Positions 1 to 34,387 of a DNA stretch of 34,387 nt are shown here, piece after piece; positions within the stretch are counted from its first letter, which is position 1, and the number at the start of each line of letters is the position of its first letter. The notes under the pieces are model-generated. The model had not been told where the DNA came from. It searched no databases and was given only the letters and a program-made list of their open reading frames with translations. Source of the stretch: a virus. Taxonomy: Duplodnaviria > Heunggongvirae > Uroviricota > Caudoviricetes. The stretch lies in the IMG/VR virus record IMGVR_UViG_3300045988_107065; one strand, 5' to 3'. The translations under genes were made by a program, and so were the position numbers.

Positions 1-33
1 ACACTCTTTCCCTACACGACACTCTTCCGATCT
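1..33. other. Illumina TruSeq-type adapter sequence (ACACTCTTTCCCTACACGAC-ACTCTTCCGATCT, 1 mismatch to the universal adapter); not biological
   Basis: Exact recognisable adapter string at the contig edge; the ORF frame of the adjacent gene terminates inside it. Confidence 0.85.
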
Positions 34-767
34 GCATCTTTGAGTGTAGGGTAATCACCCCATTCGCCAACAGTAATAACAAAAGTATAATATGAGTTAA
101 AAACAGCGGCATTTTTGCCTTTGGATATCAACTCCTTAATCATAAAAATATTATCTTCGTAATCACAAGGAGAAATTATATCCCTCATTTTGCTTTGAAA
201 TGTTCGTTGTCTTGCCCCGCTTCCTGACGGTATAAACCAACCAAAACCACCAACAACCCCGGCGATTGCAGCATCGACATAATTACGCATTGAGCGATTA
301 TTTACAGCGTCCTGCTCAAATGATGGATCTGCAAGGTTAGAAATTTTGTTTTGCTTTGCATCGTAATATTTTGCAAGCAAAGATGGTTTCATCAATGCAC
401 GTCTGAACCACCCAAAACATCGCTGGATCAGCATCGTCAGGTAGTCAAATGCATCTTCATGAACTTCGGGGAAAAATTTTCCCTGATTGCGAAGATCAGT
501 CTCCTGCACCACATCAAGCACACGCTCTATCGTAATTCGCCAGCCAGCAGCAAGCGGCGACGGGAGAACCACTTCACCGCCACTATAAGTGCCCGCTCCA
601 GTTACCTTATAACCGGTATCCAGAACCAATTCTGTTACGTTCCCGTTCAGGTCAGACACCTGAACAACCAGGTCGGTTTTTTTGAAAATACGGAAGGTAT
701 ACGGAAATGATGTCGTAGCTCCGTTACCAGTGTATTCGTTGTGGTCAACTTCGGTTGAGACCGTCAT
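12..767 (-). CDS. Tail fibre/tailspike protein, N-terminal virion-attachment domain only; 3' end truncated by contig edge (true phage sequence 34-767; the stop at 12-14 lies in adapter)
   Basis: N-terminus NEYTGNGATTSFPYTF...DLVV resembles the T7 gp17 tail-fibre N-terminal domain (LDGSNRDFNIPFEY); 251 aa is too short for a complete fibre. Confidence 0.7.
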   Translation of the reverse strand: MTVSTEVDHNEYTGNGATTSFPYTFRIFKKTDLVVQVSDLNGNVTELVLDTGYKVTGAGTYSGGEVVLPSPLAAGWRITIERVLDVVQETDLRNQGKFFPEVHEDAFDYLTMLIQRCFGWFRRALMKPSLLAKYYDAKQNKISNLADPSFEQDAVNNRSMRNYVDAAIAGVVGGFGWFIPSGSGARQRTFQSKMRDIISPCDYEDNIFMIKELISKGKNAAVFNSYYTFVITVGEWGDYPTLKDADRKSVV

Positions 768-871
768 GTTAAATCTCCAGATAGTCGCAGCACCCGTTGC
801 GCCGCATATCTGGTTATTCTATTACCTGAAAAACCACATATGGATAGAAAGACTATAAATACCAATAGATA

Positions 872-886
872 TTACCTTTCGGGTAA
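872..886. promoter_or_regulatory. TTACC-N5-GGTAA palindrome (site 1), intergenic between tail fibre and the LexA-box gene
   Basis: attaccTTTCGggtaat, perfect inverted repeat. Confidence 0.5.
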
Positions 887-923
887 TTTGCAAAACGTGC
901 TGGATAGCAAACAAATTATTTGA

Positions 924-943
924 TACTGTATAAATATACAGTT
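924..943. promoter_or_regulatory. LexA (SOS) box
   Basis: TACTGTATAAATATACAGTT, 18/20 match to TACTGTATATATATACAGTA; CTGT-N8-ACAG core at 926-941; about 20 bp upstream of the ATG at 963. Confidence 0.7.
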
Positions 944-962
944 ATTGCATGGAGAAGATAAG

Positions 963-1220
963 ATGCAGCAGTATCACTATCCACTGGAAGACGGATTTAC
1001 CGAAAGGATTCACACGCCGGGAGGCGTCAGGTCACTGGTGGAGGGATCGCACTTGATGAAATTACTCCGGGATCTCGATAAGGATGGATTTAATGTCGAT
1101 GGCCCACTTGCCGAACTGACTGCACTGATTAACTACGTCACCAGCTCACAGATGTCTATGCAGGATCTGCAAACACATCTCGACTATTGTGCCGAACAAT
1201 TACGAAAACAAACCAGATAA
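963..1220 (+). CDS. Small protein (85 aa) homologous to the C-terminal domain of the adjacent Bro-N protein; candidate SOS-induced antirepressor
   Basis: ATG at 963 with GGAG 8 nt upstream (track ORF starts at an upstream TTG, 945); about 40% identity over about 75 aa with the C-terminus of the 1536-2231 product. Confidence 0.6.
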   Translation: MQQYHYPLEDGFTERIHTPGGVRSLVEGSHLMKLLRDLDKDGFNVDGPLAELTALINYVTSSQMSMQDLQTHLDYCAEQLRKQTR

Positions 1221-1251
1221 GGTTTGCAATTACCAAAAGGAGTGCTTATAT

Positions 1252-1266
1252 TTACCTTTGCGGTAA
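1252..1266. promoter_or_regulatory. TTACC-N5-GGTAA palindrome (site 2)
   Basis: atttaccTTTGCggtaaat. Confidence 0.45.
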
Positions 1267-1301
1267 ATTTACATCGCACTCCTCTTGTGCCATAGTAATC
1301 G

Positions 1302-1339
1302 GGCACTGGCAAAATCCAGTGCCGGGATTGGCGTCCCGG
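1302..1339 (+). other. Two tandem perfect hairpins (8 bp stem with CAAAAU loop; 6 bp stem with UUGGCG loop)
   Basis: ggcactgg-caaaat-ccagtgcc and ccggga-ttggcg-tcccgg read directly from sequence. Confidence 0.5.
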
Positions 1340-1358
1340 ATTACTAAAAGGCGCATTC

Positions 1359-1378
1359 ACCGCGCAAGCGGTTTTTTT
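1359..1378 (+). terminator. Rho-independent terminator
   Basis: accgc-gcaa-gcggt followed by TTTTTT. Confidence 0.6.
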
Positions 1379-1478
1379 ATGCGTATAGCACGGCCACATT
1401 CGTATTATGGTGGGCTGTGTGGGGGCACCGAAAGGTGCGCCGGGTCCTTTTAGCCGGTTACGCCAACCCTGCACAGTT

Positions 1479-1509
1479 CACCACCAACCGATTGGCGTCG
1501 GTAGTGGTG
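1479..1509 (+). other. Extended hairpin with UUGGCG loop in the Bro-N gene leader
   Basis: caccac-ca-accga-ttggcg-tcggt-a-gtggtg; same loop sequence as the hairpin at 1322-1339. Confidence 0.45.
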
Positions 1510-1535
1510 ATTAACCAGACTAAAAGGTAATCACT

Positions 1536-2231
1536 ATGACAGCTACAAAAAGCACGTCCATTTTTTCTTTCGAATCCCAAGCCGATATACGAGTAATCGT
1601 CATTAATGGTGAGCCATGGTTTATCGCTTCAGATGTTTGTCGGGCTATAGGCATAGCAAACCATCGAGATGCTGTTCGAAAACTTGATGATGATGAGAAG
1701 GGCGTCGCTTCAACCGACACCCCTGGCGGTGAACAAGAATCGATCATCATCTCCGAGTCAGGCCTCTACACACTGATCCTCCGCTGCCGCGACGCAGTGA
1801 CACCAGGCACTATCCCCTACCGCTTTCGTAAATGGGTTACAGGTGAGGTTCTTCCTCAGATCCGCCGCACCGGAAGCTACATTAAAAACTCGCTCCCGCA
1901 GGAAGAACGCATAAAGATGGTTGCCGACCAGGTAGCCAACGCCACAGCATCAGCAGTGATGCAGGCAATGAAGATAGAGAACAAAACCTACAGCGCCCCA
2001 CTGAAGCCCGGCTACCGCAGCCTGATTCATTCTCCGTCTGGTGTTCTCGGCCTGACGGAAAACTCACTGCTGATGAATCTGCTGAACCAGTTACAGGAAG
2101 ACGGGCACGACGTATCGGGTGCGGCGGCGGAGCTGACCACCATGTTCTGCTACATTGTTGGTGTGAGCAAATGCCTGCGTGATATCCAGACCCACGCGGA
2201 GTACATCAACGACAAGGCAGGGTTCTTCTGA
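1536..2231 (+). CDS. Bro-N domain protein (phage antirepressor-type, KilAC/Ant-like)
   Basis: N-terminal Bro-N signature (VINGEPWFIASDVCRAIGI...); C-terminal domain paralogous to the 963-1220 product. Confidence 0.8.
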   Translation: MTATKSTSIFSFESQADIRVIVINGEPWFIASDVCRAIGIANHRDAVRKLDDDEKGVASTDTPGGEQESIIISESGLYTLILRCRDAVTPGTIPYRFRKWVTGEVLPQIRRTGSYIKNSLPQEERIKMVADQVANATASAVMQAMKIENKTYSAPLKPGYRSLIHSPSGVLGLTENSLLMNLLNQLQEDGHDVSGAAAELTTMFCYIVGVSKCLRDIQTHAEYINDKAGFF

Positions 2232-2303
2232 CGGGCGGCGGCACAGGGATGTGCCTTTAAATAATTCTGTACAGATTGCAGACTGTGGGTGAATAGCGTA
2301 CTA

Positions 2304-2318
2304 TTACCTTAAAGGTAA
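2304..2318. promoter_or_regulatory. TTACC-N5-GGTAA palindrome (site 3), abutting the SD of the following ORF
   Basis: ttaccTTAAAggtaa followed by AGGAGG. Confidence 0.45.
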
Positions 2319-2330
2319 AGGAGGCGCGAT

Positions 2331-2498
2331 ATGACAGCGTTGAAAAATCGTACTCAGCACAATGAACAAGCCAAGCAATGCTGGGATGTCATTGGAAAAG
2401 TTATGCTTGGCCGCGCAAGCAAAGAGCGCGACAAGGATATGGTTTACCAGACAGGAACATCTTTCAGCGACTTCAAGGCGGCATTTCGCTCCAAATAG
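2331..2498 (+). CDS. Small hypothetical protein (55 aa), below the ORF-track size cutoff
   Basis: ATG with AGGAGG at ideal spacing; MTALKNRTQHNEQAKQCWDVIGKVMLGRASKERDKDMVYQTGTSFSDFKAAFRSK. Confidence 0.5.
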   Translation: MTALKNRTQHNEQAKQCWDVIGKVMLGRASKERDKDMVYQTGTSFSDFKAAFRSK

Positions 2499-2518
2499 AA
2501 GCACATCAGGAGTTTTCC

Positions 2519-2959
2519 TTGAAGTTTAACATTAGAATATCTAATAGTTTTCTACATGGGGAAAGCAACACCCCTTTCGCTGTAGACGGACCTTTCCTTA
2601 CTGATGATGAAATAAAAATCATACAAAGTTTTTTAGAGGATGTTGCCAATGGAAGGGCGCTTGTTGGAAAAAACAAGCCCTCGTGGGTTGATGATAACCA
2701 TGATAAAATTCCCGGCTCAGACAATTATGAGCAAGAGAATTATTGGCATTATCATTGTGGGCCAACATGGTATCCAAACACATTTAAGAATTATACCATT
2801 AACTTAAATTTCAACCCTGGCGGAAGGCATTCTAATGAATGCATTCATTATGCAAAAAATGATAATGAAATTGTCATTGTTGGATTTTCAAGAGAACACA
2901 TACCTTTCCTTTCATCAGATGGAAACAACAATCCGCTTTTTAATGATGAAGAAGAATAG
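2519..2959 (+). CDS. Hypothetical protein (about 146 aa), AT-rich accessory gene
   Basis: Probable TTG start at 2519 with AGGAG 6 nt upstream; the track's upstream extension (2378) overlaps the small ORF in another frame. Confidence 0.55.
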   Translation: MKFNIRISNSFLHGESNTPFAVDGPFLTDDEIKIIQSFLEDVANGRALVGKNKPSWVDDNHDKIPGSDNYEQENYWHYHCGPTWYPNTFKNYTINLNFNPGGRHSNECIHYAKNDNEIVIVGFSREHIPFLSSDGNNNPLFNDEEE

Positions 2960-2979
2960 CCCGCGCTGCGGGCTTTTTT
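2959..2979 (+). terminator. Rho-independent terminator
   Basis: gcccg-cgctg-cgggc followed by TTTTTT, directly after the stop codon. Confidence 0.65.
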
Positions 2980-3051
2980 GTGGGCGAAACAAAAGTCAGT
3001 GCTACACTCATTGACGCCACATTGAGGTGGCTTATAGATGGAAATTTCACA

Positions 3052-3213
3052 ATGAAAAAAGCATTTGCTGCACTGTTCGTTTTGTTGTCTCTGGTAGCTT
3101 CAACTCAGGCCTTTGCCGGTCGTTGTCAGCACGACAGCGACACTGCTGCTGACGGCTCCCGCTGCGGTGGGCGTTCTGCGGATTCCCGTCCGGGCGGCGG
3201 TGGCATTCGTTAA
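3052..3213 (+). CDS. Small secreted protein (53 aa) with N-terminal signal peptide and Gly/Arg-rich tail
   Basis: MKKAFAALFVLLSLVASTQAFA signal-peptide-like N-terminus; weak RBS. Confidence 0.45.
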   Translation: MKKAFAALFVLLSLVASTQAFAGRCQHDSDTAADGSRCGGRSADSRPGGGGIR

Positions 3214-3218
3214 AAACA

Positions 3219-3237
3219 AGGCCGCGAAAGCGGCCTG
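3219..3237 (-). terminator. Hairpin/terminator downstream of the minus-strand gene 3250-3708
   Basis: ggccgc-gaaa-gcggcc; on the minus strand followed by a T-rich run (TTGTTTTT). Confidence 0.45.
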
Positions 3238-3249
3238 TGACATGTCACG

Positions 3250-3708
3250 CTACTTGCGAAATCTTTCTTTACCCTTCCAGCCAGTAGATGTTAGTTCAGG
3301 ATGAATGGTTCCCAATATAAAGCCAACCATAGCGGAGCGAGGATCTTCTATTTTATCCGTTAATTCTTCGGCATAACTCACAGGCAACCAAGCAACAAGA
3401 TCACCAATCCTCAGCTTTGGTCCTTTGCTGTAAGATGAATCGGCAATAACAAAAAATCCACCATCAGCTGAGCACACCTTCAGCATTGCCCTTTGTCTTC
3501 CAGAATCCAGCAAAACTGGCTGTTCCCCACTGGGACCAGGTATGATGATGGCTGGCATTGGTTTATTGGCTGAAAGGCTTGTGTCAAGATACTTACACGC
3601 ATACTCAAAAGCTGAAAAGTTATCCTTAAAGATAAGAGGTTGAATTTTATTGCTAACCTCCTTACCACCGATTAATCTGTTGATCATCTTCTTGAACATA
3701 AAGGTCAC
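3250..3708 (-). CDS. Hypothetical protein (152 aa)
   Basis: Long ORF in AT-rich island; no recognisable motif. Confidence 0.5.
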   Translation of the reverse strand: MTFMFKKMINRLIGGKEVSNKIQPLIFKDNFSAFEYACKYLDTSLSANKPMPAIIIPGPSGEQPVLLDSGRQRAMLKVCSADGGFFVIADSSYSKGPKLRIGDLVAWLPVSYAEELTDKIEDPRSAMVGFILGTIHPELTSTGWKGKERFRK

Positions 3709-3711
3709 CTA

Positions 3712-4152
3712 ATGATTAAGCCGATGCACGCTATTACAGCTACCGTTTTGTTTATCCTACCAATTTTTTCGTTTGCAAACGACATATGTTTTAAGAATTT
3801 AATAAATGAGGATATGTGTGCACATGCAAACAAAATTGCATCAGAAGCAGGAAAGTCTCTTCCCATAAAATTGAATGATAATATGTCTATTGTTTCAATA
3901 AATGCAATACTAAACAAACTTTTAGTTGTAGCGCATCTTAATTACAACAACAGCTATTTATCAAAAGTTTATAATGGTGATGTAACCTTAGAAAATAAAT
4001 TAAAGAGTGTAATGCGAAATTATTCAAAATCGAGCATTTGCTCCAACAGGCAAATGAAAGCATTTATTCACCTTGGCGGAGAGATTGAGTATAGGTATGT
4101 ATTTAGTGATGGCAATATATTTGATACATACGCCATCACTAATTGTGAATAG
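3712..4152 (+). CDS. Hypothetical secreted/periplasmic protein (146 aa) with signal peptide
   Basis: Hydrophobic N-terminus (AITATVLFILPIFSFA); AT-rich; stop codon abuts the stop of the convergent gene at 4153. Confidence 0.55.
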   Translation: MIKPMHAITATVLFILPIFSFANDICFKNLINEDMCAHANKIASEAGKSLPIKLNDNMSIVSINAILNKLLVVAHLNYNNSYLSKVYNGDVTLENKLKSVMRNYSKSSICSNRQMKAFIHLGGEIEYRYVFSDGNIFDTYAITNCE

Positions 4153-7100
4153 CTATTTCATCTGCTCTTCAACTTTATTTAGTAACGGTGATATCGCCCA
4201 CAGGTTCTGAAAAGGTAGCATTTTACGGACCGCGTGGGTTTGCTGGCTGTCAAATTCTCCGTTAAGTACACCATTCGCAACCGTCGCGGCATCACCGCCA
4301 AGATCAAAGGTAGGACCAAGTAAAGCACCAATAGCATTACGACTCTGAAACCTTGATACCGGAGGCGCACCAAACATCGCGCCAAGACCAAACCTACCGC
4401 CGCTTATGTTCTCAACGGTATTCAGCGGCTCAGAGAGCCAGCCAAGCATTCCGCCCCGGTCGATCCCCTCTTTCACAAGGTTATTCCAGCTGTAGTCGAT
4501 ATCGCGACCGCTTAACTTCTGTTTCATCATATAGACCATTGAGCCAAGCGCAATCGTGCCAAGCGCACCAAGATAGAATGCAGCATCGCCCTGCTGGATA
4601 CCAGATACTAGCACCCTGTTATGCTGTGCGAAGATAAACGTTTTGAACTGCGTGATCATCTTCCAGCCTTCTTTACTAAAAAACAGCGGTGTATCACCTA
4701 CGCCAGGCGTTACAATCACTGAGTCTACATCTTTCAGCACTGCAGACTGGAAAATCTCTCTAGCGAAACGGTCATCCCACAGATGACTATGCCCGGTTAA
4801 CAGCCCGTCCATATCCTCTCCGTGCTTCCCGAATTGCTCCCCGATTCGACGCAGAACATCTTCATTGATGCCGACCTGTGCCATCTTCCGCATTTCACTT
4901 TTGGAGAGCGTGCCACCAGCAGAAACTTGGCGAGCCGCGTCAAGTATCCTCGACTGCACTATCATCCCGGACCATGATTTAAGTGCGCTGTTCCACTGAT
5001 TCATCAGCGTCCAGTTACCGAATTTCTGCGTCATCCAGTTCAGACCTCGCTCAGCGGCGCTTCTCCGGCTATAGGGGTCAGTAAGATCCGCTATAGCCTT
5101 TGTACGCGTAGACAGGACATAATCAAGCCCAACGGCCATTTCTCGCAAATCCCTGGTTGCAATTTTCACTGAGTCCATATTTTTAAGCATGCTTACCATT
5201 GGTCCGAGAGATTTTCTCAGGCCATGCTGCATCATCGGTCGCATCAGATCAGTTGCAGCGGAGACAGTCATTCCACCAAGCAAACGGAGGAAGTTAATAT
5301 TCCTAGCAACTCGCCCGGCACGAACAAAGAAACTGCGTGGATCTTGAGGTGCGCCGTAAGTACCAAGCAGTCGATCACGCATAGCCGTAATATCCCTAAT
5401 ATCAGCCTCCCGTTGCTTCTCAAGAACTGCACGTCGTTTAGGTGTTTTAGCCTCTTTTATTAGCCGGGTATATTCCTCACTAACCTGACGGATTTGCTCC
5501 CCCATATCTTTACGGCCAAACTGCGCAGTCAGCTCAATTTCTGGTGCCACCTGCCGGAGATAACTTTCCATGATGTAGTTAACATCTGATTCAAGAAAAT
5601 CTTCTATACGCTCATCAGGAATAAGCAGCGTTCTGCTTTTAGTGAAACCAGCCCGACCAACGAGTCTCTCTGGGATAATATCGGCTGGTACAAGCCCGGA
5701 AGGTGCGCCTATTATTTTATTCACGATCTCGTCAGCAGCGTCCTCTGCTTCCTCTCGGGATAGAGGCTCCATCTGCTTCAGTGCTCGTTCGCGGCTTGCA
5801 TTCAGCCTTGTGGTTGAATTTGCCCGTTTTTGCAGTCGGCGAAGCTCAGAACGATATTTCCGTGGATTATCCAGCAACTCCATATGGCGCTGATAGACAG
5901 GAAGCTCACTCTTTGCCTGCGCTATATCATCAAGGCGTGTTTTAAGGTCAGAGCTTTCTTTCATCATTCTTGCCTGAAGTTTTTCTGATGAAGTCTCGGC
6001 CAACTCTTTTTCTATTCTTGTAAGACGCGCCTGTGTGTCAGTCTCCTGAGATATAAGCTTATTTCGTTTATCCAGTTCTTCCATGAGTAGAATTTTTTTA
6101 CCAGACCATTTCTCCGCTTCAGCGATTTCACTAGCGAGAGCATCAGCGCGCGGTGCTGATTCCTCTGCAGTTTTTAGCAATGAATTTATCTTTTCAATTC
6201 GCTTACCTGCTTTGTCAGCACCTTTGGCACTAATCCCTTGTATCCAGTTGGCAATTCGCCCTCTGAATTCAGTGCGGTCGGAAAGTATCTTATCGAACTT
6301 ATAAATGCGGGGAAGATAACTTTTCGCCGTCACGACATCGATATCCTCAGGAAGGATCCCCAGTTCCTGCATACGGGCTTTTGTGGTCTCAAAAATGGGG
6401 CGGATTCTGGCGGCTGCTTGTGAAACCTCAGGAATATCACTCTGATCACCACGGCGCATAGCCATGCCAACAGCTTCATTGAAATCAATAAAGCTCATCC
6501 TCTTCACGCCGCGGGCGCTGACAGATTTGCTGTACTGCTGGTAAGCATCACGAGTAGCTTCCATCTGCTTATAAAGCATGGCATCGTATTGCTTAATCTT
6601 AGTCTCGACTGCCGTAAACGTAGCCAACCCCTCATCATTTTTGGCGAAGAAATAGTTATTTTCGGCAAGCTGCTGGTTAATCTGACGGGAAACAAGAGAT
6701 GGTGATTGCGCCAAGCGGCCAGCAGGAGTGACACTCAACGTTTTGTTAGCAAGTCCAAGTCCAGCGAGCTGTTCCTGATCGAGTGTGGTATTGAAAACCT
6801 GAGCTGCACCAATGCTTTGAGGAGAATCCATACCTCGCAAATGATTACCTACTGAGTTAACCACTGCCTCGCGCGCGCTAGGTCCAGCAAGTAGCTGTGC
6901 ACCAGCACCAAGGATCCCACCAACGAGAGCATCAATAACAACGTTCGATACGCTCTCCATCGGTGAGCGAGCTTCCTGAGTGGCCTGTAATGCGGCTTCT
7001 GATACTCCCCCACCAGCAGCATTCGCCAAGGCAAAACGCCCTGCCGTCTCAGCAATACTTCCTCCACGCGCTACCGCCCCTACAGGGATGAACATTGCAG

Positions 7101-7542
7101 CCACATTAACCGGGTCTATCATTCCCATTGCTAAGCTTGAAATAGTACCAGCACCACCCATTTCAGATAGATATTCTCTATCTGTTCTTTGCTTATCGAT
7201 TCGATGTTTAATTGCCATTGTTTCTTCAGGCGAACCGGAGTTGATAAACGAATCTGCAAAATCTTCATAGCCTTTAATATCTGCTGCATCGTTATCAAAT
7301 GGGTTATATCCTTCAACCCTGTCAAACTGACTGAAAGGAGCACTGGCAATAAAACTACCCAGCGTGTTATCTATACGAAATGCTGCTTGTCTAGACCTTT
7401 GAACGCGTTGATCACTGCTAAATGGGTTCACAGCAGAAAGCAAAGAAGGTGTTTCCATATAGAAATTACTGTCATCAGGTGCTGCTATTTGCTGAATATC
7501 CTCGCCAAGCAACTCTTTAGGATCCTGTTCATATATCGGCAT
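4153..7542 (-). CDS. Large internal virion/ejection protein (1129 aa) with long coiled-coil region (T7 gp16-like position)
   Basis: Size, Gly-rich N-terminus, E/K/R-rich coiled-coil segment, position last in the structural operon; start overlaps upstream stop (TAATG). Confidence 0.55.
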   Translation of the reverse strand: MPIYEQDPKELLGEDIQQIAAPDDSNFYMETPSLLSAVNPFSSDQRVQRSRQAAFRIDNTLGSFIASAPFSQFDRVEGYNPFDNDAADIKGYEDFADSFINSGSPEETMAIKHRIDKQRTDREYLSEMGGAGTISSLAMGMIDPVNVAAMFIPVGAVARGGSIAETAGRFALANAAGGGVSEAALQATQEARSPMESVSNVVIDALVGGILGAGAQLLAGPSAREAVVNSVGNHLRGMDSPQSIGAAQVFNTTLDQEQLAGLGLANKTLSVTPAGRLAQSPSLVSRQINQQLAENNYFFAKNDEGLATFTAVETKIKQYDAMLYKQMEATRDAYQQYSKSVSARGVKRMSFIDFNEAVGMAMRRGDQSDIPEVSQAAARIRPIFETTKARMQELGILPEDIDVVTAKSYLPRIYKFDKILSDRTEFRGRIANWIQGISAKGADKAGKRIEKINSLLKTAEESAPRADALASEIAEAEKWSGKKILLMEELDKRNKLISQETDTQARLTRIEKELAETSSEKLQARMMKESSDLKTRLDDIAQAKSELPVYQRHMELLDNPRKYRSELRRLQKRANSTTRLNASRERALKQMEPLSREEAEDAADEIVNKIIGAPSGLVPADIIPERLVGRAGFTKSRTLLIPDERIEDFLESDVNYIMESYLRQVAPEIELTAQFGRKDMGEQIRQVSEEYTRLIKEAKTPKRRAVLEKQREADIRDITAMRDRLLGTYGAPQDPRSFFVRAGRVARNINFLRLLGGMTVSAATDLMRPMMQHGLRKSLGPMVSMLKNMDSVKIATRDLREMAVGLDYVLSTRTKAIADLTDPYSRRSAAERGLNWMTQKFGNWTLMNQWNSALKSWSGMIVQSRILDAARQVSAGGTLSKSEMRKMAQVGINEDVLRRIGEQFGKHGEDMDGLLTGHSHLWDDRFAREIFQSAVLKDVDSVIVTPGVGDTPLFFSKEGWKMITQFKTFIFAQHNRVLVSGIQQGDAAFYLGALGTIALGSMVYMMKQKLSGRDIDYSWNNLVKEGIDRGGMLGWLSEPLNTVENISGGRFGLGAMFGAPPVSRFQSRNAIGALLGPTFDLGGDAATVANGVLNGEFDSQQTHAVRKMLPFQNLWAISPLLNKVEEQMK

Positions 7543-10289
7543 TATTTGCCCCCTGCGTATATATTGCTCGGAAGGTTATTGGCTGAACCATAACCGAATG
7601 GCTTGGTCAGATCTGGAGGAGTATATCCATCTTTATTGCTGAACTGCGGCAGCGGATTGCCTTCTCTCCGCACTCTAGCTTCATCAACACGCTGTTGCTG
7701 GAACTGAATGGTTTGCCTGTACATTGGAGATGTCAGCTGATCCGGCTTGAAACGAACAGGGAGACCATTTTCTCCAATATAATTTCTAGGTTCTATCGCT
7801 CCGTTTGCGTCAGGCTGTAAAACCATAACAGCATAACTCCTATCCCTTGCCGTAAGGCCATCAGAAACAAGTATTAAGTCCGTATCACTGCGAGGACCGC
7901 CAAAGGATTTTGATTTAAGCTCGCGTTTTTCCTGCTCCCACTGCCCCTGTATCCAGTTACCAGCACCATTATTTACTCCGTACAATGCCTCAGGTGCATA
8001 CTTCATAACCTCTGCTTTGCCATTAACCGTAGAAACTCCCCAGGTGGTTCTGATCATGGCATTGGTCATTTTCTCAGCCTGTTCTGCATCGCCGCCTGTC
8101 TGTACAAAGTTAGCATCGTAAATTGTCTGGTAATCTCGCTGATAGGCCGCATTTGATTTTCCTGGATCGGTAATATCCGGAGACCACGAACCAAAGGAAG
8201 TCAGACTGCTGGCGTTATTTTGTGCAGCAGTTGCCCTCGCCGCGACATATTTTTTGTCTCGCATGGCAGTAGAAAGCATCTGTTTCATTCGGTCATCCTG
8301 TTGGAACACCTGGCTGTAAGCCATATCAACAGCCTTATCCTCCGGCACGCCAGCGCGGGAATAATCGTAAACCTTGCCGTAAAATGCCATCGTACTTTTA
8401 TCAAGTGTTGCCGCTGCCGCCGGATTATTATCGAATAACTGACCGTAGAATTTTGCCATCGGGACAACCAGCGCAGGATCTCTTGATGTTGCTCCACTGT
8501 TAAGCATTGTTTTAACCTGAGTTGGTATCATGCCGCTTTTAGTTGTGACGGTGACCAGTGTATTGATGCTCTGCGGATCAGATATGGAAAACGAAGGCGC
8601 GATATCCTGCGCGAAATAACGGTCTACCGCTGCCTGATTGTTTTTGTCGTTCGGGTCCAGCGGGAAGTTATTTTGCATTGAAGACACGAATCTGTTTCTT
8701 CCCTGCTGAATCTCCCACTCCCTATCCATCTCTTTAAATTTGGCCTGCATTTTCTCCCAGCGTTGCTGGTTAGCTGCAAATCCAGGAGCGTTTGGATCCT
8801 GTGGACGTAAACGTTCAAGAATGTCTTGTCGTCCTTCTGGAGTGAGGTCTTTAGCGGCACCAATGACACCTCCATATTGTATCTGCGCCTGCATATCCTT
8901 CCACTTCATAGCGCCAATGCGCGGACCATTGGCCCGGATAAAATCGTCCTCAGAAGGTAACTTCTCAGGTTTCAATCCTTCATCAAGGGCTGAATATGCA
9001 TCTTTAACTACAGTGCTAAGCTGGTCCGCATACTGCTGGCGGAACTGATTTCTCAGCTCATTAGCCTGCCTCAATGCCTGTATTTGCATTTGAGGGCTCA
9101 TAGCATCAAATGCCGCATTGCCCGTATAACGCTTAGGTGAATCAAGGTTAGTTAGACCAAGGGCTGCCGAGATACCAGTTTCAAGCTGTTCGGTGCTATA
9201 AGGCATACTGCCATTTTCGTGTTTAATAATCCCAGCACATAAAGCAGCTAGTGTCTTTGGGTTAGAGATATCAAGCTGATCATTCTCCCCAACACCAAGC
9301 TCACCACACAATGCCCTAATATAAGCATCAGTATTATTACCATCACTAGCCGGAGCATAGCGATTAACAATCTCGCTAACGGTGTCATAGCCTTGACGCT
9401 GGTAAGACAACATATTTTTACCCAACGCGCGGATTCCATGCTCAGGAGTAGCAAACGTTGCAAAACGCCCATCGCTACCGATCTGACCTTCCCACGGGTT
9501 AGATTTGCTCGCTTCAATATTACCAGGGTTATTATTACGTAAACCACGAGCATCCAATGAATTACCATGTGATATTGCACGACTCACACCATCAAGATCC
9601 CCTGGCTCTCCATTAACCTGAAGAAACTCGTTGTATTTTTGAGCGATATTTCCTATCCATGCTTGCTGCCCCATTTGTTCCTTGAGCTGAGTTTTCTGCT
9701 GAACACGCCACTCATCAGGAAGCCCATGCGCATCAGCGTATTGATCAATAGATTCAAATCGCTGCTTGGCTAAATCGACAAATGCTCGGTTATCGCTATA
9801 TAGCCCCGCAGACTGAGTGACAGCCAATGCATTTCCTGACAAATACGTTTGATCTTGGAATTGCTGAAACTGCCCAACTTCATATCGACGTGCCTGATTG
9901 TAATAAGACTGCATAGACTGCTGGAGTTGAAAGGATAATTTATTCCTTTCCTCACTTTCAGGAATTGAGCCTAATAATGCCTGAGCCCTTTCCTGCATAT
10001 TTTTCATAACAGCGTCACTCAGACCAAGAGCGTTTTTACCCTGTTTAGAAATCAGCCCATTTTCAGGGTTGTTAATCTGGTCATCTGCAAATTGGTTAAA
10101 TTGCAGTAACGCCTCCTGTGCCATAGCAACATTCGCTTTCTGCCTGGCTTCACCATATGCCACCGCATACTGATCTGCGACATTCGCCAGCACCTGACCT
10201 GCCTGAGGAACATCGAAGGTCTGAAAACCACCGGTTTGCACACCACGACTTTGCACCTGGCGTCCGGATGTAGTAGGAACAACAGGCAT
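7542..10289 (-). CDS. Large internal virion protein (915 aa; T7 gp15-like position)
   Basis: Size and position; contains a conserved-looking segment NNPGNIEASKSNPWEGQIG...FATFATPEHGIRALGKN whose function I cannot assign with certainty. Confidence 0.5.
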   Translation of the reverse strand: MPVVPTTSGRQVQSRGVQTGGFQTFDVPQAGQVLANVADQYAVAYGEARQKANVAMAQEALLQFNQFADDQINNPENGLISKQGKNALGLSDAVMKNMQERAQALLGSIPESEERNKLSFQLQQSMQSYYNQARRYEVGQFQQFQDQTYLSGNALAVTQSAGLYSDNRAFVDLAKQRFESIDQYADAHGLPDEWRVQQKTQLKEQMGQQAWIGNIAQKYNEFLQVNGEPGDLDGVSRAISHGNSLDARGLRNNNPGNIEASKSNPWEGQIGSDGRFATFATPEHGIRALGKNMLSYQRQGYDTVSEIVNRYAPASDGNNTDAYIRALCGELGVGENDQLDISNPKTLAALCAGIIKHENGSMPYSTEQLETGISAALGLTNLDSPKRYTGNAAFDAMSPQMQIQALRQANELRNQFRQQYADQLSTVVKDAYSALDEGLKPEKLPSEDDFIRANGPRIGAMKWKDMQAQIQYGGVIGAAKDLTPEGRQDILERLRPQDPNAPGFAANQQRWEKMQAKFKEMDREWEIQQGRNRFVSSMQNNFPLDPNDKNNQAAVDRYFAQDIAPSFSISDPQSINTLVTVTTKSGMIPTQVKTMLNSGATSRDPALVVPMAKFYGQLFDNNPAAAATLDKSTMAFYGKVYDYSRAGVPEDKAVDMAYSQVFQQDDRMKQMLSTAMRDKKYVAARATAAQNNASSLTSFGSWSPDITDPGKSNAAYQRDYQTIYDANFVQTGGDAEQAEKMTNAMIRTTWGVSTVNGKAEVMKYAPEALYGVNNGAGNWIQGQWEQEKRELKSKSFGGPRSDTDLILVSDGLTARDRSYAVMVLQPDANGAIEPRNYIGENGLPVRFKPDQLTSPMYRQTIQFQQQRVDEARVRREGNPLPQFSNKDGYTPPDLTKPFGYGSANNLPSNIYAGGK

Positions 10290-10864
10290 CAGTAACCTCC
10301 TATTTTGAATCGGGAGTCAGAATTCATAAAACCTGAGTTAGATAGCATTGGCGTCCCACCACCAGATGTACTTCCTTTAGAGAACGGACTCCACGTCCCA
10401 CCAAACATCTGGTACGCACCGTATGCCTTCAGAGGCGCGGTGAGCAATGTTGTTGCTGCTCCCACATTCCCCTGTTTACGGGCTGAACTGGCTTCTGCTT
10501 TATAGTTGGCAGCCTGAACCTGATAACCGTAAGCCTCGCGTTGCGCGTTATTCACCGTCGTCAGCGAATCAAGAGCGCCAAACTGGGCTGTGTCGCCAAA
10601 TATATCCAGCGCGTTACCTGTAGATAAATCAGCGCCGGTAGCCCCCATTGTCGCCGCCTGTGTACCAAGCCGCTGTCGGGTCTCTCTGCGCCGTTGCTCA
10701 GCTTCAGCGTTACCTCTGTTTATTGCATCATTTGCCTGAGCTGTGGCTATATCTGCGTTCGCTTCTGCAACCTTCGAGGCATACTTTCCCTGTTGGTACT
10801 GGGTGTATGCCTGAATGCCACTCATGGCGAGCATTGCACCACCAGCAATAACCGGATCGCACAT
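10289..10864 (-). CDS. Internal virion protein (191 aa; T7 gp14-like position), Ala/Gly/Gln-rich
   Basis: Position and composition. Confidence 0.4.
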   Translation of the reverse strand: MCDPVIAGGAMLAMSGIQAYTQYQQGKYASKVAEANADIATAQANDAINRGNAEAEQRRRETRQRLGTQAATMGATGADLSTGNALDIFGDTAQFGALDSLTTVNNAQREAYGYQVQAANYKAEASSARKQGNVGAATTLLTAPLKAYGAYQMFGGTWSPFSKGSTSGGGTPMLSNSGFMNSDSRFKIGGY

Positions 10865-11328
10865 TATTTTCTCTCCATGTGAAATCTGTGGAAATTAAGA
10901 CCAAGAGCACCATAAGGCGCGGCTTCTTCAAGCCTGAATCCAAGCCAGTGCAGCCATGCTTTGGCAACATGGTTTCGCTCGTCGACGTAGTTTTCCAGGC
11001 GCGGATAAACTGCCAGCATCTGCTGCAATACAGGGCGGCAGTGGCGCAGAAATGTCTTCTGATATTTTTCAATACGGCTGGTTCCTACCAGCCAGGGCGT
11101 ACCATTGCCACCGATCATTGACGCCGGAGATACGCCAAACATGGTTACCAGTTCTCCGTTCGCAAATCCTGACCAGGCCATAGTCGCAGTGCGAAGACCA
11201 ACACGCAGCGCATCTTCGGTAGTCATCAGCGATACCGCATACAGTTCGTCAATATCAGCCTGACGAACATCCGGCAAAATCATCTGAAGATGCTCTTCGG
11301 TGGCGGGAATAATTTGAACATCGATCAT
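10864..11328 (-). CDS. Hypothetical virion-associated protein (154 aa)
   Basis: Position within the structural operon, translationally coupled to neighbours. Confidence 0.35.
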   Translation of the reverse strand: MIDVQIIPATEEHLQMILPDVRQADIDELYAVSLMTTEDALRVGLRTATMAWSGFANGELVTMFGVSPASMIGGNGTPWLVGTSRIEKYQKTFLRHCRPVLQQMLAVYPRLENYVDERNHVAKAWLHWLGFRLEEAAPYGALGLNFHRFHMERK

Positions 11329-13781
11329 CAGAATCCCCCAACAGTAAGACGAGGAATAACGGCAAGAACAGACAGCGGCAACGGGTCAAGCTGACGGATT
11401 CTTACACGTCCGTTTTTGCCCCAGTTACTGTCCAGTTTCACTTCTACTTTTCCGGTAGCGTCATCAACAGGATCATCGTAGAACTCGAATTCACGCTGTG
11501 GATATTCGTACCATTTACCGCCGGGCGTAGTCGCCCAGATGCCGCGACTGGCATTCACAACCAGAGTAACTGACGGGATCACCTGTTTTTTGTCCAGCAG
11601 CGTTTCCTGTCCGTTAATGTTGATATCCAGTGTTTCGAATTCAGCAGTTATTGGCAGGCCGATGTGCACAACAGCCCCCGGTGATTCCAGCGTGACGGCA
11701 CCTCCGGAAACCACTTTTTGTGGTTCCACGTTCGCATCAGAGAGGATGTTTACGGTCTGGCCTTCAAGATGAGACAAGCCGCCAAATGTCCGGCGCGCCA
11801 TCTGCCAGTTTGTGGTAGCCACATTCCTGAGGGATGGCGGGACGTTCCTGTTAGCACGAACCACTACTGCGGTATTGCTGGTTACAGAAATAATGTCGCA
11901 ACGTAATTCTTTTGACACTTCATCGCCGGTATAAGGGAACTGTAGTTGCGCACCGACATCACTACTGGTGAAGTACGCACCACCAGAAACACTGATTGTA
12001 TATTCCGCGCGGTAATCCCATTCACCAGAACCACCAGTGATGGTCATCGTTCTGTCAGACGTATTTCTTCCATCATAGCTAAGGCCAGAATCAACAAAGA
12101 AAGCATCTTCATCGCTGGTAAATAAACGGCTGGACAGTCGCTCGATGTATCTCACTGTTTGCCCGTTAACGGTTCGGTTAACGACGAAATACACCGCATC
12201 TTCATTGCCTTCGCTGATACTGCATGTGCTTTCATATTTTCCGGTACTGGACTGTGGTGCCCATGCAAAAACCTGTTGATCACGCAGATAGGTCATCACC
12301 AGTAATTTACCGTCATCACGAATGCAGAAGGCGCTGGAGTAAGGGACAATAGAGAAGCACCAGTCAACAATGCTGTGCTTCTGAAAAAGATGATTGGCAA
12401 GGATGGTCAGGTCGTTCCCCTGATAGCCGTCAACATCGAATGAGTAGGCCAGATCACGGACAACACTGCCTTTCTCCTGGACGAACAGAGCAATATTCGC
12501 CACGGCAATTGGTGGGACATTGCTCGAGCCATTTGATCCCTGAGAGCTGAATGCAAATGATGATGGGGTTAACACTTTGTTCTGGTCGCCGGTGATGACG
12601 TACTCACCTCCGGAAGTCAGTGCCACCAGCGAACCGACATCAATCAGGTGGCGGATCTCATTAACCTGACGCCCGGCATAGGTGTAGATAATTCTGTCGT
12701 CATCCTGCGTAGGATTGCTTTTGCCAAAATCCTTATAATCCCCGGTACGGCTGGCCCAGATAGTCTGAGGGAACGCAGTCGATGCGGCGAAGTAAAGGCG
12801 TTGTTGATAATAAACAACAGTGCCAGGATAACCGTTAATACTGTTCCAGGCATATTTAGCCCATTTATAGCTGGCATTATCCTCGCCAACTACCTGCGAA
12901 GGGATATAGGAAATCACCTCGGCAGTTGCAGTAGTTCCATTTGCAGCAGAGATACGGGCAATGCCAAAACCACTGTGCAGATACTCCCACTCAATGCCGG
13001 TATCATCATCACCGGATCCGCCCCAGCCATCCCATGATGTGCCTTCTGTATGCGAAGGGCGCAAAGTGCCTGTTTTGCCTGCTGTAACGGCGCGATAGTA
13101 GTTACTGTCTGCACGGCGAATATCGCCAATCGACGTACTCTTACTGGTTTCCCATACCGGCACAGAATCCACTGCAGGCTGTTCCAGATAGAACAATTTG
13201 CCTACCTGCTCCGCGCCAAAAATAGAGGCGCTTGCCGTTAACGTAATTGTCCCGGTGCTGGCGCTGGCATAAACCGTCACTGACTCGTCAATATTGATAT
13301 CTTCAAATGGCCCGTTCTTCGTTACCACATCAACCAGTTGCCAGTTGTCATGCGCATAGCGGCGCAACTCTTTCGGCGGGTATGCCGGATGAACCAGCGT
13401 AAGCACGTCTGCGCTTTGCGTGAATTTAATTCGGAACAGATCGGCTTCAGTATATGGCGTGGCAATTTCATAAATAACATTGCTGCTGTTCAGCACCAAC
13501 GCACCATCTTTGATAACGCGCATGTACTGGTGTCCGAACTCCAGAGCATAAGTCTGAACCGTCGAGAACTGGAACGGGATCAGGCGGCATTTCCGATTTG
13601 GGTATTTGGCGGCACCGACAAAACGCGTACCAGGTCGATTCTCAACGCCGCCATACTGCCGCACGATAAAGTTATCGCACTTGCGCAATGCCACCTGGTA
13701 CTTCGCCATGTCGATACGACCGTACAACGATGGTCCAATCTCACCACCGGCAAAGCTGGGCTGGATCCAACTGATAGCCAT
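11328..13781 (-). CDS. Tail tubular protein B-like (nozzle; 817 aa)
   Basis: Size (T7 gp12 is 794 aa) and position after the gp11-like gene; beta-rich composition. Confidence 0.55.
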   Translation of the reverse strand: MAISWIQPSFAGGEIGPSLYGRIDMAKYQVALRKCDNFIVRQYGGVENRPGTRFVGAAKYPNRKCRLIPFQFSTVQTYALEFGHQYMRVIKDGALVLNSSNVIYEIATPYTEADLFRIKFTQSADVLTLVHPAYPPKELRRYAHDNWQLVDVVTKNGPFEDINIDESVTVYASASTGTITLTASASIFGAEQVGKLFYLEQPAVDSVPVWETSKSTSIGDIRRADSNYYRAVTAGKTGTLRPSHTEGTSWDGWGGSGDDDTGIEWEYLHSGFGIARISAANGTTATAEVISYIPSQVVGEDNASYKWAKYAWNSINGYPGTVVYYQQRLYFAASTAFPQTIWASRTGDYKDFGKSNPTQDDDRIIYTYAGRQVNEIRHLIDVGSLVALTSGGEYVITGDQNKVLTPSSFAFSSQGSNGSSNVPPIAVANIALFVQEKGSVVRDLAYSFDVDGYQGNDLTILANHLFQKHSIVDWCFSIVPYSSAFCIRDDGKLLVMTYLRDQQVFAWAPQSSTGKYESTCSISEGNEDAVYFVVNRTVNGQTVRYIERLSSRLFTSDEDAFFVDSGLSYDGRNTSDRTMTITGGSGEWDYRAEYTISVSGGAYFTSSDVGAQLQFPYTGDEVSKELRCDIISVTSNTAVVVRANRNVPPSLRNVATTNWQMARRTFGGLSHLEGQTVNILSDANVEPQKVVSGGAVTLESPGAVVHIGLPITAEFETLDININGQETLLDKKQVIPSVTLVVNASRGIWATTPGGKWYEYPQREFEFYDDPVDDATGKVEVKLDSNWGKNGRVRIRQLDPLPLSVLAVIPRLTVGGF

Positions 13782-14386
13782 CAGGACAACCTCGCAATAG
13801 TAAACTCGTCAACCGGTGGCTGTGGTTCCTGTGATTCATTCTGGCTATGCGAGCCAGCACTAAGAATCACGCGATTGTACATATTGAGGGCAAACGTACC
13901 GAGGTCTGCATTCCCAGTCAGCGCCATGTTAATAGCTGCCGCAAGACGCCAGGCCAACGCCTCCATAAAAATGGCATCAAACATGTTCACATCTGAAACG
14001 CGAGAGACATACTTGAGCCATGCCTGCGGCTGGTCTGTGTAGATCAACTTTCCTGTTCCGTTGGTGTCTGCACCAACTTCGTACTGAACGCGCATTGCTG
14101 CTGTTGGATTGCGTACACCAGGAAGCATAATTTCAGTAATGCGCAGACAATCGGACGGGTACTGGTACGCATATTCCCAGTCAGGCGGTGGATTGCTCGT
14201 ATCTGCAAGCGCCACGCGTTTGGTAGCAAAGTTCCAGTCAAAATCAGAAAGAACAGCATCACGGCAGGCCTCAAAGTGCAGCGAACATTCACCCGCTTCC
14301 TTGCTGGCTTCCGTCAGGCTGTTAATACTGCGGCTGTTGCCAATATTGGACAGCGCACGATTACAGATCTCTACTACAGAGGCCAT
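13781..14386 (-). CDS. Tail tubular protein A-like (adaptor/gatekeeper; about 201 aa)
   Basis: Size (T7 gp11 is 196 aa) and weak N-terminal resemblance; ATG at 14386 preceded by GGAGG. Confidence 0.5.
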   Translation of the reverse strand: MASVVEICNRALSNIGNSRSINSLTEASKEAGECSLHFEACRDAVLSDFDWNFATKRVALADTSNPPPDWEYAYQYPSDCLRITEIMLPGVRNPTAAMRVQYEVGADTNGTGKLIYTDQPQAWLKYVSRVSDVNMFDAIFMEALAWRLAAAINMALTGNADLGTFALNMYNRVILSAGSHSQNESQEPQPPVDEFTIARLS

Positions 14387-14709
14387 CACTCACCTCCGTT
14401 ACCGTACAGAGTTTCAGCCGCTGATTTTTCTACATCCCTGGAAACAGGAGCGATCGCCATATCAGTGATCTGCAGATCGGCGCTGCGATTAACACCATCG
14501 TCAGTTTCTCTGGCAGACAGGCCTCGAATAACAGCCTTTGCAGTTATCATCACTTCTGTTCCGACGCCCTGAGGTTGCGCCTTCAGCTTATTCAATGTGT
14601 CGTTATTAAGAGTGATGCACAGCCCCCACGGGTATTCATCGCGAGTTCTGGTTTCTCCGCTCTCATCCTGGTAGCTGTCAGTGCCGGTTTTGAGGTTTAC
14701 GAGTTCCAT
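14386..14709 (-). CDS. Hypothetical structural protein (about 107 aa)
   Basis: ATG at 14709 with AGGAG 5 nt upstream. Confidence 0.4.
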   Translation of the reverse strand: MELVNLKTGTDSYQDESGETRTRDEYPWGLCITLNNDTLNKLKAQPQGVGTEVMITAKAVIRGLSARETDDGVNRSADLQITDMAIAPVSRDVEKSAAETLYGNGGE

Positions 14710-14733
14710 ATACACTCCTGCAATAAAGGGGCC

Positions 14734-14751
14734 GAAGCCCCTTGTCTGATC
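14734..14751 (-). terminator. Intergenic hairpin (possible attenuating terminator)
   Basis: aaggggc-cgaa-gcccctt. Confidence 0.35.
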
Positions 14752-14759
14752 CGCGAGGC

Positions 14760-15095
14760 TTACACGCCCAGTTCTTTACGCTTATCTGCGATCTTCTCGC
14801 GGAGCGTTTCAGCTTTGGCGTTATGGTGTGGCTTCTCGTTAAAGAGCAATTCGTACTCTTCACGGAGCTTATCCAGTTCACCATCATCTGACACATCGTT
14901 GATGATTTTGGTGCTGGTTGCTGCCATTGACACCTTTACTGCAACTTTTGCTTTTGCCTGTCTGGCTGCATCGTTAACAGGTTCCAGTGCGCTACCAGGC
15001 TCACCTTCGTATTCGATTTCTGCCCCCTCCGGCCACAGTGTGTTATGGATATGAGAGAGGCGCAGAACGCGGTATCTTGGTTTCTCACCTGACAT
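14760..15095 (-). CDS. Hypothetical structural protein (about 111 aa)
   Basis: ATG at 15095 with AAGGTGA 5 nt upstream. Confidence 0.4.
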   Translation of the reverse strand: MSGEKPRYRVLRLSHIHNTLWPEGAEIEYEGEPGSALEPVNDAARQAKAKVAVKVSMAATSTKIINDVSDDGELDKLREEYELLFNEKPHHNAKAETLREKIADKRKELGV

Positions 15096-15105
15096 CGATA
15101 TCACC

Positions 15106-15543
15106 TTAACCAGTTACTTTTGAGCGGATCGGGTACGGCGTATTGGCATCAACATCCAGACTGATACCCGCAGTGAATTTGCCGGCCGTTAGTGGGCCAG
15201 TTGCGACGGAGTAGTTAACACGCAGATATCGCTGAACACCGGCTGGCACCTTTGCAGAAACAACTCGCTTACCTGCTGTCAGGGTGGCCTTTGCCAACGC
15301 ACCACTATCATAAATAGTGGTCCAAGAGCTGTTATTCTCACTCGTCTGCAACTGGATGTTTACAGTTGCCTCACCACTTGCCGTGGCGGCTTCGTTAACC
15401 AGCCCCCAAAACTCAAGCGGGTAACCCACACCGATATCGCGACGGTTTCCATCAATTGGACCGAGATCGATTACGTCAGTAGAAGCCGCGGTATCAGTTA
15501 CCGCCTGTGCTTCGGAGAACATCAACAGTTTGTCGGTGATCAT
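15106..15543 (-). CDS. Hypothetical head protein (145 aa), possible decoration/cement protein
   Basis: Position immediately downstream of the major capsid gene; beta-rich sequence. Confidence 0.35.
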   Translation of the reverse strand: MITDKLLMFSEAQAVTDTAASTDVIDLGPIDGNRRDIGVGYPLEFWGLVNEAATASGEATVNIQLQTSENNSSWTTIYDSGALAKATLTAGKRVVSAKVPAGVQRYLRVNYSVATGPLTAGKFTAGISLDVDANTPYPIRSKVTG

Positions 15544-15562
15544 CTTCTTTCTCCATTAGTGG

Positions 15563-15582
15563 GTCTGTTACGACCCACAGGT
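15563..15582 (-). other. Stem-loop downstream of the major capsid gene
   Basis: gtgggtc-tgttac-gacccac. Confidence 0.35.
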
Positions 15583-15594
15583 TAATAACAGGCG

Positions 15595-16587
15595 TTACAC
15601 CACGCGGGCTTCTGTTTCCAGAAGCGCATCAGTTTCACGGATTGGTACACCACGGAATGACGTCCACCACTCGCCTTCAGTCTCTTTTACGCTAATCGCC
15701 AGAGATGTTTTCTCCAGAGACTGCAGATCAAGAGCCTGGCCTACAGTGCGGTTCATGTAGAACACCGGGCGACCCATGCCACGGTTTGGAATGCGATGCA
15801 GTGCTTTAACCATCAACTTCGCAATATTTGCGGCAGAGGAAGGTTCTGAAAGATTGCTGACATCGATGTTTGCAATGCGAACAACATAACGCCAGTCACG
15901 CAGAGCAAGTCCGTTATCCCATTTGTAATGGGTGCGATAGCCTTCGTACTTGCCGCCATTAGCATCTTCCAGTGTCACCTGGCCTTTATCTTCCATCTTG
16001 ATGCCAGCCTTCTGCCCTTTCGGGAAGATGCCATGCACGGTGTTTTCGCCCCACACTACTAACCAGATTGAGGTGTTATCTGTACCCGTGCCACCAGCAT
16101 CAATGATGTTCTGAGCATTACCCGCAGACAGGCTGGAATAGCGGGAGGACAGTCCCATAAACTGCTGAGGGTTAACGCTGGAATCACCATAAAACAGTGT
16201 CTGCGCCATCTGCTGATTCATCGCTTCAATAAATGCGCGGTCTTCAGACAGGCGGAATTCGGCGGTATTACCGTTCAGATCAGCCAGTGACTTATCGACT
16301 TCAGCATAGGTTTCCAGCATTCCAACGGAATCGGTGACCTGCACTGTGGTTGATTTGCTTGGCTGTACGCCATAGTTCAGCAAACGCCAGGTGGCTGAAG
16401 GTAAACCAGAACGAATGGTGGTTCGGTGTCCGGTAGGAAGGTTCCCTTCGACAAAAGGCATATCCTGAAGGATCGGGTTAGTTTGACCGAGAAGCTCGAT
16501 AATCTTATCGACTTTCCCGTTTGGATCGACGCGCTTACCCCAGTCAGCCAGCGTTAGCGCAGTTAAGCCTTTAACAGCCATTGTCAT
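15595..16587 (-). CDS. Major capsid protein (330 aa)
   Basis: Position after the scaffold gene and size; no sequence-level family assignment possible by eye. Confidence 0.6.
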   Translation of the reverse strand: MTMAVKGLTALTLADWGKRVDPNGKVDKIIELLGQTNPILQDMPFVEGNLPTGHRTTIRSGLPSATWRLLNYGVQPSKSTTVQVTDSVGMLETYAEVDKSLADLNGNTAEFRLSEDRAFIEAMNQQMAQTLFYGDSSVNPQQFMGLSSRYSSLSAGNAQNIIDAGGTGTDNTSIWLVVWGENTVHGIFPKGQKAGIKMEDKGQVTLEDANGGKYEGYRTHYKWDNGLALRDWRYVVRIANIDVSNLSEPSSAANIAKLMVKALHRIPNRGMGRPVFYMNRTVGQALDLQSLEKTSLAISVKETEGEWWTSFRGVPIRETDALLETEARVV

Positions 16588-16595
16588 TTCCTCTC

Positions 16596-17291
16596 TTATT
16601 TGCCATAGAGCACTTCGGCCGCACTACGCTGGCCTTCATTACCACCGGTGACCATGCCATCTTCAGACATCGCCTTTCCGATTTTCACGAACGTTTTGAC
16701 CAGATCAGGGTGATTACCCAGTCCGGTGGTGTTCAGATATTCTTTGAGTTCAGGTGTCCCGAACTGGTCAAGCGCACGCTGTGCGGCGCTAAGGTTAGAA
16801 ATCAACTTGTCGCCACCGATTTCTTTGTCAGCTTTTACATCCGCAGCCCACTGCTCGGTTGTTTTCTGCCAGGCTTCTGCCTGGCGCTGCTGAACACCTG
16901 CCAGAATCTTCGGATAAGCATCAACCAGCTTTTGCGCTTGCTCGTTGGTCAGGTTTAGTTCTCGCGCCACCGGCTCGAATTCCTTCAACGCTTCTGTATC
17001 CAGCTCTACGCCTTCGGCAGCCTGAAACTCGTACTTCTCAGGCGCACCCTCTGGTTTATCGCCGCCCTTTTTTTCATCCTGCTTATCGTTTTCAGGCTTT
17101 TTGTCATCAGCAGGTTTATCGCCATCAGCAACAGGTTGTGGCTTATCACCTTCCGGTTGTGATGGATCACCAACTGGAGCAGGGTTATCACCTGCAGGCG
17201 CTGACGGTTCTGACGCAGCCGGAGCTGCTCCACCATCGACTGGTTGCTCATTGCAAAGACGGCGATACAGCAAACGCTCAAATAAATTCAT
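16596..17291 (-). CDS. Scaffolding protein (acidic, Pro/Asp/Lys-rich, helical C-terminus)
   Basis: Composition and position between portal and capsid; ATG at 17291 with AGGAG 5 nt upstream. Confidence 0.55.
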   Translation of the reverse strand: MNLFERLLYRRLCNEQPVDGGAAPAASEPSAPAGDNPAPVGDPSQPEGDKPQPVADGDKPADDKKPENDKQDEKKGGDKPEGAPEKYEFQAAEGVELDTEALKEFEPVARELNLTNEQAQKLVDAYPKILAGVQQRQAEAWQKTTEQWAADVKADKEIGGDKLISNLSAAQRALDQFGTPELKEYLNTTGLGNHPDLVKTFVKIGKAMSEDGMVTGGNEGQRSAAEVLYGK

Positions 17292-17293
17292 GA

Positions 17294-17590
17294 TCACTCC
17301 TGTTCACTGGCCTCTTTGGCCATCTTCAAATACTGTTCAGGGCAATGCGCCATAACGCGCTGAAACAGTTCCAGCGCCAGATTGCGTTGCCCCTCATTAA
17401 ATGCCATTGCCATAGAGTCCATCGGTGAGATAGCGGAAAACACACGGCCTTTCTCCAGCACCGACCAGACAACGCGACGCCCCTGTTCACTGCTCATGAC
17501 AAAGCGAATGTCATCAATTTCACGCTGTGCCATGTCACATTGCTTACGGGCGTTTTCTTCTTTCAGTTGATCATCTTCGTAATCTGTCAT
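17294..17590 (-). CDS. Hypothetical protein (98 aa) between portal and scaffold
   Basis: ORF translationally coupled to portal. Confidence 0.4.
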   Translation of the reverse strand: MTDYEDDQLKEENARKQCDMAQREIDDIRFVMSSEQGRRVVWSVLEKGRVFSAISPMDSMAMAFNEGQRNLALELFQRVMAHCPEQYLKMAKEASEQE

Positions 17591-19266
17591 TGTGATTGCC
17601 CACCCTGACCACTAACTGCATTCGCCATAGCTGACAAAACACTCGGCTCCGAAGTTTTAGCTTCGCTTAGCGTCTTGGCACCCTGTGCCGCCGCCATCCC
17701 CATCGCCATCATTTGTTGCTGCTGTTGTTGCTGTGCCCGTTGCTGGCGAGCCTGCTCAACCTGTTCCTGCGGAACAATGACGGTTGGAGACACTCCGGAC
17801 ATATCAGCGAATGCATCGATCGCCTGATCAACGTTGAGTTTGTCGAGAGCTTCTGGTTTCGCTTGCGCAAGTTGACCAATGAAGTTAACCGTGGACGCCA
17901 GACTGGACAGGCCGATAGACTTCTGCGCCTGAGCCATGACGGAAATGTATTCGACCTTCAGGGGCATACCTTCCATCGCGTCAGGCGGTGGCGGCAGCAT
18001 GTTTTTACGCACCATCATCGAGAAAGCGCGGTCAATGAGAGGGTTAAGACATTCGTCGTTCAGACGCTCCAGAACCGGCCCCAACATCAGAAGCTTTTCT
18101 TCTTTCATTTCGATCACTGCTTCAACAGGCATCGAGCGGGTATTGATGTTCTGCAACATCATGAACAGATCGACAAAGTAGGCGCTGTTAATGATTTGGC
18201 GGGTGTCCTGAATGTCTGCTACCAGATCTGCTGTACTGGGGTTAACCAGATAAGCAGGCCTGAAACCATCCTGACCAGTAATCTGATCGATATACGTGAT
18301 GTCGCCAGGAAGAAGAGAGGCGCGCTGATTCTTGAGGGAAGTCGGAGCAACCATCGGCGGATTGGTGGCTTTATCAATCAACTGCGACTTGCGCTTCTGG
18401 AGAAGCTGCAATGCCTTAACAGGTCCAAGCGCCAGCATACCCGGGCATGATGATCCATAAACATCTTCGCCGTTAACTTCCCAGCGCGGAGCCATAATTG
18501 GAAACTCATCGAATCCGGACTCACGCAACAACTTGTCGTTATCGCCGCCAACCTCGTAATAAACCGATTTGAATGGCTTGTTCTTGCTATCCAGCTTCGA
18601 TGTATCGCGGTCAATGTTCGGGTAAACCGAATGCATAACTTCAATCCACTTCTCGTAGGTTCCGCTTTCCCACATGCTTTTTACGGATTCGCTGACGTTA
18701 TTTAGCCCGAACTCCTGAACAAGCTGACGAACAGTCATAGAGAACTTGCGAAAACAGGTGTCCACACTGCCACGAGGTGAGTTAGCCAGGTAGTAACTGC
18801 CTATCGGGAATGGCATTGTGCGAATGATGTCCTCGTCATCCTCCAGCACTGCCATTGCACCAGTGCTGTATGTGCCGAGGCTTCCGTATAACTGCGGCAG
18901 CGACTGATAGAGATTCGACTTATTGAACATATCGTTCATGCGGTTCTGCACCGCCTCAAGCCACAACTTAACAGGGCCATAATCCATCATTTCAGGATCT
19001 GGCGTAGCCAGGCGAAACCACGGACGCGCGGGGCTTGTGATGCCTGACATCATGCCGCTGGCGAGAGTGCGCGCCGCCATAGTCCCGGTCGAATCAATAA
19101 TGCGTGTATTGCGTCGATCGTTACGGTTGACCTCAGAAGTCAGAAAGCGGGAACCACGCGGGTTGATGTAATCACTCAACTCGCGCCAGTGCGGCTCGAA
19201 CGACTGACGCTCGCTTTCAAGTTGTGCGAACTGTTTGTTCAATCGCTCTTTAGTTGTTTCCGCCAT
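17587..19266 (-). CDS. Portal (head-to-tail connector) protein, podovirus type
   Basis: 559 aa; N-terminus and Gln/Ala/Met-rich C-terminal tail resemble T7 gp8-family connectors; downstream of terminase. Confidence 0.75.
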   Translation of the reverse strand: MAETTKERLNKQFAQLESERQSFEPHWRELSDYINPRGSRFLTSEVNRNDRRNTRIIDSTGTMAARTLASGMMSGITSPARPWFRLATPDPEMMDYGPVKLWLEAVQNRMNDMFNKSNLYQSLPQLYGSLGTYSTGAMAVLEDDEDIIRTMPFPIGSYYLANSPRGSVDTCFRKFSMTVRQLVQEFGLNNVSESVKSMWESGTYEKWIEVMHSVYPNIDRDTSKLDSKNKPFKSVYYEVGGDNDKLLRESGFDEFPIMAPRWEVNGEDVYGSSCPGMLALGPVKALQLLQKRKSQLIDKATNPPMVAPTSLKNQRASLLPGDITYIDQITGQDGFRPAYLVNPSTADLVADIQDTRQIINSAYFVDLFMMLQNINTRSMPVEAVIEMKEEKLLMLGPVLERLNDECLNPLIDRAFSMMVRKNMLPPPPDAMEGMPLKVEYISVMAQAQKSIGLSSLASTVNFIGQLAQAKPEALDKLNVDQAIDAFADMSGVSPTVIVPQEQVEQARQQRAQQQQQQQMMAMGMAAAQGAKTLSEAKTSEPSVLSAMANAVSGQGGQSQ

Positions 19267-19280
19267 TTCAATGACTCCGG

Positions 19281-19487
19281 TTACTGACCAAGCAGCGTTT
19301 TACCGCTGGTATTAGCGGTTGATGTGTCACCCTGAGAACCGGTAAGCAGCGTAGAACTACGACCAGCAGCAGCGCGACGGCGACGAGTTTCTTCGTCGCG
19401 GGCATCAACAACGGCGGCATCCTGCTCCTGTGGTGCTGCCTGAACTTCTGGTGTTGCAGGCACTGACGGTGAGCTACCCATGCACAT
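19281..19487 (-). CDS. Small hypothetical protein (68 aa), Ala/Arg-rich
   Basis: ATG with GGAG 8 nt upstream, immediately upstream of portal. Confidence 0.35.
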   Translation of the reverse strand: MCMGSSPSVPATPEVQAAPQEQDAAVVDARDEETRRRRAAAGRSSTLLTGSQGDTSTANTSGKTLLGQ

Positions 19488-19577
19488 ATCAATGACTCCG
19501 TACGCAATTAAATTATTACCAATTTAACCACATATGATTTATTTATCGTAGACAGTTGACATTTAACGCACGAATTA

Positions 19578-19592
19578 TTACCTTTCAGGTAA
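19578..19592. promoter_or_regulatory. TTACC-N5-GGTAA palindrome (site 4) just downstream of a TTGACA hexamer (19556-19561)
   Basis: attaccTTTCAggtaag. Confidence 0.45.
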
Positions 19593-19914
19593 GCAAATGG
19601 TTCATTCCGGTTATTAACCTGACTGGCTTGTCGTTAAATTGAACAGGTGGAGTGAGCTTTTATTTTGAGCAGTACGGCGTATGGCACATGCGCCGATAGC
19701 GGTCTGGATACGTTTAAGGGGCACCCTCCCTTGCTCGGGCAAACGAACCAGGTAGCCGGAATGTGCAAGTCGAGCGGTTTTATTCCGCGCACGGGGATTC
19801 ACCATCCCGGCGATTCGGTGTGACGCCTCGGAAGAGACGAGGGTACAACGATGAGAGCATTTATGGAGCCGCGACAAAGTGTGGCGCCTTAACAGGCTAA
19901 GTGCTCTCAGCGTT

Positions 19915-19991
19915 GTGGCATTAGCTCAGTTGGACAGAGCAACCGCCTTCTAAGCGGTTGGTCGCAGGTTCGAATCCTGCATGCCACGCCA
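19915..19991 (+). tRNA. tRNA-Arg (anticodon UCU)
   Basis: Cloverleaf folded by hand: acceptor GTGGCAT/ATGCCAC, D-arm GCTC/GAGC, anticodon stem ACCGC/GCGGT with loop CTTCTAA, T-arm GCAGG-TTCGAAT-CCTGC, discriminator G and encoded CCA; 77 nt. Confidence 0.9.
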
Positions 19992-20034
19992 GAATCACGC
20001 CTAAGGACCGTGATGCCAGAAGTTCCAGGGGCTT

Positions 20035-20077
20035 GGCGGTGATGGTTTCCCTTGAAGGACTATCACCGCCCTTTTTA
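20035..20077 (+). terminator. Rho-independent terminator downstream of the tRNA
   Basis: 9 bp stem ggcggtgat/atcaccgcc followed by CTTTTT. Confidence 0.6.
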
Positions 20078-20154
20078 CAGCAGGACGCCATTGCGATGAC
20101 TTCATGCTGTAAACCAGTACAGCCACGGAAGGCATAACTCATTGCTTCCAGTTC

Positions 20155-20178
20155 GCCCGGTTCGCCGGGCATTTTTTT
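20155..20178 (+). terminator. Second rho-independent terminator
   Basis: gcccgg-ttcg-ccgggc followed by ATTTTTTT. Confidence 0.65.
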
Positions 20179-20189
20179 AAGGTGAGATT

Positions 20190-20546
20190 ATGAACGACCA
20201 GCAAATCGAAAAAGAAATCGTTGAGAAAGGCAAAACCGCTCCGCGAGTTACGCCTCAATATATCGAAAGCATCATTCTTGAAGAGCATTTCTTTACTGCT
20301 TATGACGGCATTCGTGCTGCCAATATGGGCGTTGGCGATTCATGGACAGCGCATAAATCTACAGACCTCCTGACTTTCTGCGTATTGGTACTGAAGAATG
20401 GCTTCACCGTCACCGGAGAGAGTGCCTGTGCAAGTCCGGAAAATTTTGATGCAGAAATTGGTCGGAAGATTGCCCGGCAGAATGCTGTAAACAAAATCTG
20501 GATGCTCGAAGGTTACTTGCTGAAGCAGAAGTTAAGCGAGCAATAA
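20190..20546 (+). CDS. Hypothetical protein (118 aa) adjacent to the phage tRNA
   Basis: ATG with AAGGTGAG RBS; no family recognised. Confidence 0.55.
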   Translation: MNDQQIEKEIVEKGKTAPRVTPQYIESIILEEHFFTAYDGIRAANMGVGDSWTAHKSTDLLTFCVLVLKNGFTVTGESACASPENFDAEIGRKIARQNAVNKIWMLEGYLLKQKLSEQ

Positions 20547-20563
20547 CACCGTGACATGTCACA

Positions 20564-20590
20564 AACAGCCAGCCGATGAGCTGGCTTTGT
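20564..20590 (+). terminator. Hairpin terminator between convergent genes
   Basis: agccagc-cgatga-gctggct followed by TTGTTTT. Confidence 0.5.
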
Positions 20591-20636
20591 TTTATCCTCA
20601 TCAGAGGATATCAACGACATTATCCCCACTAGCGGA

Positions 20637-22112
20637 TTAAGCATAGGGATCGTAATCTGTGATGGCCTTGCCTTGCTGGTTCTGCTGCCCGGGAATTCGC
20701 AGACGCTTTGACACAGGGAAAGCAAACGTCAGCAGTAGCGCATCGCCTTTACCAGGAGAACGCCCAAGCCGCTCCTTGATATCTTCCTTCGGTTCGATAA
20801 CGATTTTACCGTCCACTCGAACTTTATACTCTGCCGCCGACAGGTCGTCCGCTGTTTCCTGGTCATCCAGCATCCCGCCCAGCCTCAGCCATGTCTTGCA
20901 TGAGTTGAACATCTCCCCACGCTTGTTGAGCATCTGCGGGTCAGTAGACGCGCCACCGAACGGAACAAGTTGCCATGTGCGCCCCCAACCATCACCGATT
21001 GACTTCAGACCGGTACCGTAACCGAAGTCGATGAACACCGCGTCAGCCTGATACTGGTCTTCAAAGTCAGCGATACGCTTCGCCATAATCAGATCGTCGG
21101 TGGTCTTGTTACCAGTCCATAGCACCTTACTGTGCAGCCCCTGCCGCAGGTATATCACAGCGTCATCAACGCCGGAGTATGCCGGGTCAACGCCGATTAT
21201 CACCGGAGCATGCGCCACCTGCGCAGCGGTTACCACCCGTTTCATTGCCTCATCAGTAAGACCGGTAGGGATAAACTGCAATTCAGATGCATCAGGGAAT
21301 ATGCCGCGCACACGGATTTTAACGAAGTCGCTATCTTCCCCGTAGTCATCAACCCATTTCTGCAACTGCTGTTTGTTAGTGCCTTCCACCGTCCGGCTGT
21401 CAATCTGCGCAGTTTTCCAGCGGTGTTTATATTTGCGGAAACATTCGCGGAAACGCCCGGTGTTACGTGTAGGGTTTCCGAATGCCACCCAGATAATCTC
21501 AGTGTCTTCGTCCGTCAGCGCACCCTCTGCTACCTCCCACACCAGATCGGCAATGTTGGATGCTTCGTCGAATACCACGATGATGCGTTTGCGCTCGTTG
21601 TGTAGTCCGGCGAATGCCTCAGTGTTGTGCTCAGACCAGGGGATTGCGTCAGCTCGCCACCGCTTGTCGTGCCCAGGGTCATTGCTGTACATCGCGGTAG
21701 CGGTACAGGTAAACCAGTCTTTCGTGATAGCAAGGTTCGACCACTTGATAATTTCCGGCCAGGTCTTCGTTCGTAGCTGGTTGTCGGTGTTGGCGGTCAC
21801 CACGACCTTACAATCCTCGCAAGTGGACATGCCCCAGTTGATCAGCATTGAGATGAATGCGGATTTACCAATACCGTGACCCGAAGCGCGTGCCAGCATA
21901 AGCGGCTGATAGCGCGTCTCTGGATTCTGCAGGTGATCACGTATCTCTCGGAACGCATCAGCCTGCCACTGACGTGGACCGGTGGCATGTGCTAATTCAG
22001 TCCCCTCTTCCCCCCACGGGAACGCATAGAGGGCATAGCCAAGCGGATCGTGAGTGAACCCTGCAATATCCTCGATCAACTGCTCTTCAGGAGATAACGC
22101 TGTATCTGTCAC
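20637..22112 (-). CDS. Terminase large subunit
   Basis: Walker A (ARASGHGIGKS), Walker B (IIVVFDEAS), C-terminal nuclease-like region; 491 aa; 4 nt overlap with upstream small subunit. Confidence 0.9.
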   Translation of the reverse strand: MTDTALSPEEQLIEDIAGFTHDPLGYALYAFPWGEEGTELAHATGPRQWQADAFREIRDHLQNPETRYQPLMLARASGHGIGKSAFISMLINWGMSTCEDCKVVVTANTDNQLRTKTWPEIIKWSNLAITKDWFTCTATAMYSNDPGHDKRWRADAIPWSEHNTEAFAGLHNERKRIIVVFDEASNIADLVWEVAEGALTDEDTEIIWVAFGNPTRNTGRFRECFRKYKHRWKTAQIDSRTVEGTNKQQLQKWVDDYGEDSDFVKIRVRGIFPDASELQFIPTGLTDEAMKRVVTAAQVAHAPVIIGVDPAYSGVDDAVIYLRQGLHSKVLWTGNKTTDDLIMAKRIADFEDQYQADAVFIDFGYGTGLKSIGDGWGRTWQLVPFGGASTDPQMLNKRGEMFNSCKTWLRLGGMLDDQETADDLSAAEYKVRVDGKIVIEPKEDIKERLGRSPGKGDALLLTFAFPVSKRLRIPGQQNQQGKAITDYDPYA

Positions 22113-22705
22113 TGATTACCATCCTGACGTTCTTTGAGTCGCTTCCTGGCTGCCGCTATGCGATCAGCAATTGTCACATTCACATTAACATCCAGGCGTT
22201 CTTTGAATGCGTTGACGTCGACGTGCTTACCAATCAGTTCGAGGTTCTTCACCTTGTCAGGCCATTTAATTTTTTTGAGGATTGTCTCTATCGAATCCTC
22301 GTTCATGTTCATGATGGTCGATGACAGATCAAAGCCACTAAGCGTAGTGCGCCAGATTTTCGGCCACTCACGGATTGGTTTAAGGCTCCCATCGTCGTTG
22401 AGGATATCGATCACGTCCATCTGGTCGATCTCCACCAGGCGCATGAGAACGTAATCAGCACTGACGCGCATTCGTTTGTTGCGCTCCTCCATCAACTCGG
22501 CAATCCGTTTTTGAATGCGTTCATCGCGCATCATGACACTGGCTTTAACTGCCGCTGTATTTGGGGAGAATCCTGCGTTAATCGCTGCCTGAGTCTGGTT
22601 TTCAGGCGTTTTGATGTATGACTGGCAATAAGCCTCCTGCATTGCTGTGAGCGGCTTAAATTGCGTTGATTTGCGTTTATAGGTTTTAGGTTCAGCAGGC
22701 ATCAT
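22109..22705 (-). CDS. Terminase small subunit
   Basis: Conserved small-terminase N-terminal region (AYCQSYIKTP...AAINAGFSPNTAAVKASVMMRDERIQ); probable ATG at 22705 (track ORF extends to a TTG at 22783). Confidence 0.75.
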   Translation of the reverse strand: MMPAEPKTYKRKSTQFKPLTAMQEAYCQSYIKTPENQTQAAINAGFSPNTAAVKASVMMRDERIQKRIAELMEERNKRMRVSADYVLMRLVEIDQMDVIDILNDDGSLKPIREWPKIWRTTLSGFDLSSTIMNMNEDSIETILKKIKWPDKVKNLELIGKHVDVNAFKERLDVNVNVTIADRIAAARKRLKERQDGNQ

Positions 22706-22823
22706 AACCACCGTGGTAATAGTTACCGTTGTGGTAATAGTACCATGCAAAATAAAGCCGCCATAGTTGGCGGCAGTATTCAAAACCCATCAAATTCATC
22801 ATGCATAATCTACTCGTAACATG

Positions 22824-23162
22824 TCACACTATTAATTTCGTTTCATGCCAGCCTTTAGTCACCCAGCATTGCGAGTCACCATTACACGGGCATGAATTAA
22901 CTGGAACTCTCTCGCCGCACTTACCGCAACGTTTTCTGCTGATCGATTTTATACGCCCGTGCACGCGTGCATCATCCTGGCGGATCAATAACGCTATATA
23001 CTCACCAAATTCGTAAGGCGCACGCCCGGGGCGACGCGTGGCACAGTTACGCTCCAGCATTTCAATTTCCTGAGCATCAAGCACAATCTCCAGCTTACGC
23101 ACACCAGATGCAGCTTGTCTGGCTCTCTGAGCGGCTTTGCGCTCTGCTGCTGATTTAGCCAT
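22824..23162 (-). CDS. Cys-rich putative zinc-binding protein (112 aa) immediately upstream of the packaging genes
   Basis: C-terminal CGKCGE...CPC motif; basic N-terminus; ATG at 23162. Confidence 0.4.
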   Translation of the reverse strand: MAKSAAERKAAQRARQAASGVRKLEIVLDAQEIEMLERNCATRRPGRAPYEFGEYIALLIRQDDARVHGRIKSISRKRCGKCGERVPVNSCPCNGDSQCWVTKGWHETKLIV

Positions 23163-23189
23163 CAATATTTACCTTTATCGCGAACATAC

Positions 23190-23411
23190 TTAGCTGTGTG
23201 TTGCCGATGTGCGGAGATTCTCTTCTATCAATTCCACGCATTCTGACCGACGAACAAATAATTCGTCTCCGTTATGAATTACGACATAGCCGTAAGCGGT
23301 TTTACGCATCACATCGAACTCATCCCATACGGAAATACCGCACTCTGCTAACGAGCAATCCAAATAATCTTCCGGATGCTTGTCGGTGTTATTAATGATG
23401 CGAATCCTCAA
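23190..23411 (-). CDS. Hypothetical protein (73 aa)
   Basis: TTG start with AAGGTG 6 nt upstream. Confidence 0.35.
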   Translation of the reverse strand: MRIRIINNTDKHPEDYLDCSLAECGISVWDEFDVMRKTAYGYVVIHNGDELFVRRSECVELIEENLRTSATHS

Positions 23412-23441
23412 ATCTTTTCACCTTTAAGGATAAGTTGCATG

Positions 23442-24104
23442 TTAGCCACGGTTAACCTCCTTCGGCGGTTCTGGTAGCGGCATCCAGTGGGTTACCTCTT
23501 TGAGATACAGGTCTTCGCCATCACCGTCATCCCAAGTGGGATTGCCATCATTAAACCAGTCGCCATATACGCCGACCTGAGTGTTGGGGATGTTTGGCGG
23601 GTAGTTGTTTTTAAAGTCAGCTGCTAACACATAGCATTGTCGCTCTCCCATTTCTGGCATTCGCTCACTACAGCTTATCCAACCATCCGGAGTTACCGGA
23701 GAGTTGCCCGATGGCTCGTTCAACTTGCAAGTTTGGTTTACAGGTTCGGCTTCCAGTTCTGCTATGCGCTTTTTTGCTGTTTCCAGCTCAACACGCAGCT
23801 TCCCTACAGTTAGCGCAATTTCCTCGTTCTCCTGATCGCGGCGTTTTATGTATTGCTGGTTTCTTTCCCGTTCATCCAGCAGTGCCTGCACTACTTCAGG
23901 GTTGAAAGCTGCGATATAACGAGCATTAGCAGCAGCTTTTTTCTGTCCATCAAAGCCGGTCCATTTGATAACGTCTTCACATCGTTTATCACCGGGCGTA
24001 TGCACCGCATACGTACCAGTACCCGTCGAAATAAATGCAACCCATTCTCCTTGTGTTGCCTGTTTTGCTAACTCACGCAGTGCCTGATAATCAATCTTGC
24101 TCAC
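23442..24104 (-). CDS. Ead/Ea22-like coiled-coil protein with C-terminal DUF551-like domain
   Basis: C-terminal THWMPLPEPP motif typical of DUF551; coiled-coil middle; probable GTG start at 24104 preceded by AAGGAGG. Confidence 0.6.
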   Translation of the reverse strand: MSKIDYQALRELAKQATQGEWVAFISTGTGTYAVHTPGDKRCEDVIKWTGFDGQKKAAANARYIAAFNPEVVQALLDERERNQQYIKRRDQENEEIALTVGKLRVELETAKKRIAELEAEPVNQTCKLNEPSGNSPVTPDGWISCSERMPEMGERQCYVLAADFKNNYPPNIPNTQVGVYGDWFNDGNPTWDDGDGEDLYLKEVTHWMPLPEPPKEVNRG

Positions 24105-24396
24105 TGGTTGCCTCCTTTGCTGGGCTTTCGAATGTATCAAACTCAAACAACTTAACTACGTCATCAAACAGGACATAATCGCCATCAGAATCTTCAGTCA
24201 TGTCAGCGCCACAATCCTGACCGAACGAGTCACAACCATCCATATCAAGCTCGTATCGCTTGAGTTTTGCGATATTTGATAAATTCAGCGCCAGTACAGC
24301 AAGGTCATAAACCTCATCAGCGGTATACCCGGCACCATGCCCATACATTTCAATACGGGATATGATTTCTTCTACACGTTGTTTTGTGATCGTCAT
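24091..24396 (-). CDS. Hypothetical acidic protein (101 aa)
   Basis: ATG start; translationally coupled to neighbours. Confidence 0.4.
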   Translation of the reverse strand: MTITKQRVEEIISRIEMYGHGAGYTADEVYDLAVLALNLSNIAKLKRYELDMDGCDSFGQDCGADMTEDSDGDYVLFDDVVKLFEFDTFESPAKEATSEQD

Positions 24397-24950
24397 TTTT
24401 GCTCACCTTCCTGTTCTTCCAGAAAAATACGCATAGCCTCAAGCATCTCTTCGGTGTCATACGGAGACAGCTTGTCACGCAGGATGTGTTCAATGCTGTT
24501 AATGAACTTTCGGATTGCTTTGCGTTCAATTTCAGTCAGGAAAGCATCGGTGGCTGGAATGGGCTTTTGTGGTGATATAGCAATGCGAATTGTCTCAAGG
24601 TCTGGATCTGTTTCCGCTGCTGGAACCTTGATATAACCCATCTGCACCCCATTCATGATGAACCTGCGACGGTCATCACATATCGCCTTAAGCCCCGCAT
24701 TCTCCGCTGCCAGCTCCGAAAACTTCTCGTGTGCCAACTTAACAGCCGAATCAGCCTGCTTAATTGACTCAATCGCTTTCTGCTGGTCTTCGGCCAGCGC
24801 ATTAGCACGCACCAGTTGCACTTCCAGTTGCGTTGCCAAATCGCTGAGCAGCTTTGCCACACTACGCATATCAACGGCACCACATTCAGCTTTCAGTTCC
24901 GAAGCCATCTCATGCCCGGCGGCAACTAACCCTTTGATATTACTTTCCAT
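24393..24950 (-). CDS. Hypothetical coiled-coil protein (185 aa)
   Basis: Heptad-rich sequence; 4 nt overlap with downstream gene. Confidence 0.4.
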   Translation of the reverse strand: MESNIKGLVAAGHEMASELKAECGAVDMRSVAKLLSDLATQLEVQLVRANALAEDQQKAIESIKQADSAVKLAHEKFSELAAENAGLKAICDDRRRFIMNGVQMGYIKVPAAETDPDLETIRIAISPQKPIPATDAFLTEIERKAIRKFINSIEHILRDKLSPYDTEEMLEAMRIFLEEQEGEQK

Positions 24951-25011
24951 CTTTACCCTCGCTTATCCACATAACTTATTGATTACATTGATAACTAAAA
25001 AGATCGTCGAT

Positions 25012-25620
25012 TCATGCCGATCTATTTTTCATCAGTGATTCATAAAACTTTTGCCACTTATGCCGACCGAAATTAGCCTTCGAGTTACAGCTCGAACAAA
25101 GGCAAATAAGGTTCTCCTGACGACAGTCTTGCTTGTCGTAATTGATGTGATGAGTTGTTAGCCTTTTGTCTGTTCCATCACAACCTGGGTTCTGACAAGT
25201 AAAACCATCTCGCTCAATAACCCTCTTGCTCGTTTCTCGGAAATCCCACGGATACGGCAATCTCGATAATCCACCAGACCAGTTTGGATTTCCTTCCCCC
25301 TTCATCAGAGAAGAACGCATTATGTTGGAACACTGTTTCGAGCAGCATTTATGACGCTTCTCATGACTCAAGAAAACGGAGAACGAAGATCCGCATACGC
25401 AGCATATTTTTAATACTCGCTTTAGTTCCCGATTTACCGTCTTGCCTCGCTGTGAAATTCCTACACACTGAAGTGAGCAGAACCTTGAAGATGAGTTGGC
25501 TCGCTTAACCTGATATTGCCTGCCACATACGGAACAAACCTTTTCGATTTTCCCACCCTTCCAATTCGGGTTTTTATCACCGGATACAATCAATCCCGCA
25601 GCATTGGGCTTCTCGCTCAT
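25012..25620 (-). CDS. HNH endonuclease with two N-terminal zinc-ribbon repeats
   Basis: HNH-like core (TTHHINYDK...NLICLCSSCNSKANFGRH); duplicated NPNW(K/S)GG...C-x2-C...C-x3-C units. Confidence 0.75.
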   Translation of the reverse strand: MSEKPNAAGLIVSGDKNPNWKGGKIEKVCSVCGRQYQVKRANSSSRFCSLQCVGISQRGKTVNRELKRVLKICCVCGSSFSVFLSHEKRHKCCSKQCSNIMRSSLMKGEGNPNWSGGLSRLPYPWDFRETSKRVIERDGFTCQNPGCDGTDKRLTTHHINYDKQDCRQENLICLCSSCNSKANFGRHKWQKFYESLMKNRSA

Positions 25621-25970
25621 AGTTCCTCAACCTCCCATCCACCACCGAGCTTTTTAGGTTTTGGATAAGCAACCTGAAAGACAAACGGATAGCTGTCTGC
25701 CGCAACCTTCATCTTGACTCTCGCATCGTCAGTAAAGACTGACTTACTTCCCTTAACGTCCACCATCACCAACTGCCCGTCAGCCAACATCACGGCAAAA
25801 TCTACAGTCAGGAAGCAGTTGTCAGCTAATCGCAGCTTGATACCCTCAAATCGATACCAGGCGATTTCCCCTGCACGTTTACGCAGCTCAAGGTGCTGGC
25901 AATACGCAGATTCTGTTTTGTTCATCTGGCCTGTTTTGAGTCGACCAAGAGCCTGTATCTGTTTTCTCAT
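25617..25970 (-). CDS. Small phage protein (117 aa), possible PD-(D/E)XK-fold nuclease (DUF1064-like)
   Basis: TVDFAV...VDVKG arrangement resembles a D...(D/E)-x-K nuclease core; assignment tentative. Confidence 0.4.
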   Translation of the reverse strand: MRKQIQALGRLKTGQMNKTESAYCQHLELRKRAGEIAWYRFEGIKLRLADNCFLTVDFAVMLADGQLVMVDVKGSKSVFTDDARVKMKVAADSYPFVFQVAYPKPKKLGGGWEVEEL

Positions 25971-25973
25971 GAT

Positions 25974-25988
25974 TTACCTCTGAGGTAA
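25974..25988. promoter_or_regulatory. TTACC-N5-GGTAA palindrome (site 5), overlapping the RBS of the 25617-25970 gene
   Basis: atttaccTCTGAggtaatt. Confidence 0.45.
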
Positions 25989-26035
25989 TTAAAAACCACA
26001 TAAGACACGAAATCAATAGAGTTTAGAATATTTTG

Positions 26036-26050
26036 TTACCCTACAGGTAA
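26036..26050. promoter_or_regulatory. TTACC-N5-GGTAA palindrome (site 6)
   Basis: gttaccCTACAggtaatt. Confidence 0.45.
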
Positions 26051-26087
26051 TTATCAAGGCGTAAAAAAATGCGCTATCGCGCTGGTA

Positions 26088-26888
26088 TTACTTGATAAAT
26101 CCTGCCGCCTTTCCCCGCCTGTATTCCTCCATCAGCCACTGAGCCGGTGTTATTCCCCCAAGGGTGGCGGCGTTAGGCATGCACCCGAAACTTCGCCCTG
26201 GTGGATGGTAAACGTCTCCCCCTGTGTCCGGAGGTGTACTCATGGGTTCTGGCTTTGCCTGTATGCTGATCACCGGATCGGGTATCTGCTGTCCGGAAGC
26301 CACCTTTTTCGCCCAATCATCGAGCAGCCTGCGCGCGTGTTTCTCAACCTCAATCTCGCTAAGCTGGCGCTGATACATTGCACGGCGTGTATCACATACG
26401 ACCCAGTACATAACAGGATGCCGCCACGGGAATCTTTCGGGACCACCAGGATATAAACTTTTTTCCTTGCTGTACCGGTGAAACTCCGCCATCACATCGT
26501 CAATGGTGACGCCAAGAACCATCTTGCTGTCTTTACACCACTTGATGAATTGCCCTGGCGACGGCCAGAACGGAGACTCACTGGCGCGGGCGTGGCGCAT
26601 ACCAGCAGAAACCTGTTCACGGGTTCGGATCCCCCCTTCGGCAAACGCAGCAATCCACTGCTGTTTTGCAGCAACTTCCTGCTCTGGCGTCTTCAGGTTG
26701 GTTACCACTGCCGCCGGAAACAGCTGTTTCAGCTGTTTGAAAAGGGCATCAACAAGCCTCTCTGCTGACATGTTCACCACATTGTCATTGTTGACGTACT
26801 GATGCTCATAACCTGACATGCGAGAAAGGGCTTCTCCGTCACGGTTTTGTATCGCGGTAAAAACGTTGTTCACAAGAAATCCTCCCAT
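26088..26888 (-). CDS. Replication protein P-like (helicase loader)
   Basis: Strong resemblance to lambda P core (QQWIAAFAEGGIRTREQVSAGMRHARASESPFWPSPGQFIKWCKD vs RQWVLAFRENGITTMEQVNAGMRVARRQNRPFLPSPGQFVAWCRE, lambda P recalled from memory). Confidence 0.8.
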   Translation of the reverse strand: MGGFLVNNVFTAIQNRDGEALSRMSGYEHQYVNNDNVVNMSAERLVDALFKQLKQLFPAAVVTNLKTPEQEVAAKQQWIAAFAEGGIRTREQVSAGMRHARASESPFWPSPGQFIKWCKDSKMVLGVTIDDVMAEFHRYSKEKSLYPGGPERFPWRHPVMYWVVCDTRRAMYQRQLSEIEVEKHARRLLDDWAKKVASGQQIPDPVISIQAKPEPMSTPPDTGGDVYHPPGRSFGCMPNAATLGGITPAQWLMEEYRRGKAAGFIK

Positions 26889-27685
26889 GCTTCAGGGCTG
26901 TTCCAGTGCGGAACGTTGTTATCAGGTAATGTTGATTGCTTCTGTCTGCTAATCTGCAGCCGCCTTGCCAGCTTCTGCTCCCACTGTGCCTGATGGTATG
27001 CCTTACCCTCAGCCATCCAGTAAATTCTGAACTCTGCAAGTTCCTGTGCCGTTGGCAGACTGTCCAGGTAGATCCCCTGCAATGAGCTTTTCCGAAGAAA
27101 GTCATCTGATGGCTGCCATTGTTCATGCATGACAAATTTGCCTAATTGCCCTGGCCCACCAGGAGGAACAAAGTTATTCATCACGGCGTTGTTTGCGTTG
27201 GGGTCATGATGCACAGAATCCCCGTTTTTTGTCCTGCTCTCCCTCTCTTGGTTAAATGACTGGTTATATGACTGGTTCTGGATCCCGTTTTTGGGATCAT
27301 TCAACATCCCGTTTTTGGGATCATTCAACATCCCGTTTTTGGGTATATTCCCGTTTTCGGTAACATTACCGTTTTCGGGTTCATTGCCCCCCTCCCGGTT
27401 GCCTTTAATGTTCCCGTTTTTGGTTATATTAAGAGAGAAAACCCGCACTCTTTTTGTCGCTCCCTTTCTCTCTCCGGTATCTGAAATAAGCCCCATTTTC
27501 ATGAGCGATATAAGTCCGGCCTGCACGGTTTTTTTATTCAGGCAAGTGTCTTTAACGAGGCGTTCTATGCTGGGGTAGCAGAGGTTATATTCATCGGCTC
27601 TGTCAGCCATCGAGAGCAGTATGAGCTTTAATGATGAGCTACCTGGATCTGTCTCCCAGGCCCAATCTGTTGCATGTCTGCTCAT
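26870..27685 (-). CDS. Replication initiator, lambda O-like (N-terminal HTH, C-terminal DnaT-like region) containing the origin iterons
   Basis: N-terminal HTH-type region; Asn/Gly repeat segment encoded by DNA iterons; immediately upstream of the P-like gene. Confidence 0.65.
   Translation of the reverse strand: MSRHATDWAWETDPGSSSLKLILLSMADRADEYNLCYPSIERLVKDTCLNKKTVQAGLISLMKMGLISDTGERKGATKRVRVFSLNITKNGNIKGNREGGNEPENGNVTENGNIPKNGMLNDPKNGMLNDPKNGIQNQSYNQSFNQERESRTKNGDSVHHDPNANNAVMNNFVPPGGPGQLGKFVMHEQWQPSDDFLRKSSLQGIYLDSLPTAQELAEFRIYWMAEGKAYHQAQWEQKLARRLQISRQKQSTLPDNNVPHWNSPEAWEDFL
27282..27425. repeat. Iteron array (putative origin of replication) inside the O-like gene
   Basis: Six copies of CCGTTTT(T/C)GG, including two perfect 24 bp tandem units (atcccgtttttgggatcattcaac). 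Confidence 0.65.
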
Positions 27686-27700
27686 GATTAATCTCCGCTA

Positions 27701-27901
27701 TCAGCTTGAGTGTTGTGGGGAGGAATTAATCATGATCTGCTTAATCTCTGCCCTGATGCGACGGTTTGATTCCATGGTGCACTCAACACAGTGTCCGTTG
27801 TAAACCCAGCGTTCACTGTCATGTCCGTGCTTACATGGTTTTCCGGTGTAGTAGCGTTTAAGTCCGCGCTTTGCGGCATCAATACGTGTAATGATTTCCA
27901 T
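27701..27901 (-). CDS. Small Cys/His-rich putative zinc-ribbon protein (about 67 aa)
   Basis: GKPCKHGH...GHCVEC motif; ATG at 27901 (track ORF extends upstream). Confidence 0.4.
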   Translation of the reverse strand: MEIITRIDAAKRGLKRYYTGKPCKHGHDSERWVYNGHCVECTMESNRRIRAEIKQIMINSSPQHSS

Positions 27902-27981
27902 GGTAAGCCCTGTTATTAGTATTGGGATTACGGTTATTTTGTGCTGACACAAAAAAAAGATCAACCATATTTGGTTTTTTA

Positions 27982-27996
27982 TTACCTTTGAGGTAC
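27982..27996. promoter_or_regulatory. TTACC-N5-GGTAC palindrome (site 7, one mismatch)
   Basis: attaccTTTGAggtacg. Confidence 0.35.
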
Positions 27997-28051
27997 GAAT
28001 AGATATGAAAAGACCGCCGGATGGCGGTCTACAGAGGGTTGTGGCTGGATA

Positions 28052-28282
28052 TCATGAGTAGAAGAAGTATGCCAGTTCTGCTTTTGAGCGCAGCCATTGT
28101 CTTGATTTACAGGCTTTAAAAAGCCCATCCATCAATACCTTACCTGGCATTTTGCGCTTACCTGTTAAGTGAGTCTGGATATAGTGACTCGTCGTTCCGG
28201 CTTCCTGTGCGAAGGCTTCACGCTCATCCGGAGTAAGTGCAAGCCAGTGCTTTTTGAAATCGAAATGTCCGTTATCGCTCAT
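28052..28282 (-). CDS. Cro-like HTH DNA-binding protein (76 aa)
   Basis: HTH segment EAGTTSHYIQTHLTGKRKMP resembles Cro/YdaS-type HTH; first gene of the minus-strand operon, divergent from the repressor. Confidence 0.6.
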   Translation of the reverse strand: MSDNGHFDFKKHWLALTPDEREAFAQEAGTTSHYIQTHLTGKRKMPGKVLMDGLFKACKSRQWLRSKAELAYFFYS

Positions 28283-28318
28283 AGCTATTGCCTGATATTT
28301 ATTTCAGATAATAAATAT

Positions 28319-28381
28319 TCACCTATAAGGTAACAAAAATCAAGGATAGTTACCCATGAGGTGCATTTACCTGTTGGGTAA
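28319..28381. promoter_or_regulatory. Divergent promoter/operator region with three adjacent palindromic sites (two imperfect, one perfect TTACC-N5-GGTAA)
   Basis: tcaccTATAAggtaa (28319-28333), ttaccCATGAggtgc (28350-28364), ttaccTGTTGggtaa (28367-28381) between the divergent cro-like and repressor genes. Confidence 0.55.
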
Positions 28382-28436
28382 TATTGCTTTAAATTGAATC
28401 ATCTTCTGATTCAGATATGAGGCGATTTTCCAGAAA

Positions 28437-29021
28437 ATGAAAAGTATCCAGGACGTCCGCAGGCAAAATCTCAACGACTTGATCGACCGTGAATTCAATG
28501 GTGTTCAGACGCGGATGGCTGAAAAACTTGGAACTCAGGCAAATCTGGTAAACCGCTGGGCTCTTGGCAAGAAGGTTATCGGCGACCAGGTTGCGCGAAA
28601 AATTGAAGCTGCCGCCAATAAACCCCGTAACTGGCTTGATATCGATCGCTCGCTTTCTCAGGAAGGTTTTCAGCCTGTCGGACCAAGCGACATTGGTCAA
28701 CTGGCGGCTCACAACCTGGAACGCTGGATGAGCGAAAGCCGCGACCTTTCAACGCAGGGAAAACTTCACCGCGCATCCGGCGTCGCCCAGGTGACAATCA
28801 GCCGCCTGTTAAACAATGAGGTCAGCGTTTCCATTTCCACCCTGGAGAATGTTGCATCCGCATTCGGGCGTCACGGCTATGAATTACTGATTCACCCGCA
28901 CGACCCTGCGACTATCAACTATGACCGCTCGCGCTACGCTTTGTTACCCGAAACCGAGAAAGCAAAGATCGAAAGTTACATTGAATTTGTCATCAACCAG
29001 AACGAAAAAAACAAACAATAA
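28437..29021 (+). CDS. Repressor-like protein with two tandem XRE-type HTH domains and no peptidase domain
   Basis: Two HTH-like segments (QTRMAEKLGTQANLVNRW; ASGVAQVTISRLLNNE); no Ser/Lys S24 autocleavage motifs seen. Confidence 0.65.
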   Translation: MKSIQDVRRQNLNDLIDREFNGVQTRMAEKLGTQANLVNRWALGKKVIGDQVARKIEAAANKPRNWLDIDRSLSQEGFQPVGPSDIGQLAAHNLERWMSESRDLSTQGKLHRASGVAQVTISRLLNNEVSVSISTLENVASAFGRHGYELLIHPHDPATINYDRSRYALLPETEKAKIESYIEFVINQNEKNKQ

Positions 29022-29041
29022 AATCATATTTTTCAGTAAGT

Positions 29042-29067
29042 AAGCCGCCTTCTGGCGGCTTTTTTAT
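29042..29067 (+). terminator. Rho-independent terminator after the repressor gene
   Basis: aagccgcc-ttct-ggcggctt followed by TTTT. Confidence 0.65.
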
Positions 29068-29078
29068 TGCCTGTTCGA

Positions 29079-29093
29079 TTACCTAACGGGTAA
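29079..29093. promoter_or_regulatory. TTACC-N5-GGTAA palindrome (site 9)
   Basis: gattaccTAACGggtaatt. Confidence 0.45.
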
Positions 29094-29140
29094 TTTTTTT
29101 AACTCATATCTATTGACATCAAACCATATACGCATAATTA

Positions 29141-29155
29141 TTACCTCAACGGTAA
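29141..29155. promoter_or_regulatory. TTACC-N5-GGTAA palindrome (site 10) immediately downstream of a TTGACA (29113-29118) promoter-like element
   Basis: attaccTCAACggtaac. Confidence 0.5.
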
Positions 29156-29174
29156 CAGACCGAGGTAACAAGTT

Positions 29175-29327
29175 ATGCAGTGGAAAATCATCAACGGTTG
29201 GTACTGCGTTACTGCATGCGGATTCATGAGCTGGAAGTTCCGCACCTTACAGGAAGGCATTAAATGGGCTTTCGTCAGCAAAGAAGCTCGCGATGTGGCC
29301 AACGATAACGAGATATGGGAGGGCTGA
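29175..29327 (+). CDS. Small hypothetical protein (50 aa), first ORF of the plus-strand early operon
   Basis: ATG with GAGGTAA RBS; hydrophobic/aromatic-rich; below the track cutoff. Confidence 0.4.
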   Translation: MQWKIINGWYCVTACGFMSWKFRTLQEGIKWAFVSKEARDVANDNEIWEG

Positions 29328-29329
29328 TA

Positions 29330-29629
29330 ATGAACGTTAATCAGCAGAAAAATCTTCAAAAAATCATGCTGGCATTCGACAAGGACTACCGTCTGTCAGA
29401 ACAGCTATATGACCGACAAGTTGAACTGATTGAGAGTATCCGGCTTCATCAACTGGCATCAACTTTCGACGTTGTAACAGTTAAAGGCGTTCGCCAGGAA
29501 GTACTGGAGGCCGCTAAAGACAGCCCTGAGTTCGAAGAACTAATGGATGCCTACCGGCGCGAGGCAATGGCAATTATCGCCCGCTGGGATCTGGCTGATC
29601 AGCTTGATGGGCAGAGGGACGCGGCATGA
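29330..29629 (+). CDS. Hypothetical protein (about 99 aa) upstream of the recombination genes
   Basis: ATG directly after the preceding stop (TGATAATG); track ORF starts at 29315. Confidence 0.45.
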   Translation: MNVNQQKNLQKIMLAFDKDYRLSEQLYDRQVELIESIRLHQLASTFDVVTVKGVRQEVLEAAKDSPEFEELMDAYRREAMAIIARWDLADQLDGQRDAA

Positions 29630-30447
29630 AACCGGGAATTTATTTCGACATCAGCAACGAAGACTACCACGCCGGTGACGGCGTGAGTAAGTCGCAACTG
29701 GACATGGTTGCCAAGAATCCGGCGCTTCTTAAATGGGTTCAGGCAGCACCAGAAGACGAAGAGAAAAAGTCTGCACTGGATATGGGAACCGCATTGCACT
29801 GTCTGCTTCTGGAGCCTGGAGAGTTCGACAAACGCTTCATTGTTTCACCGAAATTCGATCGTCGGACGAAACAAGGTAAAGCTGACGAAGAGGAATTTCT
29901 TCGTGATGTGGCGGATATGGGGATTACGGTACTTGATGCCGAGCAGTGGCGGAAACTGGAGCTGATGCGTGATAGCGCAATGGCTCACCCGGCGGCACGC
30001 TGGATGCTGGAAGCACCTGGTTACTGCGAAGCATCAATGTACTGGAACGATGAAGAGACGGGGGAGTTGTGCCGAATTCGTCCAGACAAATGGCTGAACG
30101 AGCACAACGTGATCGTCGACGTGAAAAAGGTTGCAGATATGGACCGTTTTGCACGCCACATCGAGGAATTCCGCTACCACGTGCAGGACGCAATGTACCG
30201 CGAAGGCGCAATGAGGGTTACTGGTCAGCCGCATGGTTTTTTCTTTCTTGCCGTGAGCGAAAGCATTGATTGTGGTCGGTATCCGGTACGCGTGTTCGAG
30301 CTGGATGCGCAGGATGTCGATGCCGGGCACGCTCTGTTCCGCCGGGATCTGAATACCTATCACGAATGCCGCATCAATGATGAATGGGGCGGTGTGGAAA
30401 TCATTAAACGCCCTGAGTGGGCACGCAAACAGGATATGTACATATGA
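29626..30447 (+). CDS. PD-(D/E)XK recombination exonuclease (RecE C-terminal/DUF3799-like)
   Basis: N-terminal FDISNEDYHAGDGVSKSQL motif, D...DVKK nuclease core; ATGA overlap with RecT-like gene downstream. Confidence 0.7.
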   Translation: MKPGIYFDISNEDYHAGDGVSKSQLDMVAKNPALLKWVQAAPEDEEKKSALDMGTALHCLLLEPGEFDKRFIVSPKFDRRTKQGKADEEEFLRDVADMGITVLDAEQWRKLELMRDSAMAHPAARWMLEAPGYCEASMYWNDEETGELCRIRPDKWLNEHNVIVDVKKVADMDRFARHIEEFRYHVQDAMYREGAMRVTGQPHGFFFLAVSESIDCGRYPVRVFELDAQDVDAGHALFRRDLNTYHECRINDEWGGVEIIKRPEWARKQDMYI

Positions 30448-31385
30448 GCAACGACATCGCAAACATCAACGCACCAGTAGACACAGCAATCGCTGGAACT
30501 GCTGCAACTATTTTCAGCCCAGACGGCTTGAACCAACTGATGAAATTCGCCGAGGTAATGGCGCAAAGCCGCGTAACGGTACCGGCGCACCTCGCCGGGA
30601 AACCAGCTGATTGCATGGCCGTGGCAATGCAGGCTGCGCAGTGGGGAATGAACCCGTTTGCCGTGGCTCAGAAAACCCATGTTGTGAACGGCACGCTAGG
30701 TTATGAAGCCCAATTAGTAAACGCAGTTATCTCAACGATGTCGCCAACAAAAGATCGCATCAACTACGAGTGGTTCGGGCCGTGGGAACGCGTGATCGGT
30801 AAGTTTGTTGAGAAAACATCCAAAAACGGCAATCCATATATCGCACCAGGCTGGACTCTAAAAGACGAAGAAGGCTGCGGTGTTCGCGTATGGGCAACCA
30901 TGAAGGGCGAGGATCAACCTCGAGTGCTTGAGTTAATGCTGTCTCAAGCACAGGTAAGAAACTCCACACTTTGGGCCAGTGATCCGAAACAACAACTCGC
31001 ATACCTTGCGACAAAACGCTGGTCTCGCCTGCACTGTCCTGACGTAATCATGGGCGTCTACACCCCAGACGAATTACAGGAAACGGCACCGCGCGTTGAG
31101 CGAGACATTACTCCGCAAACGACCACTGCTGCGGGAATGAACAGTCTGATCAACGCTAAACCAGCGAAAAAGCCTGATGAGCAAACGCGTAAATCGGACA
31201 GCCGTGATCCAGAAGAAATGCTGATGGCCTTTACCAGCGCAGCGATGAATTACAGCACTGTCTCCGAACTGGATAAGGCTTACAAATACATTGCACAAAA
31301 ACTTTCAGATGATGACGAACTGCTGGCAAAAGCCACCGACGTTTACAGCGTTCGTCGGGAAGAATTAAACGAAACATCTATGTAA
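30444..31385 (+). CDS. recT: RecT-family single-strand annealing protein
   Basis: Sequence characteristic of the RecT family; coupled to the exonuclease gene (start ATG at 30444 overlapping the upstream TGA). Confidence 0.8.
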   Translation: MSNDIANINAPVDTAIAGTAATIFSPDGLNQLMKFAEVMAQSRVTVPAHLAGKPADCMAVAMQAAQWGMNPFAVAQKTHVVNGTLGYEAQLVNAVISTMSPTKDRINYEWFGPWERVIGKFVEKTSKNGNPYIAPGWTLKDEEGCGVRVWATMKGEDQPRVLELMLSQAQVRNSTLWASDPKQQLAYLATKRWSRLHCPDVIMGVYTPDELQETAPRVERDITPQTTTAAGMNSLINAKPAKKPDEQTRKSDSRDPEEMLMAFTSAAMNYSTVSELDKAYKYIAQKLSDDDELLAKATDVYSVRREELNETSM

Positions 31386-31434
31386 CCACCACCGCGGCGC
31401 CACGCGCGCCGCACTGCAACCAAGAGAGGTATTT

Positions 31435-31683
31435 ATGAAAGGTGCATTAGGTAAGAAGGAACTCCTGGCGGTGGTTCCACTGTCATGGAGCACTATCGAC
31501 CGTATGGAGCGCGCAGGGGAATTTCCTAAACGCTGGTATATCACCGATAAACGCTGCGCATGGAACCGTGATGAAGTTGAGCGTTGGCTTGATGAACGTC
31601 AGGCAGCAAGCCCGGCAGAGTTCCAGGGTAAAAAACCTCCTGTTCAGCAACGTGTATATCGTCCCGTGAGCAACGCGGCATGA
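31435..31683 (+). CDS. AlpA-family DNA-binding protein (excisionase/transcriptional regulator type)
   Basis: Motif LSWSTIDRMERAGEFPKRWYITDKRCAWNRDEVERWL typical of the AlpA/Vis/TorI family. Confidence 0.75.
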   Translation: MKGALGKKELLAVVPLSWSTIDRMERAGEFPKRWYITDKRCAWNRDEVERWLDERQAASPAEFQGKKPPVQQRVYRPVSNAA

Positions 31684-31792
31684 GTGTGCTGCTAAGGCAC
31701 TGGAGCAAATGGTCAGGATGGTACTTATTCCTGGCCTCTGTTTCAGCATGGCTTTATCTGCTGGCATTAATTTTCAGAGAGGGTTGGATTAA

Positions 31793-32092
31793 GTGAGAAA
31801 GTTAAGCCGACTTGAAAAATATCACATGAACAAGGTTTCAATGCGCAGTCCGTCAAAGATTGTCGCCGTTACTCCTGCGGCGATAGAGATCGAAAAACGC
31901 GCGATTGAAAGAGAGAAAAAAGGGCAGTTCCGCATTGCCGCTCACCTTTGGCTTCAGTGTATGGATGTTGCTTCTGGTGATGTTGAGCGTGCAAGGATCG
32001 CGGTTCGCAGGGACCAATGTATCACAAAAGGTAACGGCCTTCGCCGTGGCGACTATAGCGGCATAGGATGTTGTGGGGTGGTTTATGACTAA
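31793..32092 (+). CDS. Hypothetical protein (start uncertain: GTG 31793, ATG 31826 or ATG 31844)
   Basis: ORF between the AlpA-like and methyltransferase genes. Confidence 0.4.
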   Translation: MRKLSRLEKYHMNKVSMRSPSKIVAVTPAAIEIEKRAIEREKKGQFRIAAHLWLQCMDVASGDVERARIAVRRDQCITKGNGLRRGDYSGIGCCGVVYD

Positions 32093-32735
32093 GAAATACA
32101 CACTAATCTATGCAGATCCACCCTGGGTATACCGGGACAAAGCCGCAGATGGTAATCGCGGTGCCGGTTTTAAATATCCGGTTATGAGTGTGCTGGATAT
32201 CTGCCGCCTTCCTGTGTGGGATTTGGCCGATGAAAACTGTCTGTTGGCCATGTGGTGGGTGCCAACACAACCACTCGAAGCACTAAAAGTTGTTGAGGCC
32301 TGGGGATTCCGTCTGATGACCATGAAGGGATTCACGTGGATAAAATGTGGTAGTCGACAACCAGATAAACTGGTTATGGGTATGGGTCACATGACTCGCG
32401 CCAATAGTGAAGATTGCCTGTTTGCAGTAAAGGGAAAACTACCTACGCGCATTAATGCAGGGATCGTTCAGTCATTTACCGCACCGCGGCTTGAGCATTC
32501 AAGAAAACCAGATATCGTTCGTGAAAAACTTGTGCAATTGTTAGGCGATGTTTCTCGCATTGAACTGTTCGCCCGCCAGTCGTCTCATGGTTTCGATGTT
32601 TGGGGTAATCAGTGCGAAGACCCGGCAGTGCAACTACACCCTGGATACGCGTTGGATATTGCCAGATTAACAAATGCATTCAGCAATGCTCCGCTGTCAC
32701 CAACAGACAACCAGGGGCGGGAGCGTGCAGCATGA
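32085..32735 (+). CDS. MT-A70 family N6-adenine DNA methyltransferase (orphan, no cognate endonuclease in window)
   Basis: Catalytic DPPW motif (LIYADPPWVY); ATG at 32085. Confidence 0.85.
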   Translation: MTKKYTLIYADPPWVYRDKAADGNRGAGFKYPVMSVLDICRLPVWDLADENCLLAMWWVPTQPLEALKVVEAWGFRLMTMKGFTWIKCGSRQPDKLVMGMGHMTRANSEDCLFAVKGKLPTRINAGIVQSFTAPRLEHSRKPDIVREKLVQLLGDVSRIELFARQSSHGFDVWGNQCEDPAVQLHPGYALDIARLTNAFSNAPLSPTDNQGRERAA

Positions 32736-32926
32736 ACAGGGCATCACCATCAGATTTAAGGAAATGCCTTGAAACTGCAAACATGCTTGCACACAGCGGG
32801 ATCAGGTTTGTTCCAATTCCCGCTGTCACTGATGCTGAATTTGCAACACTGTCAGCAATATTCACAGATAAAATTGAATCACTGGCAGCAGAAGCCGAGA
32901 TGGAAGAAAATCAGCAGAATAATTAA
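32732..32926 (+). CDS. Small hypothetical protein (64 aa)
   Basis: ATG overlapping the methyltransferase stop (ATGA) with GGGAG upstream. Confidence 0.45.
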   Translation: MNRASPSDLRKCLETANMLAHSGIRFVPIPAVTDAEFATLSAIFTDKIESLAAEAEMEENQQNN

Positions 32927-32929
32927 ACG

Positions 32930-34180
32930 TTATTCCCCCGCCATCCATTTCTCAAACTTCGACGGGGAGAACGGAATCAGATCCGTATGCTCCCCGTCAA
33001 TCCAGGAATCAATCATATCGGCCCACTGCTGCAACATGTAGGCGCGCTGTCTGGCGTATTCCGCTTTGTTATATACGGCGCGCACACCTTTCTGCTCATG
33101 TGCCAGAGCCTTTTCAATCCAGTCTGAAGGATAACCAGCCTCATGCAATAACGTACTGGCTGTACGGCGCATATCGTGTACGGTGAAATCCTGAATATGC
33201 TCACCATCTTCATTTATTATTTTCACCGTTCTGTCGATCAGAGAGTTCAGCGCGGCATTAGATAATGGCTTCCGGAAATTGTAACGACCAGGAACCAGAT
33301 ATTCACTTCCACCAGCGCACATCTGCAACCCGACCAATATATCCTGAGCCTGTTTAGGCAGGTAAATAACATGCGCCCGGCTTCCCTTCATGCGGTCTGA
33401 AGGAATTGTCCATGTCCATTTTTTAAAATCTATTTCATCCCACGTTGCATTGGTGAATTCGCCCTTACGAACCATAGTGATAAGCACCAGTTTTAAAGCC
33501 ATTTTCATAGTGCCCATAGCACCAATGGCATCCAACGTGCGGAAGAACAGGCCAATTTCTTCTGGTGTCAGTGTTCGCTCTCGTGGTTTAAATATGGCGA
33601 TAGACGAAGGCTTAATGTCAGCCGCAGGATTAAACAAACCATGACCACGGTCATTGGCGTGACGGTATACGCTGCTGATGATCTCCCTGGCCTGCACTGC
33701 TGTTGCCCGGCCACCGCGTTCGACAATCCGGTCACACAAATCACGAACCATCGATGTGGTAATTTCAGCCATCATTTTGTTGCCAAGAACCGGAAGTATG
33801 TCACGGTCGATCACTGCCTGCTTCATTGCGCGGGTACTTTCAGCCAGGATGACGTGTTTCATATAACTGTCGGTATGTACCGCAAACGTTTCGGCACCAC
33901 GAATCTTTTTGATACCGTCACGTTTAGCCGCAGCCGGTGACTGGCCTGCTTTAAGCAGCTTCTTTGCAGCAATCAGTTCTTCCCGCGCTTCTGCCAGGCT
34001 GATACCGTCACGCCCATACTGCCCGATTACCAGTGTTTCGCGGCGACCGTTGATACGGTAGTCATAACGAAATGAGACCGTGCCTGACGTAAGCACAGCT
34101 ACATACAGCCCGTCACGATCGGAGACCTTGTACAGTTTGTCCTGCGGCTTGAGGTTTTTTAATTTTGTATCGGTAAGCAC
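32930..34180 (-). CDS. int: Tyrosine integrase, P4-type (N-terminal arm-binding domain plus catalytic domain)
   Basis: N-terminal MLTDTKLKNLKP...GLYVAV...FRYDYR arm-binding motif; C-terminal HDMRRT...VRAVYNKAEY with catalytic Tyr. Confidence 0.9.
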   Translation of the reverse strand: MLTDTKLKNLKPQDKLYKVSDRDGLYVAVLTSGTVSFRYDYRINGRRETLVIGQYGRDGISLAEAREELIAAKKLLKAGQSPAAAKRDGIKKIRGAETFAVHTDSYMKHVILAESTRAMKQAVIDRDILPVLGNKMMAEITTSMVRDLCDRIVERGGRATAVQAREIISSVYRHANDRGHGLFNPAADIKPSSIAIFKPRERTLTPEEIGLFFRTLDAIGAMGTMKMALKLVLITMVRKGEFTNATWDEIDFKKWTWTIPSDRMKGSRAHVIYLPKQAQDILVGLQMCAGGSEYLVPGRYNFRKPLSNAALNSLIDRTVKIINEDGEHIQDFTVHDMRRTASTLLHEAGYPSDWIEKALAHEQKGVRAVYNKAEYARQRAYMLQQWADMIDSWIDGEHTDLIPFSPSKFEKWMAGE

Positions 34181-34222
34181 AATTCACCCGTATAGAAACC
34201 ATTTTCATGACGGTATGAGAGT

Positions 34223-34237
34223 ATACCTTTAAGGTAA
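34223..34237. promoter_or_regulatory. ATACC-N5-GGTAA palindrome (site 11, one mismatch) upstream of the integrase gene
   Basis: atacctTTAAggtaat. Confidence 0.4.
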
Positions 34238-34298
34238 TACCGTCACCTGTACCGCCGAAAAATATGGTGTAGAGTGAATAGAAATGAATACATAAAAA

Positions 34299-34326
34299 CA
34301 AAAACCCTCTGCAAAAACAGAGGGTT
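34299..34326 (-). terminator. Rho-independent terminator (minus strand; weaker on plus strand)
   Basis: ccctctg-caaaaa-cagaggg; on the minus strand followed by TTTTTGTTTTT. Confidence 0.6.
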
Positions 34327-34387
34327 GAGTTGGCATCTGAGTAGGAATGATTTGCTATGAGTTAGCTGTTAATCATTCCCACTCAAT

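Follow-up and report, generated by a model that had tools for sequence, protein, structure and literature searches.

In the phages closest to the one described here, palindromic operators are reported or annotated as the sites of a lysogeny repressor. The Rep protein of SPC32H is reported to act on palindromes as a tetramer that is disassembled by Ant (PMC9638917, PMC9986798); DNA is bound by the N-terminal domain only, and a second HTH_3-like region is the dimerisation domain (PMC9986798). The RefSeq record of epsilon15 (NC_004775.2; Kropinski et al. 2007) carries seven features marked "protein_bind: repressor / lysogeny", all of which coincide with TTACC-N5-GGTAA; at up to one mismatch epsilon15 holds 15 such sites, compared with the seven marked. 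The window, that is, the whole 34,387-nucleotide stretch of viral DNA analyzed here (IMGVR_UViG_3300045988_107065), is a phiV10/epsilon15-like (Uetakevirus) E. coli phage. Its palindrome is already known as the annotated epsilon15 repressor site, and the phage switch it belongs to is a familiar one, of which the window has an unremarkable and well-preserved version. The seven epsilon15 features match window sites by position, at terS, the head operon, ant/tail fibre, the leftward promoter (OL) and the nin region. The half-site, which an earlier sequence-only reading set apart from those of lambda, 434 and P22, is not novel, as the operator is common to the whole genus.

The exact palindrome occurs 10 times in the window; in 100 dinucleotide-preserving shuffles the mean expectation was 0.02, and no shuffle had as many as 10. 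With up to one mismatch there are 14 copies, compared with 0.66 expected from such shuffles (maximum 3). The repeat is genuine and far above chance. In total there are 15 sites, 10 exact, four with one mismatch and one (28350) with two, with the consensus a-TTACC-t-n-W-n-a-GGTAA-t and a span of 15-17 bp. All 13 coordinates listed in the sequence-only reading are genuine: nine are exact (872, 1252, 2304, 19578, 25974, 26036, 28367, 29079, and 29141), those at 27982, 28319, and 34223 are near-perfect with one mismatch each, and 28350 (TTACCCATGAGGTGC) is a real copy but has two mismatches. The list overlooked two copies in front of terS, at 22723 (exact) and 22705 (one mismatch). Non-coding DNA, ~7% of the window, holds 12 of the 14 sites with up to one mismatch as annotated, and the remaining two are coding only through the over-extended TTG start given to terS by the phiV10 annotation. 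When terS is taken from its ATG, all 14 are intergenic, for which the probability by chance is roughly 0.07^14, and every site lies within 105 nt of a start codon or RNA start, bearing out the claims that the copies are intergenic and close to the starts of transcription units. Very probably the palindromes are operators of Rep, which would directly shut off early, replication, late, accessory and int transcription units until relieved by Ant made in the SOS response. The features of the rep/cro region (OR) and of OL are as follows.

28052-28282, minus strand: cro-position gene, 76 aa, phrog_35 "transcriptional repressor" (E 9e-13)
28319-28333: predicted OR operator, one mismatch, inside the PR-like promoter of the cro-position gene
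28336-28308, minus strand: PR-like promoter of the cro-position gene
28350-28364: predicted OR operator, two mismatches, 17 bp from 28367
28367-28381: predicted OR operator, exact, 56 nt upstream of the rep ATG
28437-29021, plus strand: rep, 194 aa, immunity repressor homologue and presumed binder
29042-29061: rep terminator
29079-29093: predicted OL distal operator, exact, after the rep terminator and 20 bp upstream of the -35
29113-29141, plus strand: PL-like promoter TTGACA-17-AATTAT, 10/12 consensus positions
29141-29155: predicted OL proximal operator, exact, overlapping the -10 and +1, 62 bp from 29079

The window Rep is a full-length homologue of the SPC32H protein (PDB 5D50_A "Repressor", E 4e-42, residues 1-190), a match that covers the N-terminal DNA-binding, middle dimerisation, and C-terminal tetramerisation/Ant-binding domains described in PMC9986798. 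It is 100% identical to phiV10 p40, and its N-terminal NLVNRW helix is invariant. In Pfam it matches HTH_3, HTH_26, and, weakly, YdaS; Peptidase_S24, the LexA-like self-cleaving C-terminal domain of a lambda-type CI, was absent from Rep in this search. The binder, described as unknown in the sequence-only reading, can be named, as the dual-HTH protein considered there is this Rep homologue and the epsilon15 record calls the palindrome a repressor site. Binding of Rep at the window sites is likely, judging by how epsilon15 is annotated and by what secondary accounts say about SPC32H. When the same repressor was over-expressed in the near-identical phage ZX5, holin transcription was cut by 99.97% and free phage was abolished (PMC9782041), which fits the operator that precedes the lysis cassette of phiV10 (24692). 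The proposed lambda-like layout of operators for a phage HTH protein is upheld: the three sites at 28319, 28350, and 28367 form a tripartite operator between the divergent rep and cro-position genes, and a pair flanks the leftward promoter, which heads p39, p38, recE, recT, alpA, perC, and dam. The orthologue of the 28350 site is exact in epsilon15 and SPC32H. The 29079 and 29141 sites are orthologous to the epsilon15 "repressor" features 32554-32570 and 32616-32632, and the PL-like -35 is invariant in the OL alignment of five phages.

The remaining sites stand as singles or pairs before replication, late, accessory, and int units, in line with the dispersed, P1 C1-style regulon that had been proposed.

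27982-27996: predicted operator, one mismatch, directly after the terminator of the cro-position gene
26057-26030, minus strand: promoter-like site TTGATA-16-CAAAAT, its spacer filled by the 26036 operator
26036-26050: predicted operator, exact, 62 bp from 25974; orthologous to epsilon15 "repressor" 35906-35922
25974-25988: predicted operator, exact, holding a GAGG ribosome-binding site
22774-22757, minus strand: terminator, directly followed by the 22723 operator
22723-22737: predicted operator, exact, 18 bp from 22705; orthologous to epsilon15 "repressor" 12-27
22705-22719: predicted operator, one mismatch, ending 3 nt before the likely terS ATG (22702, minus strand)
19578-19592: predicted operator, exact; orthologous to epsilon15 "repressor" 2931-2947
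2304-2318: predicted operator, exact, overlapping a TACTAT -10-like hexamer, with AAGGAGG and an ATG (2331) immediately downstream
34223-34237: operator-like site with a single mismatch, preceding int (start 34180, minus strand) by 43 nt

The 27982 site lies 78 nt upstream of the p42/replication genes, and its one-mismatch form is also kept in phiV10 and Tyrion. The 25974 site is 4 nt before the ATG of the DUF1064 gene (25970, minus strand), and 22705 holds the GGTGG ribosome-binding sequence of terS. The first gene of the head operon (start 19487, minus strand) begins 91 nt downstream of the 19578 site, which in addition overlaps the -10 of a promoter-like site on the plus strand (19549-19578) aimed at tRNA-Arg. 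The site at 2304 heads an accessory gene block absent from phiV10, and the outer-base mismatch at 34223 is common to all relatives. The claim that copies overlap promoters or Shine-Dalgarno sequences is partly right, as 29141, 26036, and 28319 fall on promoters and 25974 and 22705 on ribosome-binding sequences; at the late-gene sites 872, 19578, 22705/22723, and 34223 no good sigma-70 consensus promoter was found on the relevant strand. Paired sites are spaced by 17-18 bp (OR, terS) or by 62 bp (25974/26036, 29079/29141). This geometry is conserved, and the 62-bp pairs stand at two differently built promoters.

Two further operators accompany the antirepressor gene and the module that follows it.

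872-886: predicted operator, exact (ATTACCTTTCGGGTAAT); orthologous to epsilon15 "repressor" 19895-19911
926-941: LexA box CTGTATAAATATACAG, between the 872 operator and the ant start codon
963-1220, plus strand: ant, 85-aa antirepressor homologue
1252-1266: predicted operator, exact, abutting the -35 of the promoter-like site at 1268
1268-1296: promoter-like site TTTACA-17-CATAGT, with a predicted transcription start at the isrK 5' end
1303-1378, plus strand: isrK sRNA (Rfam match)
1403-1488, plus strand: C4 antisense RNA (Rfam match)
1536-2231, plus strand: Bro-N protein gene (Pfam Bro-N, E 2e-21)

The 872 operator lies in a divergent gap that has the tail-fibre gene on one side (start 767, minus strand) and ant on the other (start 963, plus strand). 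With about 88% identity (E 4e-47), the ant product matches PDB 5D50_E, an "Anti-repressor protein", and the LexA box is invariant in the five-phage ant/tail-fibre alignment. In SPC32H, ant is reportedly under LexA control, as Kim & Ryu are said to have described in 2013. With Rfam scores of 77.9 and 77.7 bits for isrK and C4, the isrK-C4-Bro-N segment (1303-2231) is a P1 immI-like module downstream of the 1252 operator.

The suggested search of related phages shows TTACC-N5-GGTAA at matching places throughout the genus. Five sequenced relatives carry it in the rep/cro spacer, the region downstream of rep, the nin region, terS, the head operon, ant/tail fibre, and int, and in alignments of OR, OL, and ant/tail fibre from five phages the half-sites are invariant and the spacers and flanks divergent. 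When IMG/VR was scanned by DNA alone for site pairs at 62-bp spacing, at least 120 loci came back; a Rep homologue lies within the fetched DNA in 90, and in each of the remaining 30 the flank on one side is shorter than 3 kb. Among 24 GTDB loci, all those in which the N-terminal Rep helix reads NL[VI][NS]RW or SLVSRY have the motif flanking rep, and it is replaced where the helix differs. A Vogesella locus (helix GQASHL) has ATATCA-N3-TGATAT twice instead, a Pseudomonadales locus (TSLHRV) has TAAACC-N5-GGTTTA, and Citrobacter JGM124 (SVVSRW) has TTACC-N8-GGTAA. The cro-position protein always accompanies Rep and is the more conserved of the two across the genus (78-84% compared with 42% identity), so co-occurrence and covariation fail to separate the two as binder.

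The cro-position protein could itself be the main binder of the palindromes, acting as a lytic repressor with Rep bound elsewhere. Its phrog_35 assignment, the position of its gene next to the three-site cluster, and its HTH segment AGTTSHYIQTHLTGKRK, which is nearly invariant between clades in parallel with the invariant half-site, all point this way. We nevertheless consider this improbable: in the epsilon15 record the sites are given as those of the repressor, SPC32H Rep is reported on palindromic sites (PMC9638917), Rep over-expression silences lytic genes (PMC9782041), and 15 dispersed sites that include the int and antirepressor modules suit a prophage repressor better than a Cro. A milder form, in which Rep and the cro-position protein both use the OR sites, much as CI and Cro have operators in common in lambda, is a serious candidate, though its chances fall somewhat short of even, and the cro-position protein is a possible second binder there. 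Such sharing is compatible with the palindromes being Rep operators. Another regulator, or a modification or restriction system, might use the motif instead, given that several small regulators and a methylase are among the phage gene products and that the epsilon15 annotators placed IHF sites beside some operators; candidates are the gp49-like regulator (22824-23165), AlpA, PerC, host IHF/Fis, and the phage MT-A70 methylase. However, the three-site cluster at rep and the cro-position gene together with the leftward-promoter pair is an immunity-repressor signature, the motif follows the N-terminal helix of Rep in loci from distant hosts, and a modification target would not be confined to intergenic DNA, leaving this reading very little likelihood.

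Equally slight is the chance that the palindromes act as RNA hairpins (5-6 bp stem, 3-5 nt loop) in translation, processing, or termination, which the sequence-only reading had kept as a weaker alternative. Each 19-mer does fold at -2 to -6 kcal/mol, compared with about -0.5 for shuffles, and several sites fall within 5' leaders and take in the ribosome-binding sequence (25974, 22705). What is conserved, however, is base identity rather than pairing (each stem position carries 1.5-2.0 bits in a set of 110 sites from 8 genomes), and the natural departures are all one-sided and uncompensated (TCACC..GGTAA, TTACC..GGTGC, GGTAC). The hairpins are weak, without U-tracts, and in either orientation relative to genes, and some sites (e.g. 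29079) lie upstream of a -35 just past a terminator, where they would hardly be transcribed. Neither compensatory changes nor a strand-specific transcript position, as expected of a structured RNA, was found.

With Rep as the binder, its N-terminal HTH domains would occupy each 15-17 bp palindrome in the lysogen and block RNA polymerase at nearly every phage transcription unit. The units silenced would comprise the cro-position gene (three sites), the leftward recombination/alpA/perC/dam operon (promoter-flanking pair), the replication and nin-like genes, terS, the head operon, the tail fibre, the accessory block, the isrK-C4-Bro module, and int. Induction would proceed without self-cleavage of Rep, through the small antirepressor instead: DNA damage would lead to Ant synthesis via the LexA box in the ant promoter, and Ant would pull Rep tetramers off the DNA, relieving repression. 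One Rep tetramer may bridge two palindromes that are 17-18 bp or 62 bp apart. More speculatively, and with rather more doubt than confidence on our part, the tetramer may clamp these pairs so as to cage or loop promoters, with the operators at ribosome-binding sites serving as both a DNA roadblock and a weak Shine-Dalgarno-masking RNA hairpin. If so, the whole phage genome would be shut off by a single protein with no cascade, and one operator would serve the genus, with immunity specificity residing in the Rep-Ant pairing rather than in DNA recognition. Because operators are found 75-76 bp apart as well as 62 bp apart, a strict helical-phase rule for looping is unsupported.

Among known systems, the gp71 "stoperators" of mycobacteriophage L5 resemble the window sites in being many repressor sites in short intergenic gaps, some downstream of promoters and near ribosome-binding sites, but the L5 sites are 13-mers without symmetry whose action on elongating polymerase depends on a single orientation, whereas nothing about the window sites indicates a block to elongation. 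The P1 C1 regulon likewise has one repressor with many operators scattered over the genome, and in its immI region (c4, icd, ant), as here, an operator heads a C4 antisense RNA and then an antirepressor-type gene. The P1 operators, however, are asymmetric 17-mers bound by the unrelated C1, in contrast to palindromes with an HTH_3/Cro-type binder, and neither such operators nor a C1-family protein is what the window holds. Lambda CI/Cro shares the 17-bp pseudo-palindromic operators, the three sites between divergent repressor and cro genes, and the sites at the leftward promoter downstream of the repressor gene that overlap a -35 or -10. It differs in the half-site, in that the window Rep is not LexA-like and self-cleaving and is removed by an antirepressor, and in that the window operators also precede late, int, and accessory units, which are indirectly controlled in lambda. 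Closer still is the SPC32H Rep-Ant-LexA switch (PDB 5D4Z, 5D50; Kim & Ryu 2013; Kim et al. 2016), with Rep and Ant homologues, a Rep without a self-cleavage domain, a LexA box before ant, and the motif at the same sites; here Ant is about 88% identical but the Ant-bound C-terminal part of Rep only about 40%, and the window has a second, Bro-N/C4-type module that SPC32H does not. Compared with epsilon15, the window Rep is 42-43% identical to the repressor gp38, OL has two sites rather than three, the middle OR site is degenerate, and 1252, 2304, and 27982 are added in modules absent from epsilon15. The two phages nevertheless belong to the same genus and share the same gene order, the same palindrome ATTACC-N5-GGTAAT, and orthologous sites at terS, the head operon, ant/tail fibre, OL, the nin region, and int.

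The window is an epsilon15-like podovirus of the genus Uetakevirus, sharing 97–98% identity with the E. coli phage phiV10 and related phages. It extends from the gene segment for the tail-fibre N-terminus as far as int, with the lysis cassette and its operator lying outside. Its end falls exactly in the attP core attgagtgggaatgatt (34339-34387, present there as the reverse complement of attgagtgggaatgatt; core sequence from PMC9782041), so the window represents either the end of a prophage or a genome that was opened at att. An inverted copy of the core with one mismatch lies ~30 bp inside this end.

The palindrome TTACC-N5-GGTAA occurs ten times exactly in the 34,387-bp window compared with 0.02 expected from dinucleotide-preserving shuffles, and 14 times with at most one mismatch compared with 0.66 expected, which rules out chance or composition as the source of the full palindrome. 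The sequence-only reading had listed 13 copies and proposed a count against shuffled sequence; a copy is present at all 13 positions (nine exact, three with one mismatch and 28350 with two), and the excess is strong. It overlooked two neighbouring copies, an exact one at 22723 and one with a single mismatch at 22705. Pooling of the sites gives the consensus a-TTACC-t-n-W-n-a-GGTAA-t, with 1.5–2.0 bits of information at each of the ten half-site positions and almost none in the spacer except for the central A/T. Copies with two mismatches are also in excess (22 compared with 9.2 expected), with 21 of the 22 in coding DNA. Because the words TTACC (69 versus 27) and GGTAA (46 versus 19) are in excess over the whole window as well, this probably reflects codon or word bias, not additional sites. 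The distance from each of the 14 sites to a start codon or RNA start is no more than 105 nt, and the features at and around the sites are the following:

926-941, perfect LexA box CTGTATAAATATACAG, between site 872 and the start of ant, conserved in five phages
963-1220 (+), ant, encoding the 85-aa antirepressor Ant
1252, site abutting the -35 of the promoter-like TTTACA-17-(TG)CATAGT (1268-1296)
1303-1378 (+), isrK Hfq-binding sRNA (Rfam)
1403-1488 (+), C4 antisense RNA (Rfam)
1536-2231, Bro-N gene, after C4
2304, site overlapping TACTAT and preceding AAGGAGG-ATG
19915-19991 (+), tRNA-Arg (anticodon tct)
22705, site ending 3 nt ahead of the terS ATG
22723, site into which an extended -10-like element, TG-TACTAT, runs after a terminator (terS promoter read by eye)
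25974, site 62 bp beyond 26036, containing a GAGG ribosome-binding site 4 nt ahead of an ATG
26036 (-), site in the promoter spacer of the nin-like region, directly after TTGATA
28319, 28350 and 28367, OR, in the rep/cro spacer; 28319 within a PR-like promoter of the cro-position gene, 28350 and 28367 towards rep
29042-29061, rep terminator, followed by site 29079, 20 bp, the leftward promoter PL (TTGACA-17-AATTAT, 29113-29141) and site 29141; the two sites form OL

On the gene map used for placement, which was transferred from phiV10, non-coding DNA makes up ~7% of the window and holds 12 of the 14 sites; the other two fall within terS, which in phiV10 is annotated with a TTG start (window 22783, -). 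An ORF started there would cross a rho-independent terminator (22774-22757, -) and both palindromes, and the ATG at 22702 (-) matches the terS starts of epsilon15, SPC32H and Tyrion, which come after the palindromes. The phiV10 terS start is mis-called, and with terS starting at ATG 22702 all 14 sites are therefore intergenic, as had been claimed from the sequence. The tRNA-Arg gene shares sequence with hypothetical protein p04 of the phiV10 annotation (window 19921-20172, -), an ORF that is probably not a gene; the mis-call of the terS start, and probably that of p04, arose because such signals were ignored in annotation. A promoter-like TAGACA-18-AATTAT (19549-19578, +) runs into site 19578 and faces the tRNA. 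The phiV10 RecE-RecT fusion p37 corresponds to two overlapping ORFs in the window (29626-30447 and 30417-31385), reflecting either a frameshift difference or an artefactual fusion in phiV10.

Comparison with related phages identifies the palindrome as a genus-wide repressor operator that is already in the epsilon15 database record. The RefSeq entry NC_004775.2 contains seven "protein_bind" features with the bound moiety "repressor" and the note "lysogeny", located before terS, before the head operon, in the gp19/tail-fibre spacer, downstream of the repressor gene (three) and before the RuvC/nin-like genes, and all seven coincide with a TTACC-N5-GGTAA match in that genome. Window sites 22723, 19578, 872, 29079/29141 and 26036 occupy the same places. 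A search of related phage genomes, suggested by the sequence-only reading, found the motif at the same places in phiV10 (14 sites), Tyrion (15) and SPC32H (18) as well, and the site number is roughly twice that annotated in epsilon15. No operators are annotated in phiV10, a 2022 description of the near-identical phage ZX5 (PMC9782041) gives no operator sequence, and a full-text literature search for the motif letters or Uetakevirus operators returned nothing relevant. In Tyrion, the gp39 ORF (34059-34271, Tyrion coordinates) spans both OL operators and the promoter between them and is probably not a gene.

The product of 28437-29021, the immunity repressor Rep (194 aa), is 100% identical to phiV10 p40 and matches the SPC32H repressor over its full length (PDB ID 5D50, chain A; E 4e-42, residues 1-190), whereas the binder had been considered unknown. 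Ant matches the antirepressor chain 5D50_E (E 4e-47, ~88% identity). According to secondary accounts of the SPC32H work (PMC9638917 and PMC9986798), the form of Rep that binds palindromic DNA is the tetramer, with only weak binding by the dimer, the paired N-terminal DNA-binding domains of Rep are contributed by different dimers, and the Rep tetramer is split by tetrameric Ant; an N-terminal DNA-binding, a middle dimerisation and a C-terminal tetramerisation domain are distinguished. Because only the N-terminal domain binds DNA in this description, Rep has a single DNA-reading head. The earlier label of a dual-HTH repressor thus holds for the N-terminal head, but the second Pfam match (HTH_3, residues 106-147) is the dimerisation domain. 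A Pfam search found no Peptidase_S24 domain in Rep, consistent with induction via an antirepressor. Over-expression of the ZX5 repressor, stated to be the same protein as in phiV10, left no free phage and lowered holin transcription by 99.97% (PMC9782041). The C-terminal half of Rep, the reported Ant target, is only ~40% identical to SPC32H compared with ~88% for Ant, an uneven pattern for interacting partners. Prophages of the phiV10 type abound in E. coli, with 349 Rep relatives found in IMG/VR.

Between the E. coli and Salmonella clades, the half-sites, the TTGACA -35 and the LexA box do not vary in alignments of three regions (the rep/cro spacer, the ant/tail-fibre spacer and the stretch downstream of rep), whereas spacers and flanks diverge. 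All five phages also share, without change, an orphan half-site with its flank, ATTCTATTACC (815-826), which lies ~50 bp away from operator 872; its complement, GGTAATAGAAT, contains a TAGAAT -10-like hexamer towards the tail-fibre gene and could be the late promoter of that gene, with half an operator overlapping it. A DNA-only scan of IMG/VR for two palindromes 62 bp apart returned at least 120 loci, most of them from contigs ~40 kb long, and the fetched DNA of 90 encodes a Rep homologue (50–100% identity). The other 30 loci each have a flank shorter than 3 kb on one side, so that none of them is a counter-example. Rep homologues at 53–58% identity in other Enterobacterales retain the motif at terS, the nin region, OR, OL and int. 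Covariation was followed in 24 loci from a GTDB scan (Rep identity 33–75%); an IMG/VR Rep-alignment search returned 80 loci with 100% identical Rep in all, and these were left out. GTDB loci with the N-terminal helix NL[VI][NS]RW carry TTACC-N5-GGTAA on both sides of rep, three Bordetella-type loci (SLVSRY) keep copies upstream of rep, and Providencia and Arsenophonus (NVISRY) have a one-mismatch copy only. Where the helix is different, the motif is absent and other palindromes stand before rep, namely ATATCA-N3-TGATAT twice in Vogesella (GQASHL), TAAACC-N5-GGTTTA in a Pseudomonadales locus (TSLHRV) and TTACC-N8-GGTAA in Citrobacter JGM124 (SVVSRW). One operator is common to Reps as different as 42% identity.

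The cro-position protein (28052-28282, -), which has no PDB match by sequence, may read the same sites, just as lambda Cro shares operator sites with its repressor. It is assigned to phrog_35 "transcriptional repressor", always travels with Rep and is the more conserved of the two (78–84% versus 42% identity), so that the footprint, co-occurrence and covariation tests do not separate the two proteins. A role of the palindromes as RNA hairpins is not supported, as the 19-mers fold with only -2 to -6 kcal/mol, base identity and not pairing is conserved, natural mismatches are uncompensated and some sites lie beyond likely transcripts. The three-site rep/cro cluster, the strict intergenic confinement and the link with the Rep helix are left unexplained by other regulators, host factors or modification; the intergenic confinement also led to the rejection of restriction or methylation targets. 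The mechanism proposed from the sequence, operators of a phage repressor, is instead supported by genus annotation, homology, footprints and covariation.

The -10 of PL runs into site 29141, and the expected start of the promoter at 1268-1296 fits the isrK 5' end (1303). No consensus sigma-70 promoter was found on the late or int gene strand at 872, 19578 and 34223, where repression may act on promoters that are weak or need an activator, or may take the form of a roadblock. The 62-bp centre-to-centre spacing occurs at two differently organised promoters and is the same in seven of eight genomes and loci; epsilon15 and SPC32H have a 76-bp interval in addition, and in a Serratia locus the only interval is 75 bp. 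As 62-bp and 75–76-bp spacings both occur, strict helical phasing of operator pairs was rejected; a Rep tetramer bridging two sites is plausible.

The Bro-N gene has a long leader that contains isrK and C4, and this module, absent from epsilon15 and SPC32H, is a second antirepressor-type module beside the LexA-controlled Ant, under predicted Rep control from operator 1252. Its layout is similar to that of the C1-controlled immI operon of phage P1, and its arrangement is IsrK-like as in Gifsy-1. Operator 2304 heads an ORF block of unknown function (2331-4152; phrog_5954, phrog_9944, phrog_8772) that is absent from phiV10 and separates the Bro-N gene from the virion genes.

The observation is a correct reading of a known system, the novelty of which was overstated, as the epsilon15 record already marks the palindrome as a repressor site and the repressor and antirepressor structures are solved. 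It carries little weight as a discovery; its practical value is in annotation, with ~15 unannotated operators in each phiV10-type E. coli prophage, and the site list, the 62-bp pairs and the isrK/C4/Bro module provide a map for studying direct late-gene silencing. Of remaining interest are the extra sites relative to epsilon15, the conserved pair geometry, the operators within ribosome-binding sites, the operator common to diverged Reps and the predicted Rep control of the isrK/C4/Bro module. The window shows all those defining features of the epsilon15/SPC32H Rep-operator system that sequence analysis can address. The OR/OL layout is like that of lambda, but the S24 domain that defines lambda CI is absent from Rep; the scatter of operators over the whole genome is like that of P1, but the sites are palindromic and Rep is unrelated to C1. 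An SOS-controlled antirepressor is shared with SPC32H and with coliphage 186 and the Gifsy phages, in which the antirepressor is likewise under SOS control. The system of the window is thus a combination of three known designs, a lambda-like layout, a P1-like dispersal and an SOS-controlled antirepressor.

Follow-up and report, generated by a model that had tools for sequence, protein, structure and literature searches.

The segment described here is part of the anti-immunity region of a phiV10/ZX5-like (Uetakevirus) prophage of E. coli, and in all likelihood it encodes two antirepressors that are gated in different ways and have one repressor-binding domain in common. The DNA analysed, henceforth the window, comprises 34,387 nucleotides. 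Induction by a LexA-controlled antirepressor has already been published for the orthologous system of phage SPC32H, and this part is a known system. The undescribed part is the tandem RNA-gated arrangement, i.e., a fused second repressor-binding domain behind a C4/IsrK gate, with probable operators of the repressor at both promoters. It is a modest variant. For the phage of the window, the binding of LexA, the contact between Ant and Rep and the expression of the RNAs are deduced from orthology or sequence: the LexA-controlled tier was demonstrated in the SPC32H ortholog and is transferred here, while the RNA-gated tier is seen in its anatomy and deduced in its function.

The small antirepressor and its LexA box

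924-943, + strand: LexA (SOS) box TACTGTATAAATATACAGTT, 18 of 20 positions as in the consensus TACTGTATATATATACAGTA
951-954: Shine-Dalgarno sequence GGAG of ant
963-1220, + strand: ant, small antirepressor of 85 amino acids, ortholog of SPC32H Ant (5D50_E, phrog_450)

The 85-residue product is 88% identical (tblastn) to that of the SPC32H/SPC32N gene annotated "ant: anti-repressor protein". Its residues 2-84 match the Ant chain of the crystal structure (PDB 5D50_E) with an E value of 4e-47, and the small Ant of phage ZX5 is 100% identical to it. An exhaustive profile search of 1.84 billion proteins yielded a family of 62 clusters at 50% identity; it consisted of the SPC32H-Ant family only, without any homology of the Tum/DinI or Gfo type. 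Pfam, searched at E values up to 0.1, equally gave no DinI or Tum-type match, and NCBIfam had no match for the small Ant or for the Bro-N protein encoded downstream. A DUF724 match was ignored, since its 17.6 bits stayed below the cut-off of 38.4. In phiV10, in ZX5 and in the E. coli genomes of RefSeq the gene still goes by "hypothetical", and PHROGs lists phrog_450 as of "unknown function". The SPC32H protein forms tetramers, each of which engages two dimers of Rep and breaks the Rep tetramer (PMC9638917).

The LexA box in front of ant is the sole match with up to three mismatches in a scan of the window; none was expected from 100 shuffles. Both arms, CTGT and ACAG, are perfect, and 20 nt lead from the end of the box to the ATG of ant at 963. 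Box and spacing are kept in phiV10, SPC32H, Tyrion and the related locus L007; four more distant loci have a weaker ATGT..ACAG version. Two further CTGT-N8-ACAG strings, at 15565 and 20107, were dismissed as probable chance matches, having GC-rich spacers and lying inside long ORFs. The first-pass annotation had placed a near-consensus SOS box directly upstream of the 85-residue ORF; the box has turned out to be unique in the window and conserved in position, and all coordinates given there were correct.

SPC32N is a lytic variant of SPC32H. The intergenic regions of the two differ by a single base: within the CAG arm of the LexA box, SPC32N has A where SPC32H has C, and the variant base is the equivalent of C939 in the window. 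This mutation reportedly makes Ant synthesis constitutive. The LexA box of SPC32H is also said to overlap the ant promoter. In the window, a simple consensus sigma-70 scan called no promoter overlapping 924-943, and none of the -10/-35 assignments tried by eye around the box was convincing.

The missing promoter call could be taken to mean that the palindrome is a chance match, or that it regulates the divergent tailspike gene instead of ant, the more so since it lies in a 195-bp intergenic region common to both genes. We regard this as practically negligible: chance predicts no match at all, the distance of 20 nt to the ant start is fixed across diverged phages while the tailspike start is 157 nt away, and the SPC32N base change falls within the box.

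The repressor and its candidate operators

28437-29021, + strand: rep, two-domain HTH repressor without peptidase domain, predicted target of Ant (5D50_A, Pfam)
28052-28282, - strand: cro-like gene, divergent from rep, flanking the tandem palindromes
28319-28381: three tandem putative operator palindromes (28319, 28350, 28367) in the intergenic region shared by rep and the divergent cro-like gene
872-886: candidate Rep operator TTACCTTTCGGGTAA, palindrome 91 nt 5' of the ant ATG
1252-1266: second putative operator palindrome TTACCTTTGCGGTAA, abutting the -35 element of the candidate isrK promoter

The product of rep aligns over its full length with the Rep chain of SPC32H (5D50_A; E 4e-42, 42% identity). 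Pfam finds HTH_3 at residues 106-147 and, weakly, a YdaS-type HTH at 21-61. That the repressor candidate is devoid of S24 motifs, as had been stated earlier, is confirmed by this search, which returned HTH families only and no Peptidase_S24. If Rep were nevertheless inactivated by RecA-stimulated cleavage, Ant would be reduced to an accessory. No point in favor of this possibility was found; the missing Peptidase_S24 match and the full-length homology to SPC32H Rep, which reportedly is not cleaved, render it highly improbable. The first reading had instead proposed induction by a LexA-controlled antirepressor, and this proposal is supported by the match of Ant and Rep to the two partners of 5D50 and by the position of the SPC32N change in the box.

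The window contains 10 copies of the 15-bp palindrome TTACC-N5-GGTAA, while 0.06 copies would be expected. In most related loci a copy is located -88 to -97 relative to the start of ant. At the 5' end of isrK it is found at -51 to -37 in seven of eight epsilon15-like loci; it is absent there from the Stx-phage copy of the RNA cassette. Three copies separate rep from the divergent gene, in the window and in SPC32H alike. In the window, the copy at 28367 is exact and that at 28319 has one mismatch (both from the scan), and the copy at 28350, read by eye, has two. As judged from these locations, the palindrome is probably the operator of Rep. Location being the only basis of the assignment, the Cro-like protein or another factor would be an alternative owner.

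An RNA cassette between the two genes

The stretch 1221-1535, which lies between ant and the Bro-N gene, comprises an IsrK-like RNA and a C4 antisense RNA, both overlooked in the first-pass annotation.

1268-1296, + strand: candidate cassette promoter (TTTACA, 17 nt, CATAGT, upstream TG; promoter scan)
1303-1378, + strand: IsrK-like RNA (Rfam RF01394, 77.9 bits, gathering score 50)
1328-1334, + strand: C4 target site a1, TTGGCGT, within the IsrK-like RNA
1344-1351, + strand: C4 target site b1, CTAAAAGG, within the IsrK-like RNA
1359-1372, + strand: stem, followed by a T-run, of the intrinsic terminator of the IsrK-like RNA (terminator scan)
1403-1488, + strand: C4-type antisense RNA (Rfam RF01695, 77.7 bits, gathering score 45, full-length model)
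1446-1453, + strand: C4 loop b', CCTTTTAG (fold and complementarity)
1460-1466, + strand: C4 segment a', ACGCCAA (fold and complementarity)
1492-1527, + strand: leader of the Bro-N gene with a2 (1492-1498) and b2 (1520-1527, CTAAAAGG)

The -10 block of the candidate promoter, TTGTGCCATAGT, is invariant in four phages, and the predicted start, around 1303, falls on the first position of the isrK model; we infer that the promoter is active. A further Rfam model, RF03163 (c4-a1b1), matches at 1290-1342 with 45.1 bits, just below its gathering score of 46.7.

The complementarity of a' to a1 and a2 and of b' to b1 and b2 is perfect, with matches of 7 and 8 nt, respectively. The b2 site overlies the Shine-Dalgarno sequence of the Bro-N gene, 8 nt 5' of its ATG. 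Across nine loci, the three partners covary (a comes in three types, b in five or more), and in all nine the end of b2 is 6-10 nt away from the start codon. The covariation was scored by a helix search in each locus; a column-wise count of pairs was dropped, since indels shift the b sites out of register.

The interval between C4 and the Bro-N gene contains no gene and, thus, no icd-like leader. An orf45-like ORF over C4 was tested and is not conserved across the loci: from the conserved start ATGGTGGGCTG the frame runs for 35 amino acids in the window and for 3, 8, 15 or 64 amino acids in other loci, or it is in frame with the downstream gene.

The presence of the IsrK/C4 cassette and of the operator palindromes implies that the two antirepressor genes are, by their anatomy, separately gated and not simply co-expressed. 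SPC32H and epsilon15 have neither the RNA cassette nor the fused paralog; they contain the small ant alone. Because these phages lack the cassette and the fusion gene of phiV10 is truncated inside its Ant-like domain, the RNA-gated tier is apparently dispensable.

The fused paralog and the shared domain

1536-2231, + strand: fused antirepressor gene, Bro-N domain at about 1584-1856, SPC32H-Ant-like C-terminal domain at about 1980-2216

The N-terminal domain of the 231-residue product is Bro-N (Pfam PF02498, 76.7 bits, residues 17-107). Residues 150-223 align with the small Ant, 31 of 74 positions being identical (42%, E 8e-16), which bears out the original observation that the 85-residue protein resembles the C-terminal 75 residues or so of its neighbor. 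Residues 150-226 also match 5D50_E itself at 1e-13, which establishes, by sequence comparison, that the fused C-terminal domain is homologous to SPC32H Ant. Between free and fused copies, polar residues are invariant, among them H17, D41, E51 and the motif Q70-T71-H72.

The domain occurs fused to four types of N-terminal domain, Bro-N, AntA, Rha and ORF6N, and in the loci examined the fusions always reside within epsilon15-like backbones. A word-indexed protein search had only retrieved close relatives of the small Ant; the fusions surfaced by exhaustive profile search. Of the epsilon15-like loci with a second gene, seven of seven have the Ant-like C-terminal domain. In the Stx phage, whose Ant follows the same cassette, a test of this Ant for the domain was negative. 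A comparison of the window with L007 is instructive: only the N-terminal domain is swapped, with breakpoints at window positions 1512 and 1958, while the C-terminal domains are nearly identical (one difference in the last 82 residues). The C-terminal domain was kept under purifying selection while the N-terminal one was exchanged. By all appearances, the SPC32H-Ant domain can be carried from one protein to another as a module.

[quoted passage not shown] Overexpression of this ORF lowered the number of ZX5 lysogens from 1e9 to 1e6, i.e., 1000-fold, and the ZX5 prophage is inducible by mitomycin C (PMC9782041). The overexpression effect leaves the mechanism undefined.

It had been suggested that the shared domain is the repressor-binding module, present once free and once fused. 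Indirect support comes from the four exchangeable N-terminal partners and the restriction to epsilon15-like backbones, and also from the pro-lytic effect of the overexpressed ZX5 protein (PMC9782041). The domain could, of course, be an oligomerisation scaffold only, by which the fusion forms tetramers and acts via Bro-N on DNA or another partner instead of Rep. The tetrameric state of SPC32H Ant (PMC9638917) shows that the fold carries an assembly function, and Bro-N, AntA, Rha and ORF6N are domains of the DNA-binding type. Moreover, the fused copy shares just 42% of its residues with the small Ant, a value that counts against a common Rep-binding function. A mere scaffold, however, would hardly be expected to travel with epsilon15-like backbones in every locus examined, to be missing from the Ant that an Stx phage has after this cassette, to be retained under purifying selection while its N-terminal partner is swapped, or to keep the same polar residues in free and fused copies. 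Nor does it account for the 1000-fold loss of lysogeny upon ORF4 overexpression (PMC9782041). We therefore consider the scaffold unlikely and prefer the repressor-binding module.

How the two antirepressors may work

In an undamaged lysogen, host LexA bound to 924-943 would silence the small ant. Upon DNA damage, RecA would become active, LexA would cleave itself and Ant would be made. The Ant tetramer is predicted to bind Rep, which has no self-cleaving domain of its own, and to split the DNA-binding Rep tetramer into dimers; the operators would be freed and the lytic genes turned on.

The second gene would be governed differently. From the separate promoter at 1268-1296, the IsrK-like RNA, then the C4 RNA and finally the Bro-N::Ant-like gene would be transcribed. 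Pairing of a' and b' of C4 with a2 and b2 of the leader would cover the ribosome-binding site and leave the fusion untranslated, as in immI of P1 and P7. Accumulating IsrK-like RNA could then titrate C4 with its decoys a1 and b1 and open translation of the fusion, as does IsrK for AnrP in Gifsy-1. Since the palindromes lie at the ant and the cassette promoters, loss of Rep from them should boost both genes. The fused copy might, thus, provide a second route to Rep inactivation that is either SOS-independent or self-reinforcing.

Tentatively, one may go a step further and see in the two genes a single coupled circuit, so far undescribed, of a trigger and a latch, although we rate this as possible rather than probable. 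There is no terminator between ant and the RNA cassette, and SOS transcripts should therefore run into IsrK and mostly stop at its terminator. The ant mRNA would then carry the a1/b1 decoys at its 3' end; by sequestering C4 it would allow the fusion to be translated, and expression would rise further as Rep leaves the operator next to the cassette promoter. In such a circuit the small Ant would be the LexA-dependent, reversible trigger, and the fused Ant, being Rep-repressed and RNA-gated, the latch that commits the prophage to lysis even after LexA has recovered. In evolution, recombination may plug in the SPC32H-Ant fold as a portable repressor-specificity module, with both the head in front of it (Bro-N, AntA, Rha or ORF6N) and the C4 specificity open to exchange.

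The RNA-gated fusion may, alternatively, serve mainly as a weapon in superinfection, directed against resident related prophages and not part of the phage's own induction circuit. Its role would then resemble that of Ant in P22 or P1 and the heteroimmunity of P1 and P7. In fact, the C4 specificities of the window and L007 differ (GGCGT versus GGTCT in a, AAAAGG versus AAGTGG in b), although positions 700-1511 are about 92% identical; this is the pattern expected for escape from a resident C4. The palindrome, too, is common to the group, so that the Ant of an incoming phage could act on a resident Rep. However, if the cassette palindrome is a Rep operator, resident Rep would silence the cassette of the incomer, and the homologous cassette of Gifsy-1 induces its own resident prophage (PMC4825925). 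In our view, superinfection is conceivable as the main purpose, yet not the probable one. A role in superinfection and one in the phage's own induction are not mutually exclusive.

Relation to known systems

Ant of SPC32H is reportedly under LexA control. Like the window, SPC32H belongs to Uetakevirus, and it has ant in the equivalent position, divergent from the tailspike gene, with the LexA box equally far from the ATG and TTACC-N5-GGTAA likewise upstream. Its Ant and Rep are 88% and, over the full length, 42% identical to those of the window. Compared with SPC32H and epsilon15, the window adds the IsrK/C4 cassette and the fused Bro-N::Ant-like paralog downstream. The references for SPC32H are Kim & Ryu 2013 (J Virol 87:11775), Kim et al. 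2016 (PNAS 113:E2480) and the PDB entries 5D50 and 5D4Z; secondary descriptions are available in PMC9638917 and bioRxiv 10.1101/2025.11.27.690993.

In ZX5 (Li et al. 2022, PMC9782041), small Ant and Bro-N protein are 100% and the DNA about 98% identical to the window. Its description names the Bro-N protein, ORF4, as the "anti-repressor" and ORF21 as the repressor; the small ant is annotated as hypothetical, and the LexA box, the RNAs and the shared domain are not mentioned (PMC9782041).

More distant analogues of the small Ant are Tum of phage 186 and GfoA/GftA of the Gifsy phages, small antirepressors which are directly under LexA and act on a non-cleavable repressor (PMC3121763). The first-pass annotation had invoked them as models. 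They are valid functional analogues, but the closest relative is SPC32H Ant, and a sequence relationship to them was not detected.

For the RNA-gated tier, precedents exist in immI of P1 and P7, where, according to the work as cited, a C4 antisense RNA controls icd-ant (Citron & Schuster 1990, cited in PMC7313666). The order is the same: a1/b1, C4 with a'/b', a2/b2 over the ribosome-binding site, then an antirepressor gene, with a few covarying loop bases setting the specificity. A further hallmark of immI is that RNase P frees C4 from a longer transcript. In contrast to immI with its icd leader, which is translationally coupled to ant, the window has b2 directly on the Shine-Dalgarno sequence of the antirepressor gene itself. 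Further, the C-terminal domain of this antirepressor is SPC32H-Ant-like and not P1-Ant-like, and the cassette adjoins a LexA-controlled ant.

The isrK-orf45-anrP locus of Gifsy-1 (Hershko-Shalev et al. 2016, PMC4825925) resembles the window in its layout: an IsrK RNA whose terminator is leaky, a processed C4-like RNA (STnc1160) and an antirepressor gene follow each other. Acting in trans, short IsrK turns on translation of AnrP, and the prophage is induced. The window differs by the lack of a conserved orf45-type ORF, whose translation in Gifsy-1 is coupled to that of the antirepressor, by the C-terminal domain encoded downstream and by the Rep-operator-like palindrome at the promoter.

According to the citing papers, the phage-plasmid N15 has AntC under LexA control and, behind an RNA gate, the immA operon with icd, antA and antB (Mardanov & Ravin 2007; Ravin et al. 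1999; cited in PMC4488713, PMC3121763). Thus, N15 and the window each have two routes of antirepression, one via LexA and one via an IsrK/C4-type RNA cassette. Our searches placed IsrK and C4 matches in front of N15 genes 32-30, and in its Bro-N part gp30 shares 44% of its residues with the protein of the window. The two N15 loci, however, are far apart and their proteins, in the papers cited, are not reported to share a domain, whereas in the window the genes are adjacent and paralogous in their predicted repressor-binding module.

Significance

The core finding, an SOS-controlled antirepressor directed against a non-cleavable repressor, has been known for this genus since 2013-2016 and does not establish a new principle. 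Its value is rather practical: annotation lags behind, and in the ZX5 paper the Bro-N gene is the only one credited with antirepression. The region also offers a compact system in which to ask how RNA-based immunity is tied to a damage signal, and in what way phages shuffle antirepressor domains. The segment is common: at least 80% of it is present in 241 of 5,426 complete E. coli genomes.

The small antirepressor and its LexA box

The 85-aa product of the gene at 963-1220 (ant) is 88% identical to 'ant: anti-repressor protein' of the Salmonella phages SPC32H and SPC32N and 84% identical to gp19 of epsilon15 (tblastn). In a search of solved structures, two proteins of the window match chains of 5D50, the SPC32H Rep-Ant complex: the small protein the 'Anti-repressor protein' chain (E 4e-47) and the repressor, over its full length, the 'Repressor' chain (E 4e-42, 42% identity). 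The first-pass annotation had seen no S24 autopeptidase motifs in this repressor candidate (28437-29021), and the domain search agrees: it returned helix-turn-helix families only and no S24 peptidase match. Kim and Ryu are said to have found in 2013 that Rep of SPC32H stays uncleaved during SOS.

The SOS box proposed in front of ant, TACTGTATAAATATACAGTT at 924-943, indeed agrees with the LexA consensus in 18 of 20 positions. With up to three mismatches allowed, no other match occurs in the window, and 100 shuffles yielded none. The box ends 20 nt upstream of the ATG at 963, which is preceded by a GGAG Shine-Dalgarno. Its position is conserved in phiV10, SPC32H, Tyrion and one metagenomic relative; a weaker ATGT..ACAG box is found at the same spacing in four more distant loci, and two very distant homologues have no recognisable box. 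Between SPC32H and SPC32N, one C-to-A change is the only difference in the tailspike-ant intergenic region; it falls in the box, in the CAG arm, at the equivalent of C939 of the window. According to the same 2013 work, ant is reportedly under LexA repression, and a single base change in the LexA site is said to make SPC32N lytic.

DNA damage would cause LexA cleavage and synthesis of the small Ant, the tetramer of which would disassemble Rep, as shown for the ortholog. Induction via a LexA-controlled antirepressor had been correctly deduced; it is, however, already published for the SPC32H ortholog. The feature is real and was correctly read, but it is already known. Of the likeness to 186 Tum and the Gifsy proteins only the functional analogy stands; a sequence relationship was not found.

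In the compared locus L010 (552-636), a distant small-Ant homologue of 86 aa lies about 290 nt from an opposite-strand match to sRNA-Xcc1; no LexA box was seen there.

The Bro-N fusion and a portable Ant domain

The second gene (1536-2231) encodes a 231-aa protein with a clear Bro-N domain. That its C-terminus is paralogous to the 85-aa product had been noticed, with the right coordinates: residues 150-223 share 31 of 74 positions with the small protein (E 8e-16), and a match to the SPC32H Ant chain extends over residues 150-226 (E 1e-13). The protein is 100% identical to ORF4 of phage ZX5, the overexpression of which lowers lysogens from 1e9 to 1e6, and mitomycin C raises the titre of the ZX5 prophage from 1e7 to 1e9 PFU/mL (PMC9782041). 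In that study the RNAs described below went unnoticed, as did the small ant and its LexA box.

When 1.84 billion representative proteins were searched exhaustively with a profile of the Ant domain, just 62 clusters were found to have it, some of them free-standing proteins of 83-95 aa, others with the domain as a C-terminal module after Bro-N, AntA, Rha or ORF6N. The same slot in prophage L007 codes for a protein with an AntA head and with one difference from the window protein in its last 82 residues; on the DNA, similarity is lost exactly at the borders of the N-domain, at 1512 and 1958 of the window. From such comparisons the Ant domain emerges as a portable module.

An Ant-like C-domain, behind whatever head, is found in 7/7 epsilon15-like loci having a second gene, and the Stx-phage Ant that follows an 80% identical RNA cassette is devoid of it. 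This distribution supports the original proposal that the shared domain is the repressor-binding part, and a backbone-specific one. Less probably, the domain gives tetramerisation only.

In phiV10 (L001, 3334-4013), phiV10p23 has 194 aa and stops short within the Ant-like domain; an ORF of 30 codons comes after it. Comparison with the 231-aa protein found in ZX5 and the window shows a frameshift, which marks a pseudogene or else an error of sequencing.

The IsrK/C4 cassette

The stretch 1221-1535, a 'spacer' whose content the first-pass annotation had missed, contains three features (Rfam), listed here with two segments of C4.

RNA features between ant and the Bro-N gene
1290-1342, a1/b1 target motif of C4 (45.1 bits, slightly below the gathering score of 46.7)
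1303-1378, IsrK RNA (77.9 bits, gathering score 50)
1403-1488, C4 antisense RNA (77.7 bits, gathering score 45)
1446-1453, C4 loop b', CCTTTTAG
1460-1466, C4 segment a', ACGCCAA

Loop b' is perfectly complementary to b1 in the IsrK part (1344-1351) and to b2 in the Bro-N leader (1520-1527); so is a' to a1 (1328-1334) and a2 (1492-1498), respectively. The Bro-N Shine-Dalgarno lies under b2, 8 nt upstream of the ATG at 1536. Nine loci were compared: the window, phiV10, Tyrion, a Klebsiella phage, three metagenomic or genomic prophages (one on two contigs) and an Stx phage. The end of b2 is 6-10 nt from the start codon in all nine. They display three types of the a site and at least five of the b site, and all three copies co-vary within each locus. 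This three-way covariation is strong comparative evidence for a functional RNA control.

A candidate promoter at 1268-1296 (TTTACA, 17 nt, CATAGT, extended -10) has its predicted start at the IsrK 5' end. The IsrK terminator is the sole plus-strand terminator from the LexA box to the Bro-N gene.

P1/P7 immI and the Gifsy-1 isrK locus share this layout. In Gifsy-1, short IsrK causes the antirepressor AnrP to be translated and the prophage to be induced (PMC4825925). The icd-antA-antB genes of N15 follow the same cassette. P1 and N15, however, have an icd gene that the window cassette lacks and, unlike in Gifsy-1, the C4-overlapping ORF of the window is not conserved across loci. No description of such a tandem arrangement, RNA-gated and with a shared domain, was found in the literature searched; made of known parts, the combination is only moderately novel.

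Stx-converting phages (phi296, 1995-2177, and about 100 Stx phage records) contain the same cassette at about 80% identity, with the a-type of the window. The gene downstream encodes an unrelated Ant protein; the RNA gate is therefore mobile as a cassette, and prophages sharing a host might experience cross-talk through C4.

ORFs over the C4 RNA gene (window 1407-1514; 6249-6380 in the compared locus L009) are annotated 'Ash family protein', e.g., in ZX5, and the translated C4 gene of L009 matches Pfam PF10554 Phage_ASH (2.7e-9). Because the overlapping ORF varies in frame and length across loci, part of the Ash family may be a translated RNA gene.

Candidate Rep operators and a proposed second tier

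The window contains 10 copies of the palindrome TTACC-N5-GGTAA, where 0.06 would be expected.

Palindrome copies in the window (15 bp each)
872-886, 91 nt upstream of the ant ATG
1252-1266, adjoining the -35 of the cassette promoter
2304-2318
Further starts: 19578, 22723, 25974, 26036, 28367, 29079, 29141

The copies are distributed across intergenic regions of the whole prophage. The interval that separates rep from the divergent cro-like gene contains three palindromes, of which one is exact and two are degenerate. In SPC32H, 11 exact copies occupy equivalent places, and one of the palindromes is upstream of ant; its interval between rep and the divergent neighbour again contains three, two exact and one with a mismatch. 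The copy at the cassette promoter is found in 7/8 epsilon15-like loci and is absent from the Stx cassette. Dispersed in this way, the palindromes look like an operator network of one repressor and recall the C1 operators of P1. By location, TTACC-N5-GGTAA is probably the Rep operator, and both antirepressor promoters would therefore be Rep-responsive as well.

Anatomy and covariation indicate that C4 blocks the ribosome-binding site in the leader of the fused paralog and that IsrK carries decoy sites. The fused protein would inactivate Rep too, and Rep would repress the cassette promoter. The fused copy could then be a reinforcing or an SOS-independent route. This second tier is non-essential, since the cassette is absent from SPC32H and epsilon15 and the fusion gene is truncated in phiV10.

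Prophage identity, ends and flanking blocks

Positions 700-2242 are 95-98% identical to the E. coli phages vB_EcoP_ZX5, TL-2011b and phiV10, epsilon15-like podophages of the genus Uetakevirus. The locus is common: at least 80% of it is present in 241 of 5,426 complete E. coli genomes.

Features at the window ends
12-767, minus strand, N-terminus of a tailspike or tail-fibre gene
32930-34180, integrase gene, about 190 bp from the att core
34371-34387, minus strand, att core ATTGAGTGGGAATGATT (17 bp), the exact last bases of the window

The core ATTGAGTGGGAATGATT is the attP reported for phiV10, epsilon15 and ZX5 (PMC9782041). The 5' end is an assembly artefact: positions 1-33 are Illumina adapter-like (ACACTCTTTCCCTACACGACACTCTTCCGATCT), and the contig terminates inside the tailspike gene.

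Between the tailspike start and the candidate ant operator, a block ATTCTATTACC..AACC..ATATG.AT (816-845) is unchanged in five diverged phages; it could serve as promoter of the tailspike gene or as a site for an activator. Another block, 2304-4152, separates the antirepressor gene from the tail genes and has no counterpart in phiV10. It comprises a palindrome of the candidate operator, two genes of 55 aa (phrog_8607) and 146 aa (phrog_5954), and two further ORFs (3250-3708, minus; 3712-4152, plus), none of these genes having a Pfam or NCBIfam match. Possibly, it is a moron or accessory cargo under Rep control.

Follow-up and report, generated by a model that had tools for sequence, protein, structure and literature searches.

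The closest described relatives of the leader analyzed here are the c4-icd-ant (immI) loci of phages P1 and P7 and the isrK-orf45(STnc1160)-anrP locus of Gifsy-1. In the parts of the P1/P7 literature that deal with C4, this RNA is described as 77 nt long and as cut from a longer transcript by RNase P (PMC5320573, PMC8546580, PMC12197685), the enzyme that makes the 5' end of P1 C4 (PMC5320573). According to the same accounts, the b' loop of P1 C4 occludes the ribosome-binding site and the a' loop confers specificity, and four differences between P1 and P7 suffice for heteroimmunity (PMC5320573, PMC8546580, PMC12197685). The sequence record of P1 lists, in this order, the promoter P1c4 (P51b), putative a1, b1, c4 RNA, a2, b2, icd, and ant1/ant2, with a2/b2 annotated as "repression of icd ant translation." Both a1 and a2 of P1 read UUGACAG, and their complement CUGUCAA lies in the joint that follows the second hairpin of C4. 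The sequence of b1 and b2 is GUUAGUG, with the complement CACUAAC in the loop of this second hairpin, and b2 directly adjoins the icd ribosome-binding site.

Transcripts from the isrK promoter of Gifsy-1 either stop at the IsrK terminator or continue into orf45-anrP; the long RNA is translationally silent, and short IsrK provided in trans raises anrP translation more than 100-fold (PMC4825925). Mutations used to map the pairing were G28A and G31A on the IsrK side and C162U and C159U on the "orf45" side (PMC4825925). Gifsy-1 lysogens show high transcription of both IsrK and STnc1160, a stable processed RNA encoded downstream of IsrK, in every condition tested (bioRxiv 10.1101/787010). The IsrK authors cite CI of satellite phage P4 (seqA, seqB, seqC) as a structural homologue and liken IsrK to P4 CI only, making no link to P1/P7 C4 (PMC4825925), and a 2025 review treats IsrK and c4 as separate entries (PMC12197685). 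The link between IsrK and P1/P7 C4, absent from both sources, is worth recording.

The P4 CI RNA resembles the system described below in architecture: it is a small RNA processed from the leader of its own operon that pairs with repeats on both sides. Its reported effect is to end transcription of replication genes prematurely rather than to occlude the ribosome-binding site of an antirepressor. As in the present case, the sar antisense RNA of the temperate phage P22 represses translation of an antirepressor (ant) (PMC12197685), but sar is transcribed opposite its target, whereas C4 is encoded on the same strand and acts by short loop complementarities. The nut sites of lambda and the put sites of HK022 share with our leader the presence of hairpins near a terminator; they differ in that boxA is absent here and the loops vary with an RNA partner.

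We analyzed a 34,387-nt stretch of phage DNA (hereafter, the window) in which a structured leader precedes a gene for a Bro-N domain protein. Positions 1268-1535 very probably comprise an immI-type antisense-RNA immunity module that controls the Bro-N antirepressor gene starting at 1536. As its sequence indicates, the leader is one more example of a phage immunity module that is already known; it is no new element, and its family is the one that includes P1/P7 c4-icd-ant and Gifsy-1 isrK-orf45(STnc1160)-anrP. We named the sites by the P1 convention, with the UUGGCGU copies as a1 and a2 and the CUAAAAGG copies as b1 and b2. The features are as follows.

1252-1266, no strand assigned: operator-like palindrome TTACC-N5-GGTAA, adjoining the -35 hexamer
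1268-1296, + strand: predicted sigma-70 promoter of the isrK/C4/ant transcript (TTTACA, 17 nt, CATAGT; TG upstream of the -10; promoter scan)
1302-1323, + strand: 5' hairpin of 8 bp with loop CAAAAU, conserved across the family
1303-1378, + strand: IsrK-type RNA carrying a1 and b1 (Rfam RF01394, 77.9 bits versus a gathering score of 50)
1322-1339, + strand: a1 hairpin; loop plus flank UUGGCGU at 1328-1334 is target site a1, the exact complement of a' at 1460-1466
1344-1351, + strand: target site b1, CUAAAAGG, the exact 8-nt complement of b' at 1446-1453
1351-1384, + strand: terminator-bracketing helix, GCGCAU at 1351-1356 paired with AUGCGU at 1379-1384
1359-1378, + strand: intrinsic terminator defining the short IsrK isoform (terminator scan; 5-bp GC-rich stem, T7)
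1403-1488, + strand: C4 antisense RNA (Rfam RF01695, 77.7 bits versus a gathering score of 45)
1446-1453, + strand: b', CCUUUUAG, exposed by the second C4 hairpin in its loop; equivalent in position to P1 b' CACUAAC
1460-1466, + strand: a', ACGCCAA, in the unpaired joint from the second hairpin to the closing stem; positional equivalent of P1 a' CUGUCAA
1478-1510, + strand: a2 hairpin; its loop carries target site a2, UUGGCGU at 1492-1498, the exact complement of a'
1520-1527, + strand: target site b2, CUAAAAGG, overlapping the AAAGG Shine-Dalgarno sequence of the antirepressor gene and ending 8 nt before its ATG
1536-2231, + strand: Bro-N-domain antirepressor gene, 231 aa (Pfam Bro-N, E = 2.3e-21)

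Both Rfam matches are full-length: positions 1-77 of the 77-position isrK model align to 1303-1378, and positions 1-87 of the 87-position C4 model align to 1403-1488 on the + strand. A third motif, c4-a1b1 (Rfam RF03163), scored 45.1 bits at 1290-1342, just below its cut-off of 46.7 (E = 9.6e-10), where it overlaps the stronger isrK match; four related loci exceed the c4-a1b1 cut-off. The leader element belongs to well-described families, and an Rfam scan alone would detect it. The protein encoded downstream matches PHROG anti-repressor Ant families (E = 3.7e-63) in addition to the Pfam domain.

The region as a whole is strongly structured. The 1290-1545 segment folds with -112.6 kcal/mol (z = -6.5), and none of 200 shuffled sequences folded as well; for the C4 segment, the values are -45.6 kcal/mol and z = -4.7. 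The minimum-free-energy fold of C4 reproduces the architecture of the family, with a closing stem (1408-1424 paired to 1467-1483) that encloses a hairpin with a GAAA tetraloop (1425-1438) and another hairpin (1439-1458). The conserved 5' strand of C4, AUGGUGGG, is present in the window. A sequence-only reading of this region had listed an 8-bp hairpin, a 6-bp hairpin with a UUGGCG loop, a terminator, further hairpins, and an extended hairpin with the same loop; all these features are present, with coordinates exact or 1-2 nt off. The 8-bp hairpin is perfect as claimed (GGCACTGG at 1302-1309 paired with CCAGTGCC at 1316-1323). In the second hairpin (1322-1339), the complementary arms CCGGGA-UUGGCG-UCCCGG exist, but because nucleotides 1322-1323 are common to the preceding hairpin, both the minimum-free-energy fold and the Rfam model contain only 5 of the proposed 6 bp. 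The terminator scan recovered the proposed terminator (ACCGC-GCAA-GCGGT followed by T7), the extended hairpin spans 1478-1510 with the inner stem CCGA/UCGG, and the "further hairpins" turned out to be the C4 RNA. The hexaloop common to the two stems is real and is part of a longer, 10-nt direct repeat, GATTGGCGTC, at 1326-1335 and 1490-1499. A second repeated motif, CTAAAAGG, at 1344-1351 and 1520-1527, went unnoticed in that reading, as did the complementarity of the C4 loops to the repeated motifs.

A repeat search showed that the UUGGCGU copies at 1328-1334 and 1492-1498 are exactly complementary to a' (ACGCCAA) and the CUAAAAGG copies at 1344-1351 and 1520-1527 to b' (CCUUUUAG). The complement of the UUGGCG loops is thus encoded in the same RNA, 125 nt from one loop and 25 nt from the other. 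Family membership, the fold, and this four-fold complementarity are direct observations, as is the co-variation of the complementarity among related phages, which we traced in 19 loci: the window, 17 diverse phage loci that we fetched, and P1. In each of the 17 fetched loci, an isrK-C4 tandem immediately precedes an antirepressor gene. Across the 19 loci, the a' heptamer occurs in nine different sequences, and a2 is a 7/7 Watson-Crick complement of the cognate a' in every locus; a1 matches the cognate a' in 7/7 positions in 18 loci and in 6/7 in the remaining one, compared to an average of about 5/7 for non-cognate a combinations. The b' loop occurs in 17 different sequences and forms cognate complementary runs of 6-14 nt with b1 and b2 (6-12 nt with b1 alone) in all 19 loci; b2 ends 3-16 nt before the ant ATG. 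Energies of duplexes between the whole C4 and target segments were dominated by generic GC-rich stems and separated cognate from non-cognate pairs weakly; hence, we adopted the loop-by-loop comparison. The loops vary between phages and yet stay complementary to C4, which argues for RNA-RNA pairing and against a protein-binding site. The two UUGGCG loops are predicted target sites of the C4 RNA and not a protein-binding signal.

The stems co-vary as well. Over 18 loci, compensatory changes were found in 5 of the 6 predicted pairs of the 5' hairpin, in 11 of the 27 pairs of the C4 fold, and in 7 of the 12 pairs of the a2 hairpin, for which 91.5% of cells are paired, compared to 25-65% with a slid partner. 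The 5' hairpin and the a2 hairpin are thus kept in related phages, whereas the loop sequence varies. The C4 closing stem uses as its 3' strand the same sequence that the a2 hairpin uses as its 5' arm; these two folds are therefore mutually exclusive, and both co-vary. In the isrK region, RNAalifold applied to a MAFFT alignment recovered the two 5' hairpins and nothing further because the variable part that contains b1 and the terminator is out of register; each sequence was then folded separately. Each of the 19 loci, P1 among them, has a GC-rich hairpin and a subsequent U-tract between b1 and C4, with differing stem sequences, and the helix bracketing the terminator appears in the minimum-free-energy fold of 17 of the 19 loci, again including P1 and again with differing sequences. 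In the folding model, this helix could form only in read-through RNA. The segment 1303-1378 would be the 5' leader of a long transcript or, if transcription stops at the terminator, a short sRNA. IsrK RNAs have their own promoter and intrinsic terminator, and the window contains both by sequence (1268-1296 and 1359-1378), each positionally conserved in the 19 loci. The alternative put forward in the sequence-only reading, a small RNA ending at the 1378 terminator, accordingly corresponds to IsrK, given the Rfam score of 77.9 bits and the documentation of this RNA in Gifsy-1 (PMC4825925). Production of C4 and of the ant mRNA would require partial read-through of this terminator, as documented in Gifsy-1 (PMC4825925).

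Compared with P1 immI, the window locus follows the same order: promoter, 5' hairpin, a1, b1, terminator-like hairpin, C4 (b'-a'), a2, b2 with the ribosome-binding site, and antirepressor; the C4 fold is the same. The single architectural difference is the absence of icd. No ORF is present between b2 (1520-1527) and the Bro-N ATG at 1536; whereas P1 has the icd cistron at this point, b2 in the window thus lies on the antirepressor's own ribosome-binding site. The regulated product, a 231-aa Bro-N antirepressor, also differs from that of P1, as do the a and b specificities (a' ACGCCAA in the window versus CUGUCAA in P1). The window belongs to a podovirus of the phiV10/epsilon15 type (Uetakevirus) rather than to a P1-like plasmid prophage, and a blastn search with the window DNA did not find P1, which is too diverged. 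Lacking icd, the window locus was not assigned to the P1 immI operon proper.

The Gifsy-1 locus is closer, with 72% DNA identity to the window over about 200 nt and with IsrK, terminator, C4-like RNA, and antirepressor in the same order. The a' and a sites are identical in the two phages (ACGCCAA/UUGGCGU), whereas the b specificity differs, and the upstream neighbor is a Q-like antiterminator in Gifsy-1 as opposed to a LexA-controlled small gene in the window. When Gifsy-1 is numbered from the Rfam isrK start, every published position is reproduced: G28 and G31 fall in a1 (UUGGCGU), and C159 and C162 fall in a' (ACGCCAA), giving the pairs G28-C162 and G31-C159. The a1-a' interaction thus already has genetic and biochemical support in a homologue that shares the a sequences of the window locus, and STnc1160 corresponds to the C4 homologue. 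A further counterpart is found in APSE-7, a phage of Hamiltonella defensa (LR794146), with about 71% identity between APSE and the window. The GenBank record annotates an isrK-family sRNA, a C4-family sRNA, and a BRO-N protein in the same order and marks putative a' and b' regions in C4, named by their order in C4, opposite to the P1 convention; both a and b differ from those of the window (a' = AUGCGAA).

By analogy with P1 and Gifsy-1, C4 processing, translational block, and a decoy role of the short RNA can be expected in the window phage, and the following sequence of events is proposed. Transcription from the 1268-1296 promoter would start at about 1303, a position suggested by conservation. 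Some transcripts would stop at 1359-1378, as in Gifsy-1, yielding a short IsrK-type RNA with a1 and b1, and the others would read through C4 (1403-1488), then a2 and b2, and then the antirepressor cistron. C4 would fold and be excised from the transcript, as in P1, where RNase P makes the 5' end. Its a' segment (ACGCCAA) would pair with a2 (UUGGCGU) in the hairpin loop, and its b' segment (CCUUUUAG) with b2 (CUAAAAGG) over the Shine-Dalgarno sequence. This pairing would block ribosome binding and so prevent synthesis of the antirepressor, leaving the prophage repressor active, and it probably also gives immunity to incoming phages of equal a/b specificity. The a1 and b1 sites could bind the same C4 segments and, on the short RNA, compete for C4, as the trans-activation in Gifsy-1 suggests; the balance between the short RNA and C4 would then set the switch. 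Consistent with such competition, excess IsrK turns the antirepressor on in Gifsy-1 (PMC4825925). Mutations of a1 in cis, however, derepress Gifsy-1 rather than tighten control, and double mutants in a1 and a' fail to restore the wild-type basal level (PMC4825925), behavior that points to a role of a1/b1 in cis more complex than that of a pure decoy. The element would thus decide whether the antirepressor is produced and hence whether a phiV10-like E. coli prophage is silent or induced, and it probably also decides which related phages superinfect.

The published Gifsy-1 model invokes translation of a small ORF and not C4-type occlusion. Applied to the window, it would have the long transcript kept silent by its own fold and short IsrK opening, in trans, the ribosome-binding site of the ORF that starts at AUG 1407; ribosomes on this small ORF would then unfold the leader and allow translation of the antirepressor, with the C4-like segment acting mainly as an mRNA element. 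The model was developed for a homologous locus, where start- and stop-codon mutants of orf45 lower activation (PMC4825925). The AUG inside C4 is conserved in 19 of 19 loci, and, in the window, a ribosome ending at 1514 would have melted the arm 1504-1513, which is paired with 1528-1537 around the ant start. The AUG, however, sits in the conserved closing stem of C4, and so its conservation is explained without a coding role. The length of the ORF is not conserved: it spans 14-15 aa and ends inside C4 in P1, Tyrion, APSE-7, PhiR12_1, and HEMP4, reaches 31-64 aa in other loci, and is fused in frame to ant in six. In the window, it comprises 35 codons (1407-1514) and ends 22 nt upstream of the ant ATG at 1536, whereas the stop codon of the 45-aa Gifsy-1 ORF overlaps the anrP start; orf45-type coupling through such an overlap was not found here. 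Moreover, b2 over the Shine-Dalgarno sequence co-varies with b', which the small-ORF model does not require. We therefore consider it unlikely both that IsrK acts mainly by opening this ORF and that its translation mainly controls the antirepressor. Another candidate mechanism is of the P4 CI type, in which C4 pairing on the nascent RNA would mainly cause premature termination, either at 1378 or, after a translation block, via Rho. All 19 loci, P1 among them, do have an intrinsic terminator that separates a1/b1 from C4. Biere, Citron and Schuster (1992) reportedly found that Rho-dependent termination within icd follows when P1 C4 represses translation, which favors this mechanism. The IsrK authors name P4 CI/seqA/seqC, where such pairing terminates transcription, as structural homologue, and IsrK in trans also raised a Gifsy-1 transcriptional fusion 8-fold (PMC4825925), but this falls far short of the 139-fold translational effect in Gifsy-1 (PMC4825925). 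In every locus, b2 coincides with the Shine-Dalgarno sequence, which suggests that translation is what is primarily targeted and makes termination rather improbable as the main effect, although termination and ribosome block are not mutually exclusive modes. Small-ORF coupling and P4-like or Rho-dependent termination could possibly contribute in ways compatible with occlusion of the ribosome-binding site by C4.

The sequence-only reading had also suggested that the UUGGCG loops bind a protein, either nut/put-like or a processing factor, and thereby regulate read-through at 1378. Two hairpins with an identical loop do flank a terminator, and Rfam lists IsrK, in its family name and description, as an Hfq-binding RNA, such that a chaperone may take part. 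A protein site would, however, be conserved or co-vary with the protein, whereas nine loop variants occur in the 19 loci, each matching the cognate a' of the C4 segment encoded between the loops. The loop complements lie in the same RNA, the a1-a' pairing is experimentally supported in Gifsy-1 (PMC4825925), and no boxA-like sequence was found in 1221-1535. Recognition by such a protein is therefore highly improbable, and the view that the loops are C4 targets is preferred; the broader claim that the leader is a riboregulatory element governing expression of the Bro-N gene is supported.

Several other identities of the region were considered and rejected. Without boxA in the region and with a loop that varies and tracks C4 a', a nut/put site was discarded. 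ARAGORN found only a tRNA-Arg at 19915 in the window and thus no tRNA or tmRNA-like element in the leader. With respect to coding capacity, the ORFs 1407-1514, 1417-1530, and 1187-1453 have no match in Pfam or NCBIfam, and, with the unconserved ORF length, a protein-coding explanation was dismissed. The single PHROG hit among ORFs of the region, phrog_20442 (unknown function), is most readily accounted for by translation of C4 DNA in the records of other phages. The description of the leader as ORF-free thus holds in the sense that it contains no conserved coding sequence, but not literally, given that mechanical ORFs of 35-96 aa overlap the region.

The IsrK-type RNA is preceded in each of the 19 loci by a promoter-like TTGACx-17-TATAxT element, whose spacing to the isrK start is constant. 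Its counterparts are the annotated P1c4/P51b promoter of P1, at an equal distance from the transcript start, and the isrK promoter of Gifsy-1. Palindromes of the form TTACC-N5-GGTAA are strongly enriched in the window (14 observed versus 0.66 expected), and the one next to the -35 hexamer, at -51 from the isrK start, recurs in the same place in phiV10, Tyrion, HEMP4, and a Klebsiella phage, most of which have another N5 spacer. This palindrome (1252-1266) is probably a binding site for the phage repressor. An operator of the primary repressor at the c4 promoter belongs to the P1/P7 immI type; in the window, the palindrome beside the -35 is a candidate for one.

From the end of the LexA-controlled small gene (963-1220) up to the 1378 terminator, no other terminator was predicted, so that SOS-induced transcripts would carry a1/b1 as a 3' tail. 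We tentatively raise the possibility that, in phiV10-like phages, such SOS transcripts titrate C4 via a1/b1 and thereby unlock translation of the Bro-N antirepressor. If so, the locus, together with the short IsrK-type RNA, would constitute a three-RNA switch (decoy, antisense, and target), and Gifsy-1 IsrK would be an anti-antisense "sponge" for the C4 homologue.

Over this region, the window shares 95-98% identity with Uetakevirus phages, among them phiV10 and TL-2011b. A search with the leader alone retrieved 306 phage records, mostly at 60-80% identity, including many Stx-converting phages, Gifsy-1, APSE phages of Hamiltonella, an Actinobacillus phage, and a Klebsiella phage, and similar sequences are present in 941 of 5426 complete E. 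coli genomes. Our finding amounts to a correct annotation, not a discovery, and its residual value lies in correcting records: the phiV10 record annotates merely a "terminator" at the leader, other records place spurious proteins, such as an "ash family protein," over C4, and some carry over-extended Ant coding sequences.

The 3′ strand of the closing stem of the C4 antisense RNA (1467-1483) has two possible partners, namely, the 5′ strand of the same stem (1408-1424) and the downstream segment GGUGGUGA (1504-1510), the latter pairing giving the a2 hairpin. Each of these helices is conserved among the loci and shows co-variation. When C4 is taken out of the folded RNA, GUGGUGAUUA pairs instead with UAAUCACUAU, around the start codon of the antirepressor gene ant. 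These alternative pairings suggest a conformational switch. The terminator hairpin of isrK is itself bracketed by a helix of 5-8 bp (1351-1356 with 1379-1384 in the window), which can form in read-through RNA only. This helix lies outside the Rfam isrK model and is present in the minimum free energy fold of 17 of the 19 loci, P1 included, at the same position in comparison loci L004-L019; its sequences differ between loci.

The published mutations of Gifsy-1, G28A and G31A in IsrK and C159U and C162U in orf45 (PMC4825925), map exactly onto the C4-system segments a1 and a′ when placed on the Gifsy-1 locus (L005 1495-1740). The sole system with which the IsrK paper compares this locus is P4 CI (PMC4825925), and a 2025 review gives IsrK and c4 separate entries (PMC12197685). 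Public records of four related phages contain protein calls across the C4/isrK DNA, all of which probably represent a mis-annotated RNA gene:

L003 (vB_EcoP_ZX5) 1518-1631, "ash family protein"
L012 (cdtI) 825-1973, over-extended "transcriptional regulator" CDS
L015 (Stx1_14040) 957-1979, over-extended "Ant" CDS
L006 (phi296) 1532-1699, hypothetical protein

Upstream of the RNA genes, an 85-aa protein (963-1220) is preceded by a near-consensus LexA box, CTGTATAAATATACAG (926-941). The box is conserved: phiV10, Tyrion, and HEMP4 carry it at positions -374 to -380, counted from the start of isrK. The 85-aa protein aligns with residues 150-223 of the Bro-N antirepressor (1536-2231) at 42% identity (BLASTP E = 8e-16), and both proteins match phrog_450. 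Judged by these similarities, the antirepressor C-terminal domain exists here as a separate, free-standing copy with SOS control of its own. Because the terminator scan predicted no terminator from the 85-aa gene up to the one at 1378, a1 and b1 may also be carried on SOS-induced transcripts.

The palindrome TTACC-N5-GGTAA occurs 14 times in the window, compared with 0.66 copies expected by chance, at the following sites or spans identified by palindrome search:

872-886, palindrome
1252-1266, palindrome adjoining the isrK/C4 promoter at its -35 hexamer
2304-2318, palindrome
19578-19592, palindrome
22705-22737, palindrome span
25974-26050, palindrome span
27982-29155, palindrome span
34223-34237, palindrome

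These palindromes are probably operators of the main phage repressor. The position of the promoter-adjoining copy is kept in phiV10, Tyrion, HEMP4, and a Klebsiella phage in the locus comparison. With its center at about -44 of the isrK/C4 promoter, this candidate operator could mediate either activation or repression.

Positions 1-33 of the window match, with one mismatch, the Illumina TruSeq adapter/read-1 primer sequence. This segment is adapter left untrimmed at the contig end, and the tailspike-like ORF on the minus strand (12-767) is therefore artificially cut off.

Matches to another RNA family, sRNA-Xcc1 (Rfam RF02221), were detected downstream of antirepressor genes in two Stx-type phages, Nil2 (L007 2625-2708, 79 bits) and phiSTEC1589 (L016 2167-2257, 69 bits); the Rfam scan of the window yielded no match to this family. 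ARAGORN identified a phage-encoded tRNA-Arg with the anticodon TCT at 19915-19991 of the window.

Follow-up and report, generated by a model that had tools for sequence, protein, structure and literature searches.

The DNA analyzed here, a stretch of 34,387 nucleotides referred to as the window, almost certainly belongs to a temperate podophage of E. coli from the genus Uetakevirus (the phiV10/epsilon15 group) and covers ~85% of its genome. An earlier note had suspected an epsilon15/phiV10-like temperate podovirus, and this was borne out by megablast, by the protein identities and by the match of the right arm to phiV10. In the genome comparison (megablast) phiV10 and EC.W1-9 matched with 97.5-98% DNA identity: phiV10 is ~97.5-98% identical across 10383-22823, and EC.W1-9 shows 97.5% identity covering 95% of 4153-22783 and 96-99% identity across most of 4153-34387. 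The right arm matches phiV10 with 98% DNA identity over 81% of the arm length, the region 25818-34387 likewise with 98%. At the protein level 13 structural proteins are 96-100% identical to phiV10, as are residues 1-163 of the gp14-like protein, and the identities of the structural-module proteins to epsilon15 range from 36 to 94%. About 69% of the window can be aligned to phiV10, the genus threshold being 70%; as the window is incomplete, the exact whole-genome similarity cannot be computed from this value. The window lacks the lysis cassette, the C-terminal part of the tailspike and any O-antigen-modifying gene; in the relatives the ~5-6 kb outside the window comprise the remaining tailspike and the lysis genes.

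The genome had previously been described as a mosaic. A lambda-like arm is indeed combined with a T7-related virion core; this is, however, the usual design of the ICTV genus Uetakevirus, in which a lysogeny/replication arm accompanies T7-related virion genes (PMC9782041, ZX5 paper; record taxonomy line). One could nevertheless think of a new hybrid phage or even a new genus which arose by recent fusion of a lambdoid early region with a T7-like virion module, given that lambda P, RecT, an integrase and a repressor switch are found beside a T7-family portal and relatives of gp13, gp14 and gp16, and that the phiV10 alignment covers just ~69% of the incomplete window. We consider this very improbable, and the DNA matches (megablast) to phiV10 and EC.W1-9 refute it in practice: the same gene combination is collinear and 96-99% identical in phiV10, EC.W1-9, ZX5, PAS61, TL-2011b and hundreds of E. 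coli chromosomes, it was reported years ago for epsilon15 and phiV10 as indicated by references within PMC9782041, and the unaligned parts are known variable regions (ejection cassette, accessory island, ea genes). Since phiV10 shares both the structural module and the lysogeny/replication arm, the mosaic is the standard architecture of the genus and not a new hybrid.

The left end of the window contains sequence that is not phage DNA and, farther inward, a variable region:

1-33, no strand, adapter which we take to be the Illumina TruSeq universal adapter (one mismatch), an artefact at the contig end
2378-4152, both strands, accessory island with four small ORFs (193 aa plus, 77 aa plus, 152 aa minus, 146 aa plus), varying between relatives

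Homologous prophage sequence diverges exactly at the adapter boundary, and the apparent stop codon of the tailspike ORF at 12-14 is false because it is located inside the adapter. The contig ends in the tailspike gene on one side and at the att core on the other. The ORFs of the accessory island fall only in PHROGs of unknown function, and PADLOC and Pfam searches with the island were empty. Its part 3239-4152 is missing in phiV10, EC.W1-9 and GN02461, but 14 complete E. coli genomes contain it. The adapter, and the frequent breaking off of this group's contigs within the tailspike gene (as seen from many 'partial' proteins), could be taken as signs of an assembly artefact, i.e., a chimeric contig of reads from different prophages. 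This is highly unlikely as every junction in the window recurs in finished genomes: the cassette 4153-10383 is joined to phiV10-like genes in EC.W1-9 and GN02461, and 3239-4152 adjoins the gene for the 1129-aa protein in 14 complete genomes, that of strain SJ2D among them. Moreover, the adapter is confined to the final 33 bases.

Every ORF listed in the earlier note was present with the given size and on the minus strand, and the proposed order is real: TerS, TerL, portal, scaffold-like protein, capsid, small head proteins, adaptor, nozzle, internal proteins and tailspike. The packaging and head part, with two plus-strand genes in between, reads as follows:

22109-22783, minus, TerS, 224 aa (PF03592, E 1.4e-29; 100% identical to phiV10)
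20637-22112, minus, TerL, 491 aa (phrog_2, E 1e-52; 99.6% identical to phiV10)
20190-20546, plus, N4 gp49 / Sf6 gp66 family protein, 118 aa, strand shared with the tRNA (PF13876, E 1.7e-34)
19915-19991, plus, tRNA-Arg, anticodon TCT, reading AGA (ARAGORN; Rfam tRNA 73.3 bits)
17587-19266, minus, portal, 559 aa, T7 gp8 / Head-tail_con family (PF12236, E 1.6e-187)
17294-17590, minus, Bbp19-like protein, 98 aa (PF25181, E 4.9e-17)
16596-17297, minus, 233-aa protein in the portal-capsid interval (phrog_458 'protease')
15595-16587, minus, major capsid protein, 330 aa, BPP-1/epsilon15 type (PF20911 'Major capsid protein GP7', E 3.8e-149)
14760-15543, minus, two small head-region proteins, 114 aa and 145 aa (phrog_590; PF21190)
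14386-14715, minus, capsid staple protein, 109 aa, epsilon15 gp10 family (PF21628 Gp10-like, E 7e-52)

By homology, the TerS/TerL pair heading the late operon is of the P22/Sf6 style. The tRNA does lie between TerL and the portal, but on the plus strand, antisense to the structural operon, which corrects the earlier gene list; AGA is used in the late genes at 5.8 per 1000 codons and is concentrated in tail and core genes. The portal is 98.9% identical to phiV10 gp7 and matches the Carin-1 structure 8ck0_A (E 6e-179). For the 233-aa protein the database label reads 'protease/peptidase'. We found, however, no protease domain in it and no Pfam, NCBIfam or PDB match; its N-terminus is of low complexity and rich in Pro, Asp and Lys, and the AF2 model, with a pLDDT of only 45, is all-alpha with a disordered N-terminus. 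This is most likely the scaffolding protein. The capsid protein matches the structures of BPP-1 (3j4u_A, E 3.6e-128), Carin-1 (8cjz_Y, E 4.6e-87) and epsilon15 gp7 (3j40_A, E 7.5e-85), and the 145-aa protein belongs to the Bbp16 cement-protein family (PF21190, E 1.8e-47). The 109-aa staple is 44% identical to epsilon15 gp10; the 114-aa protein is epsilon15 gp9-like, and family searches assigned it to no named family. By homology, the capsid has the HK97 fold of the BPP-1/epsilon15 type with gp10-like staple and Bbp16-like accessory proteins.

The tail genes are the following:

13781-14389, minus, tail adaptor/connector, 202 aa, T7 gp11-equivalent (PDB 8ck1_E 'Connector Protein', Carin-1, E 2.9e-26)
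11328-13781, minus, tail nozzle, 817 aa, T7 gp12-equivalent (PDB 8ck1_A 'Tail Nozzle', Carin-1, E 2.2e-220)
36-767, minus, tailspike N-terminal anchor and first receptor-binding residues, cut by the contig end (phiV10/epsilon15 and Carin-1 matches)

The entry 8ck1 was tied to Carin-1 by a common Dpo31 chain and by PMC13317679. The adaptor falls into phrog_394 and phrog_9239 'tail tubular protein' and is 84.6% identical to epsilon15 gp11, for which the RefSeq note records an HHpred match to T7 tubular protein A. The nozzle shares 98% identity with phiV10 gp15 and 87.5% with epsilon15 gp12. Portal, capsid, adaptor, nozzle and tailspike N-terminus all match solved Carin-1 virion structures, and by homology the short tail consists of a dodecameric adaptor and a hexameric nozzle of the Carin-1 type. 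Genes for a tape measure, a tail tube or a sheath are absent from the window, so that the podovirus-type virion stood up against the siphovirus and myovirus alternatives; the 'tape measure' PHROG match of the 915-aa protein is limited to its lytic transglycosylase region (residues 194-410).

A tail fiber gene does follow the internal proteins as proposed, but it lies at 36-767 and not within 4153-22783. Its supposed T7 gp17-like N-terminus could not be confirmed (Pfam 17.1 bits vs. a cut-off of 25.2; hhalign probability 1%). The N-terminus is 66-70% identical over ~165 aa to those of phiV10 gp25 and epsilon15 gp20, matches the N-terminus of the Carin-1 tailspike Dpo31 (E 4.5e-33) and falls into phrog_5662 and other 'tail fiber/spike' families. 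E. coli GN02461 contains a full-length tailspike homologue of 729 aa with the same layout.

Three internal proteins (191, 915, and 1129 aa) had been counted. All three are present, but a fourth one of 154 aa, encoded after the nozzle and before the 191-aa protein, had been omitted:

10864-11328, minus, 154-aa internal virion protein (phrog_308, E 9.2e-63)
10289-10864, minus, 191-aa T7 gp14-family internal virion protein (PF24072 T7_gp14, 33.8 bits vs. a cut-off of 27)
7542-10289, minus, 915-aa internal/ejection protein (phrog_1044, internal virion protein, E 0)
4153-7542, minus, 1129-aa internal/ejection protein (phrog_342, E 6.4e-235, profile positions 192-1227)

T7 gp13 is found in the same PHROG as the 154-aa protein (phrog_308, E 1.1e-42). 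The 191-aa protein is 98.8% identical to phiV10 gp17 at residues 1-163 and divergent beyond. The phiV10 DNA match begins at 10383, which places the recombination junction at codon ~161-163 of this gp14-like gene, the sole real mosaic junction within the virion module. The 915-aa protein carries a lytic transglycosylase domain at residues ~245-400, with residues 247-399 matching PDB 9vvp_L (E 5e-35) and the endolysin 7q47 (E 3.6e-15). Its size had been likened to epsilon15/phiV10; however, phiV10 gp18 has 837 aa and epsilon15 gp15 842 aa, and the sequences differ too, being 44% identical over the first ~500 aa only. The 1129-aa protein is distantly related within the T7 gp16 family and has no N-terminal transglycosylase domain. 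It shares phrog_342 (internal virion protein) with T7 gp16, and an HMM of the family (150 representatives) detected T7 gp16 (E 1.1e-8) and phiV10 gp20 (E 2e-10), while BLASTP against the phiV10, epsilon15 and T7 proteins was empty and direct profile comparison to T7 gp16 (hhalign) gave a probability of 15%. The three-gene ejection cassette of phiV10 (837, 600, and 824 aa) is replaced in the window by one of only two genes (915 and 1129 aa). Of 5426 complete E. coli genomes, 119 contain the two-gene cassette and 317 the phiV10-type three-gene cassette; the former is also common in other Enterobacterales prophages. The PHROGs of adaptor, nozzle and 915-aa protein differ from those of T7 gp11, gp12 and gp15.

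That the window derives from a T7-like (Autographiviridae) prophage with its own RNA polymerase encoded outside is scarcely credible, for although the stretch from portal to tail fiber, including the gp13, gp14 and gp16 relatives, is ordered like T7 genes 8-17, an RNA polymerase gene is absent from the complete genomes of 97-98% identical phages, the missing ~5-6 kb correspond to the tailspike remainder and lysis genes in the relatives, the terminase genes precede the portal whereas in T7 they are at the genome end, and the capsid is of the BPP-1/epsilon15 family with an empty BLASTP against T7 gp10.

The lysogeny, regulation and replication genes are the following:

22824-28282, minus, rightward early operon (Pfam and PHROG matches; phiV10 DNA identity 98% over 25818-34387)
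26088-26888, minus, lambda P-family helicase loader
26870-27685, minus, DnaT-domain replication initiator (winged-helix plus DnaT domain)
28052-28282, minus, Cro-position regulator, 76 aa
28437-29021, plus, repressor, 194 aa, two HTH motifs (PF01381, YdaS/HTH; phrog_8 and others)
29315-32735, plus, leftward early operon: PDDEXK exonuclease (273 aa), RecT (322 aa), AlpA, PerC, MT-A70 methyltransferase (Pfam)
32930-34180, minus, tyrosine integrase with P4-type arm-binding domain (PF13356, PF00589, PF22022)
34371-34387, no strand, att core, the final 17 bases of the window, reverse complement of attgagtgggaatgatt
1303-1378, plus, isrK-like small RNA (Rfam, 77.9 bits, gathering threshold)
1403-1488, plus, C4 antisense RNA (Rfam, 77.7 bits, gathering threshold)
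1536-2231, plus, Bro-N / Ant-type antirepressor (PF02498, E 2.3e-21; phrog_130 'anti-repressor Ant', E 3.7e-63)

Integrase and RecT recombination were both recovered by Pfam in the right arm, and the Cro/repressor switch holds as well, an HTH repressor being divergent from the small Cro-position regulator. From the proposed O/P replication only P, a member of the lambda P family, could be retained; the initiator consists of a winged-helix and a DnaT domain and lies outside the lambda O Pfam family. The rightward operon further encodes a DUF1064/resolvase-like protein, an HNH protein, Ead/Ea22 and a 113-aa regulator adjoining TerS. The att core equals the attP published for phiV10, epsilon15 and ZX5 (PMC9782041), and in E. 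coli GN02461 the homologous prophage adjoins yfgI, beside guaA. The repressor, the counterpart of phiV10 gp40, has matches to PF01381 and YdaS/HTH only and lacks an S24 peptidase (autocleavage) domain. Directly upstream of the antirepressor gene lies the isrK-like/C4 RNA pair, with sites that resemble a promoter (1268-1296) and a terminator (1359-1372); phiV10 has the same RNA pair, unannotated there.

For lysogeny the tyrosine integrase acts at the 3′ end of guaA. Because the repressor is without an autocleavage domain, induction would most likely proceed through the Bro-N/Ant antirepressor, the expression of which the C4 and isrK-type small RNAs may hold down as in P1/P7 immI. Replication employs the DnaT-domain initiator together with the lambda P-type DnaB loader. 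No RNA polymerase gene is annotated in the complete genomes of phiV10 and EC.W1-9, and with a phage enzyme absent the host RNA polymerase transcribes all genes. The tailspikes may combine a genus-conserved N-terminal anchor for attachment with exchangeable O-antigen-specific C-terminal domains. The group of E. coli phages to which the window belongs is already well described, and this phage is an ordinary, short-tailed member of it. Its one non-trivial point is the swap of the ejection cassette; by analogy with the T7/phiM1 ejectosome model the internal proteins would be packaged on the portal within the head and then ejected as a trans-envelope DNA channel.

In a megablast search against phage records the virion module (4153-22783, minus strand) matched Escherichia phage EC.W1-9 with 95% coverage and 97.5% identity. 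The phages phiV10, the O157 typing phages 9 and 10, ZX5, PAS61 and TL-2011b were found with about 65% coverage at 97-98% identity, and Tyrion and epsilon15 at 77-81% identity. Of the right arm (22784-34387) 81% of the length matches phiV10 at 98%. The DNA identity to phiV10 is 97.5-98% over the stretches 10383-22823 and 25818-34387, and altogether about 23.8 kb of the 34.4 kb of the window (69%) can be aligned to phiV10 at 89-98%, the window being short of about 5-6 kb of the genome. For EC.W1-9, which is without ICTV classification, the aligned part makes up about 86% of the window, at 82-99%. The ICTV genus rule asks for a nucleotide similarity of at least about 70% across the genome, and the aligned share for phiV10 lies right at this threshold. 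According to the taxonomy lines of the records Uetakevirus comprises two species, phiV10 and epsilon15. Comparing the proteins one by one with BLASTP we found, for those from TerS up to residue 163 of the gp14-like protein, identities of 96-100% to phiV10 and of 36-94% to epsilon15. These thirteen proteins and the stretch 1-163 of the gp14-like protein are collinear with both phages. The suspicion raised in the earlier note, namely that this is a temperate podovirus of the epsilon15/phiV10 kind, is therefore borne out by the DNA and protein identity, the gene order and the att core.

The three closest reference genomes differ from the window in different places. In phiV10 (Uetakevirus phiV10, NC_007804) the gene order agrees with the window throughout, and both share the integrase, the repressor, RecT, P, the attP core, the tRNA-Arg and the C4 and isrK RNAs; phiV10 is unlike the window in the accessory island (2243-4152) and in several genes of the ea region (23216-25817). 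EC.W1-9 (PP445227; bioRxiv 10.1101/2024.06.28.601134) is the best overall match and carries the same ejection cassette encoding proteins of 915 and 1129 aa. It has, however, a 283-aa gene after the 1129-aa gene in place of window 3239-4152, and deviates in the ea region and at 20179-20712. EC.W1-9 also lacks the gp10 staple gene (window 14387-14710; site in EC.W1-9 at about 14611-14619), which is present in the window, phiV10 and epsilon15; either the gene has truly been lost from a viable phage or the assembly is wrong at this place. Epsilon15 (Uetakevirus epsilon15, NC_004775) has the same virion gene order and the same capsid and staple families. Its TerL (94.5%), nozzle (87.5%), adaptor (84.6%) and portal (80.5%) are similar to those of the window, whereas the staple (44%), the capsid (43%) and the Bbp16-like protein (36%) are much more diverged.

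To sum up, the phage is an ordinary and already known member of a well-known genus, and near-identical copies are found in public phage records and in more than 100 finished E. coli chromosomes. Because of the DNA and protein identity to phiV10 and the att core, we conclude that the window represents about 85% of a phiV10-like genome, with the att core at one end and a contig break in the tailspike gene at the other.

The virion module is one uninterrupted minus-strand operon running from 22783 to 4153, and the ORF sizes are exactly those of the earlier note.

Genes of the virion module (all minus strand, late operon)
TerS, 224 aa, PF03592
TerL, 491 aa, phrog_2
Portal, 559 aa, PF12236 (E 1.6e-187)
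Bbp19-like protein, 98 aa
16596-17297, 233-aa protein, labelled 'protease' in databases
Capsid, 330 aa, PF20911 'Major capsid protein GP7' (E 3.8e-149)
15106-15543, Bbp16-family protein, 145 aa
114-aa protein with no assigned function
14386-14715, protein of the epsilon15 gp10 staple family, 109 aa, PF21628 (E 7e-52)
Tail adaptor, 202 aa, 8ck1 'Connector Protein' (E 2.9e-26)
Tail nozzle, 817 aa, 8ck1 'Tail Nozzle' (E 2.2e-220)
Four internal proteins of 154, 191, 915 (7542-10289) and 1129 aa (4153-7542)

The capsid is of the BPP-1/epsilon15 type as judged from its matches to PDB entries 3j4u (E 3.6e-128) and 3j40 gp7 (E 7.5e-85), and the gp7-family capsid is accompanied by a gp10-family staple as in epsilon15. 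The phage encodes both a Bbp16-family protein (in BPP-1 the cement protein) and the gp10-family staple (in epsilon15 the decoration protein), either of which may decorate this capsid; of the two capsid matches the one to BPP-1 is the better. TerL and the 233-aa protein had no match in the PDB sequence search, and none of the ten structural proteins searched against NCBIfam scored above threshold.

The 233-aa product encoded between portal and capsid had been called a scaffold in the earlier note on account of its position. In contrast, PHROGs and NCBI label it protease or peptidase in thousands of records. We could not detect a protease domain in this protein, and searches of Pfam, NCBIfam and the PDB gave no match. 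The N-terminal 95 residues or so are of low complexity and rich in Pro, Asp and Lys, and an AlphaFold2 model, which is only suggestive with a mean pLDDT of 45, is all-alpha with a disordered N-terminus. Because these properties resemble those of a scaffolding protein we side, with modest confidence, with the call made from position. Calling the gp6-like protein a peptidase is probably an annotation error that has been propagated.

The earlier note had described the virion module as T7-style, and this description holds for a part of the module. T7 (genes 8 and 11-17) and the window share the order of portal, adaptor, nozzle, gp13, gp14, large core proteins and tail fibre. The portals belong to the same family (PF12236, that of T7 gp8), as do the gp14 proteins (Pfam, 33.8 bits at a cut-off of 27), and T7 gp13 and gp16 fall into the same PHROGs as the 154-aa protein (phrog_308) and the 1129-aa protein, respectively. 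The capsid, however, is of another family than that of T7 and has no BLASTP match to T7 gp10A. TerS and TerL are encoded upstream of the portal, whereas the T7 terminase genes 18 and 19 are found at the right end; and the phage is temperate and has a tailspike, whereas T7 has a fibre. The adaptor and the nozzle are in PHROGs other than those of T7 gp11 and gp12, and their equivalence to these proteins rests on the Carin-1 chain names and an HHpred note in the epsilon15 record. Between T7 gp15 and the 915-aa protein at the gp15 position, which are in different PHROGs, no similarity was detected, and the transglycosylase lies in this protein in the window but at the N-terminus of gp16 in T7. No ORF for a single-subunit RNA polymerase is present in the window. 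The earlier note had proposed to look for such a gene outside of it, but the annotations of the close relatives phiV10 and EC.W1-9, both complete genomes, list none.

Three of the ejection proteins (191, 915 and 1129 aa) had been recognized before and all three exist, but the fourth, the gp13-like protein of 154 aa, had been missed. On the DNA level the similarity to phiV10 ends at window position 10383, which corresponds to codon 161-163 or so of the gene for the gp14-like protein (191 aa); the virion module has no other real mosaic junction. Past the junction phiV10 encodes gp18 (837 aa), gp19 (600 aa) and gp20 (824 aa), and the window the 915-aa and the 1129-aa protein; there are thus two large proteins after gp14 and not three as in phiV10 and epsilon15. 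The 915-aa protein is 44% identical to phiV10 gp18 and epsilon15 gp15, though only over the first 500 residues or so, which span the lytic transglycosylase domain. The 1129-aa protein had no BLASTP match to phiV10 gp19 or gp20 or to epsilon15 gp16 and gp17, and a PDB search with it gave no meaningful match (best E 0.5).

We therefore compared the family of the 1129-aa protein with T7 gp16 on the profile level. With hhalign a probability of 15% (E 0.0018) was obtained for the C-terminal 110 residues or so only, from a shallow alignment (Neff 1.7). An exhaustive profile search yielded 5520 representatives, and an HMM built from the best 150 of them was run against a database of 50 target sequences. 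This HMM matches two collinear stretches of T7 gp16 (E 1.1e-8) as well as phiV10 gp20 (E 2e-10). Because it finds both proteins, each of the two cassettes ends, as far as profile comparison can tell, with a large core protein that is a distant relative of gp16.

EC.W1-9 and the prophage of E. coli strain GN02461 have the same two-gene cassette, at 97-98% identity. When presence was scored as at least 80% coverage, 119 of 5426 complete E. coli genomes carried this cassette and 317 the phiV10-type cassette. Relatives with 57-79% identity are found in Serratia, Pectobacterium, Rahnella, Yersinia, Pantoea and Salmonella. Given these counts and the relatives in other genera, the two-gene cassette is no rarity; as an alternative allele of the ejection module it is common. 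Since it is also found in phages and prophages which are otherwise phiV10-like, we treat it as variation within the group and not as a reason for exclusion from Uetakevirus.

For the tail the closest relative with solved portal, adaptor, nozzle and tailspike anchor is the Cobetia marina phage Carin-1 (cryo-EM entries 8cjz, 8ck0 and 8ck1). That 8ck1 belongs to this marine podophage follows from its tailspike chain Dpo31, which is common to 8ck1 and to the crystal entries described in PMC13317679. The proteins of the window match those of Carin-1 with E values from 1e-26 to 1e-220, so that Carin-1 serves as structural template for the tail, but it is a marine phage of another host and related on the protein level only. 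The Carin-1 ejection proteins were not resolved in the structure (PMC11440229). The window holds no genes for a tape measure, a tail tube or a sheath, and structural proteins of the siphovirus or myovirus type, which would have spoken against a podovirus, are thus not encoded. The 915-aa protein was considered as a tape measure and rejected, since its match to phrog_2276 covers the transglycosylase region only and tube and sheath genes are missing.

The tail fibre gene placed within the virion module by the earlier note lies outside of it, at 36-767 on the minus strand, and only the N-terminal anchor is present. The N-terminal anchor of the tailspike, i.e., the first 205 aa or so of phiV10 gp25, is conserved throughout the genus (PMC10408124). 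Over about 165 aa the anchor of the window is 70% identical to that of epsilon15 and only 66% to that of phiV10. Its N-terminus had been described as T7 gp17-like, which we could not substantiate. The match to the T7 tail-fibre domain PF03906 reaches 17.1 bits, below the curated cut-off of 25.2, and is confined to residues 135-161; hhalign of the anchor with residues 1-200 of T7 gp17 gave a probability of 1.1%; and precomputed Pfam annotation lists PF03906 in none of 120 anchor homologues. An AlphaFold2 model of the anchor from a 20-sequence alignment was too poor for a fold search (mean pLDDT 47). That the two are functionally equivalent, as anchors binding to the tail, is based on the Carin-1 structure.

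The first 33 bases of the window read ACACTCTTTCCCTACACGACACTCTTCCGATCT, which we take to be the TruSeq universal adapter of Illumina, with a single mismatch. The tailspike homologue of strain GN02461 (729 aa) stays in frame where the window turns to adapter, and for this reason the stop codon at 12-14, which ends the apparent 251-aa ORF (12-767) inside the adapter, is an artefact. A reading of this ORF as a split adaptor-type tail fibre was likewise discarded, as the stop lies within the adapter and the full-length homologues read on in frame. Among the anchor homologues in the databases there are many 'partial' proteins encoded where a contig ends; evidently assemblies tend to break where the conserved anchor joins the variable receptor-binding part.

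Between TerL and portal the earlier note had placed a tRNA. It is there, but on the plus strand and antisense to the late operon, and forms a small antisense unit (19915-20546) together with a second gene.

Genes of the antisense unit
19915-19991, plus strand, tRNA-Arg(TCT)
20190-20546, plus strand, gene of the N4 gp49/Sf6 gp66 family

In the late genes the frequency of AGA codons is 5.8 per 1000, the average for E. coli being about 2 per 1000. None is found from TerS to the Bbp16-like gene, the capsid gene included, and none in the adaptor gene; in the genes for the staple, the gp9-like protein, the nozzle and the core the frequency is 6-18 per 1000.

A variable accessory island (2378-4152) with four ORFs without assigned function separates the last ejection gene from the antirepressor gene. 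Its part 3239-4152 is missing from phiV10, EC.W1-9 and the GN02461 prophage, and in it the ORFs 3250-3708 (minus strand) and 3712-4152 (plus strand) are arranged back to back with their starts 3 bases apart. The relatives have a YafO toxin, DUF4760 or the 283-aa gene in their version of the island. PADLOC detected no defence systems among the accessory ORFs except for the HNH domain of a 202-aa ORF in the ea region (25012-25620, minus strand), which weakly matches the Zorya ZorE HNH nuclease (E 3.5e-10). This likeness is probably due to the shared HNH domain or to a homing endonuclease.

The lysogeny and replication functions had been described as lambda-like. The genes bearing on this are the following.

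Regulatory, replication and recombination genes
28437-29021, plus strand, repressor, 194 aa, two HTH motifs
28052-28282, minus strand, regulator at the Cro position, 76 aa, divergent from the repressor
Right arm, tyrosine integrase with P4-type arm-binding domain
Right arm, replication initiator with HTH_36 and DnaT DNA-binding domain
Right arm, helicase loader of the lambda P family, PF06992 (E 1.5e-56)
Right arm, MT-A70 methylase, PerC, AlpA, RecT and PDDEXK exonuclease
1303-1378, plus strand, isrK-like RNA, above the Rfam gathering threshold
1403-1488, plus strand, C4 antisense RNA, RF01695 (77.7 bits), above the Rfam gathering threshold

The window resembles lambda in the divergent pair of repressor and Cro-position gene, in the combination of an initiator with a P-type loader, in the RecT-type recombination operon, in the integrase next to att and in the ea-type accessory genes. 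Integrase and RecT recombination were confirmed by the domain searches of the right arm. Of the proposed O/P replication the P part stands. The 'O' protein, however, is an HTH_36/DnaT initiator without a match to Phage_rep_O, and only its N-terminal half (157 aa) matches O-like PHROGs (E 3e-19), more weakly than phrog_1032. Similarly, the divergent pair expected for a Cro/repressor switch is present, but the repressor has HTH domains only and is, without a Peptidase_S24 (autocleavage) domain, unlike CI. Antiterminators of the N or Q families were not detected in the early region; a 113-aa ORF next to TerS belongs to phrog_536 ('transcriptional regulator') and has no Pfam domain.

The C4 gene is located 48 bases upstream of the Bro-N/Ant antirepressor ORF (1536-2231), which is the arrangement of the immI region of P1/P7, and Ant with its C4 and isrK RNAs is P1/P7/P22-like and not lambda-like. 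The phiV10 genome carries both RNAs, at 20278-20463 on the minus strand, as well as the tRNA, all of them unannotated; in the first 24 kb of epsilon15 no match to C4 or isrK was found. The absence of an S24 domain from the repressor and the position of C4/isrK next to Ant suggest a control of induction of the immI type. Induction would then proceed via the antirepressor Ant, curbed by the C4 and isrK RNAs as in P1/P7, and not via RecA-mediated cleavage of the repressor. 'Lambda-like regulation' is thus only partly apt.

The last 17 bases of the window (34371-34387), beside the integrase gene, are the reverse complement of attgagtgggaatgatt. This sequence is the attP core of phiV10, epsilon15 and ZX5, which integrate at the 3′ end of guaA (PMC9782041). 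The homologous prophage in E. coli GN02461 adjoins yfgI. On the E. coli map yfgI neighbours guaA. The window stops exactly on the att core, and such a break is expected if both integrated and excised forms are among the reads.

The window can be filed as a contig of a phiV10-like E. coli Uetakevirus prophage or phage, with little import beyond correct annotation. The group is of practical interest since the tailspikes are specific for the O-antigen, which some members also modify. Annotators should be aware that phiV10-type genomes hold unannotated C4 and isrK RNAs and a tRNA-Arg, that the widespread peptidase label on the gp6-like protein is without domain support, that this contig begins with adapter contamination creating a false stop codon, and that two interchangeable cassettes of ejection proteins exist.

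In our estimate the chances are even that in near-identical phiV10-like phages the ejection apparatus is swapped as one unit, reaching from codon 161-163 or so of the gp14-like gene through the whole of the last core gene. The unit would come in two forms, a T7-like one with two proteins (the 915-aa protein with the transglycosylase and the 1129-aa relative of gp16) and the three-protein form of phiV10 and epsilon15. We found no paper describing the two-gene cassette, although the literature was not searched for it specifically. If undescribed, the exchange of the cassettes is a natural swap experiment on gp14. It would, if true, allow one to tell the part of gp14 which co-evolves with the ejection proteins of the periplasm and inner membrane from the part which co-evolves with portal and nozzle. 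Possibly the exchange reflects adaptation to the host envelope or to defences against the ejected proteins.

Follow-up and report, generated by a model that had tools for sequence, protein, structure and literature searches.

The 915-codon gene and its operon

The window analysed here, 34,387 nucleotides of DNA from a Caudoviricetes virus, carries a group of genes with likenesses to internal virion proteins of podophages (Table 1). One of them, an open reading frame of 915 codons, reads from ATG to stop at the place given by the initial annotation, which had named no strand; it lies on the minus strand. Its start shares one base with the stop of the upstream gene (TGATG), and a one-base overlap likewise joins its own stop to the start of the downstream gene. 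Within this late structural operon the gene sits between homologues of gp14 and gp16. The tail tubular proteins, of the T7 gp11/gp12 type, are encoded separately (202 and 817 aa; phrog_376 and epsilon15 annotation).

Table 1. Features of the locus, in window coordinates
Feature	Position	Strand	Evidence
gp16-like internal virion protein with no lysin domain at its N-terminus, 1129 aa, downstream gene	4153..7542	-	phrog_342
915-aa ORF, epsilon15 gp15-type virion/ejection protein (phrog_1044) with putative internal muralytic domain	7542..10289	-	ORF and translation
C-terminal helical body and small beta-rich part, aa ~392-876, then low-confidence tail 877-915	7662..9116	-	full-length model
Enc34/PHA02564-type ("structural protein P5") lysozyme-like, putatively muralytic domain, aa ~247-377	9159..9551	-	PDB sequence and profile matches, model, conservation
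E358 in HENGS, equivalent of Enc34 catalytic Glu131, kept in 96/97	9216..9218	-	alignment; role from PMC8943055
Y323, equivalent of Enc34 Tyr95, kept in 97/97	9321..9323	-	alignment; role from PMC8943055
Y311, equivalent of Enc34 Trp79	9357..9359	-	alignment; role from PMC8943055
RNNNPGN signature, aa 251-257, (near-)invariant in the family	9519..9539	-	alignments
N-terminal helical region, aa ~43-238, after low-confidence aa 1-42	9576..10163	-	full-length AlphaFold model
Ribosome-binding site AGGAGG, 6 nt 5′ of ATG	10296..10301	-	upstream sequence read directly
T7 gp14-family internal virion protein, 191 aa, upstream gene	10289..10864	-	PF24072, 33.8 bits (cut-off 27 bits); phrog_418, E 1e-72
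gp13-like internal virion protein, 154 aa, same operon	10864..11328	-	phrog_308, E 9e-63; epsilon15 gp13 position

The downstream protein aligns with positions 192-1227 of the 1235 in its PHROG profile, which T7 gp16 covers from 4 to 1227; by this comparison it is a gp16-like protein without the N-terminal transglycosylase of T7. BLASTP of the 1129-aa protein against T7 gp16 detected nothing, the link between the two being the shared profile only, and phmmer searches of PDB sequences with this protein and the 191-aa neighbour gave nothing useful. SLT/GH23 models found no match, and Pfam scans of the 915-aa and 1129-aa proteins at E ≤ 0.1 returned only DUF919. Hydrophobic segments occur in the 1129-aa protein at residues 134-158, 197-220 and 987-1006; the 915-aa protein showed neither a signal nor a transmembrane segment.

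The 915-aa protein is, by sequence comparison, a homologue of gp15 of epsilon15 (Uetakevirus). It matches phrog_1044 end to end (E = 0; residues 1-903 against profile positions 1-900 of 900) and shares 44% identity with epsilon15 gp15 over residues 1-519 (BLASTP, 2e-135), a segment that includes the domain and the putative catalytic residues described below. The locus has the gene order of epsilon15 gp11-gp17, and the gene stands at the orthologous place in it. The C-terminal 400 residues or so are unrelated to epsilon15 gp15 by BLAST, which puts a mosaic junction near residue 520. The arrangement differs further downstream: in epsilon15, gp15 is followed by two proteins (gp16, 634 aa; gp17, 918 aa), here by the single 1129-aa protein.

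Long helical proteins often yield fold matches with low TM scores. The top three PDB matches of the full-length AlphaFold model (pTM 0.47; N-terminal helices at 38-226, mostly with pLDDT 80-94) are all T7 gp15 (7k5c_A, 6yt5_A and 7eyb_A; Foldseek E 1.3e-4 to 2.5e-3), at the very low TM of 0.12-0.18. No sequence homology to T7 gp15 was seen by hhalign (probability 1.0%), a PDB profile search with the 915-aa protein retrieved no gp15 chain, and T7 gp15 belongs to phrog_1339, not to phrog_1044. Many podovirus internal virion proteins with other lysin modules were found among the BFVD fold matches. An LKA1 protein labelled "Lysozyme" also appears among the fold matches of the 915-aa protein. In sum, the initial annotation's description of an internal virion protein agrees with the gp14-family and gp16-like neighbours, the homology to epsilon15 gp15 and the weak fold resemblance to T7 gp15, all of which point to a probable location inside the virion.

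The gene is 99.2% identical at the DNA level to its counterpart in phage EC.W1-9. Of 5,426 complete E. coli genomes, 172 contain the gene, as do many prophages of Klebsiella, Salmonella and Serratia. The RefSeq label in the E. coli records listed is "hypothetical protein", since Pfam and NCBIfam both lack a model for the domain that its product carries.

An Enc34-type domain and its predicted active site

When scanned with the 915-aa protein, Pfam and NCBIfam yielded no match, so the domain family could not be named from these collections. Searches against PDB sequences were more productive. By phmmer, the segment around residues 247-377 matches the N-terminus of a gp16-type protein of Kayfunavirus, Gp29 (9vvp_L, E 5e-35), and the crystallised endolysin domain of phage Enc34 (7q47_A, E 3.6e-15), both sequence matches being far beyond chance. 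A PDB profile search gave E 2.6e-52 for 9vvp and 1.7e-30 for 7q47, the latter over profile positions 245-376. The AlphaFold model of the domain (pLDDT 87.6) has only one significant Foldseek match in the PDB, again 7q47 (chains B/A; E 2.8e-10, TM 0.72-0.75), and has, like 7Q47, an all-helical fold similar to the lysozyme alpha-lobe. Sequence and model together support the assignment of residues ~247-377 to the Enc34/PHA02564-type lysozyme-like domains, and the hydrolase-like fold anticipated in the initial annotation is what the model predicts. This enzyme family is very large: about 19,500 cluster representatives at 50% identity by one figure, more than 13,000 clusters by another.

The initial annotation had singled out residues 240-330 as a conserved block and a candidate peptidoglycan-degrading domain. 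The segment that it highlighted, from NNPGNI (aa 253-258; window 9516-9533) to FATFATPEHGIRALGKN (aa 276-292; window 9414-9464), spans residues 253-292 and does lie within that range; the domain, however, extends to about residue 377, and E358 falls beyond the proposed limit. Conservation of the block is evident in 31 full-length homologues, where mean pairwise identity is 0.64 as against 0.30-0.47 in each of the other regions. In the same alignment, the four 40-aa windows of lowest entropy begin at residues 251-281, and invariant columns fall mostly within 252-378. By these measures constraint on the protein is strongest in the domain. The possibility that homologues of 832 or 1015-1074 aa (54-72% coverage) carry another module in place of the lysin was rejected: every full-length homologue examined has NNPGN at the equivalent position, the length differences residing in the flanks.

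Enc34 endolysin provides the reference for the putative active site. Its enzymatically active domain has measured muralytic activity and a Glu131/Tyr95/Trp79 signature, the catalytic role of Glu131 being itself apparently deduced from superposition (PMC8943055). In the 915-aa protein, E358, Y323 and Y311 retain this signature, supporting a putative catalytic role. Kept in all but one of the 97 family sequences (Table 1), E358 is invariant across the 31 full-length homologues. Position 311 is aromatic in all 97 (67 W, 27 Y and 3 F), the tyrosine found here representing a minority state. The 97 sequences were chosen on NN[PA]GN, which makes invariance of the motif in that set partly circular; RNNNPGN was also seen in two alignments not chosen by motif (A1 and A2). 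A literature search on NNPGN found nothing relevant. On homology to the Enc34 domain in sequence and predicted fold, and with the three catalytic positions kept, the domain is probably the peptidoglycan-degrading element that had been proposed.

Location, activity and bond specificity

We consider it likely that the 915-aa ORF encodes the gp15-position virion protein, part of a morphogenesis module resembling that of epsilon15 or T7, in a temperate E. coli podophage of the EC.W1-9 type, and that its Enc34-type muralytic domain opens the murein for DNA entry. Several other explanations have to be weighed against this one. The PHROG category of phrog_1044 is "lysis / endolysin", and the same domain makes up the genuine endolysin of Enc34- and chi-like phages; yet that the protein should be this phage's lysis endolysin is scarcely credible. 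A canonical endolysin would be a small enzyme encoded beside holin and spanin genes, whereas this one is 915 aa long, has no membrane or signal segment and comes from a gene of the structural operon whose translation is coupled to that of its gp14-like and gp16-like neighbours. Canonical holin-endolysin(-Rz) cassettes lie elsewhere in the related phages: EC.W1-9 has its own holin/endolysin/Rz cassette and epsilon15 a holin-endolysin pair. As the 99%-identical EC.W1-9 has a separate lysis cassette, the protein is better regarded as a virion-associated lysin. The "endolysin" PHROG label was rejected on gene context.

The enzymatic function could be the same but reside in an external component of the tail hub or tail tube, the lysin acting from the tail tip. 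Guichard et al. are said to have proposed that gp15 and gp17 form a central tube. According to a 2025 paper, Guichard et al. 2013 assigned epsilon15 gp15 and gp17/16 to a tail packaging/injection device, and for the core of epsilon15 the tentative candidate is gp17, not gp15 (PMC5850374). Against a tail location, the normal tail builders, proteins of the T7 gp11/gp12 tubular type, are present as separate products, the gene is flanked by those for the gp14-family and gp16-like internal proteins, and T7 gp15 tops the PDB fold matches of the protein; we regard such a location as unlikely. Still less probable is a catalytically inactive domain, either binding peptidoglycan only, so as to anchor or position the ejection conduit in the murein, or serving as a structural module. 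This reading draws on the replacement of Trp79 by Tyr, and on the fact that the activities measured in the literature consulted belong to lysis proteins (Enc34, M4Lys), not to virion-protein copies. Conservation argues the other way: across 97 diverse sequences the presumed catalytic Glu and the Tyr persist, as does the aromatic position, the substituted residue is still aromatic in the 27 that carry Tyr, and no part of the protein is more constrained than the domain.

The nature of the bond cut is less clear-cut. Peptidoglycan degradation by this family is documented for Enc34 ORF39ΔC and M4LysΔTMD only (PMC8943055, PMC7143992); for M4Lys, muropeptide evidence indicates glycosidase activity (PMC7143992). 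By analogy with these two enzymes, the domain is probably N-acetylglucosaminidase-like. It could be muralytic with a chemistry other than that of a GH73-like N-acetylglucosaminidase, acting as a lytic transglycosylase or a muramidase or having an added endopeptidase activity, a prospect that is not negligible though we hold it to be improbable. Kayfunavirus homologues are annotated as "peptidoglycan lytic exotransglycosylase", "transglycosylase" or "hydrolase", the record of epsilon15 gp15 has a note citing an HHpred match to SltB, and the M4Lys data hinted at additional endopeptidase activity (PMC7143992). However, the transglycosylase labels in GenBank were transferred from T7 gp16 as guesses without a basis in homology, an SLT match in Pfam is absent, and the Enc34 structure is nearest a GH73 glucosaminidase, its authors concluding in favour of a glucosaminidase (PMC8943055). 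The same paper describes the relationship of the Enc34-type fold to GH23 and GH73 as structural only, distant and permuted (PMC8943055).

Comparison with other podophage lysins and proposed role

Close counterparts are Enc34 ORF39 endolysin (7Q47; CDD PHA02564, "V virion protein") and M4Lys of Salmonella phage BSPM4, which have the homologous domain with RNNNPGN and the Glu/Tyr/aromatic residues kept. These are lysis-cassette proteins of ~26 kDa with a C-terminal two-helix membrane domain, whereas here the domain is embedded in a 915-aa structural protein without a membrane segment and has Tyr for Trp79. The closest solved relative in sequence is Gp29 of 9VVP, a gp16-type internal virion protein D from Kayfunavirus-like relatives of T7 and a podophage ejection protein from within the virion with the same type of lysin; the solved structure has four chains, and a literature search for 9VVP found no paper on it. 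In Gp29 (1295 aa) the domain lies at the extreme N-terminus of the gp16 homologue (residues 3-150). Here, by contrast, the gp15-position protein carries it at an internal site, and the gp16-like neighbour is without a lysin.

A similar shift separates the locus from T7. The operon order, gp13-gp14-gp15-gp16 after the tail tubular genes, is that of the T7 ejectosome, and in both systems one ejection protein has a murein-cutting module. In T7 this is a GH23 lytic transglycosylase at the N-terminus of gp16, gp15 forming the periplasmic tunnel; here the presumed lysin is of Enc34 rather than SLT type and sits on the gp15-position protein. Muralytic modules in gp15-position proteins have precedents in gp36 of phiKMV and gp36 of SP6 (PMC5380687, PMC8954989). 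The domains of these two proteins are of the canonical lysozyme family, and that of phiKMV gp36 is C-terminal; the present protein instead has an Enc34-type domain, inserted after roughly the first quarter of its length. Swapping of hydrolase domains between gp16 and gp15 homologues has been stated before (PMC8954989). Movement of lysin modules between the two types of ejection protein is already described, and the 915-aa protein adds an ordinary, as yet unannotated example.

For the 915-aa protein we infer virion packaging, ejection, activity and bond specificity as follows. It would be packaged in the virion together with the gp14-like and gp16-like proteins and, upon infection, be released via the portal and tail. 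The all-helical glycosidase domain, resembling the lysozyme alpha-lobe and set between the N-terminal helical region and the long C-terminal helical body, would then cut glycan strands locally, letting the trans-envelope DNA conduit pass the murein layer. In the predicted active site, Glu358 would serve as acid catalyst, while Tyr323 and Tyr311 would hold the substrate in position. The domain would in this way take the role of the N-terminal transglycosylase of T7 gp16, absent from the gp16-like protein here. Epsilon15 has an internal core, and a tubular conduit forms during its infection (PMC5850374). One can also picture, with little confidence, the Enc34-type module as part of a tunnel-forming gp15-type protein; at murein level the tunnel wall would then display one active site per conduit subunit, and glycosidase and endopeptidase activities might share that site. 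Such a module would act in cis, whereas the "wings" of T7 gp16-N act in trans on the tunnel; if true, this would be an architecturally distinct way of passing the murein.

The finding leaves the current understanding of podophage DNA delivery unchanged. Its main value lies in annotation, as an Enc34-type virion-associated lysin, and in the correction of the misleading labels "endolysin" and "lytic exotransglycosylase". For enzybiotic work, the domain is also of use as a compact, presumably muralytic module of ~130 aa that is easy to excise. Recognition of a probable lysin in the gp15-position protein would explain how epsilon15-like and related temperate podophages, with a gp16-like protein devoid of lysin, breach the murein.

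The Enc34-type domain of the 915-aa protein

Window 7542-10289 is an ATG-to-stop ORF of 915 aa on the minus strand, with an AGGAGG site 6 nt 5′ of the ATG, and is chained to both neighbouring genes via one-base overlaps of the TGATG/TAATG type. The plus-strand reading of the interval is full of stops. The ORF and the positions of its two motifs (see table) confirmed the description of the gene in the initial annotation.

Features of the 915-aa protein and of its gene neighbourhood, genes in order of transcription where on the minus strand
Feature	Position	Strand	Remarks
Major-capsid-size gene		-	first in transcription order
202-aa gene		-	after major-capsid-size gene
817-aa tail protein		-	phrog_376; after 202-aa gene
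154-aa gp13-like protein		-	phrog_308; after 817-aa tail protein
191-aa T7 gp14-family protein	10289-10864	-	PF24072, 33.8 vs threshold 27 bits; directly before 915-aa gene, one-base overlap
1129-aa protein	4153-7542	-	phrog_342, "internal virion protein with endolysin domain"; directly after 915-aa gene, one-base overlap
Small ORF	3250-3708	-	phrog_9944
Small ORF	3712-4152	+	phrog_8772; divergent from 3250-3708 ORF
Low-confidence N-terminus	aa 1-42		full-length model
Helices	aa 38-226		full-length model
Low-confidence stretch	aa 239-263		full-length model; overlaps domain start
NNPGNI	aa 253-258		motif
FATFATPEHGIRALGKN	aa 276-292		motif
Lysin domain			full-length model; after aa 239-263 stretch
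Long helical body	aa 392-746		full-length model
Small beta-rich part	aa 750-850		full-length model
Terminal helix, then low-confidence tail			full-length model; after beta-rich part

No Pfam or NCBIfam model matches the conserved block around NNPGNI. Searching PDB sequences with the 915-aa protein yielded two clear matches, both restricted to aa 247-399; residues 3-150 of 9VVP chain L ("Gp29", 1295 aa) match the block with an E-value of 5e-35, and the Enc34 endolysin domain 7q47_A with 3.6e-15. With a profile of the full-length family, the two matches improve to 2.6e-52 and 1.7e-30 and nothing else is found in the PDB. When aa 236-400 were modelled with AlphaFold from 78 sequences (mean pLDDT 87.6), the only significant PDB fold matches were two chains of the Enc34 ORF39 endolysin catalytic domain, 7q47_B and 7q47_A (E 2.8e-10 and 3.7e-10; TM 0.72-0.75), the next match having an E-value of 0.49. 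On this evidence, the predicted lysin domain spans about aa 247-377. It agrees with the Enc34/PHA02564 family in every feature of membership that could be tested. Thus, the block first singled out as the best candidate for a peptidoglycan-degrading domain is of the Enc34/PHA02564 type by sequence and predicted fold. The range originally proposed, residues 240-330, stops short of the domain's end at about aa 377 and leaves out the putative catalytic glutamate, E358.

The description of the Enc34 domain (CDD PHA02564) in PMC8943055 includes lysis of outer-membrane-permeabilised E. coli, P. aeruginosa and H. alvei, superposition of Glu131 on the catalytic glutamate of the enzymes compared, identification of Tyr95 and Trp79 as counterparts of catalytically important residues, and the authors' judgement that the domain is a beta-N-acetylglucosaminidase. 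For M4Lys, a homologue of Enc34, muropeptides gave support for glycosidase activity and a hint of endopeptidase activity (PMC7143992). In the HMMER alignment, where Enc34 chain indices 80, 96 and 132 are the published residues 79, 95 and 131 (constant +1 offset), these residues align with Y311, Y323 and E358. Among 97 non-redundant family sequences chosen by the NN[PA]GN motif, 96 keep E358 and all keep Y323, while an aromatic residue invariably occupies position 311 (67 W, 27 Y, 3 F). Further invariant positions include R248/G249/R251, N252-N257, W266, G268, G285, R287, A288, Y296, A312, P313, N318 and T320; invariance of the motif itself is partly circular, since the set was selected on it. 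Two alignments that were not motif-selected (A1 and A2) show the same conservation of NN[PA]GN.

Across the 31 full-length homologues aligned in A2, invariant columns fall mostly between 252 and 378, aa 247-377 have a mean pairwise identity of 0.64 versus 0.30-0.47 in all other regions, and the four 40-aa windows of lowest entropy begin at aa 251-281. The block, previously described as conserved-looking, is therefore the most conserved part of the protein. Every full-length homologue examined keeps NNPGN; the lysin is thus constant in this protein family, with no swapping within it.

Gene neighbourhood and likeness to ejection proteins

PHROGs places the 915-aa protein in phrog_1044 (E = 0; 1-903 against 1-900 of 900), a family labelled "endolysin". 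The surrounding genes speak against an endolysin and favour a virion protein; the gp14-family and gp16-like neighbours, in particular, support its earlier designation as an internal virion protein. T7 gp16, whose N-terminal transglycosylase domain occupies residues 1-156 (PMC8954989), covers phrog_342 profile positions 4-1227, whereas the 1129-aa protein covers only 192-1227. The gp16-like protein is therefore devoid of the N-terminal lysin part, an absence that complements the lysin in the preceding 915-aa gene. T7 mutants in the gp16 transglycosylase reportedly show slower DNA entry or poorer plating on stationary-phase or low-temperature cells (Moak & Molineux 2000). Hydrophobic segments occur in the 1129-aa protein at aa 134-158, 197-220 and 987-1006; none were found in the 915-aa protein.

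The 1129-aa protein also has a Pfam match to DUF919, a nucleopolyhedrovirus family, at aa 530-575 (E 5.4e-5; score 23.4 vs gathering score 21). The region is charged and probably coiled-coil, and the match is probably compositional, not real homology. It seems to be the source of the RefSeq name "DUF919 family protein" in E. coli genomes.

The full-length AlphaFold model of the 915-aa protein (pLDDT 78.7, pTM 0.47) has T7 gp15 chains as its best three PDB matches (7k5c_A, E 1.3e-4; 6yt5_A; 7eyb_A), with the PhiM1 ejectosome (8vb2_E) also among the matches. The TM-scores are low (0.12-0.21) and hhalign shows no sequence relationship to T7 gp15; the gp15-likeness is kept as one of position, with a tentative resemblance in structure. 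A viral structure library returned 84 matches at E ≤ 1e-3. They are internal virion proteins of podoviruses, 650-1000 aa long, and many of them carry other muralytic modules (GH108, SLT, GEWL, tail lysozyme, M23, NlpC/P60, LKA1 lysozyme). These matches suggest one shared scaffold in which lysin cassettes are interchangeable.

Relatives in known phages

The genes around the 915-aa gene stand in the order of epsilon15 gp11-gp17. The 915-aa protein belongs to the epsilon15 gp15 family: gp15 (842 aa) shows 44% identity over aa 1-519, RGIRNNNPGNL...HENGS included, and similarity ceases beyond that point. There is a mosaic junction near aa 520 (about window 8730), as similarity to epsilon15 gp15 and SPC32H gp16 (44-46% identity) stops abruptly near aa 496-519, and aa 512-832 show 30-32% identity to proteins of Vibrio phages of ~31.7 kb. 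The lysin-bearing N-terminal half and the C-terminal half therefore differ in history.

In epsilon15, an internal core sits above the portal, and a tubular density forms during infection (PMC5850374); gp15 itself may belong to the core or to the tail device. Table 1 of PMC8954989 lists gp11 (229 aa), gp12 (499 aa) and gp13 (708 aa) as its gp14/15/16-like ejection proteins, and the review calls epsilon15 gp15 and gp16 "small". In RefSeq NC_004775 (8040-19329), gp11, gp12 and gp13 have 201, 825 and 154 aa, and the first two carry the annotation of tail (tubular) proteins. By synteny and homology, gp14, gp15 and gp16/gp17 are the candidate ejection proteins, so both statements appear not to fit this record.

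In Kayfunavirus-like T7 relatives, the Enc34-type domain instead forms the N-terminus of the gp16-type protein, as in Gp29, which is present as four chains in the deposited structure 9VVP and shares 99.3% identity with proteins from ZCEC02 and Kayfunavirus isolates. The 915-aa protein probably works like the virion lysins T7 gp16-N, phiKMV gp36 and SP6 gp36, but it lies outside their enzyme families, since Pfam gives no SLT or lysozyme match. The two gp36 proteins are listed as virion-associated lysozymes (PMC5380687) and put at the gp15 position (PMC8954989 Table 1).

Distribution and proposed role in DNA entry

An unannotated gene of Escherichia phage EC.W1-9 matches the 915-aa gene at 99.2% identity. 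EC.W1-9, a temperate podophage of 40.6 kb that carries integrase, repressor and RecT, possesses a separate holin-endolysin-endopeptidase (Rz) cassette at 32577-33983. The window runs collinear with this genome and ends before the lysis cassette. Directly after the ejection genes, window 3239-4152 has no EC.W1-9 counterpart, both sides being 96-99% identical; this segment may represent an accessory locus (moron or exclusion). At 1536-2231 (+) there is a Bro-N/Ant anti-repressor gene. The window start cuts a tail fibre/tailspike gene, leaving only the N-terminal particle-binding part (12-767, -), and an integrase-size ORF lies at the opposite end (32930-34180, -); the window thus looks like most of a prophage without its lysis cassette. 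Of 5,426 complete E. coli genomes, 172 have the 915-aa gene, which is chromosomal every time and which the records listed name "hypothetical protein". Klebsiella, Salmonella, Serratia, Yersinia, Proteus and Providencia commonly have full-length homologues.

A profile search retrieved 19,483 representative clusters with the Enc34/PHA02564 domain at E ≤ 1e-3 (13,644 at E ≤ 1e-10). The domain stands alone, at either protein end or mid-protein. Phage records that contain it number 747-850, carriers including chi-like siphophages (as endolysin) and transposable Pseudomonas phages. It also occurs as a "P5-like structural protein" in ssDNA Microviridae, as well as in NO16-like Vibrio phages of ~10.6 kb and in proteins resembling tape measures (phrog_2276). 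One 762-aa protein (P0241) has four matched stretches, and in another (P0081) the domain is fused to a Pam3 gp28-type holin domain.

Both the Enc34-type module and the movement of lysins between ejection proteins are already published, so the value of the present finding lies mainly in annotation, in a family of ~19,500 representative clusters still without a Pfam or NCBIfam model. As for the phage itself, we infer virion presence, ejection, activity and bond specificity as follows. By analogy, the 915-aa protein is probably packaged in the particle alongside the gp14-like and gp16-like proteins and probably released from it upon infection. The predicted activity of its Enc34-type domain would cut glycan strands locally, allowing the DNA conduit to cross the murein, and the domain would thereby replace the transglycosylase borne by gp16 in T7.

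Follow-up and report, generated by a model that had tools for sequence, protein, structure and literature searches.

A Conserved, Putatively Pseudoknotted RNA Upstream of a Phage tRNA-Arg Gene and in Early Transcripts of Unrelated Phages

The tRNA-Arg Locus as an Early Transcription Unit

A tRNA gene lies on the plus strand between the portal and large terminase genes of the phage genome analyzed here (the window, 34,387 nucleotides), both of which are on the minus strand; about 320 bp with no credible ORF precede it. The locus raises the question of what this noncoding stretch does and whether it belongs to the tRNA at all. The window phage is a phiV10/epsilon15-like prophage, since it gives 99% DNA matches to phiV10 and TL-2011b. 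The position of the tRNA and the lack of genes in its leader agree with the original prediction, made from the sequence alone: the 427 bp at 19488-19914 contain short ORFs only, in mixed frames (Table 1). Across the whole window, isrK, C4, and tRNA are the sole Rfam models that pass their gathering scores.

The phage tRNA-Arg gene is real and ordinary. ARAGORN reports a single tRNA in the window, with anticodon TCT, and Rfam model RF00005 matches it at 73.3 bits (E 2e-14, against a gathering score of 29), as expected of the canonical 77-nt tRNA-Arg(UCU) with CCA that had been proposed. Four features served to judge Arg-UCU identity, and all are present: the UCU anticodon, an A at D-loop position 20, C35, and a 3′ CCA within the gene. 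The anticodon reads tct at position 35, the D loop contains GGA, and the 3′ end is GCCA, so that the CCA is encoded. The likeness to Escherichia coli argU proposed earlier, short of identity, is borne out by alignment with the K-12 gene (64 of 77 positions identical, 83%); the substitutions come in pairs within the acceptor and anticodon stems. The two genes share anticodon, length, and encoded CCA and have nearly identical D and T arms; unlike argU, the phage-borne gene has an operator-controlled promoter and is fused to a structured RNA. The phage tRNA-Arg itself would provide AGA decoding, and the suggestion that it supplements codon usage is plausible: ORFs of the window contain AGA at 5.8 and AGG at 5.6 per 1,000 codons, concentrated in the tail genes (4153-10289). 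These frequencies are about two to three times the E. coli values. The tRNA has also been put forward as a candidate decoy for host anticodon nucleases.

Both the TTGACA promoter-like element and the palindrome expected ahead of the tRNA were found. A consensus scan reports TAGACA-N18-AATTAT at 19549-19578, and the TTGACA −35 element is unchanged across five uetakeviruses (alignment A3). The palindrome, also conserved in A3, is one of 13 of its type in the window, where 1.1 would be expected (0 of 100 shuffles reach 13), and its homolog in the epsilon15 record carries the annotation of a repressor binding site. These features identify it as the predicted operator of the phage repressor, which would make the unit an early, repressor-controlled transcript.

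Tandem intrinsic terminators were likewise located downstream of the tRNA; a terminator scan of 19200-20700 gives four sites, against 1.3 expected. T1, in the form GGCGGU...ACCGCC-U5-ACA, travels with the module in both uetakeviruses and lambdoid phages, and a trailer hairpin is kept after the tRNA, or after the domain that replaces it, in many loci. The segment between the terminators, for which a separate short noncoding transcript had been envisaged, is conserved in A3 (epsilon15 included) and has two hairpins, with a fold that is not significant alone (z = −1.0); it resembles a 5′ untranslated region more than a separate small RNA because T2 directly adjoins the ribosome-binding site (AAGGUGAG) of the next gene. 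In relatives, this cargo slot holds Tad2-like/DUF2829 or other small ORFs. A Tad2-like assignment of the window's own cargo ORF was rejected on its Pfam match to Phage_gp49_66, Tad2-like domains occurring in relatives. The presence of such domains in the variable cargo behind T2 marks an accessory neighborhood.

The locus is best explained as a single unit of early transcription controlled by the phage repressor, in the order promoter/operator, structured RNA (a conserved core and a long helix, H6), tRNA-Arg, T1, T2, and variable accessory gene.

Table 1. Features of the tRNA-Arg locus (positions in the window)
Feature	Position	Strand	Remarks
Portal ORF	17587-19266	-	One flank of tRNA region
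Small ORF	19281-19487	-	Portal side of tRNA region
Promoter-like region	19549-19585	+	Consensus scan; −35 TTGACA at 19556-19561
Predicted repressor operator palindrome ATTACCTTTCAGGTAAG	19577-19593		Overlaps −10/start region
Conserved RNA core, ~170 nt	19672-19849	+	Matches all 164 positions of model R1
H1, 9-bp hairpin CGGCGUAUG-GCA-CAUGCGCCG	19675-19695	+	97% of cells paired
H2 base helix	19703-19752	+	19703-19706 with 19749-19752; closes variable-length stem
Unpaired 19-mer GGUAGCCGGAAUGUGCAAG	19751-19769	+	Invariant in alignments A1, A2, and A4
Predicted H-type pseudoknot	19794-19820	+	S1 19794-19797 with 19805-19808; loop CACC 19800-19803 with GGUG 19817-19820
H5 hairpin CCUCG-GAAGAGA-CGAGG	19826-19842	+	96% of cells paired
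H6 long helix	19846-19915	+	19846-19859 with 19902-19915; surrounds hypervariable insert
tRNA-Arg(UCU), encoded CCA, 77 nt	19915-19991	+	ARAGORN; Rfam tRNA RF00005
Trailer hairpin AUCACG-CCUAAGGAC-CGUGAU	19994-20014	+	Weak fold when taken alone
Intrinsic terminator T1	20035-20076	+	14-bp stem, −22.8 kcal/mol, z = −4.2
Inter-terminator segment	20077-20149	+	Hairpins 20077-20110 and 20127-20149
Intrinsic terminator T2	20155-20178	+	6 G-C pairs, UUCG loop, U7, z = −2.5
Cargo ORF, 118 aa, Pfam Phage_gp49_66	20190-20546	+	Pfam E 1.7e-34
Large terminase	20637-22112	-	Other flank of tRNA region

A Conserved RNA Core in the Leader

The leader had been described as structured, and the claim withstood both folding and comparison: a 255-nt stretch folds at −98 kcal/mol (z = −2.5 against shuffles), and covariation extends across 82 distinct sequences. 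The real evidence for the predicted structure is comparative and goes beyond folding energy. It concerns a core that the covariance model R1 matches at 150.7 bits (cmsearch of the window, E 1.4e-39) and finds in every related locus searched. Pairing holds in 97.8% of cells among the 82 core sequences, and both partners have changed in 15 of 26 pairs; cells with double changes number 193, against 59 ± 8 in shuffles, of which 0 of 500 reach the observed value. Pairing in slid controls is 25-54%. Many U-G pairs of the core would be mismatches on the opposite strand, and the strand is thereby fixed.

Individual helices show the same pattern. One pair of H1 changes from G-C to A-U in 35 of 82 sequences, and a U-G pair present in 76 of 82 fixes its strand. 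At the apex of H1, RNAalifold preferred an AUGUGC-GCACAU pairing; both segments are invariant, and covariation supports the local hairpin. A helix of AUGUGC with a downstream GCAC was rejected, just 34% of cells being able to pair. H2, paired in 99% of cells and with C-G replaced by U-A in 26 of 80 sequences, encloses an insert of 22-46 nt. Stem S1 of the pseudoknot is 98.7% paired, with three of four pairs compensatory; the pseudoknot helix itself is 99.4% paired and has a C-G to A-U change in 15 sequences with zero mispairs at that position. Both-side changes occur in four of the five pairs of H5.

The core region is annotated as RNA in none of the records examined, including P1, Stx2c-converting phages, and the prophage of the UPEC strain UTI89. 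Most records have no annotation over it, and a few place hypothetical ORFs there (e.g., mEp460_037 and Tyrion gp54). Such ORFs would fit a region without RNA function, whether it encodes a small protein, serves as a site in the DNA, or is a functionless hitchhiking remnant, as would the narrow taxonomic range and close similarity of the family, from which it follows that recent spread contributes to the conservation. This is the least probable of the explanations considered. Compensatory changes preserve five helices, the pseudoknot among them, and the G-U pairs are strand specific. Indels are not in multiples of three (variable-region lengths modulo 3 are distributed 42/13/23 and 40/23/15), and the longest open frames across the core are scattered over all six frames, none of them conserved. 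The core also persists in unrelated genomes, as described below.

Rfam 15 (4,227 models) gives no match in 19400-19914 at E ≤ 10, and none at E ≤ 0.05 for the core and the domain in the tRNA slot of seven related loci. No description of this leader RNA was found in the literature searched; a Pas sRNA preprint and the put papers were considered as accounts of the core and concern other RNAs. On comparative grounds, the leader core is thus a predicted, pseudoknotted, and strongly conserved RNA family that has not been described previously.

Between core and tRNA, the helix H6 was evaluated in 34 sequences, in which 93.3% of cells are paired (85.8 ± 0.7 in shuffles) and double-change cells number 32 (11.4 in shuffles, maximum 19); its fold has z = −3.8. 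A loose boxA-like string is seen in its 3′ strand. Most loci that lack a tRNA contain a closed domain exactly in the tRNA slot, with the same H6 and the same trailer around it. This slot domain resembles a tRNA in a few respects: a closing stem of 7-9 bp in 38 of 41 sequences, a 3′ hairpin adjoining the stem, and, in three loci (L142, L079, and L134), a canonical GGUUCGAnUCC arm. It was considered as a tRNA, tmRNA, or YrlA RNA and rejected as each, being unrecognized by ARAGORN and the Rfam models; ARAGORN calls no tmRNA in 156 loci. The core thereby adjoins likely processing sites, either tRNAs on the same strand or the closed slot domain.

A Mobile Module in Unrelated Genomes

The core is present in 1,829 of 5,426 complete E. 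coli genomes (34%). Its carriers are uetakeviruses, N-less lambdoid phages, P1-like phage-plasmids (in the ban operon), and a Klebsiella lastavirus, amounting to four unrelated genome settings; the large N-less lambdoid group includes cdtI, mEp460, 2H10, and Stx2c phages. Exact copies of the 19-mer occur in at least 120 IMG/VR contigs, with 68 of 120 metagenome pattern matches attributable to chance; contigs from 24 GTDB species representatives also contain such copies. An Oscillospiraceae contig with an exact 19-mer was discarded as a chance match (12.5 bits).

In all these settings early transcripts contain the core in sense orientation, and its neighbor is in most cases a tRNA or a slot-filling closed domain. 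A tRNA-Arg follows it immediately 3′ on the same strand in 27 of 156 loci, and a tRNA-Ile(CAU) precedes it immediately 5′, again on the same strand, in 18 of 156, the arrangement seen in P1-like elements. About 70% of the collected core loci have no detectable tRNA nearby. The original view that the 320 bp are a leader belonging to this tRNA must therefore be given up, the core being a module found in many phages, and a leader dedicated to controlling how the adjacent tRNA or tRNA-like domain is expressed, processed, or stabilized is very improbable. Such a role would account for the end of H6, whose last G is tRNA position 1, and for the H6-type hairpins of SfV and ST64B, which lie ahead of the slot domain, and of the Hafnia phage yong2, where a tRNA-like sequence follows. 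However, besides the many loci without a tRNA, the P1 core follows its tRNA and has no H6, and core and H6 are each found without the other.

The core belongs to early, repressor-controlled transcripts of three unrelated systems. In the uetakevirus, the repressor operator overlaps the module promoter. The order in cdtI is cI stop, terminator, TTGACA-N16-CATAAT, about 50 nt, and core, and the promoter carries the same operator type as OR. In P1, the core is inside the C1-controlled ban operon. The predicted promoter ends 6-7 nt before H1 in four contexts, and the core therefore starts at about +1; in lambdoid contexts it begins 6-54 nt past the predicted −10, and in the window about 80-100 nt separate promoter and operator from the start of H1. 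Each locus has one copy, the sole exception being a same-strand tandem pair in one locus (L029), and neither HMM nor covariance model finds a second, right-operon copy in the collected loci.

Some phages lack the core. It is absent from SfV (whose cI is 99.6% identical), ST64B, and yong2, although all three retain a hairpin of the H6 type with the slot domain or a tRNA-like sequence behind it. The core is also deleted from the epsilon15 reference genome. A loosely similar ST64B string (GUAGCCAGUGCAAGC) was rejected as a core homolog, the covariance model giving no match. CRISPR interference scored P1 trnI and ban as nonessential (PMC10695390). The core is thus an optional, dispensable add-on and, as its distribution indicates, a putatively autonomous, horizontally mobile RNA module. 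Members with nothing but the convergent terminase behind the module were sought; SPN1S has co-oriented ORFs after T2.

Possible Roles and Known Systems

The explanation we prefer, tentatively and with slightly less than even confidence, is that the core is a processed, free, stable early noncoding RNA that acts on a conserved host component; its processing, stability, action in trans, and target are all inferred. It would be cut from the early transcript and would work as a stable RNA early in lytic growth. In the window, the RNase P cut at the tRNA 5′ end would define the 3′ end of the core RNA, and in P1, tRNA 3′ processing would define its 5′ end. The invariant unpaired nucleotides would then bind a conserved component of the host or of its defenses, the RNA being a nonessential accessory factor. 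A host partner is favored because the unpaired blocks are invariant and no phage protein neighbor common to the core loci was found.

Two features fit this proposal less well. The pairing of H6 extends to tRNA position −1, and a helix reaching that position could hinder, instead of help, RNase P. The core also invariably precedes genes of the same orientation, and in most cases strong terminators, a layout that a trans-acting RNA would not need and that a cis-acting antiterminator would require.

The main rival is accordingly that the core, alone or with H6, is a cis-acting processive antiterminator that, as nascent RNA, would fold behind RNA polymerase and modify it in the manner of HK022 put; we regard this as possible, though rather unlikely. 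Early transcription in the window would then pass T1, T2, and terminators beyond them to reach the cargo gene, and in N-less lambdoid phages it would extend through the whole early-left operon. The lambdoid core is in the place of nutL/putL, between PL and the first early-left gene, and all downstream genes are separated from it by a strong terminator (−20.8 kcal/mol) and a further long hairpin. In mEp460, which encodes a Q-like late regulator but has no annotated N, the leader is followed by about 11 co-oriented genes; T2 in the window leaves no space for a promoter ahead of the cargo gene; and yong2, which has no core, also has no strong T1. Invariant unpaired bases would suit a conserved target such as RNA polymerase. 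Since put RNA is active even when untethered from polymerase (PMC9378689), tRNA processing would be no obstacle to antitermination.

Against antitermination, T1 and the second hairpin persist in SfV and ST64B, which have no core. The P1 core is 2.3 kb into its operon with no terminator before ban, and downstream of the core in one P1-like locus (L045) no terminator could be detected. The core is single in its locus, with none in the PR direction, and resembles put in neither sequence nor architecture; where uetakeviruses and lambdoid phages carry the module, T1 comes with it, as would be expected of the end of an RNA gene. A new RNA-only class of processive antiterminator, consisting of the core with or without H6, replacing N in N-less lambdoids and borrowed by uetakeviruses and P1-like elements for their cargo, is conceivable at a similarly low level of confidence.

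A riboswitch-like sensor of a metabolite or signaling nucleotide that sets early-operon read-through is very improbable. The compact pseudoknotted fold of the core, its invariant junction nucleotides, and its 5′ position before terminators would suit such a sensor, but the core matches no riboswitch family and has no overlapping expression platform, a tRNA or a domain of 80-290 nt preceding the first terminator, and P1 has no terminator after the core.

If the core RNA acts in trans, as preferred here, it is a candidate early host-takeover or counter-defense RNA and would travel with rare-codon tRNAs and anti-defense cargo such as Tad2-like genes. As a family, the core is now defined by a model, boundaries, and naturally occurring deletion variants, and it can be studied in tractable phages (P1, SPN1S, phiV10, and mEp460); the passage of early transcription beyond leader terminators in N-less lambdoids becomes directly testable.

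Several known phage RNAs invite comparison. ROOL and GOLLD, both in Rfam, are structured phage and prophage RNAs, usually found near tRNA genes and linked to lytic growth. The core has no sequence or model match to either, is about 170-250 nt compared with about 580-800 nt, and occurs in early-operon leaders of Enterobacterales phages, whereas ROOL and GOLLD occur in Firmicutes and others. The two small stable RNAs of the T4 tRNA cluster and the C4 RNA of P1 have ends set by tRNA-processing enzymes. The core is like them in its co-transcription with tRNAs or tRNA-like structures and shares no homology with them, its own processing being inferred.

The lambda nutL/N leader, like the core, is between PL/OL and the first early-left gene; unlike lambda, mEp460 lacks an annotated N, and no boxB-type nut site was recognized at the core locus. 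HK022 put RNAs are about 70 nt, with two stem-loops, and occur as left and right copies (PMC9378689). The HK022 early region, 22000-32500 (L157 and L158), has no nhmmer or R1 match. Unlike put, the core is a predicted 164-position, pseudoknotted, five-helix RNA with a long helix behind it, in a single copy, and it is mid-operon in P1. Like putL and putR, it is a leader RNA of a repressor-controlled early operon in an N-less lambdoid phage, proximal to the promoter, ahead of terminators, and with no dedicated protein encoded nearby; the placement of put just downstream of an early promoter is common to the core in lambdoid contexts, unlike that in P1.

The prophage and its tRNA-Arg locus

The window is an E. 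coli prophage of the phiV10/epsilon15 type (Uetakevirus). By nucleotide comparison, 721 bp around the tRNA locus share 99% identity with phiV10, TL-2011b, and the O157 typing phages, and an E. coli chromosome matches them at 100%. The canonical tRNA-Arg(UCU) of the original prediction, placed antisense to the morphogenesis genes between portal and terminase, is confirmed by ARAGORN, by the Rfam tRNA model (73.3 bits), and by an encoded CCA; both neighbouring genes lie on the minus strand. Its expected likeness to argU also holds: it matches K-12 argU at 64 of 77 positions, and the differences are paired substitutions within the acceptor and anticodon stems. As a phage-borne, argU-like tRNA it is ordinary, and several phiV10-like records already annotate it. 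AGA and AGG each account for about 5.7 per 1000 codons (about 10% of arginine codons in 27 long ORFs of the window), with enrichment in the tail genes (4153-10289). This usage is two to three times that of E. coli, so the rare-codon supplementation proposed for the tRNA is plausible.

The promoter-like TTGACA and palindrome reported 5′ of the leader are both present, and form the best-conserved intergenic portion of an alignment of five uetakeviruses (A3); the homologous palindrome in the epsilon15 record is annotated "repressor binding site." The leader promoter in the window is predicted to be early and repressor-controlled. The window has 13 copies of the palindrome ATTACCnnnnnGGTAAT where 1.1 would be expected, which suggests a dispersed operator set serving many separately repressed promoters, reminiscent of the scattered C1 operators of P1. 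The window also carries adjacent isrK and C4 antisense RNAs, a P1/P7-type immI-like immunity region within a uetakevirus prophage; the pair is found in the lambdoid phage mEp460 as well (L002 206-394).

Tandem terminators were correctly predicted behind the tRNA. The accessory gene (cargo) directly behind T2 differs between relatives: it is Phage_gp49_66 in the window, Tad2-like/DUF2829 both in a Klebsiella phage and in one P1-like element, and a small ORF in others, of 125 amino acids in SPN1S. The junction of T2 with the ribosome-binding site is kept throughout. The slot resembles a hot spot for accessory or anti-defence genes. The T1-T2 stretch, conserved in all five uetakeviruses compared (epsilon15 included), can form two hairpins, the fold alone not being significant (z = -1.0), and may be a regulatory 5′ UTR of the cargo gene. 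In Enterobacter phage Tyrion an int-alpA RNA (L005 3708-3772; Rfam 44 bits, gathering score 35.8) lies downstream of the module.

Features of the tRNA-Arg locus and related elements (window coordinates unless a compared locus is named)
Feature	Position	Strand	Remarks
isrK	1303-1378		Rfam, 77.9 bits; beside C4
C4 antisense RNA	1403-1488		Rfam, 77.7 bits; beside isrK
Portal	17587-19266	-	ORF flanking tRNA locus
-35 TTGACA	19556-19561	+	5′ of leader
Operator palindrome ATTACCTTTCAGGTAAG	19577-19593		5′ of leader
Core (R1 match)	19672-19849	+	150.7 bits
H1	19675-19695	+	core hairpin
H2	19703-19706 with 19749-19752	+	encloses variable stem
Invariant unpaired 19-mer	19751-19769	+
Variable hairpin	between 19-mer and pseudoknot	+
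H-type pseudoknot	stem 19794-19797 with 19805-19808	+	loop CACC with GGUG 19817-19820
H5	19826-19842	+	loop GAAGAGA
H6	19846-19859 with 19902-19915	+	long helix, 3′ of core
tRNA-Arg(TCT)	19915-19991	+	ARAGORN; sole tRNA found in window
T1	20035-20076	+	intrinsic terminator, 3′ of tRNA
T1-T2 stretch	20077-20149		two possible hairpins
T2	20155-20178	+	intrinsic terminator; U-tract joins cargo ribosome-binding site directly
Cargo ORF	20190-20546	+	118 aa, Pfam Phage_gp49_66; behind T2
Cargo slot, compared loci	L010 3011-3532; L045; L284 2383-2797
Large terminase	20637-22112	-	ORF flanking tRNA locus
Palindrome ATTACCnnnnnGGTAAT	871, 1251, 2303, 19577, 22704, 22722, 25973, 26035, 27981, 28366, 29078, 29140, 34222		13 copies

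A conserved pseudoknotted RNA in the leader

By megablast, some 245 nt of the leader recur with 80-84% identity in unrelated phages (the lambdoids cdtI, mEp460, 2H10, and Stx2c phages, and the P1 family), in records that mostly bear no annotation there, hypothetical ORFs being drawn across it in a few. The alignments consist of invariant blocks between variable-length stems, with visible compensatory changes. Further copies were gathered by an invariant 19-mer, GGTAGCCGGAATGTGCAAG, which at least 120 IMG/VR contigs contain, as do 24 stretches of GTDB species-representative genomes, almost all of them from Enterobacterales, and 46 of the 52 true matches in metagenomes. A covariance model (R1; 164 positions, 21 diverse sequences, alignment-derived structure) matches the window and 93 other loci, the latter at 100-174 bits.

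The original prediction of a structured leader is borne out by 82 distinct sequences fitted to R1, in which 97.8% of core cells are standard pairs, falling to 25-54% when partner columns are slid. Both sides change in 15 of 26 core pairs (193 cells versus 59 +/- 8 after shuffling, with 0 of 500 shuffles as high), and an independent MAFFT alignment of 28 sequences agrees. The CACC/GGUG helix of the pseudoknot shifts from C-G to A-U in 15 sequences with no mispairs, and H6 is 93% paired in 34 sequences (32 double-change cells versus 11.4 shuffled). That the region has no RNA function is the least probable of the readings we considered, and very improbable. U-G and G-U pairs are frequent, which assigns the RNA to the plus strand. 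As predicted, the leader contains no credible ORF: indel lengths occupy all classes modulo 3 and no reading frame is conserved, so the core region is not coding.

The leader RNA matches none of the 4227 models of Rfam 15, and no description of it was found in the literature. We rate it as a new family of independent conserved RNA, for which any mechanism is a proposal. Part of the conservation of the core reflects recent horizontal spread, since the family is taxonomically narrow and its sequence highly conserved.

Genomic contexts and modular organization

By BLAST, 1829 of the 5426 complete E. coli genomes contain the core. Its 2456 places there include 548 on plasmids that are P1-like phage-plasmids; among the chromosomal matches listed, PGAP gives no annotation under it. 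About 106 phage records contain it. In uetakeviruses it lies, as in the window, between a small portal-side ORF and terminase; in Klebsiella lastavirus SopranoGao it follows the lysis genes. In lambdoid phages an S24 LexA-type cI repressor gene is upstream on the same strand (66 of 141 loci, median gap 148 nt). The order in cdtI is cI stop, terminator, TTGACA-N16-CATAAT (overlapping operators of the OR type), about 50 nt, core, strong terminator, second long hairpin, and first early-left gene. In P1 the core lies within the C1-controlled ban operon, about 15 nt past tRNA-Ile(CAU) and about 95 nt short of ban. Wherever a promoter could be identified, the transcript is early and repressor-controlled and carries the core in the sense orientation. 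In four contexts 6-7 nt separate the end of a good promoter from H1, so the RNA begins with H1 there.

Transfer RNA genes adjoin the module always on the same strand: tRNA-Arg(UCU) at its 3′ end in 27 of 156 loci and tRNA-Ile(CAU) at its 5′ end in 18 of 156. The leader had been predicted to belong to the tRNA; it does adjoin the tRNA here, but it is an independent RNA also found in loci without one, and a leader dedicated to the tRNA is improbable. In loci without a tRNA, a perfect complement of 7-9 nt to the stretch behind H6 (GUUGUGGUGA...) lies 70-290 nt downstream, as in 66 of 88 distinct regions, true tRNAs counted in. The enclosed domain takes the exact place that the tRNA has in the window, with the same H6 before it and the same trailer hairpin and T1 behind it. 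In the commonest version the 5′ hairpin has a GGCUGA loop, the 3′ hairpin is a covarying one of 5 bp (GCCGG/CCGGC, GCUGG/CCAGC, GUCGG/CCGAC) abutting the closing stem, and the loop sequences are complementary to one another; a canonical T arm is present in a few copies. Since neither ARAGORN nor the Rfam models for tRNA, tmRNA, and YrlA recognize it, we name it no more than a tRNA-slot domain.

At the junction of H6 with the slot domain (L001 2743-2860 and equivalents), GUUG could pair with an upstream CAAC at the H6 base or a downstream CAAC at the 3′ end of the domain; the two helices would be mutually exclusive over 4 bp and could form a switch. The 3′ strand of H6 in many members reads UGCUCUUU(CC)GUUGUGG, base-paired within the helix (window 19902-19921; L001 2730-2750 and 2890-3010; L282 gap); its first 8 nt equal the start of the rrn boxA consensus, followed by a G/U-rich boxC-like run. 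Lambdoid leaders have a second H6-like hairpin after T1, ending in CUGUUUUGUGGAGA.

The core is a portable domain that a modular, untranslated early leader can carry or do without, because natural variants lack either the core or its surroundings and, in a CRISPRi screen, trnI and ban of P1 were scored non-essential (PMC10695390). Phages SfV (cI 99.6% identical to that of cdtI) and ST64B have no core and keep an H6-type hairpin, the slot domain, T1, and the second hairpin; Hafnia phage yong2, also coreless, keeps PL, an H6-like hairpin, and tRNA-like sequence without a strong T1. The epsilon15 reference genome keeps T2 and gp50, a deletion from inside H2 to just past T1 (L004 2548-2700) having taken most of the core, H6, tRNA, and T1. 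Conversely, P1 has the core without H6 and slot domain; in the P1-like L045 both are present, followed by a Tad2-like gene.

In the epsilon15 record, the annotation of the remnant is an opposite-strand RNase III site. At the core position of cdtI, SfV and ST64B share another sequence of about 100 nt (AACAGGCAGGACGCCCACGAAGUAGCCGCC...; ST64B, L282 gap, reverse complement 7239-8053; SfV, L159 3212-4245), which may be an alternative 5′ leader domain; the cI-sb37 gap of ST64B spans 815 nt with no annotated gene. Some contigs contain two tandem cores, or arrays of H6-type hairpins and slot domains (L029 3993-4155 and 4800-4960; L011 2436-3360; L106; L144), much like the clusters of genes for non-coding RNAs and tRNAs in virulent phages.

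Possible function of the core

Three properties are firm: the core RNA is predicted to be made early; its invariant unpaired nucleotides recur in phages without any common protein neighbour, which points to a conserved host partner; and laboratory growth does not require it. A riboswitch is unlikely, ranking just below a tRNA-dedicated leader. We tentatively prefer a processed, stable early non-coding RNA acting in trans, whose ends the flanking tRNA or tRNA-like units would define, because the add-on behaviour, mid-operon place in P1, and accessory neighbourhood all fit.

The main rival, somewhat less probable, is a cis-acting antiterminator like the put RNA of HK022. In lambdoids that lack N, the core stands where nutL or putL would be; in mEp460, where Q is present and N is not annotated, a terminator of -20.8 kcal/mol precedes about 11 co-oriented early-left genes; T2 adjoins the cargo ribosome-binding site; and specialists still consider the mechanism of antitermination in these phages unknown (PMC12315714). 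However, SfV and ST64B get past the same terminators without the core, no terminator follows it in P1, each locus has a single copy, and the core is unlike put, an RNA of about 70 nt with two stem-loops (PMC9378689).

Compared with known systems, the core resembles put and nut leaders in genomic context and differs from put in architecture, sequence similarity, and copy number. It is also like, again in context, those phage RNAs that cluster with tRNAs: ROOL, GOLLD, the T4 stable RNAs, and the P1 C4 RNA.

Follow-up and report, generated by a model that had tools for sequence, protein, structure and literature searches.

The window, a stretch of 34,387 nucleotides, derives from a temperate podovirus of the phiV10/epsilon15 type (Uetakevirus) and represents a prophage. 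Its - strand carries an operon consisting of the small terminase, the large terminase (20637..22112), a gene for a protein of 68 aa (19281..19487) and the portal gene (17587..19266). Between the large terminase and the 68-aa gene, the + strand harbors a cassette that comprises a promoter-like element read from the sequence (TTGACA-N17-TACCTT, 19556..19584), a structured non-coding leader RNA (19590..19914), a tRNA-Arg with the anticodon UCU and an encoded CCA (19915-19991; ARAGORN, Rfam tRNA 73.3 bits), terminator-like hairpins and an open reading frame of 118 aa (20190..20546), which is a homologue of acb4 from the Gp49/Sf6 gene 66 family. The promoter-like element heads the cassette, with a predicted transcription start near 19591, and its hexamers and spacing are conserved in Salmonella phage SPN9TCW and in divergent loci; a promoter scan also gives TAGACA-18-AATTAT at 19549-19578, which overlaps this element. 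A 1,161-bp region is matched with 100% in one complete Escherichia coli genome, whose prophage adjoins guaA, and the tRNA-acb4 cassette is found in 223 of 5,426 complete E. coli genomes (~4%).

The acb4 homologue extends from an ATG start to a TAA stop, its translation was checked, and a search for an alternative in-frame start upstream yielded none. The Shine-Dalgarno sequence AAGGTGAG (20179-20186, + strand) is located 3 nt ahead of the ATG. Two hairpins on the + strand separate the tRNA from the gene: the terminator-like T1 3' of the tRNA (20035-20070), which comprises a 14-bp stem with a dG of -22.0 followed by CTTTTT, and the terminator T2 (20155-20170), which reads GCCCGG-TTCG-CCGGGC followed by AT7 (dG -11.2), with a T7 run to 20178 that abuts the ribosome binding site. 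A third + strand terminator, T3 (20567-20586; dG -11.5, then TTGTTTT), follows the stop codon. None of the three hairpins possesses a T-run on the - strand, so that the - strand operon can read through the cassette and transcription of the + strand is bounded. The earlier note had placed the gene just past the tRNA terminators and opposite to the structural operon, which agrees with T1 and T2 upstream and with portal and terminase on the - strand. A recognisable sigma-70-like promoter was sought between T1 and the ATG of acb4 and not detected there; the sole conserved promoter-like element lies about 630 nt 5' of acb4, with the leader, the tRNA and two terminators in between. An 83-aa reading frame at 19921..20172 (- strand; also L001 3442-3693), which is antisense to the tRNA and T1 and covers the whole tRNA gene, has been annotated as a hypothetical protein (PhiV10p04) in phiV10 and ZX5, but it is probably not a gene.

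A four-way DNA alignment documents the conservation of these signals independently of the gene that they enclose. The promoter region, leader, tRNA, T1, T2, ribosome binding site and T3 all have a matching counterpart in SPN9TCW, whose slot contains an unrelated lipoprotein-like protein of 168 aa (phrog_11227; L004 3118-3624). The T1 stem is maintained in this phage despite altered bases, T2 displays a compensatory GG/CC to AC/GT change, the Shine-Dalgarno sequence is retained ahead of the unrelated cargo gene, and T3 is kept together with the stop-codon context by compensatory changes.

The 118-aa protein matches the Pfam family PF13876 (Phage_gp49_66), entitled “Phage protein (N4 Gp49/phage Sf6 gene 66) family”, with E=1.7e-34 and 118.6 bits (cut-off 27); the alignment covers the complete profile (1-82/82) and residues 20-115 of the protein. 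The domain is present in all family homologues that were retrieved, and the homologues form at least 8000 clusters at 90% identity. The Pfam match, the size of the family and a dN/dS of 0.06 in the protein core document that the reading frame is more than a chance product. Together with the Shine-Dalgarno sequence and T1 to T3, the match and the core dN/dS also confirm the earlier description of a real gene that possesses a ribosome binding site and terminator. That description had further called the gene uncharacterised and without a family, which has to be revised: the PF13876 match is full-length, and the exact sequence of the window protein is contained as A0A0C5F232 (E. coli) in Table S3 of Chang et al. 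(PMC11722364), which also includes the proteins of phiV10, epsilon15, Sf6 and N4. Acb4 is a described family, and the gene is one of its catalogued members and, in this sense, already known. Its RefSeq name “Gp49 family protein” can be taken as Acb4, and the PHROGs assignment is phrog_322, a family of unknown function. The models of PADLOC, which cover defence and not anti-defence, gave no match to the reading frame.

The mechanism of the Acb4 family was published in December 2024 (PMC11722364). Acb4 of the Bacillus phage SPO1, the founding member of PF13876, is a tetrameric sponge for 3'3'-cGAMP and related CBASS signals, and a crystal structure of its complex with cGAMP is available (Chang et al., PMC11722364). 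All eight diverse homologues that were purified (8/8) bind 3'3'-cGAMP; 3'3'-c-di-AMP, but not c-di-GMP, is an additional ligand of the homologues whose phages infect Gram-negative hosts (PMC11722364). Acb4 is the largest known anti-CBASS family, to which the gene of the window itself adds little.

The structural evidence is in accordance with the assignment. A phmmer search of the protein against the PDB retrieved the single entry 9E4W (SPO1 anti-CBASS 4). The AF2 monomer model (pLDDT 94.6, pTM 0.85) exhibits the fold of the Acb4 protomer, i.e. a helical N-terminus, a three-stranded antiparallel sheet and long C-terminal helices. Foldseek, which the earlier note had recommended for a predicted model, returned chains of 9E4W as the best 13 PDB matches, each with a probability of 1.00, and nothing else that was credible. 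The core fold and the character of a small protein encoded by phages or prophages are shared with Acb4, and family membership is secure. The identity with SPO1 Acb4 amounts to only 38% over 48 aa. A homologue search that started from SPO1 Acb4 alone recovered only five SPO1-like proteins, and it was an alignment-seeded search that bridged the clades; the family alignment comprises 146 sequences.

We conclude that the gene very probably encodes an immune-evasion sponge of the Acb4 family that sequesters the cyclic dinucleotides of CBASS. We infer the tetramerisation, the ligands bound and the timing of expression. By homology, four Acb4 copies would assemble into a pinwheel tetramer, whose inter-subunit pockets would sequester the cyclic dinucleotides produced by host CBASS cyclases. 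The ligands would include 3'3'-cGAMP and probably 3'3'-c-di-AMP, as in the homologues from phages of Gram-negative hosts. The CBASS effectors would then stay inactive and the phiV10/epsilon15-like phage could replicate.

The comparison of the binding pockets was based on the SPO1 ligand contacts K36, F48, E49, V56, Y57, F62, N63, I66, T70 and K81. F48, F62 and I66 are retained as F72, F86 and I90, and the context of the EIGR motif is also shared, but the contacts are not identical at six of the ten positions in the 118-aa protein. E49, V56, Y57, T70 and K81 correspond to T73, C80, A81, I94 and M105, and N63, a backbone contact, corresponds to D87. K36 is located in the turn between strands beta1 and beta2, which is replaced by an insertion of 22 residues in the window protein. 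The replacements thus comprise the guanine-reading residues of SPO1 (K36, E49) as well as its phosphate contacts (Y57, T70, K81). F72, T73, C80, A81, F86 and I94, which are homologous to SPO1 contacts, are conserved to at least 90% in the 146-sequence alignment. The replacement residues of the pocket reach at least 90% conservation in the proteobacterial clade, and some of them are common to the functional Acb4 of phage N4. Judged from the alignment, the pocket is conserved within the clade yet chemically unlike that of SPO1, and the replacement of the SPO1 contacts means that the ligand range cannot be read off from the sequence.

The closest experimentally characterised relative that we identified is Acb4 of Escherichia phage N4, which appears as gp49 in the Pfam name and as gp48 in PMC12657230 and is 43% identical over 100 aa. 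Both proteins have an insertion before beta2 as well as T, C and F at common pocket positions. Differences comprise the virulent lifestyle of N4, a Cys-rich C-terminal tail on the N4 protein and three pocket positions (A81/V, I94/Y, M105/E), and the ligand data of N4 Acb4 may accordingly not transfer. Later work reported a Kd of 111 nM for c-di-AMP and of 13.7 uM for cUA, and showed that N4 Acb4 is sensed by, and triggers, two guard systems, PanDA and Panoptes.

The divergent pocket leaves room for an alternative in which the protein is a sponge with the Acb4 fold whose clade mainly targets another signal, such as 2'3'-c-di-AMP, trinucleotides, the gcADPR of Thoeris or the cOA of type III CRISPR systems, with the beta1-beta2 insertion setting the specificity; the label “anti-CBASS” would then be wrong. 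Such a shift would fit the six of ten pocket positions that differ from SPO1 and the replacement of the K36 turn by a hypervariable insertion. It would also fit the host-dependent variation of cAA binding among Acb4 homologues and the preference of N4 Acb4, whose binding of cAA is about 100-fold stronger than that of cUA. We nevertheless regard this alternative as unlikely, given that 3'3'-cGAMP was bound by 8/8 diverse homologues and that the pocket positions are near-invariant throughout the proteobacterial clade including the N4-like proteins. For the CBASS sponge that we favor, a difference from the founding member is to be expected: SPO1 Acb4 does not bind c-di-AMP, whereas the window protein, by analogy with other proteins from phages of Gram-negative hosts, probably does.

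The insertion between beta1 and beta2 (20301..20366, + strand, codons 38-59) is the most variable part of the protein, as seen from entropy and allele comparison. Among 120 cluster representatives, residues ~38-59 mostly exhibit an entropy of 2-3.6 bits, compared with ~0 for residues 60-112. In the 37 distinct alleles from phage loci, two N-terminal variants and a single C-terminal core are combined with loops that differ in length and fall into at least ten unrelated types. Nei-Gojobori dN/dS is lowest in the core (residues 60-118; 0.06), intermediate at the N-terminus (0.22) and highest in the loop (0.57), at a dS of ~0.8-1.1. In SPO1 and in the minimal family members of 98-100 aa, the beta1-beta2 connection is a tight turn without insertion. 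Sf6 gene 66, phiV10 p03 and the epsilon15 homologue have a C-terminal core (residues 60-118) that is near-identical to the window protein, but they differ in the loop (aa 38-59) and the N-terminal variant; a description of tests of these three proteins was not found in the literature searched. The phiV10 gene occupies the same slot between large terminase and portal as in the window, whereas in Sf6-type and P22-like phages the gene is located after the lysis cassette and lacks an adjacent tRNA. Identical loop types are shared between Uetakevirus and P22-like phages (ZX5 with 611R6, locus L049 with Huey), thereby indicating that whole genes move between phage lineages. A localised variable loop in an otherwise frozen protein offers a handle on the evolution of sponge specificity or on the escape from Panoptes and PanDA. 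Two of the acb4 alleles (L045, L048) are frameshifted after residue ~83-85 and represent either decaying copies or assembly errors.

The organization of the locus was investigated by scanning IMG/VR with a 16-mer from the spacer between T1 and T2, which retrieved 120 loci (L007-L126) with 100 callable cargo reading frames. Nearly all 120 loci share the layout of portal, 68-aa gene, leader, cargo and large terminase gene (terL). The cargo is Acb4 in 40 of the 100 loci, a 282-aa transmembrane/coiled-coil family (phrog_4780) in 21, a 142-aa family (phrog_4846) in 16, a Tad2-like protein (PF11195) in six, a 143-aa Cys-rich family (phrog_18493) in four and an Acb2/Tad1-like hairpin protein (PF24729) in a single one. 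Nine further loci contain other sequences (a common 60-aa reading frame twice and seven singletons), and the reading frames called in the remaining three are spurious and antisense to terL, which means that the slot is empty there. Loci whose chassis is 97-100% identical can carry different cargo, the exchange being delimited by the ribosome binding site on one side and the stop codon with T3 on the other. T2 marks the upstream edge of the slot, T3 the downstream one, and similarity to P22-like phages begins only at 20187. The gene is replaced or absent between conserved flanks and has its own ribosome binding site and terminators, and it fits accessory (moron) cargo, as the earlier note had supposed from its placement.

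This exchangeability also bears on the view that the gene encodes a routine structural or housekeeping protein of the phage or is a non-functional relic. Its position between the terminase and portal genes and the two frameshifted alleles are compatible with such a view, which is nevertheless extremely improbable: the gene is encoded on the opposite strand, it is missing or swapped in phages that are otherwise 97-100% identical, and its core is under strong purifying selection. Homology to a structural or housekeeping family, which the earlier note had named as refuting its reading, was looked for and not found in Pfam or PHROGs. The proposed counter-defence role, by contrast, receives independent contextual support from the three sponge families that alternate in the slot of sister phages. 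Tad2 (PF11195) and Acb2/Tad1 (PF24729) are, like Acb4, small homo-oligomeric sponges for signals, but their folds and families are unrelated to Acb4 and their ligand sets differ.

The remaining cargo proteins are less readily classified. Pfam gave nothing above threshold for the proteins of 282, 142, 143 and 168 aa, and PADLOC made no assignment for the cargoes without known function, with only weak coiled-coil matches for the 282-aa protein. Based on their position, phrog_4846, phrog_18493, phrog_4780 and phrog_11227 are candidates for anti-defence or exclusion genes (example loci L008, L025 and L007). The slot between terminase and portal is a cheap source of candidate anti-defence genes by guilt of position.

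The earlier note had moreover proposed a functional pairing of the gene with the phage tRNA and, on this ground, an anti-defence or translation-related function. Acb4 is accompanied by the tRNA in 28 loci and not in eight, and the corresponding numbers for other cargo are 37 and 20 (Fisher p=0.25); a specific coupling between the tRNA and Acb4 is not supported on this basis. In P22-like phages, the acb4 gene follows the lysis cassette and is carried without the tRNA. None of the four arginine codons of acb4 is AGA or AGG, the codons that are read by tRNA-Arg(UCU), and a dependence of the gene on the tRNA was rejected for this reason. Accordingly, the pairing is not sustained, and of the two suggested functions anti-defence stands by homology to Acb4 and the link to translation does not. 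A further alternative is an RNA-binding or translation factor that partners with the tRNA, with a fold that resembles double-stranded RNA-binding domains, release factors and ribosome hibernation factors; we consider such a function very improbable. The occurrence of Acb4 with and without the tRNA, the other cargo in the slot and the lack of AGA/AGG codons in the gene rather indicate that the tRNA belongs to the chassis and the gene to the cargo. In our interpretation, acb4 would be an independent cargo module of the CBASS-sponge type, and tRNA-Arg(UCU) would be a chassis component serving the AGA/AGG-rich genes of the phage.

Across the whole phage, AGA and AGG account for 19% of the arginine codons and are concentrated in the tail/ejection and replication genes. 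They make up 0-7% of the arginine codons in the head, portal and terminase genes (15106-22783); in the regions 2378-13781 and 25012-27685, the share is 16-67% for most of the tail/ejection genes and 22-64% for several of the early genes. The uneven codon usage may account for the presence of tRNA-Arg(UCU) in the phage.

In divergent relatives, the position of the tRNA-Arg (equivalent to 19915-19991) is occupied by tRNA-like elements of 90-210 nt. They have a common acceptor-like stem (TTGTGGT...ACCACAA), a discriminator base, CCA and the same trailer, but their bodies are variable, and some combine normal D and T arms with a grossly enlarged anticodon region. Such elements were found in loci L021, L035, L090, L095, L064, L022, L055, L024, L083, L078, L066, L077 and L088. 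ARAGORN at standard settings did not find a tRNA in most of them, and a search of 14 tRNA-like loci against Rfam revealed no family at gathering score.

The segment between the promoter-like element and the tRNA is the structured leader RNA, with a core at ~19676-19914 and a length of ~240-330 nt (+ strand). Its minimum free energy corresponds to a z of -2.77. The RNAalifold consensus of 12 diverse sequences comprises 50 pairs, of which nine show compensatory changes; pairing holds in 97.5% of the cells. The covariation score is 0.212, compared with 0.121 in shuffled alignments (0/500) and at most 0.075 in controls with slid partners. The leader has a variable insert of its own, which lies within a long hairpin of the form GAGAGCATT - about 45 nt - AGTGCTCTC located just 5' of the tRNA.

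The leader core has a wide distribution. In P1 and P7, it is found between trnI and ban (L154 1523-1692, corresponding to P1 71022-71191). In lambdoid phages (cdtI, Stx2c-type), it follows cI directly and heads the leftward early operon, in the position where lambda has nutL (cdtI: L155 2499-2685). It is furthermore present in genomes of 25 Enterobacterales species (loci L127-L153 among those examined), and it is unannotated everywhere. Rfam showed no match to the leader at E<=1 in the window, none at gathering score in 14 loci and none at E<=0.1 in the loci of P1, cdtI and Phytobacter, and no Rfam family explains either the leader or the exchangeable tRNA-like RNAs. A homologue of the HK022 put RNA is ruled out, as nhmmer found no match anywhere in the HK022 genome. 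The prophage sRNAs AgvB, AsxR, Pas and STnc100 were rejected because they occupy different loci and their Rfam families are unmatched. Matches of the leader 18-mer in contigs of Bacteroides, Oscillospiraceae and Azonexus are short chance matches. A cis-acting role of the leader in read-through or processing is an idea only.

Taken together, promoter, leader RNA, RNA slot (for tRNA-Arg or one of the tRNA-like RNAs), T1/T2 and counter-defence protein slot may form a conserved two-slot platform of epsilon15/phiV10-like phages, in which acb4 would be one interchangeable payload and its hypervariable loop would adjust the range of signals that the sponge captures; we offer this joint reading tentatively, as a possibility that is rather doubtful in its entirety. 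If it were true, phrog_4846, phrog_18493 and perhaps phrog_4780 and phrog_11227 would represent new immune antagonists, and the leader would represent a cis-acting phage RNA of a new kind, which might for instance enable RNA polymerase to pass the terminators, with a presence also in lambdoid phages that lack N. Neither the Uetakevirus slot nor the hypervariable Acb4 loop nor the leader RNA was found to be described in the literature searched. The nearest counterpart is an anti-signalling hot spot of N4-like phages (bioRxiv 10.64898/2026.06.04.730250), a fixed position that likewise gathers Acb4, Tad2 and genes of unknown function. It belongs to another phage group and lies between replication genes rather than between terminase and portal, and a chassis with a tRNA or leader RNA has not been described for it.

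A neighborhood of Acb4 and Tad2 also exists in phage Huey, where the acb4 homologue adjoins a Tad2-like gene (L003 1769-2269 and 2504-2884). Both are designated as “anti-CRISPR protein” in the GenBank record, an apparent misannotation of two genes for nucleotide sponges.
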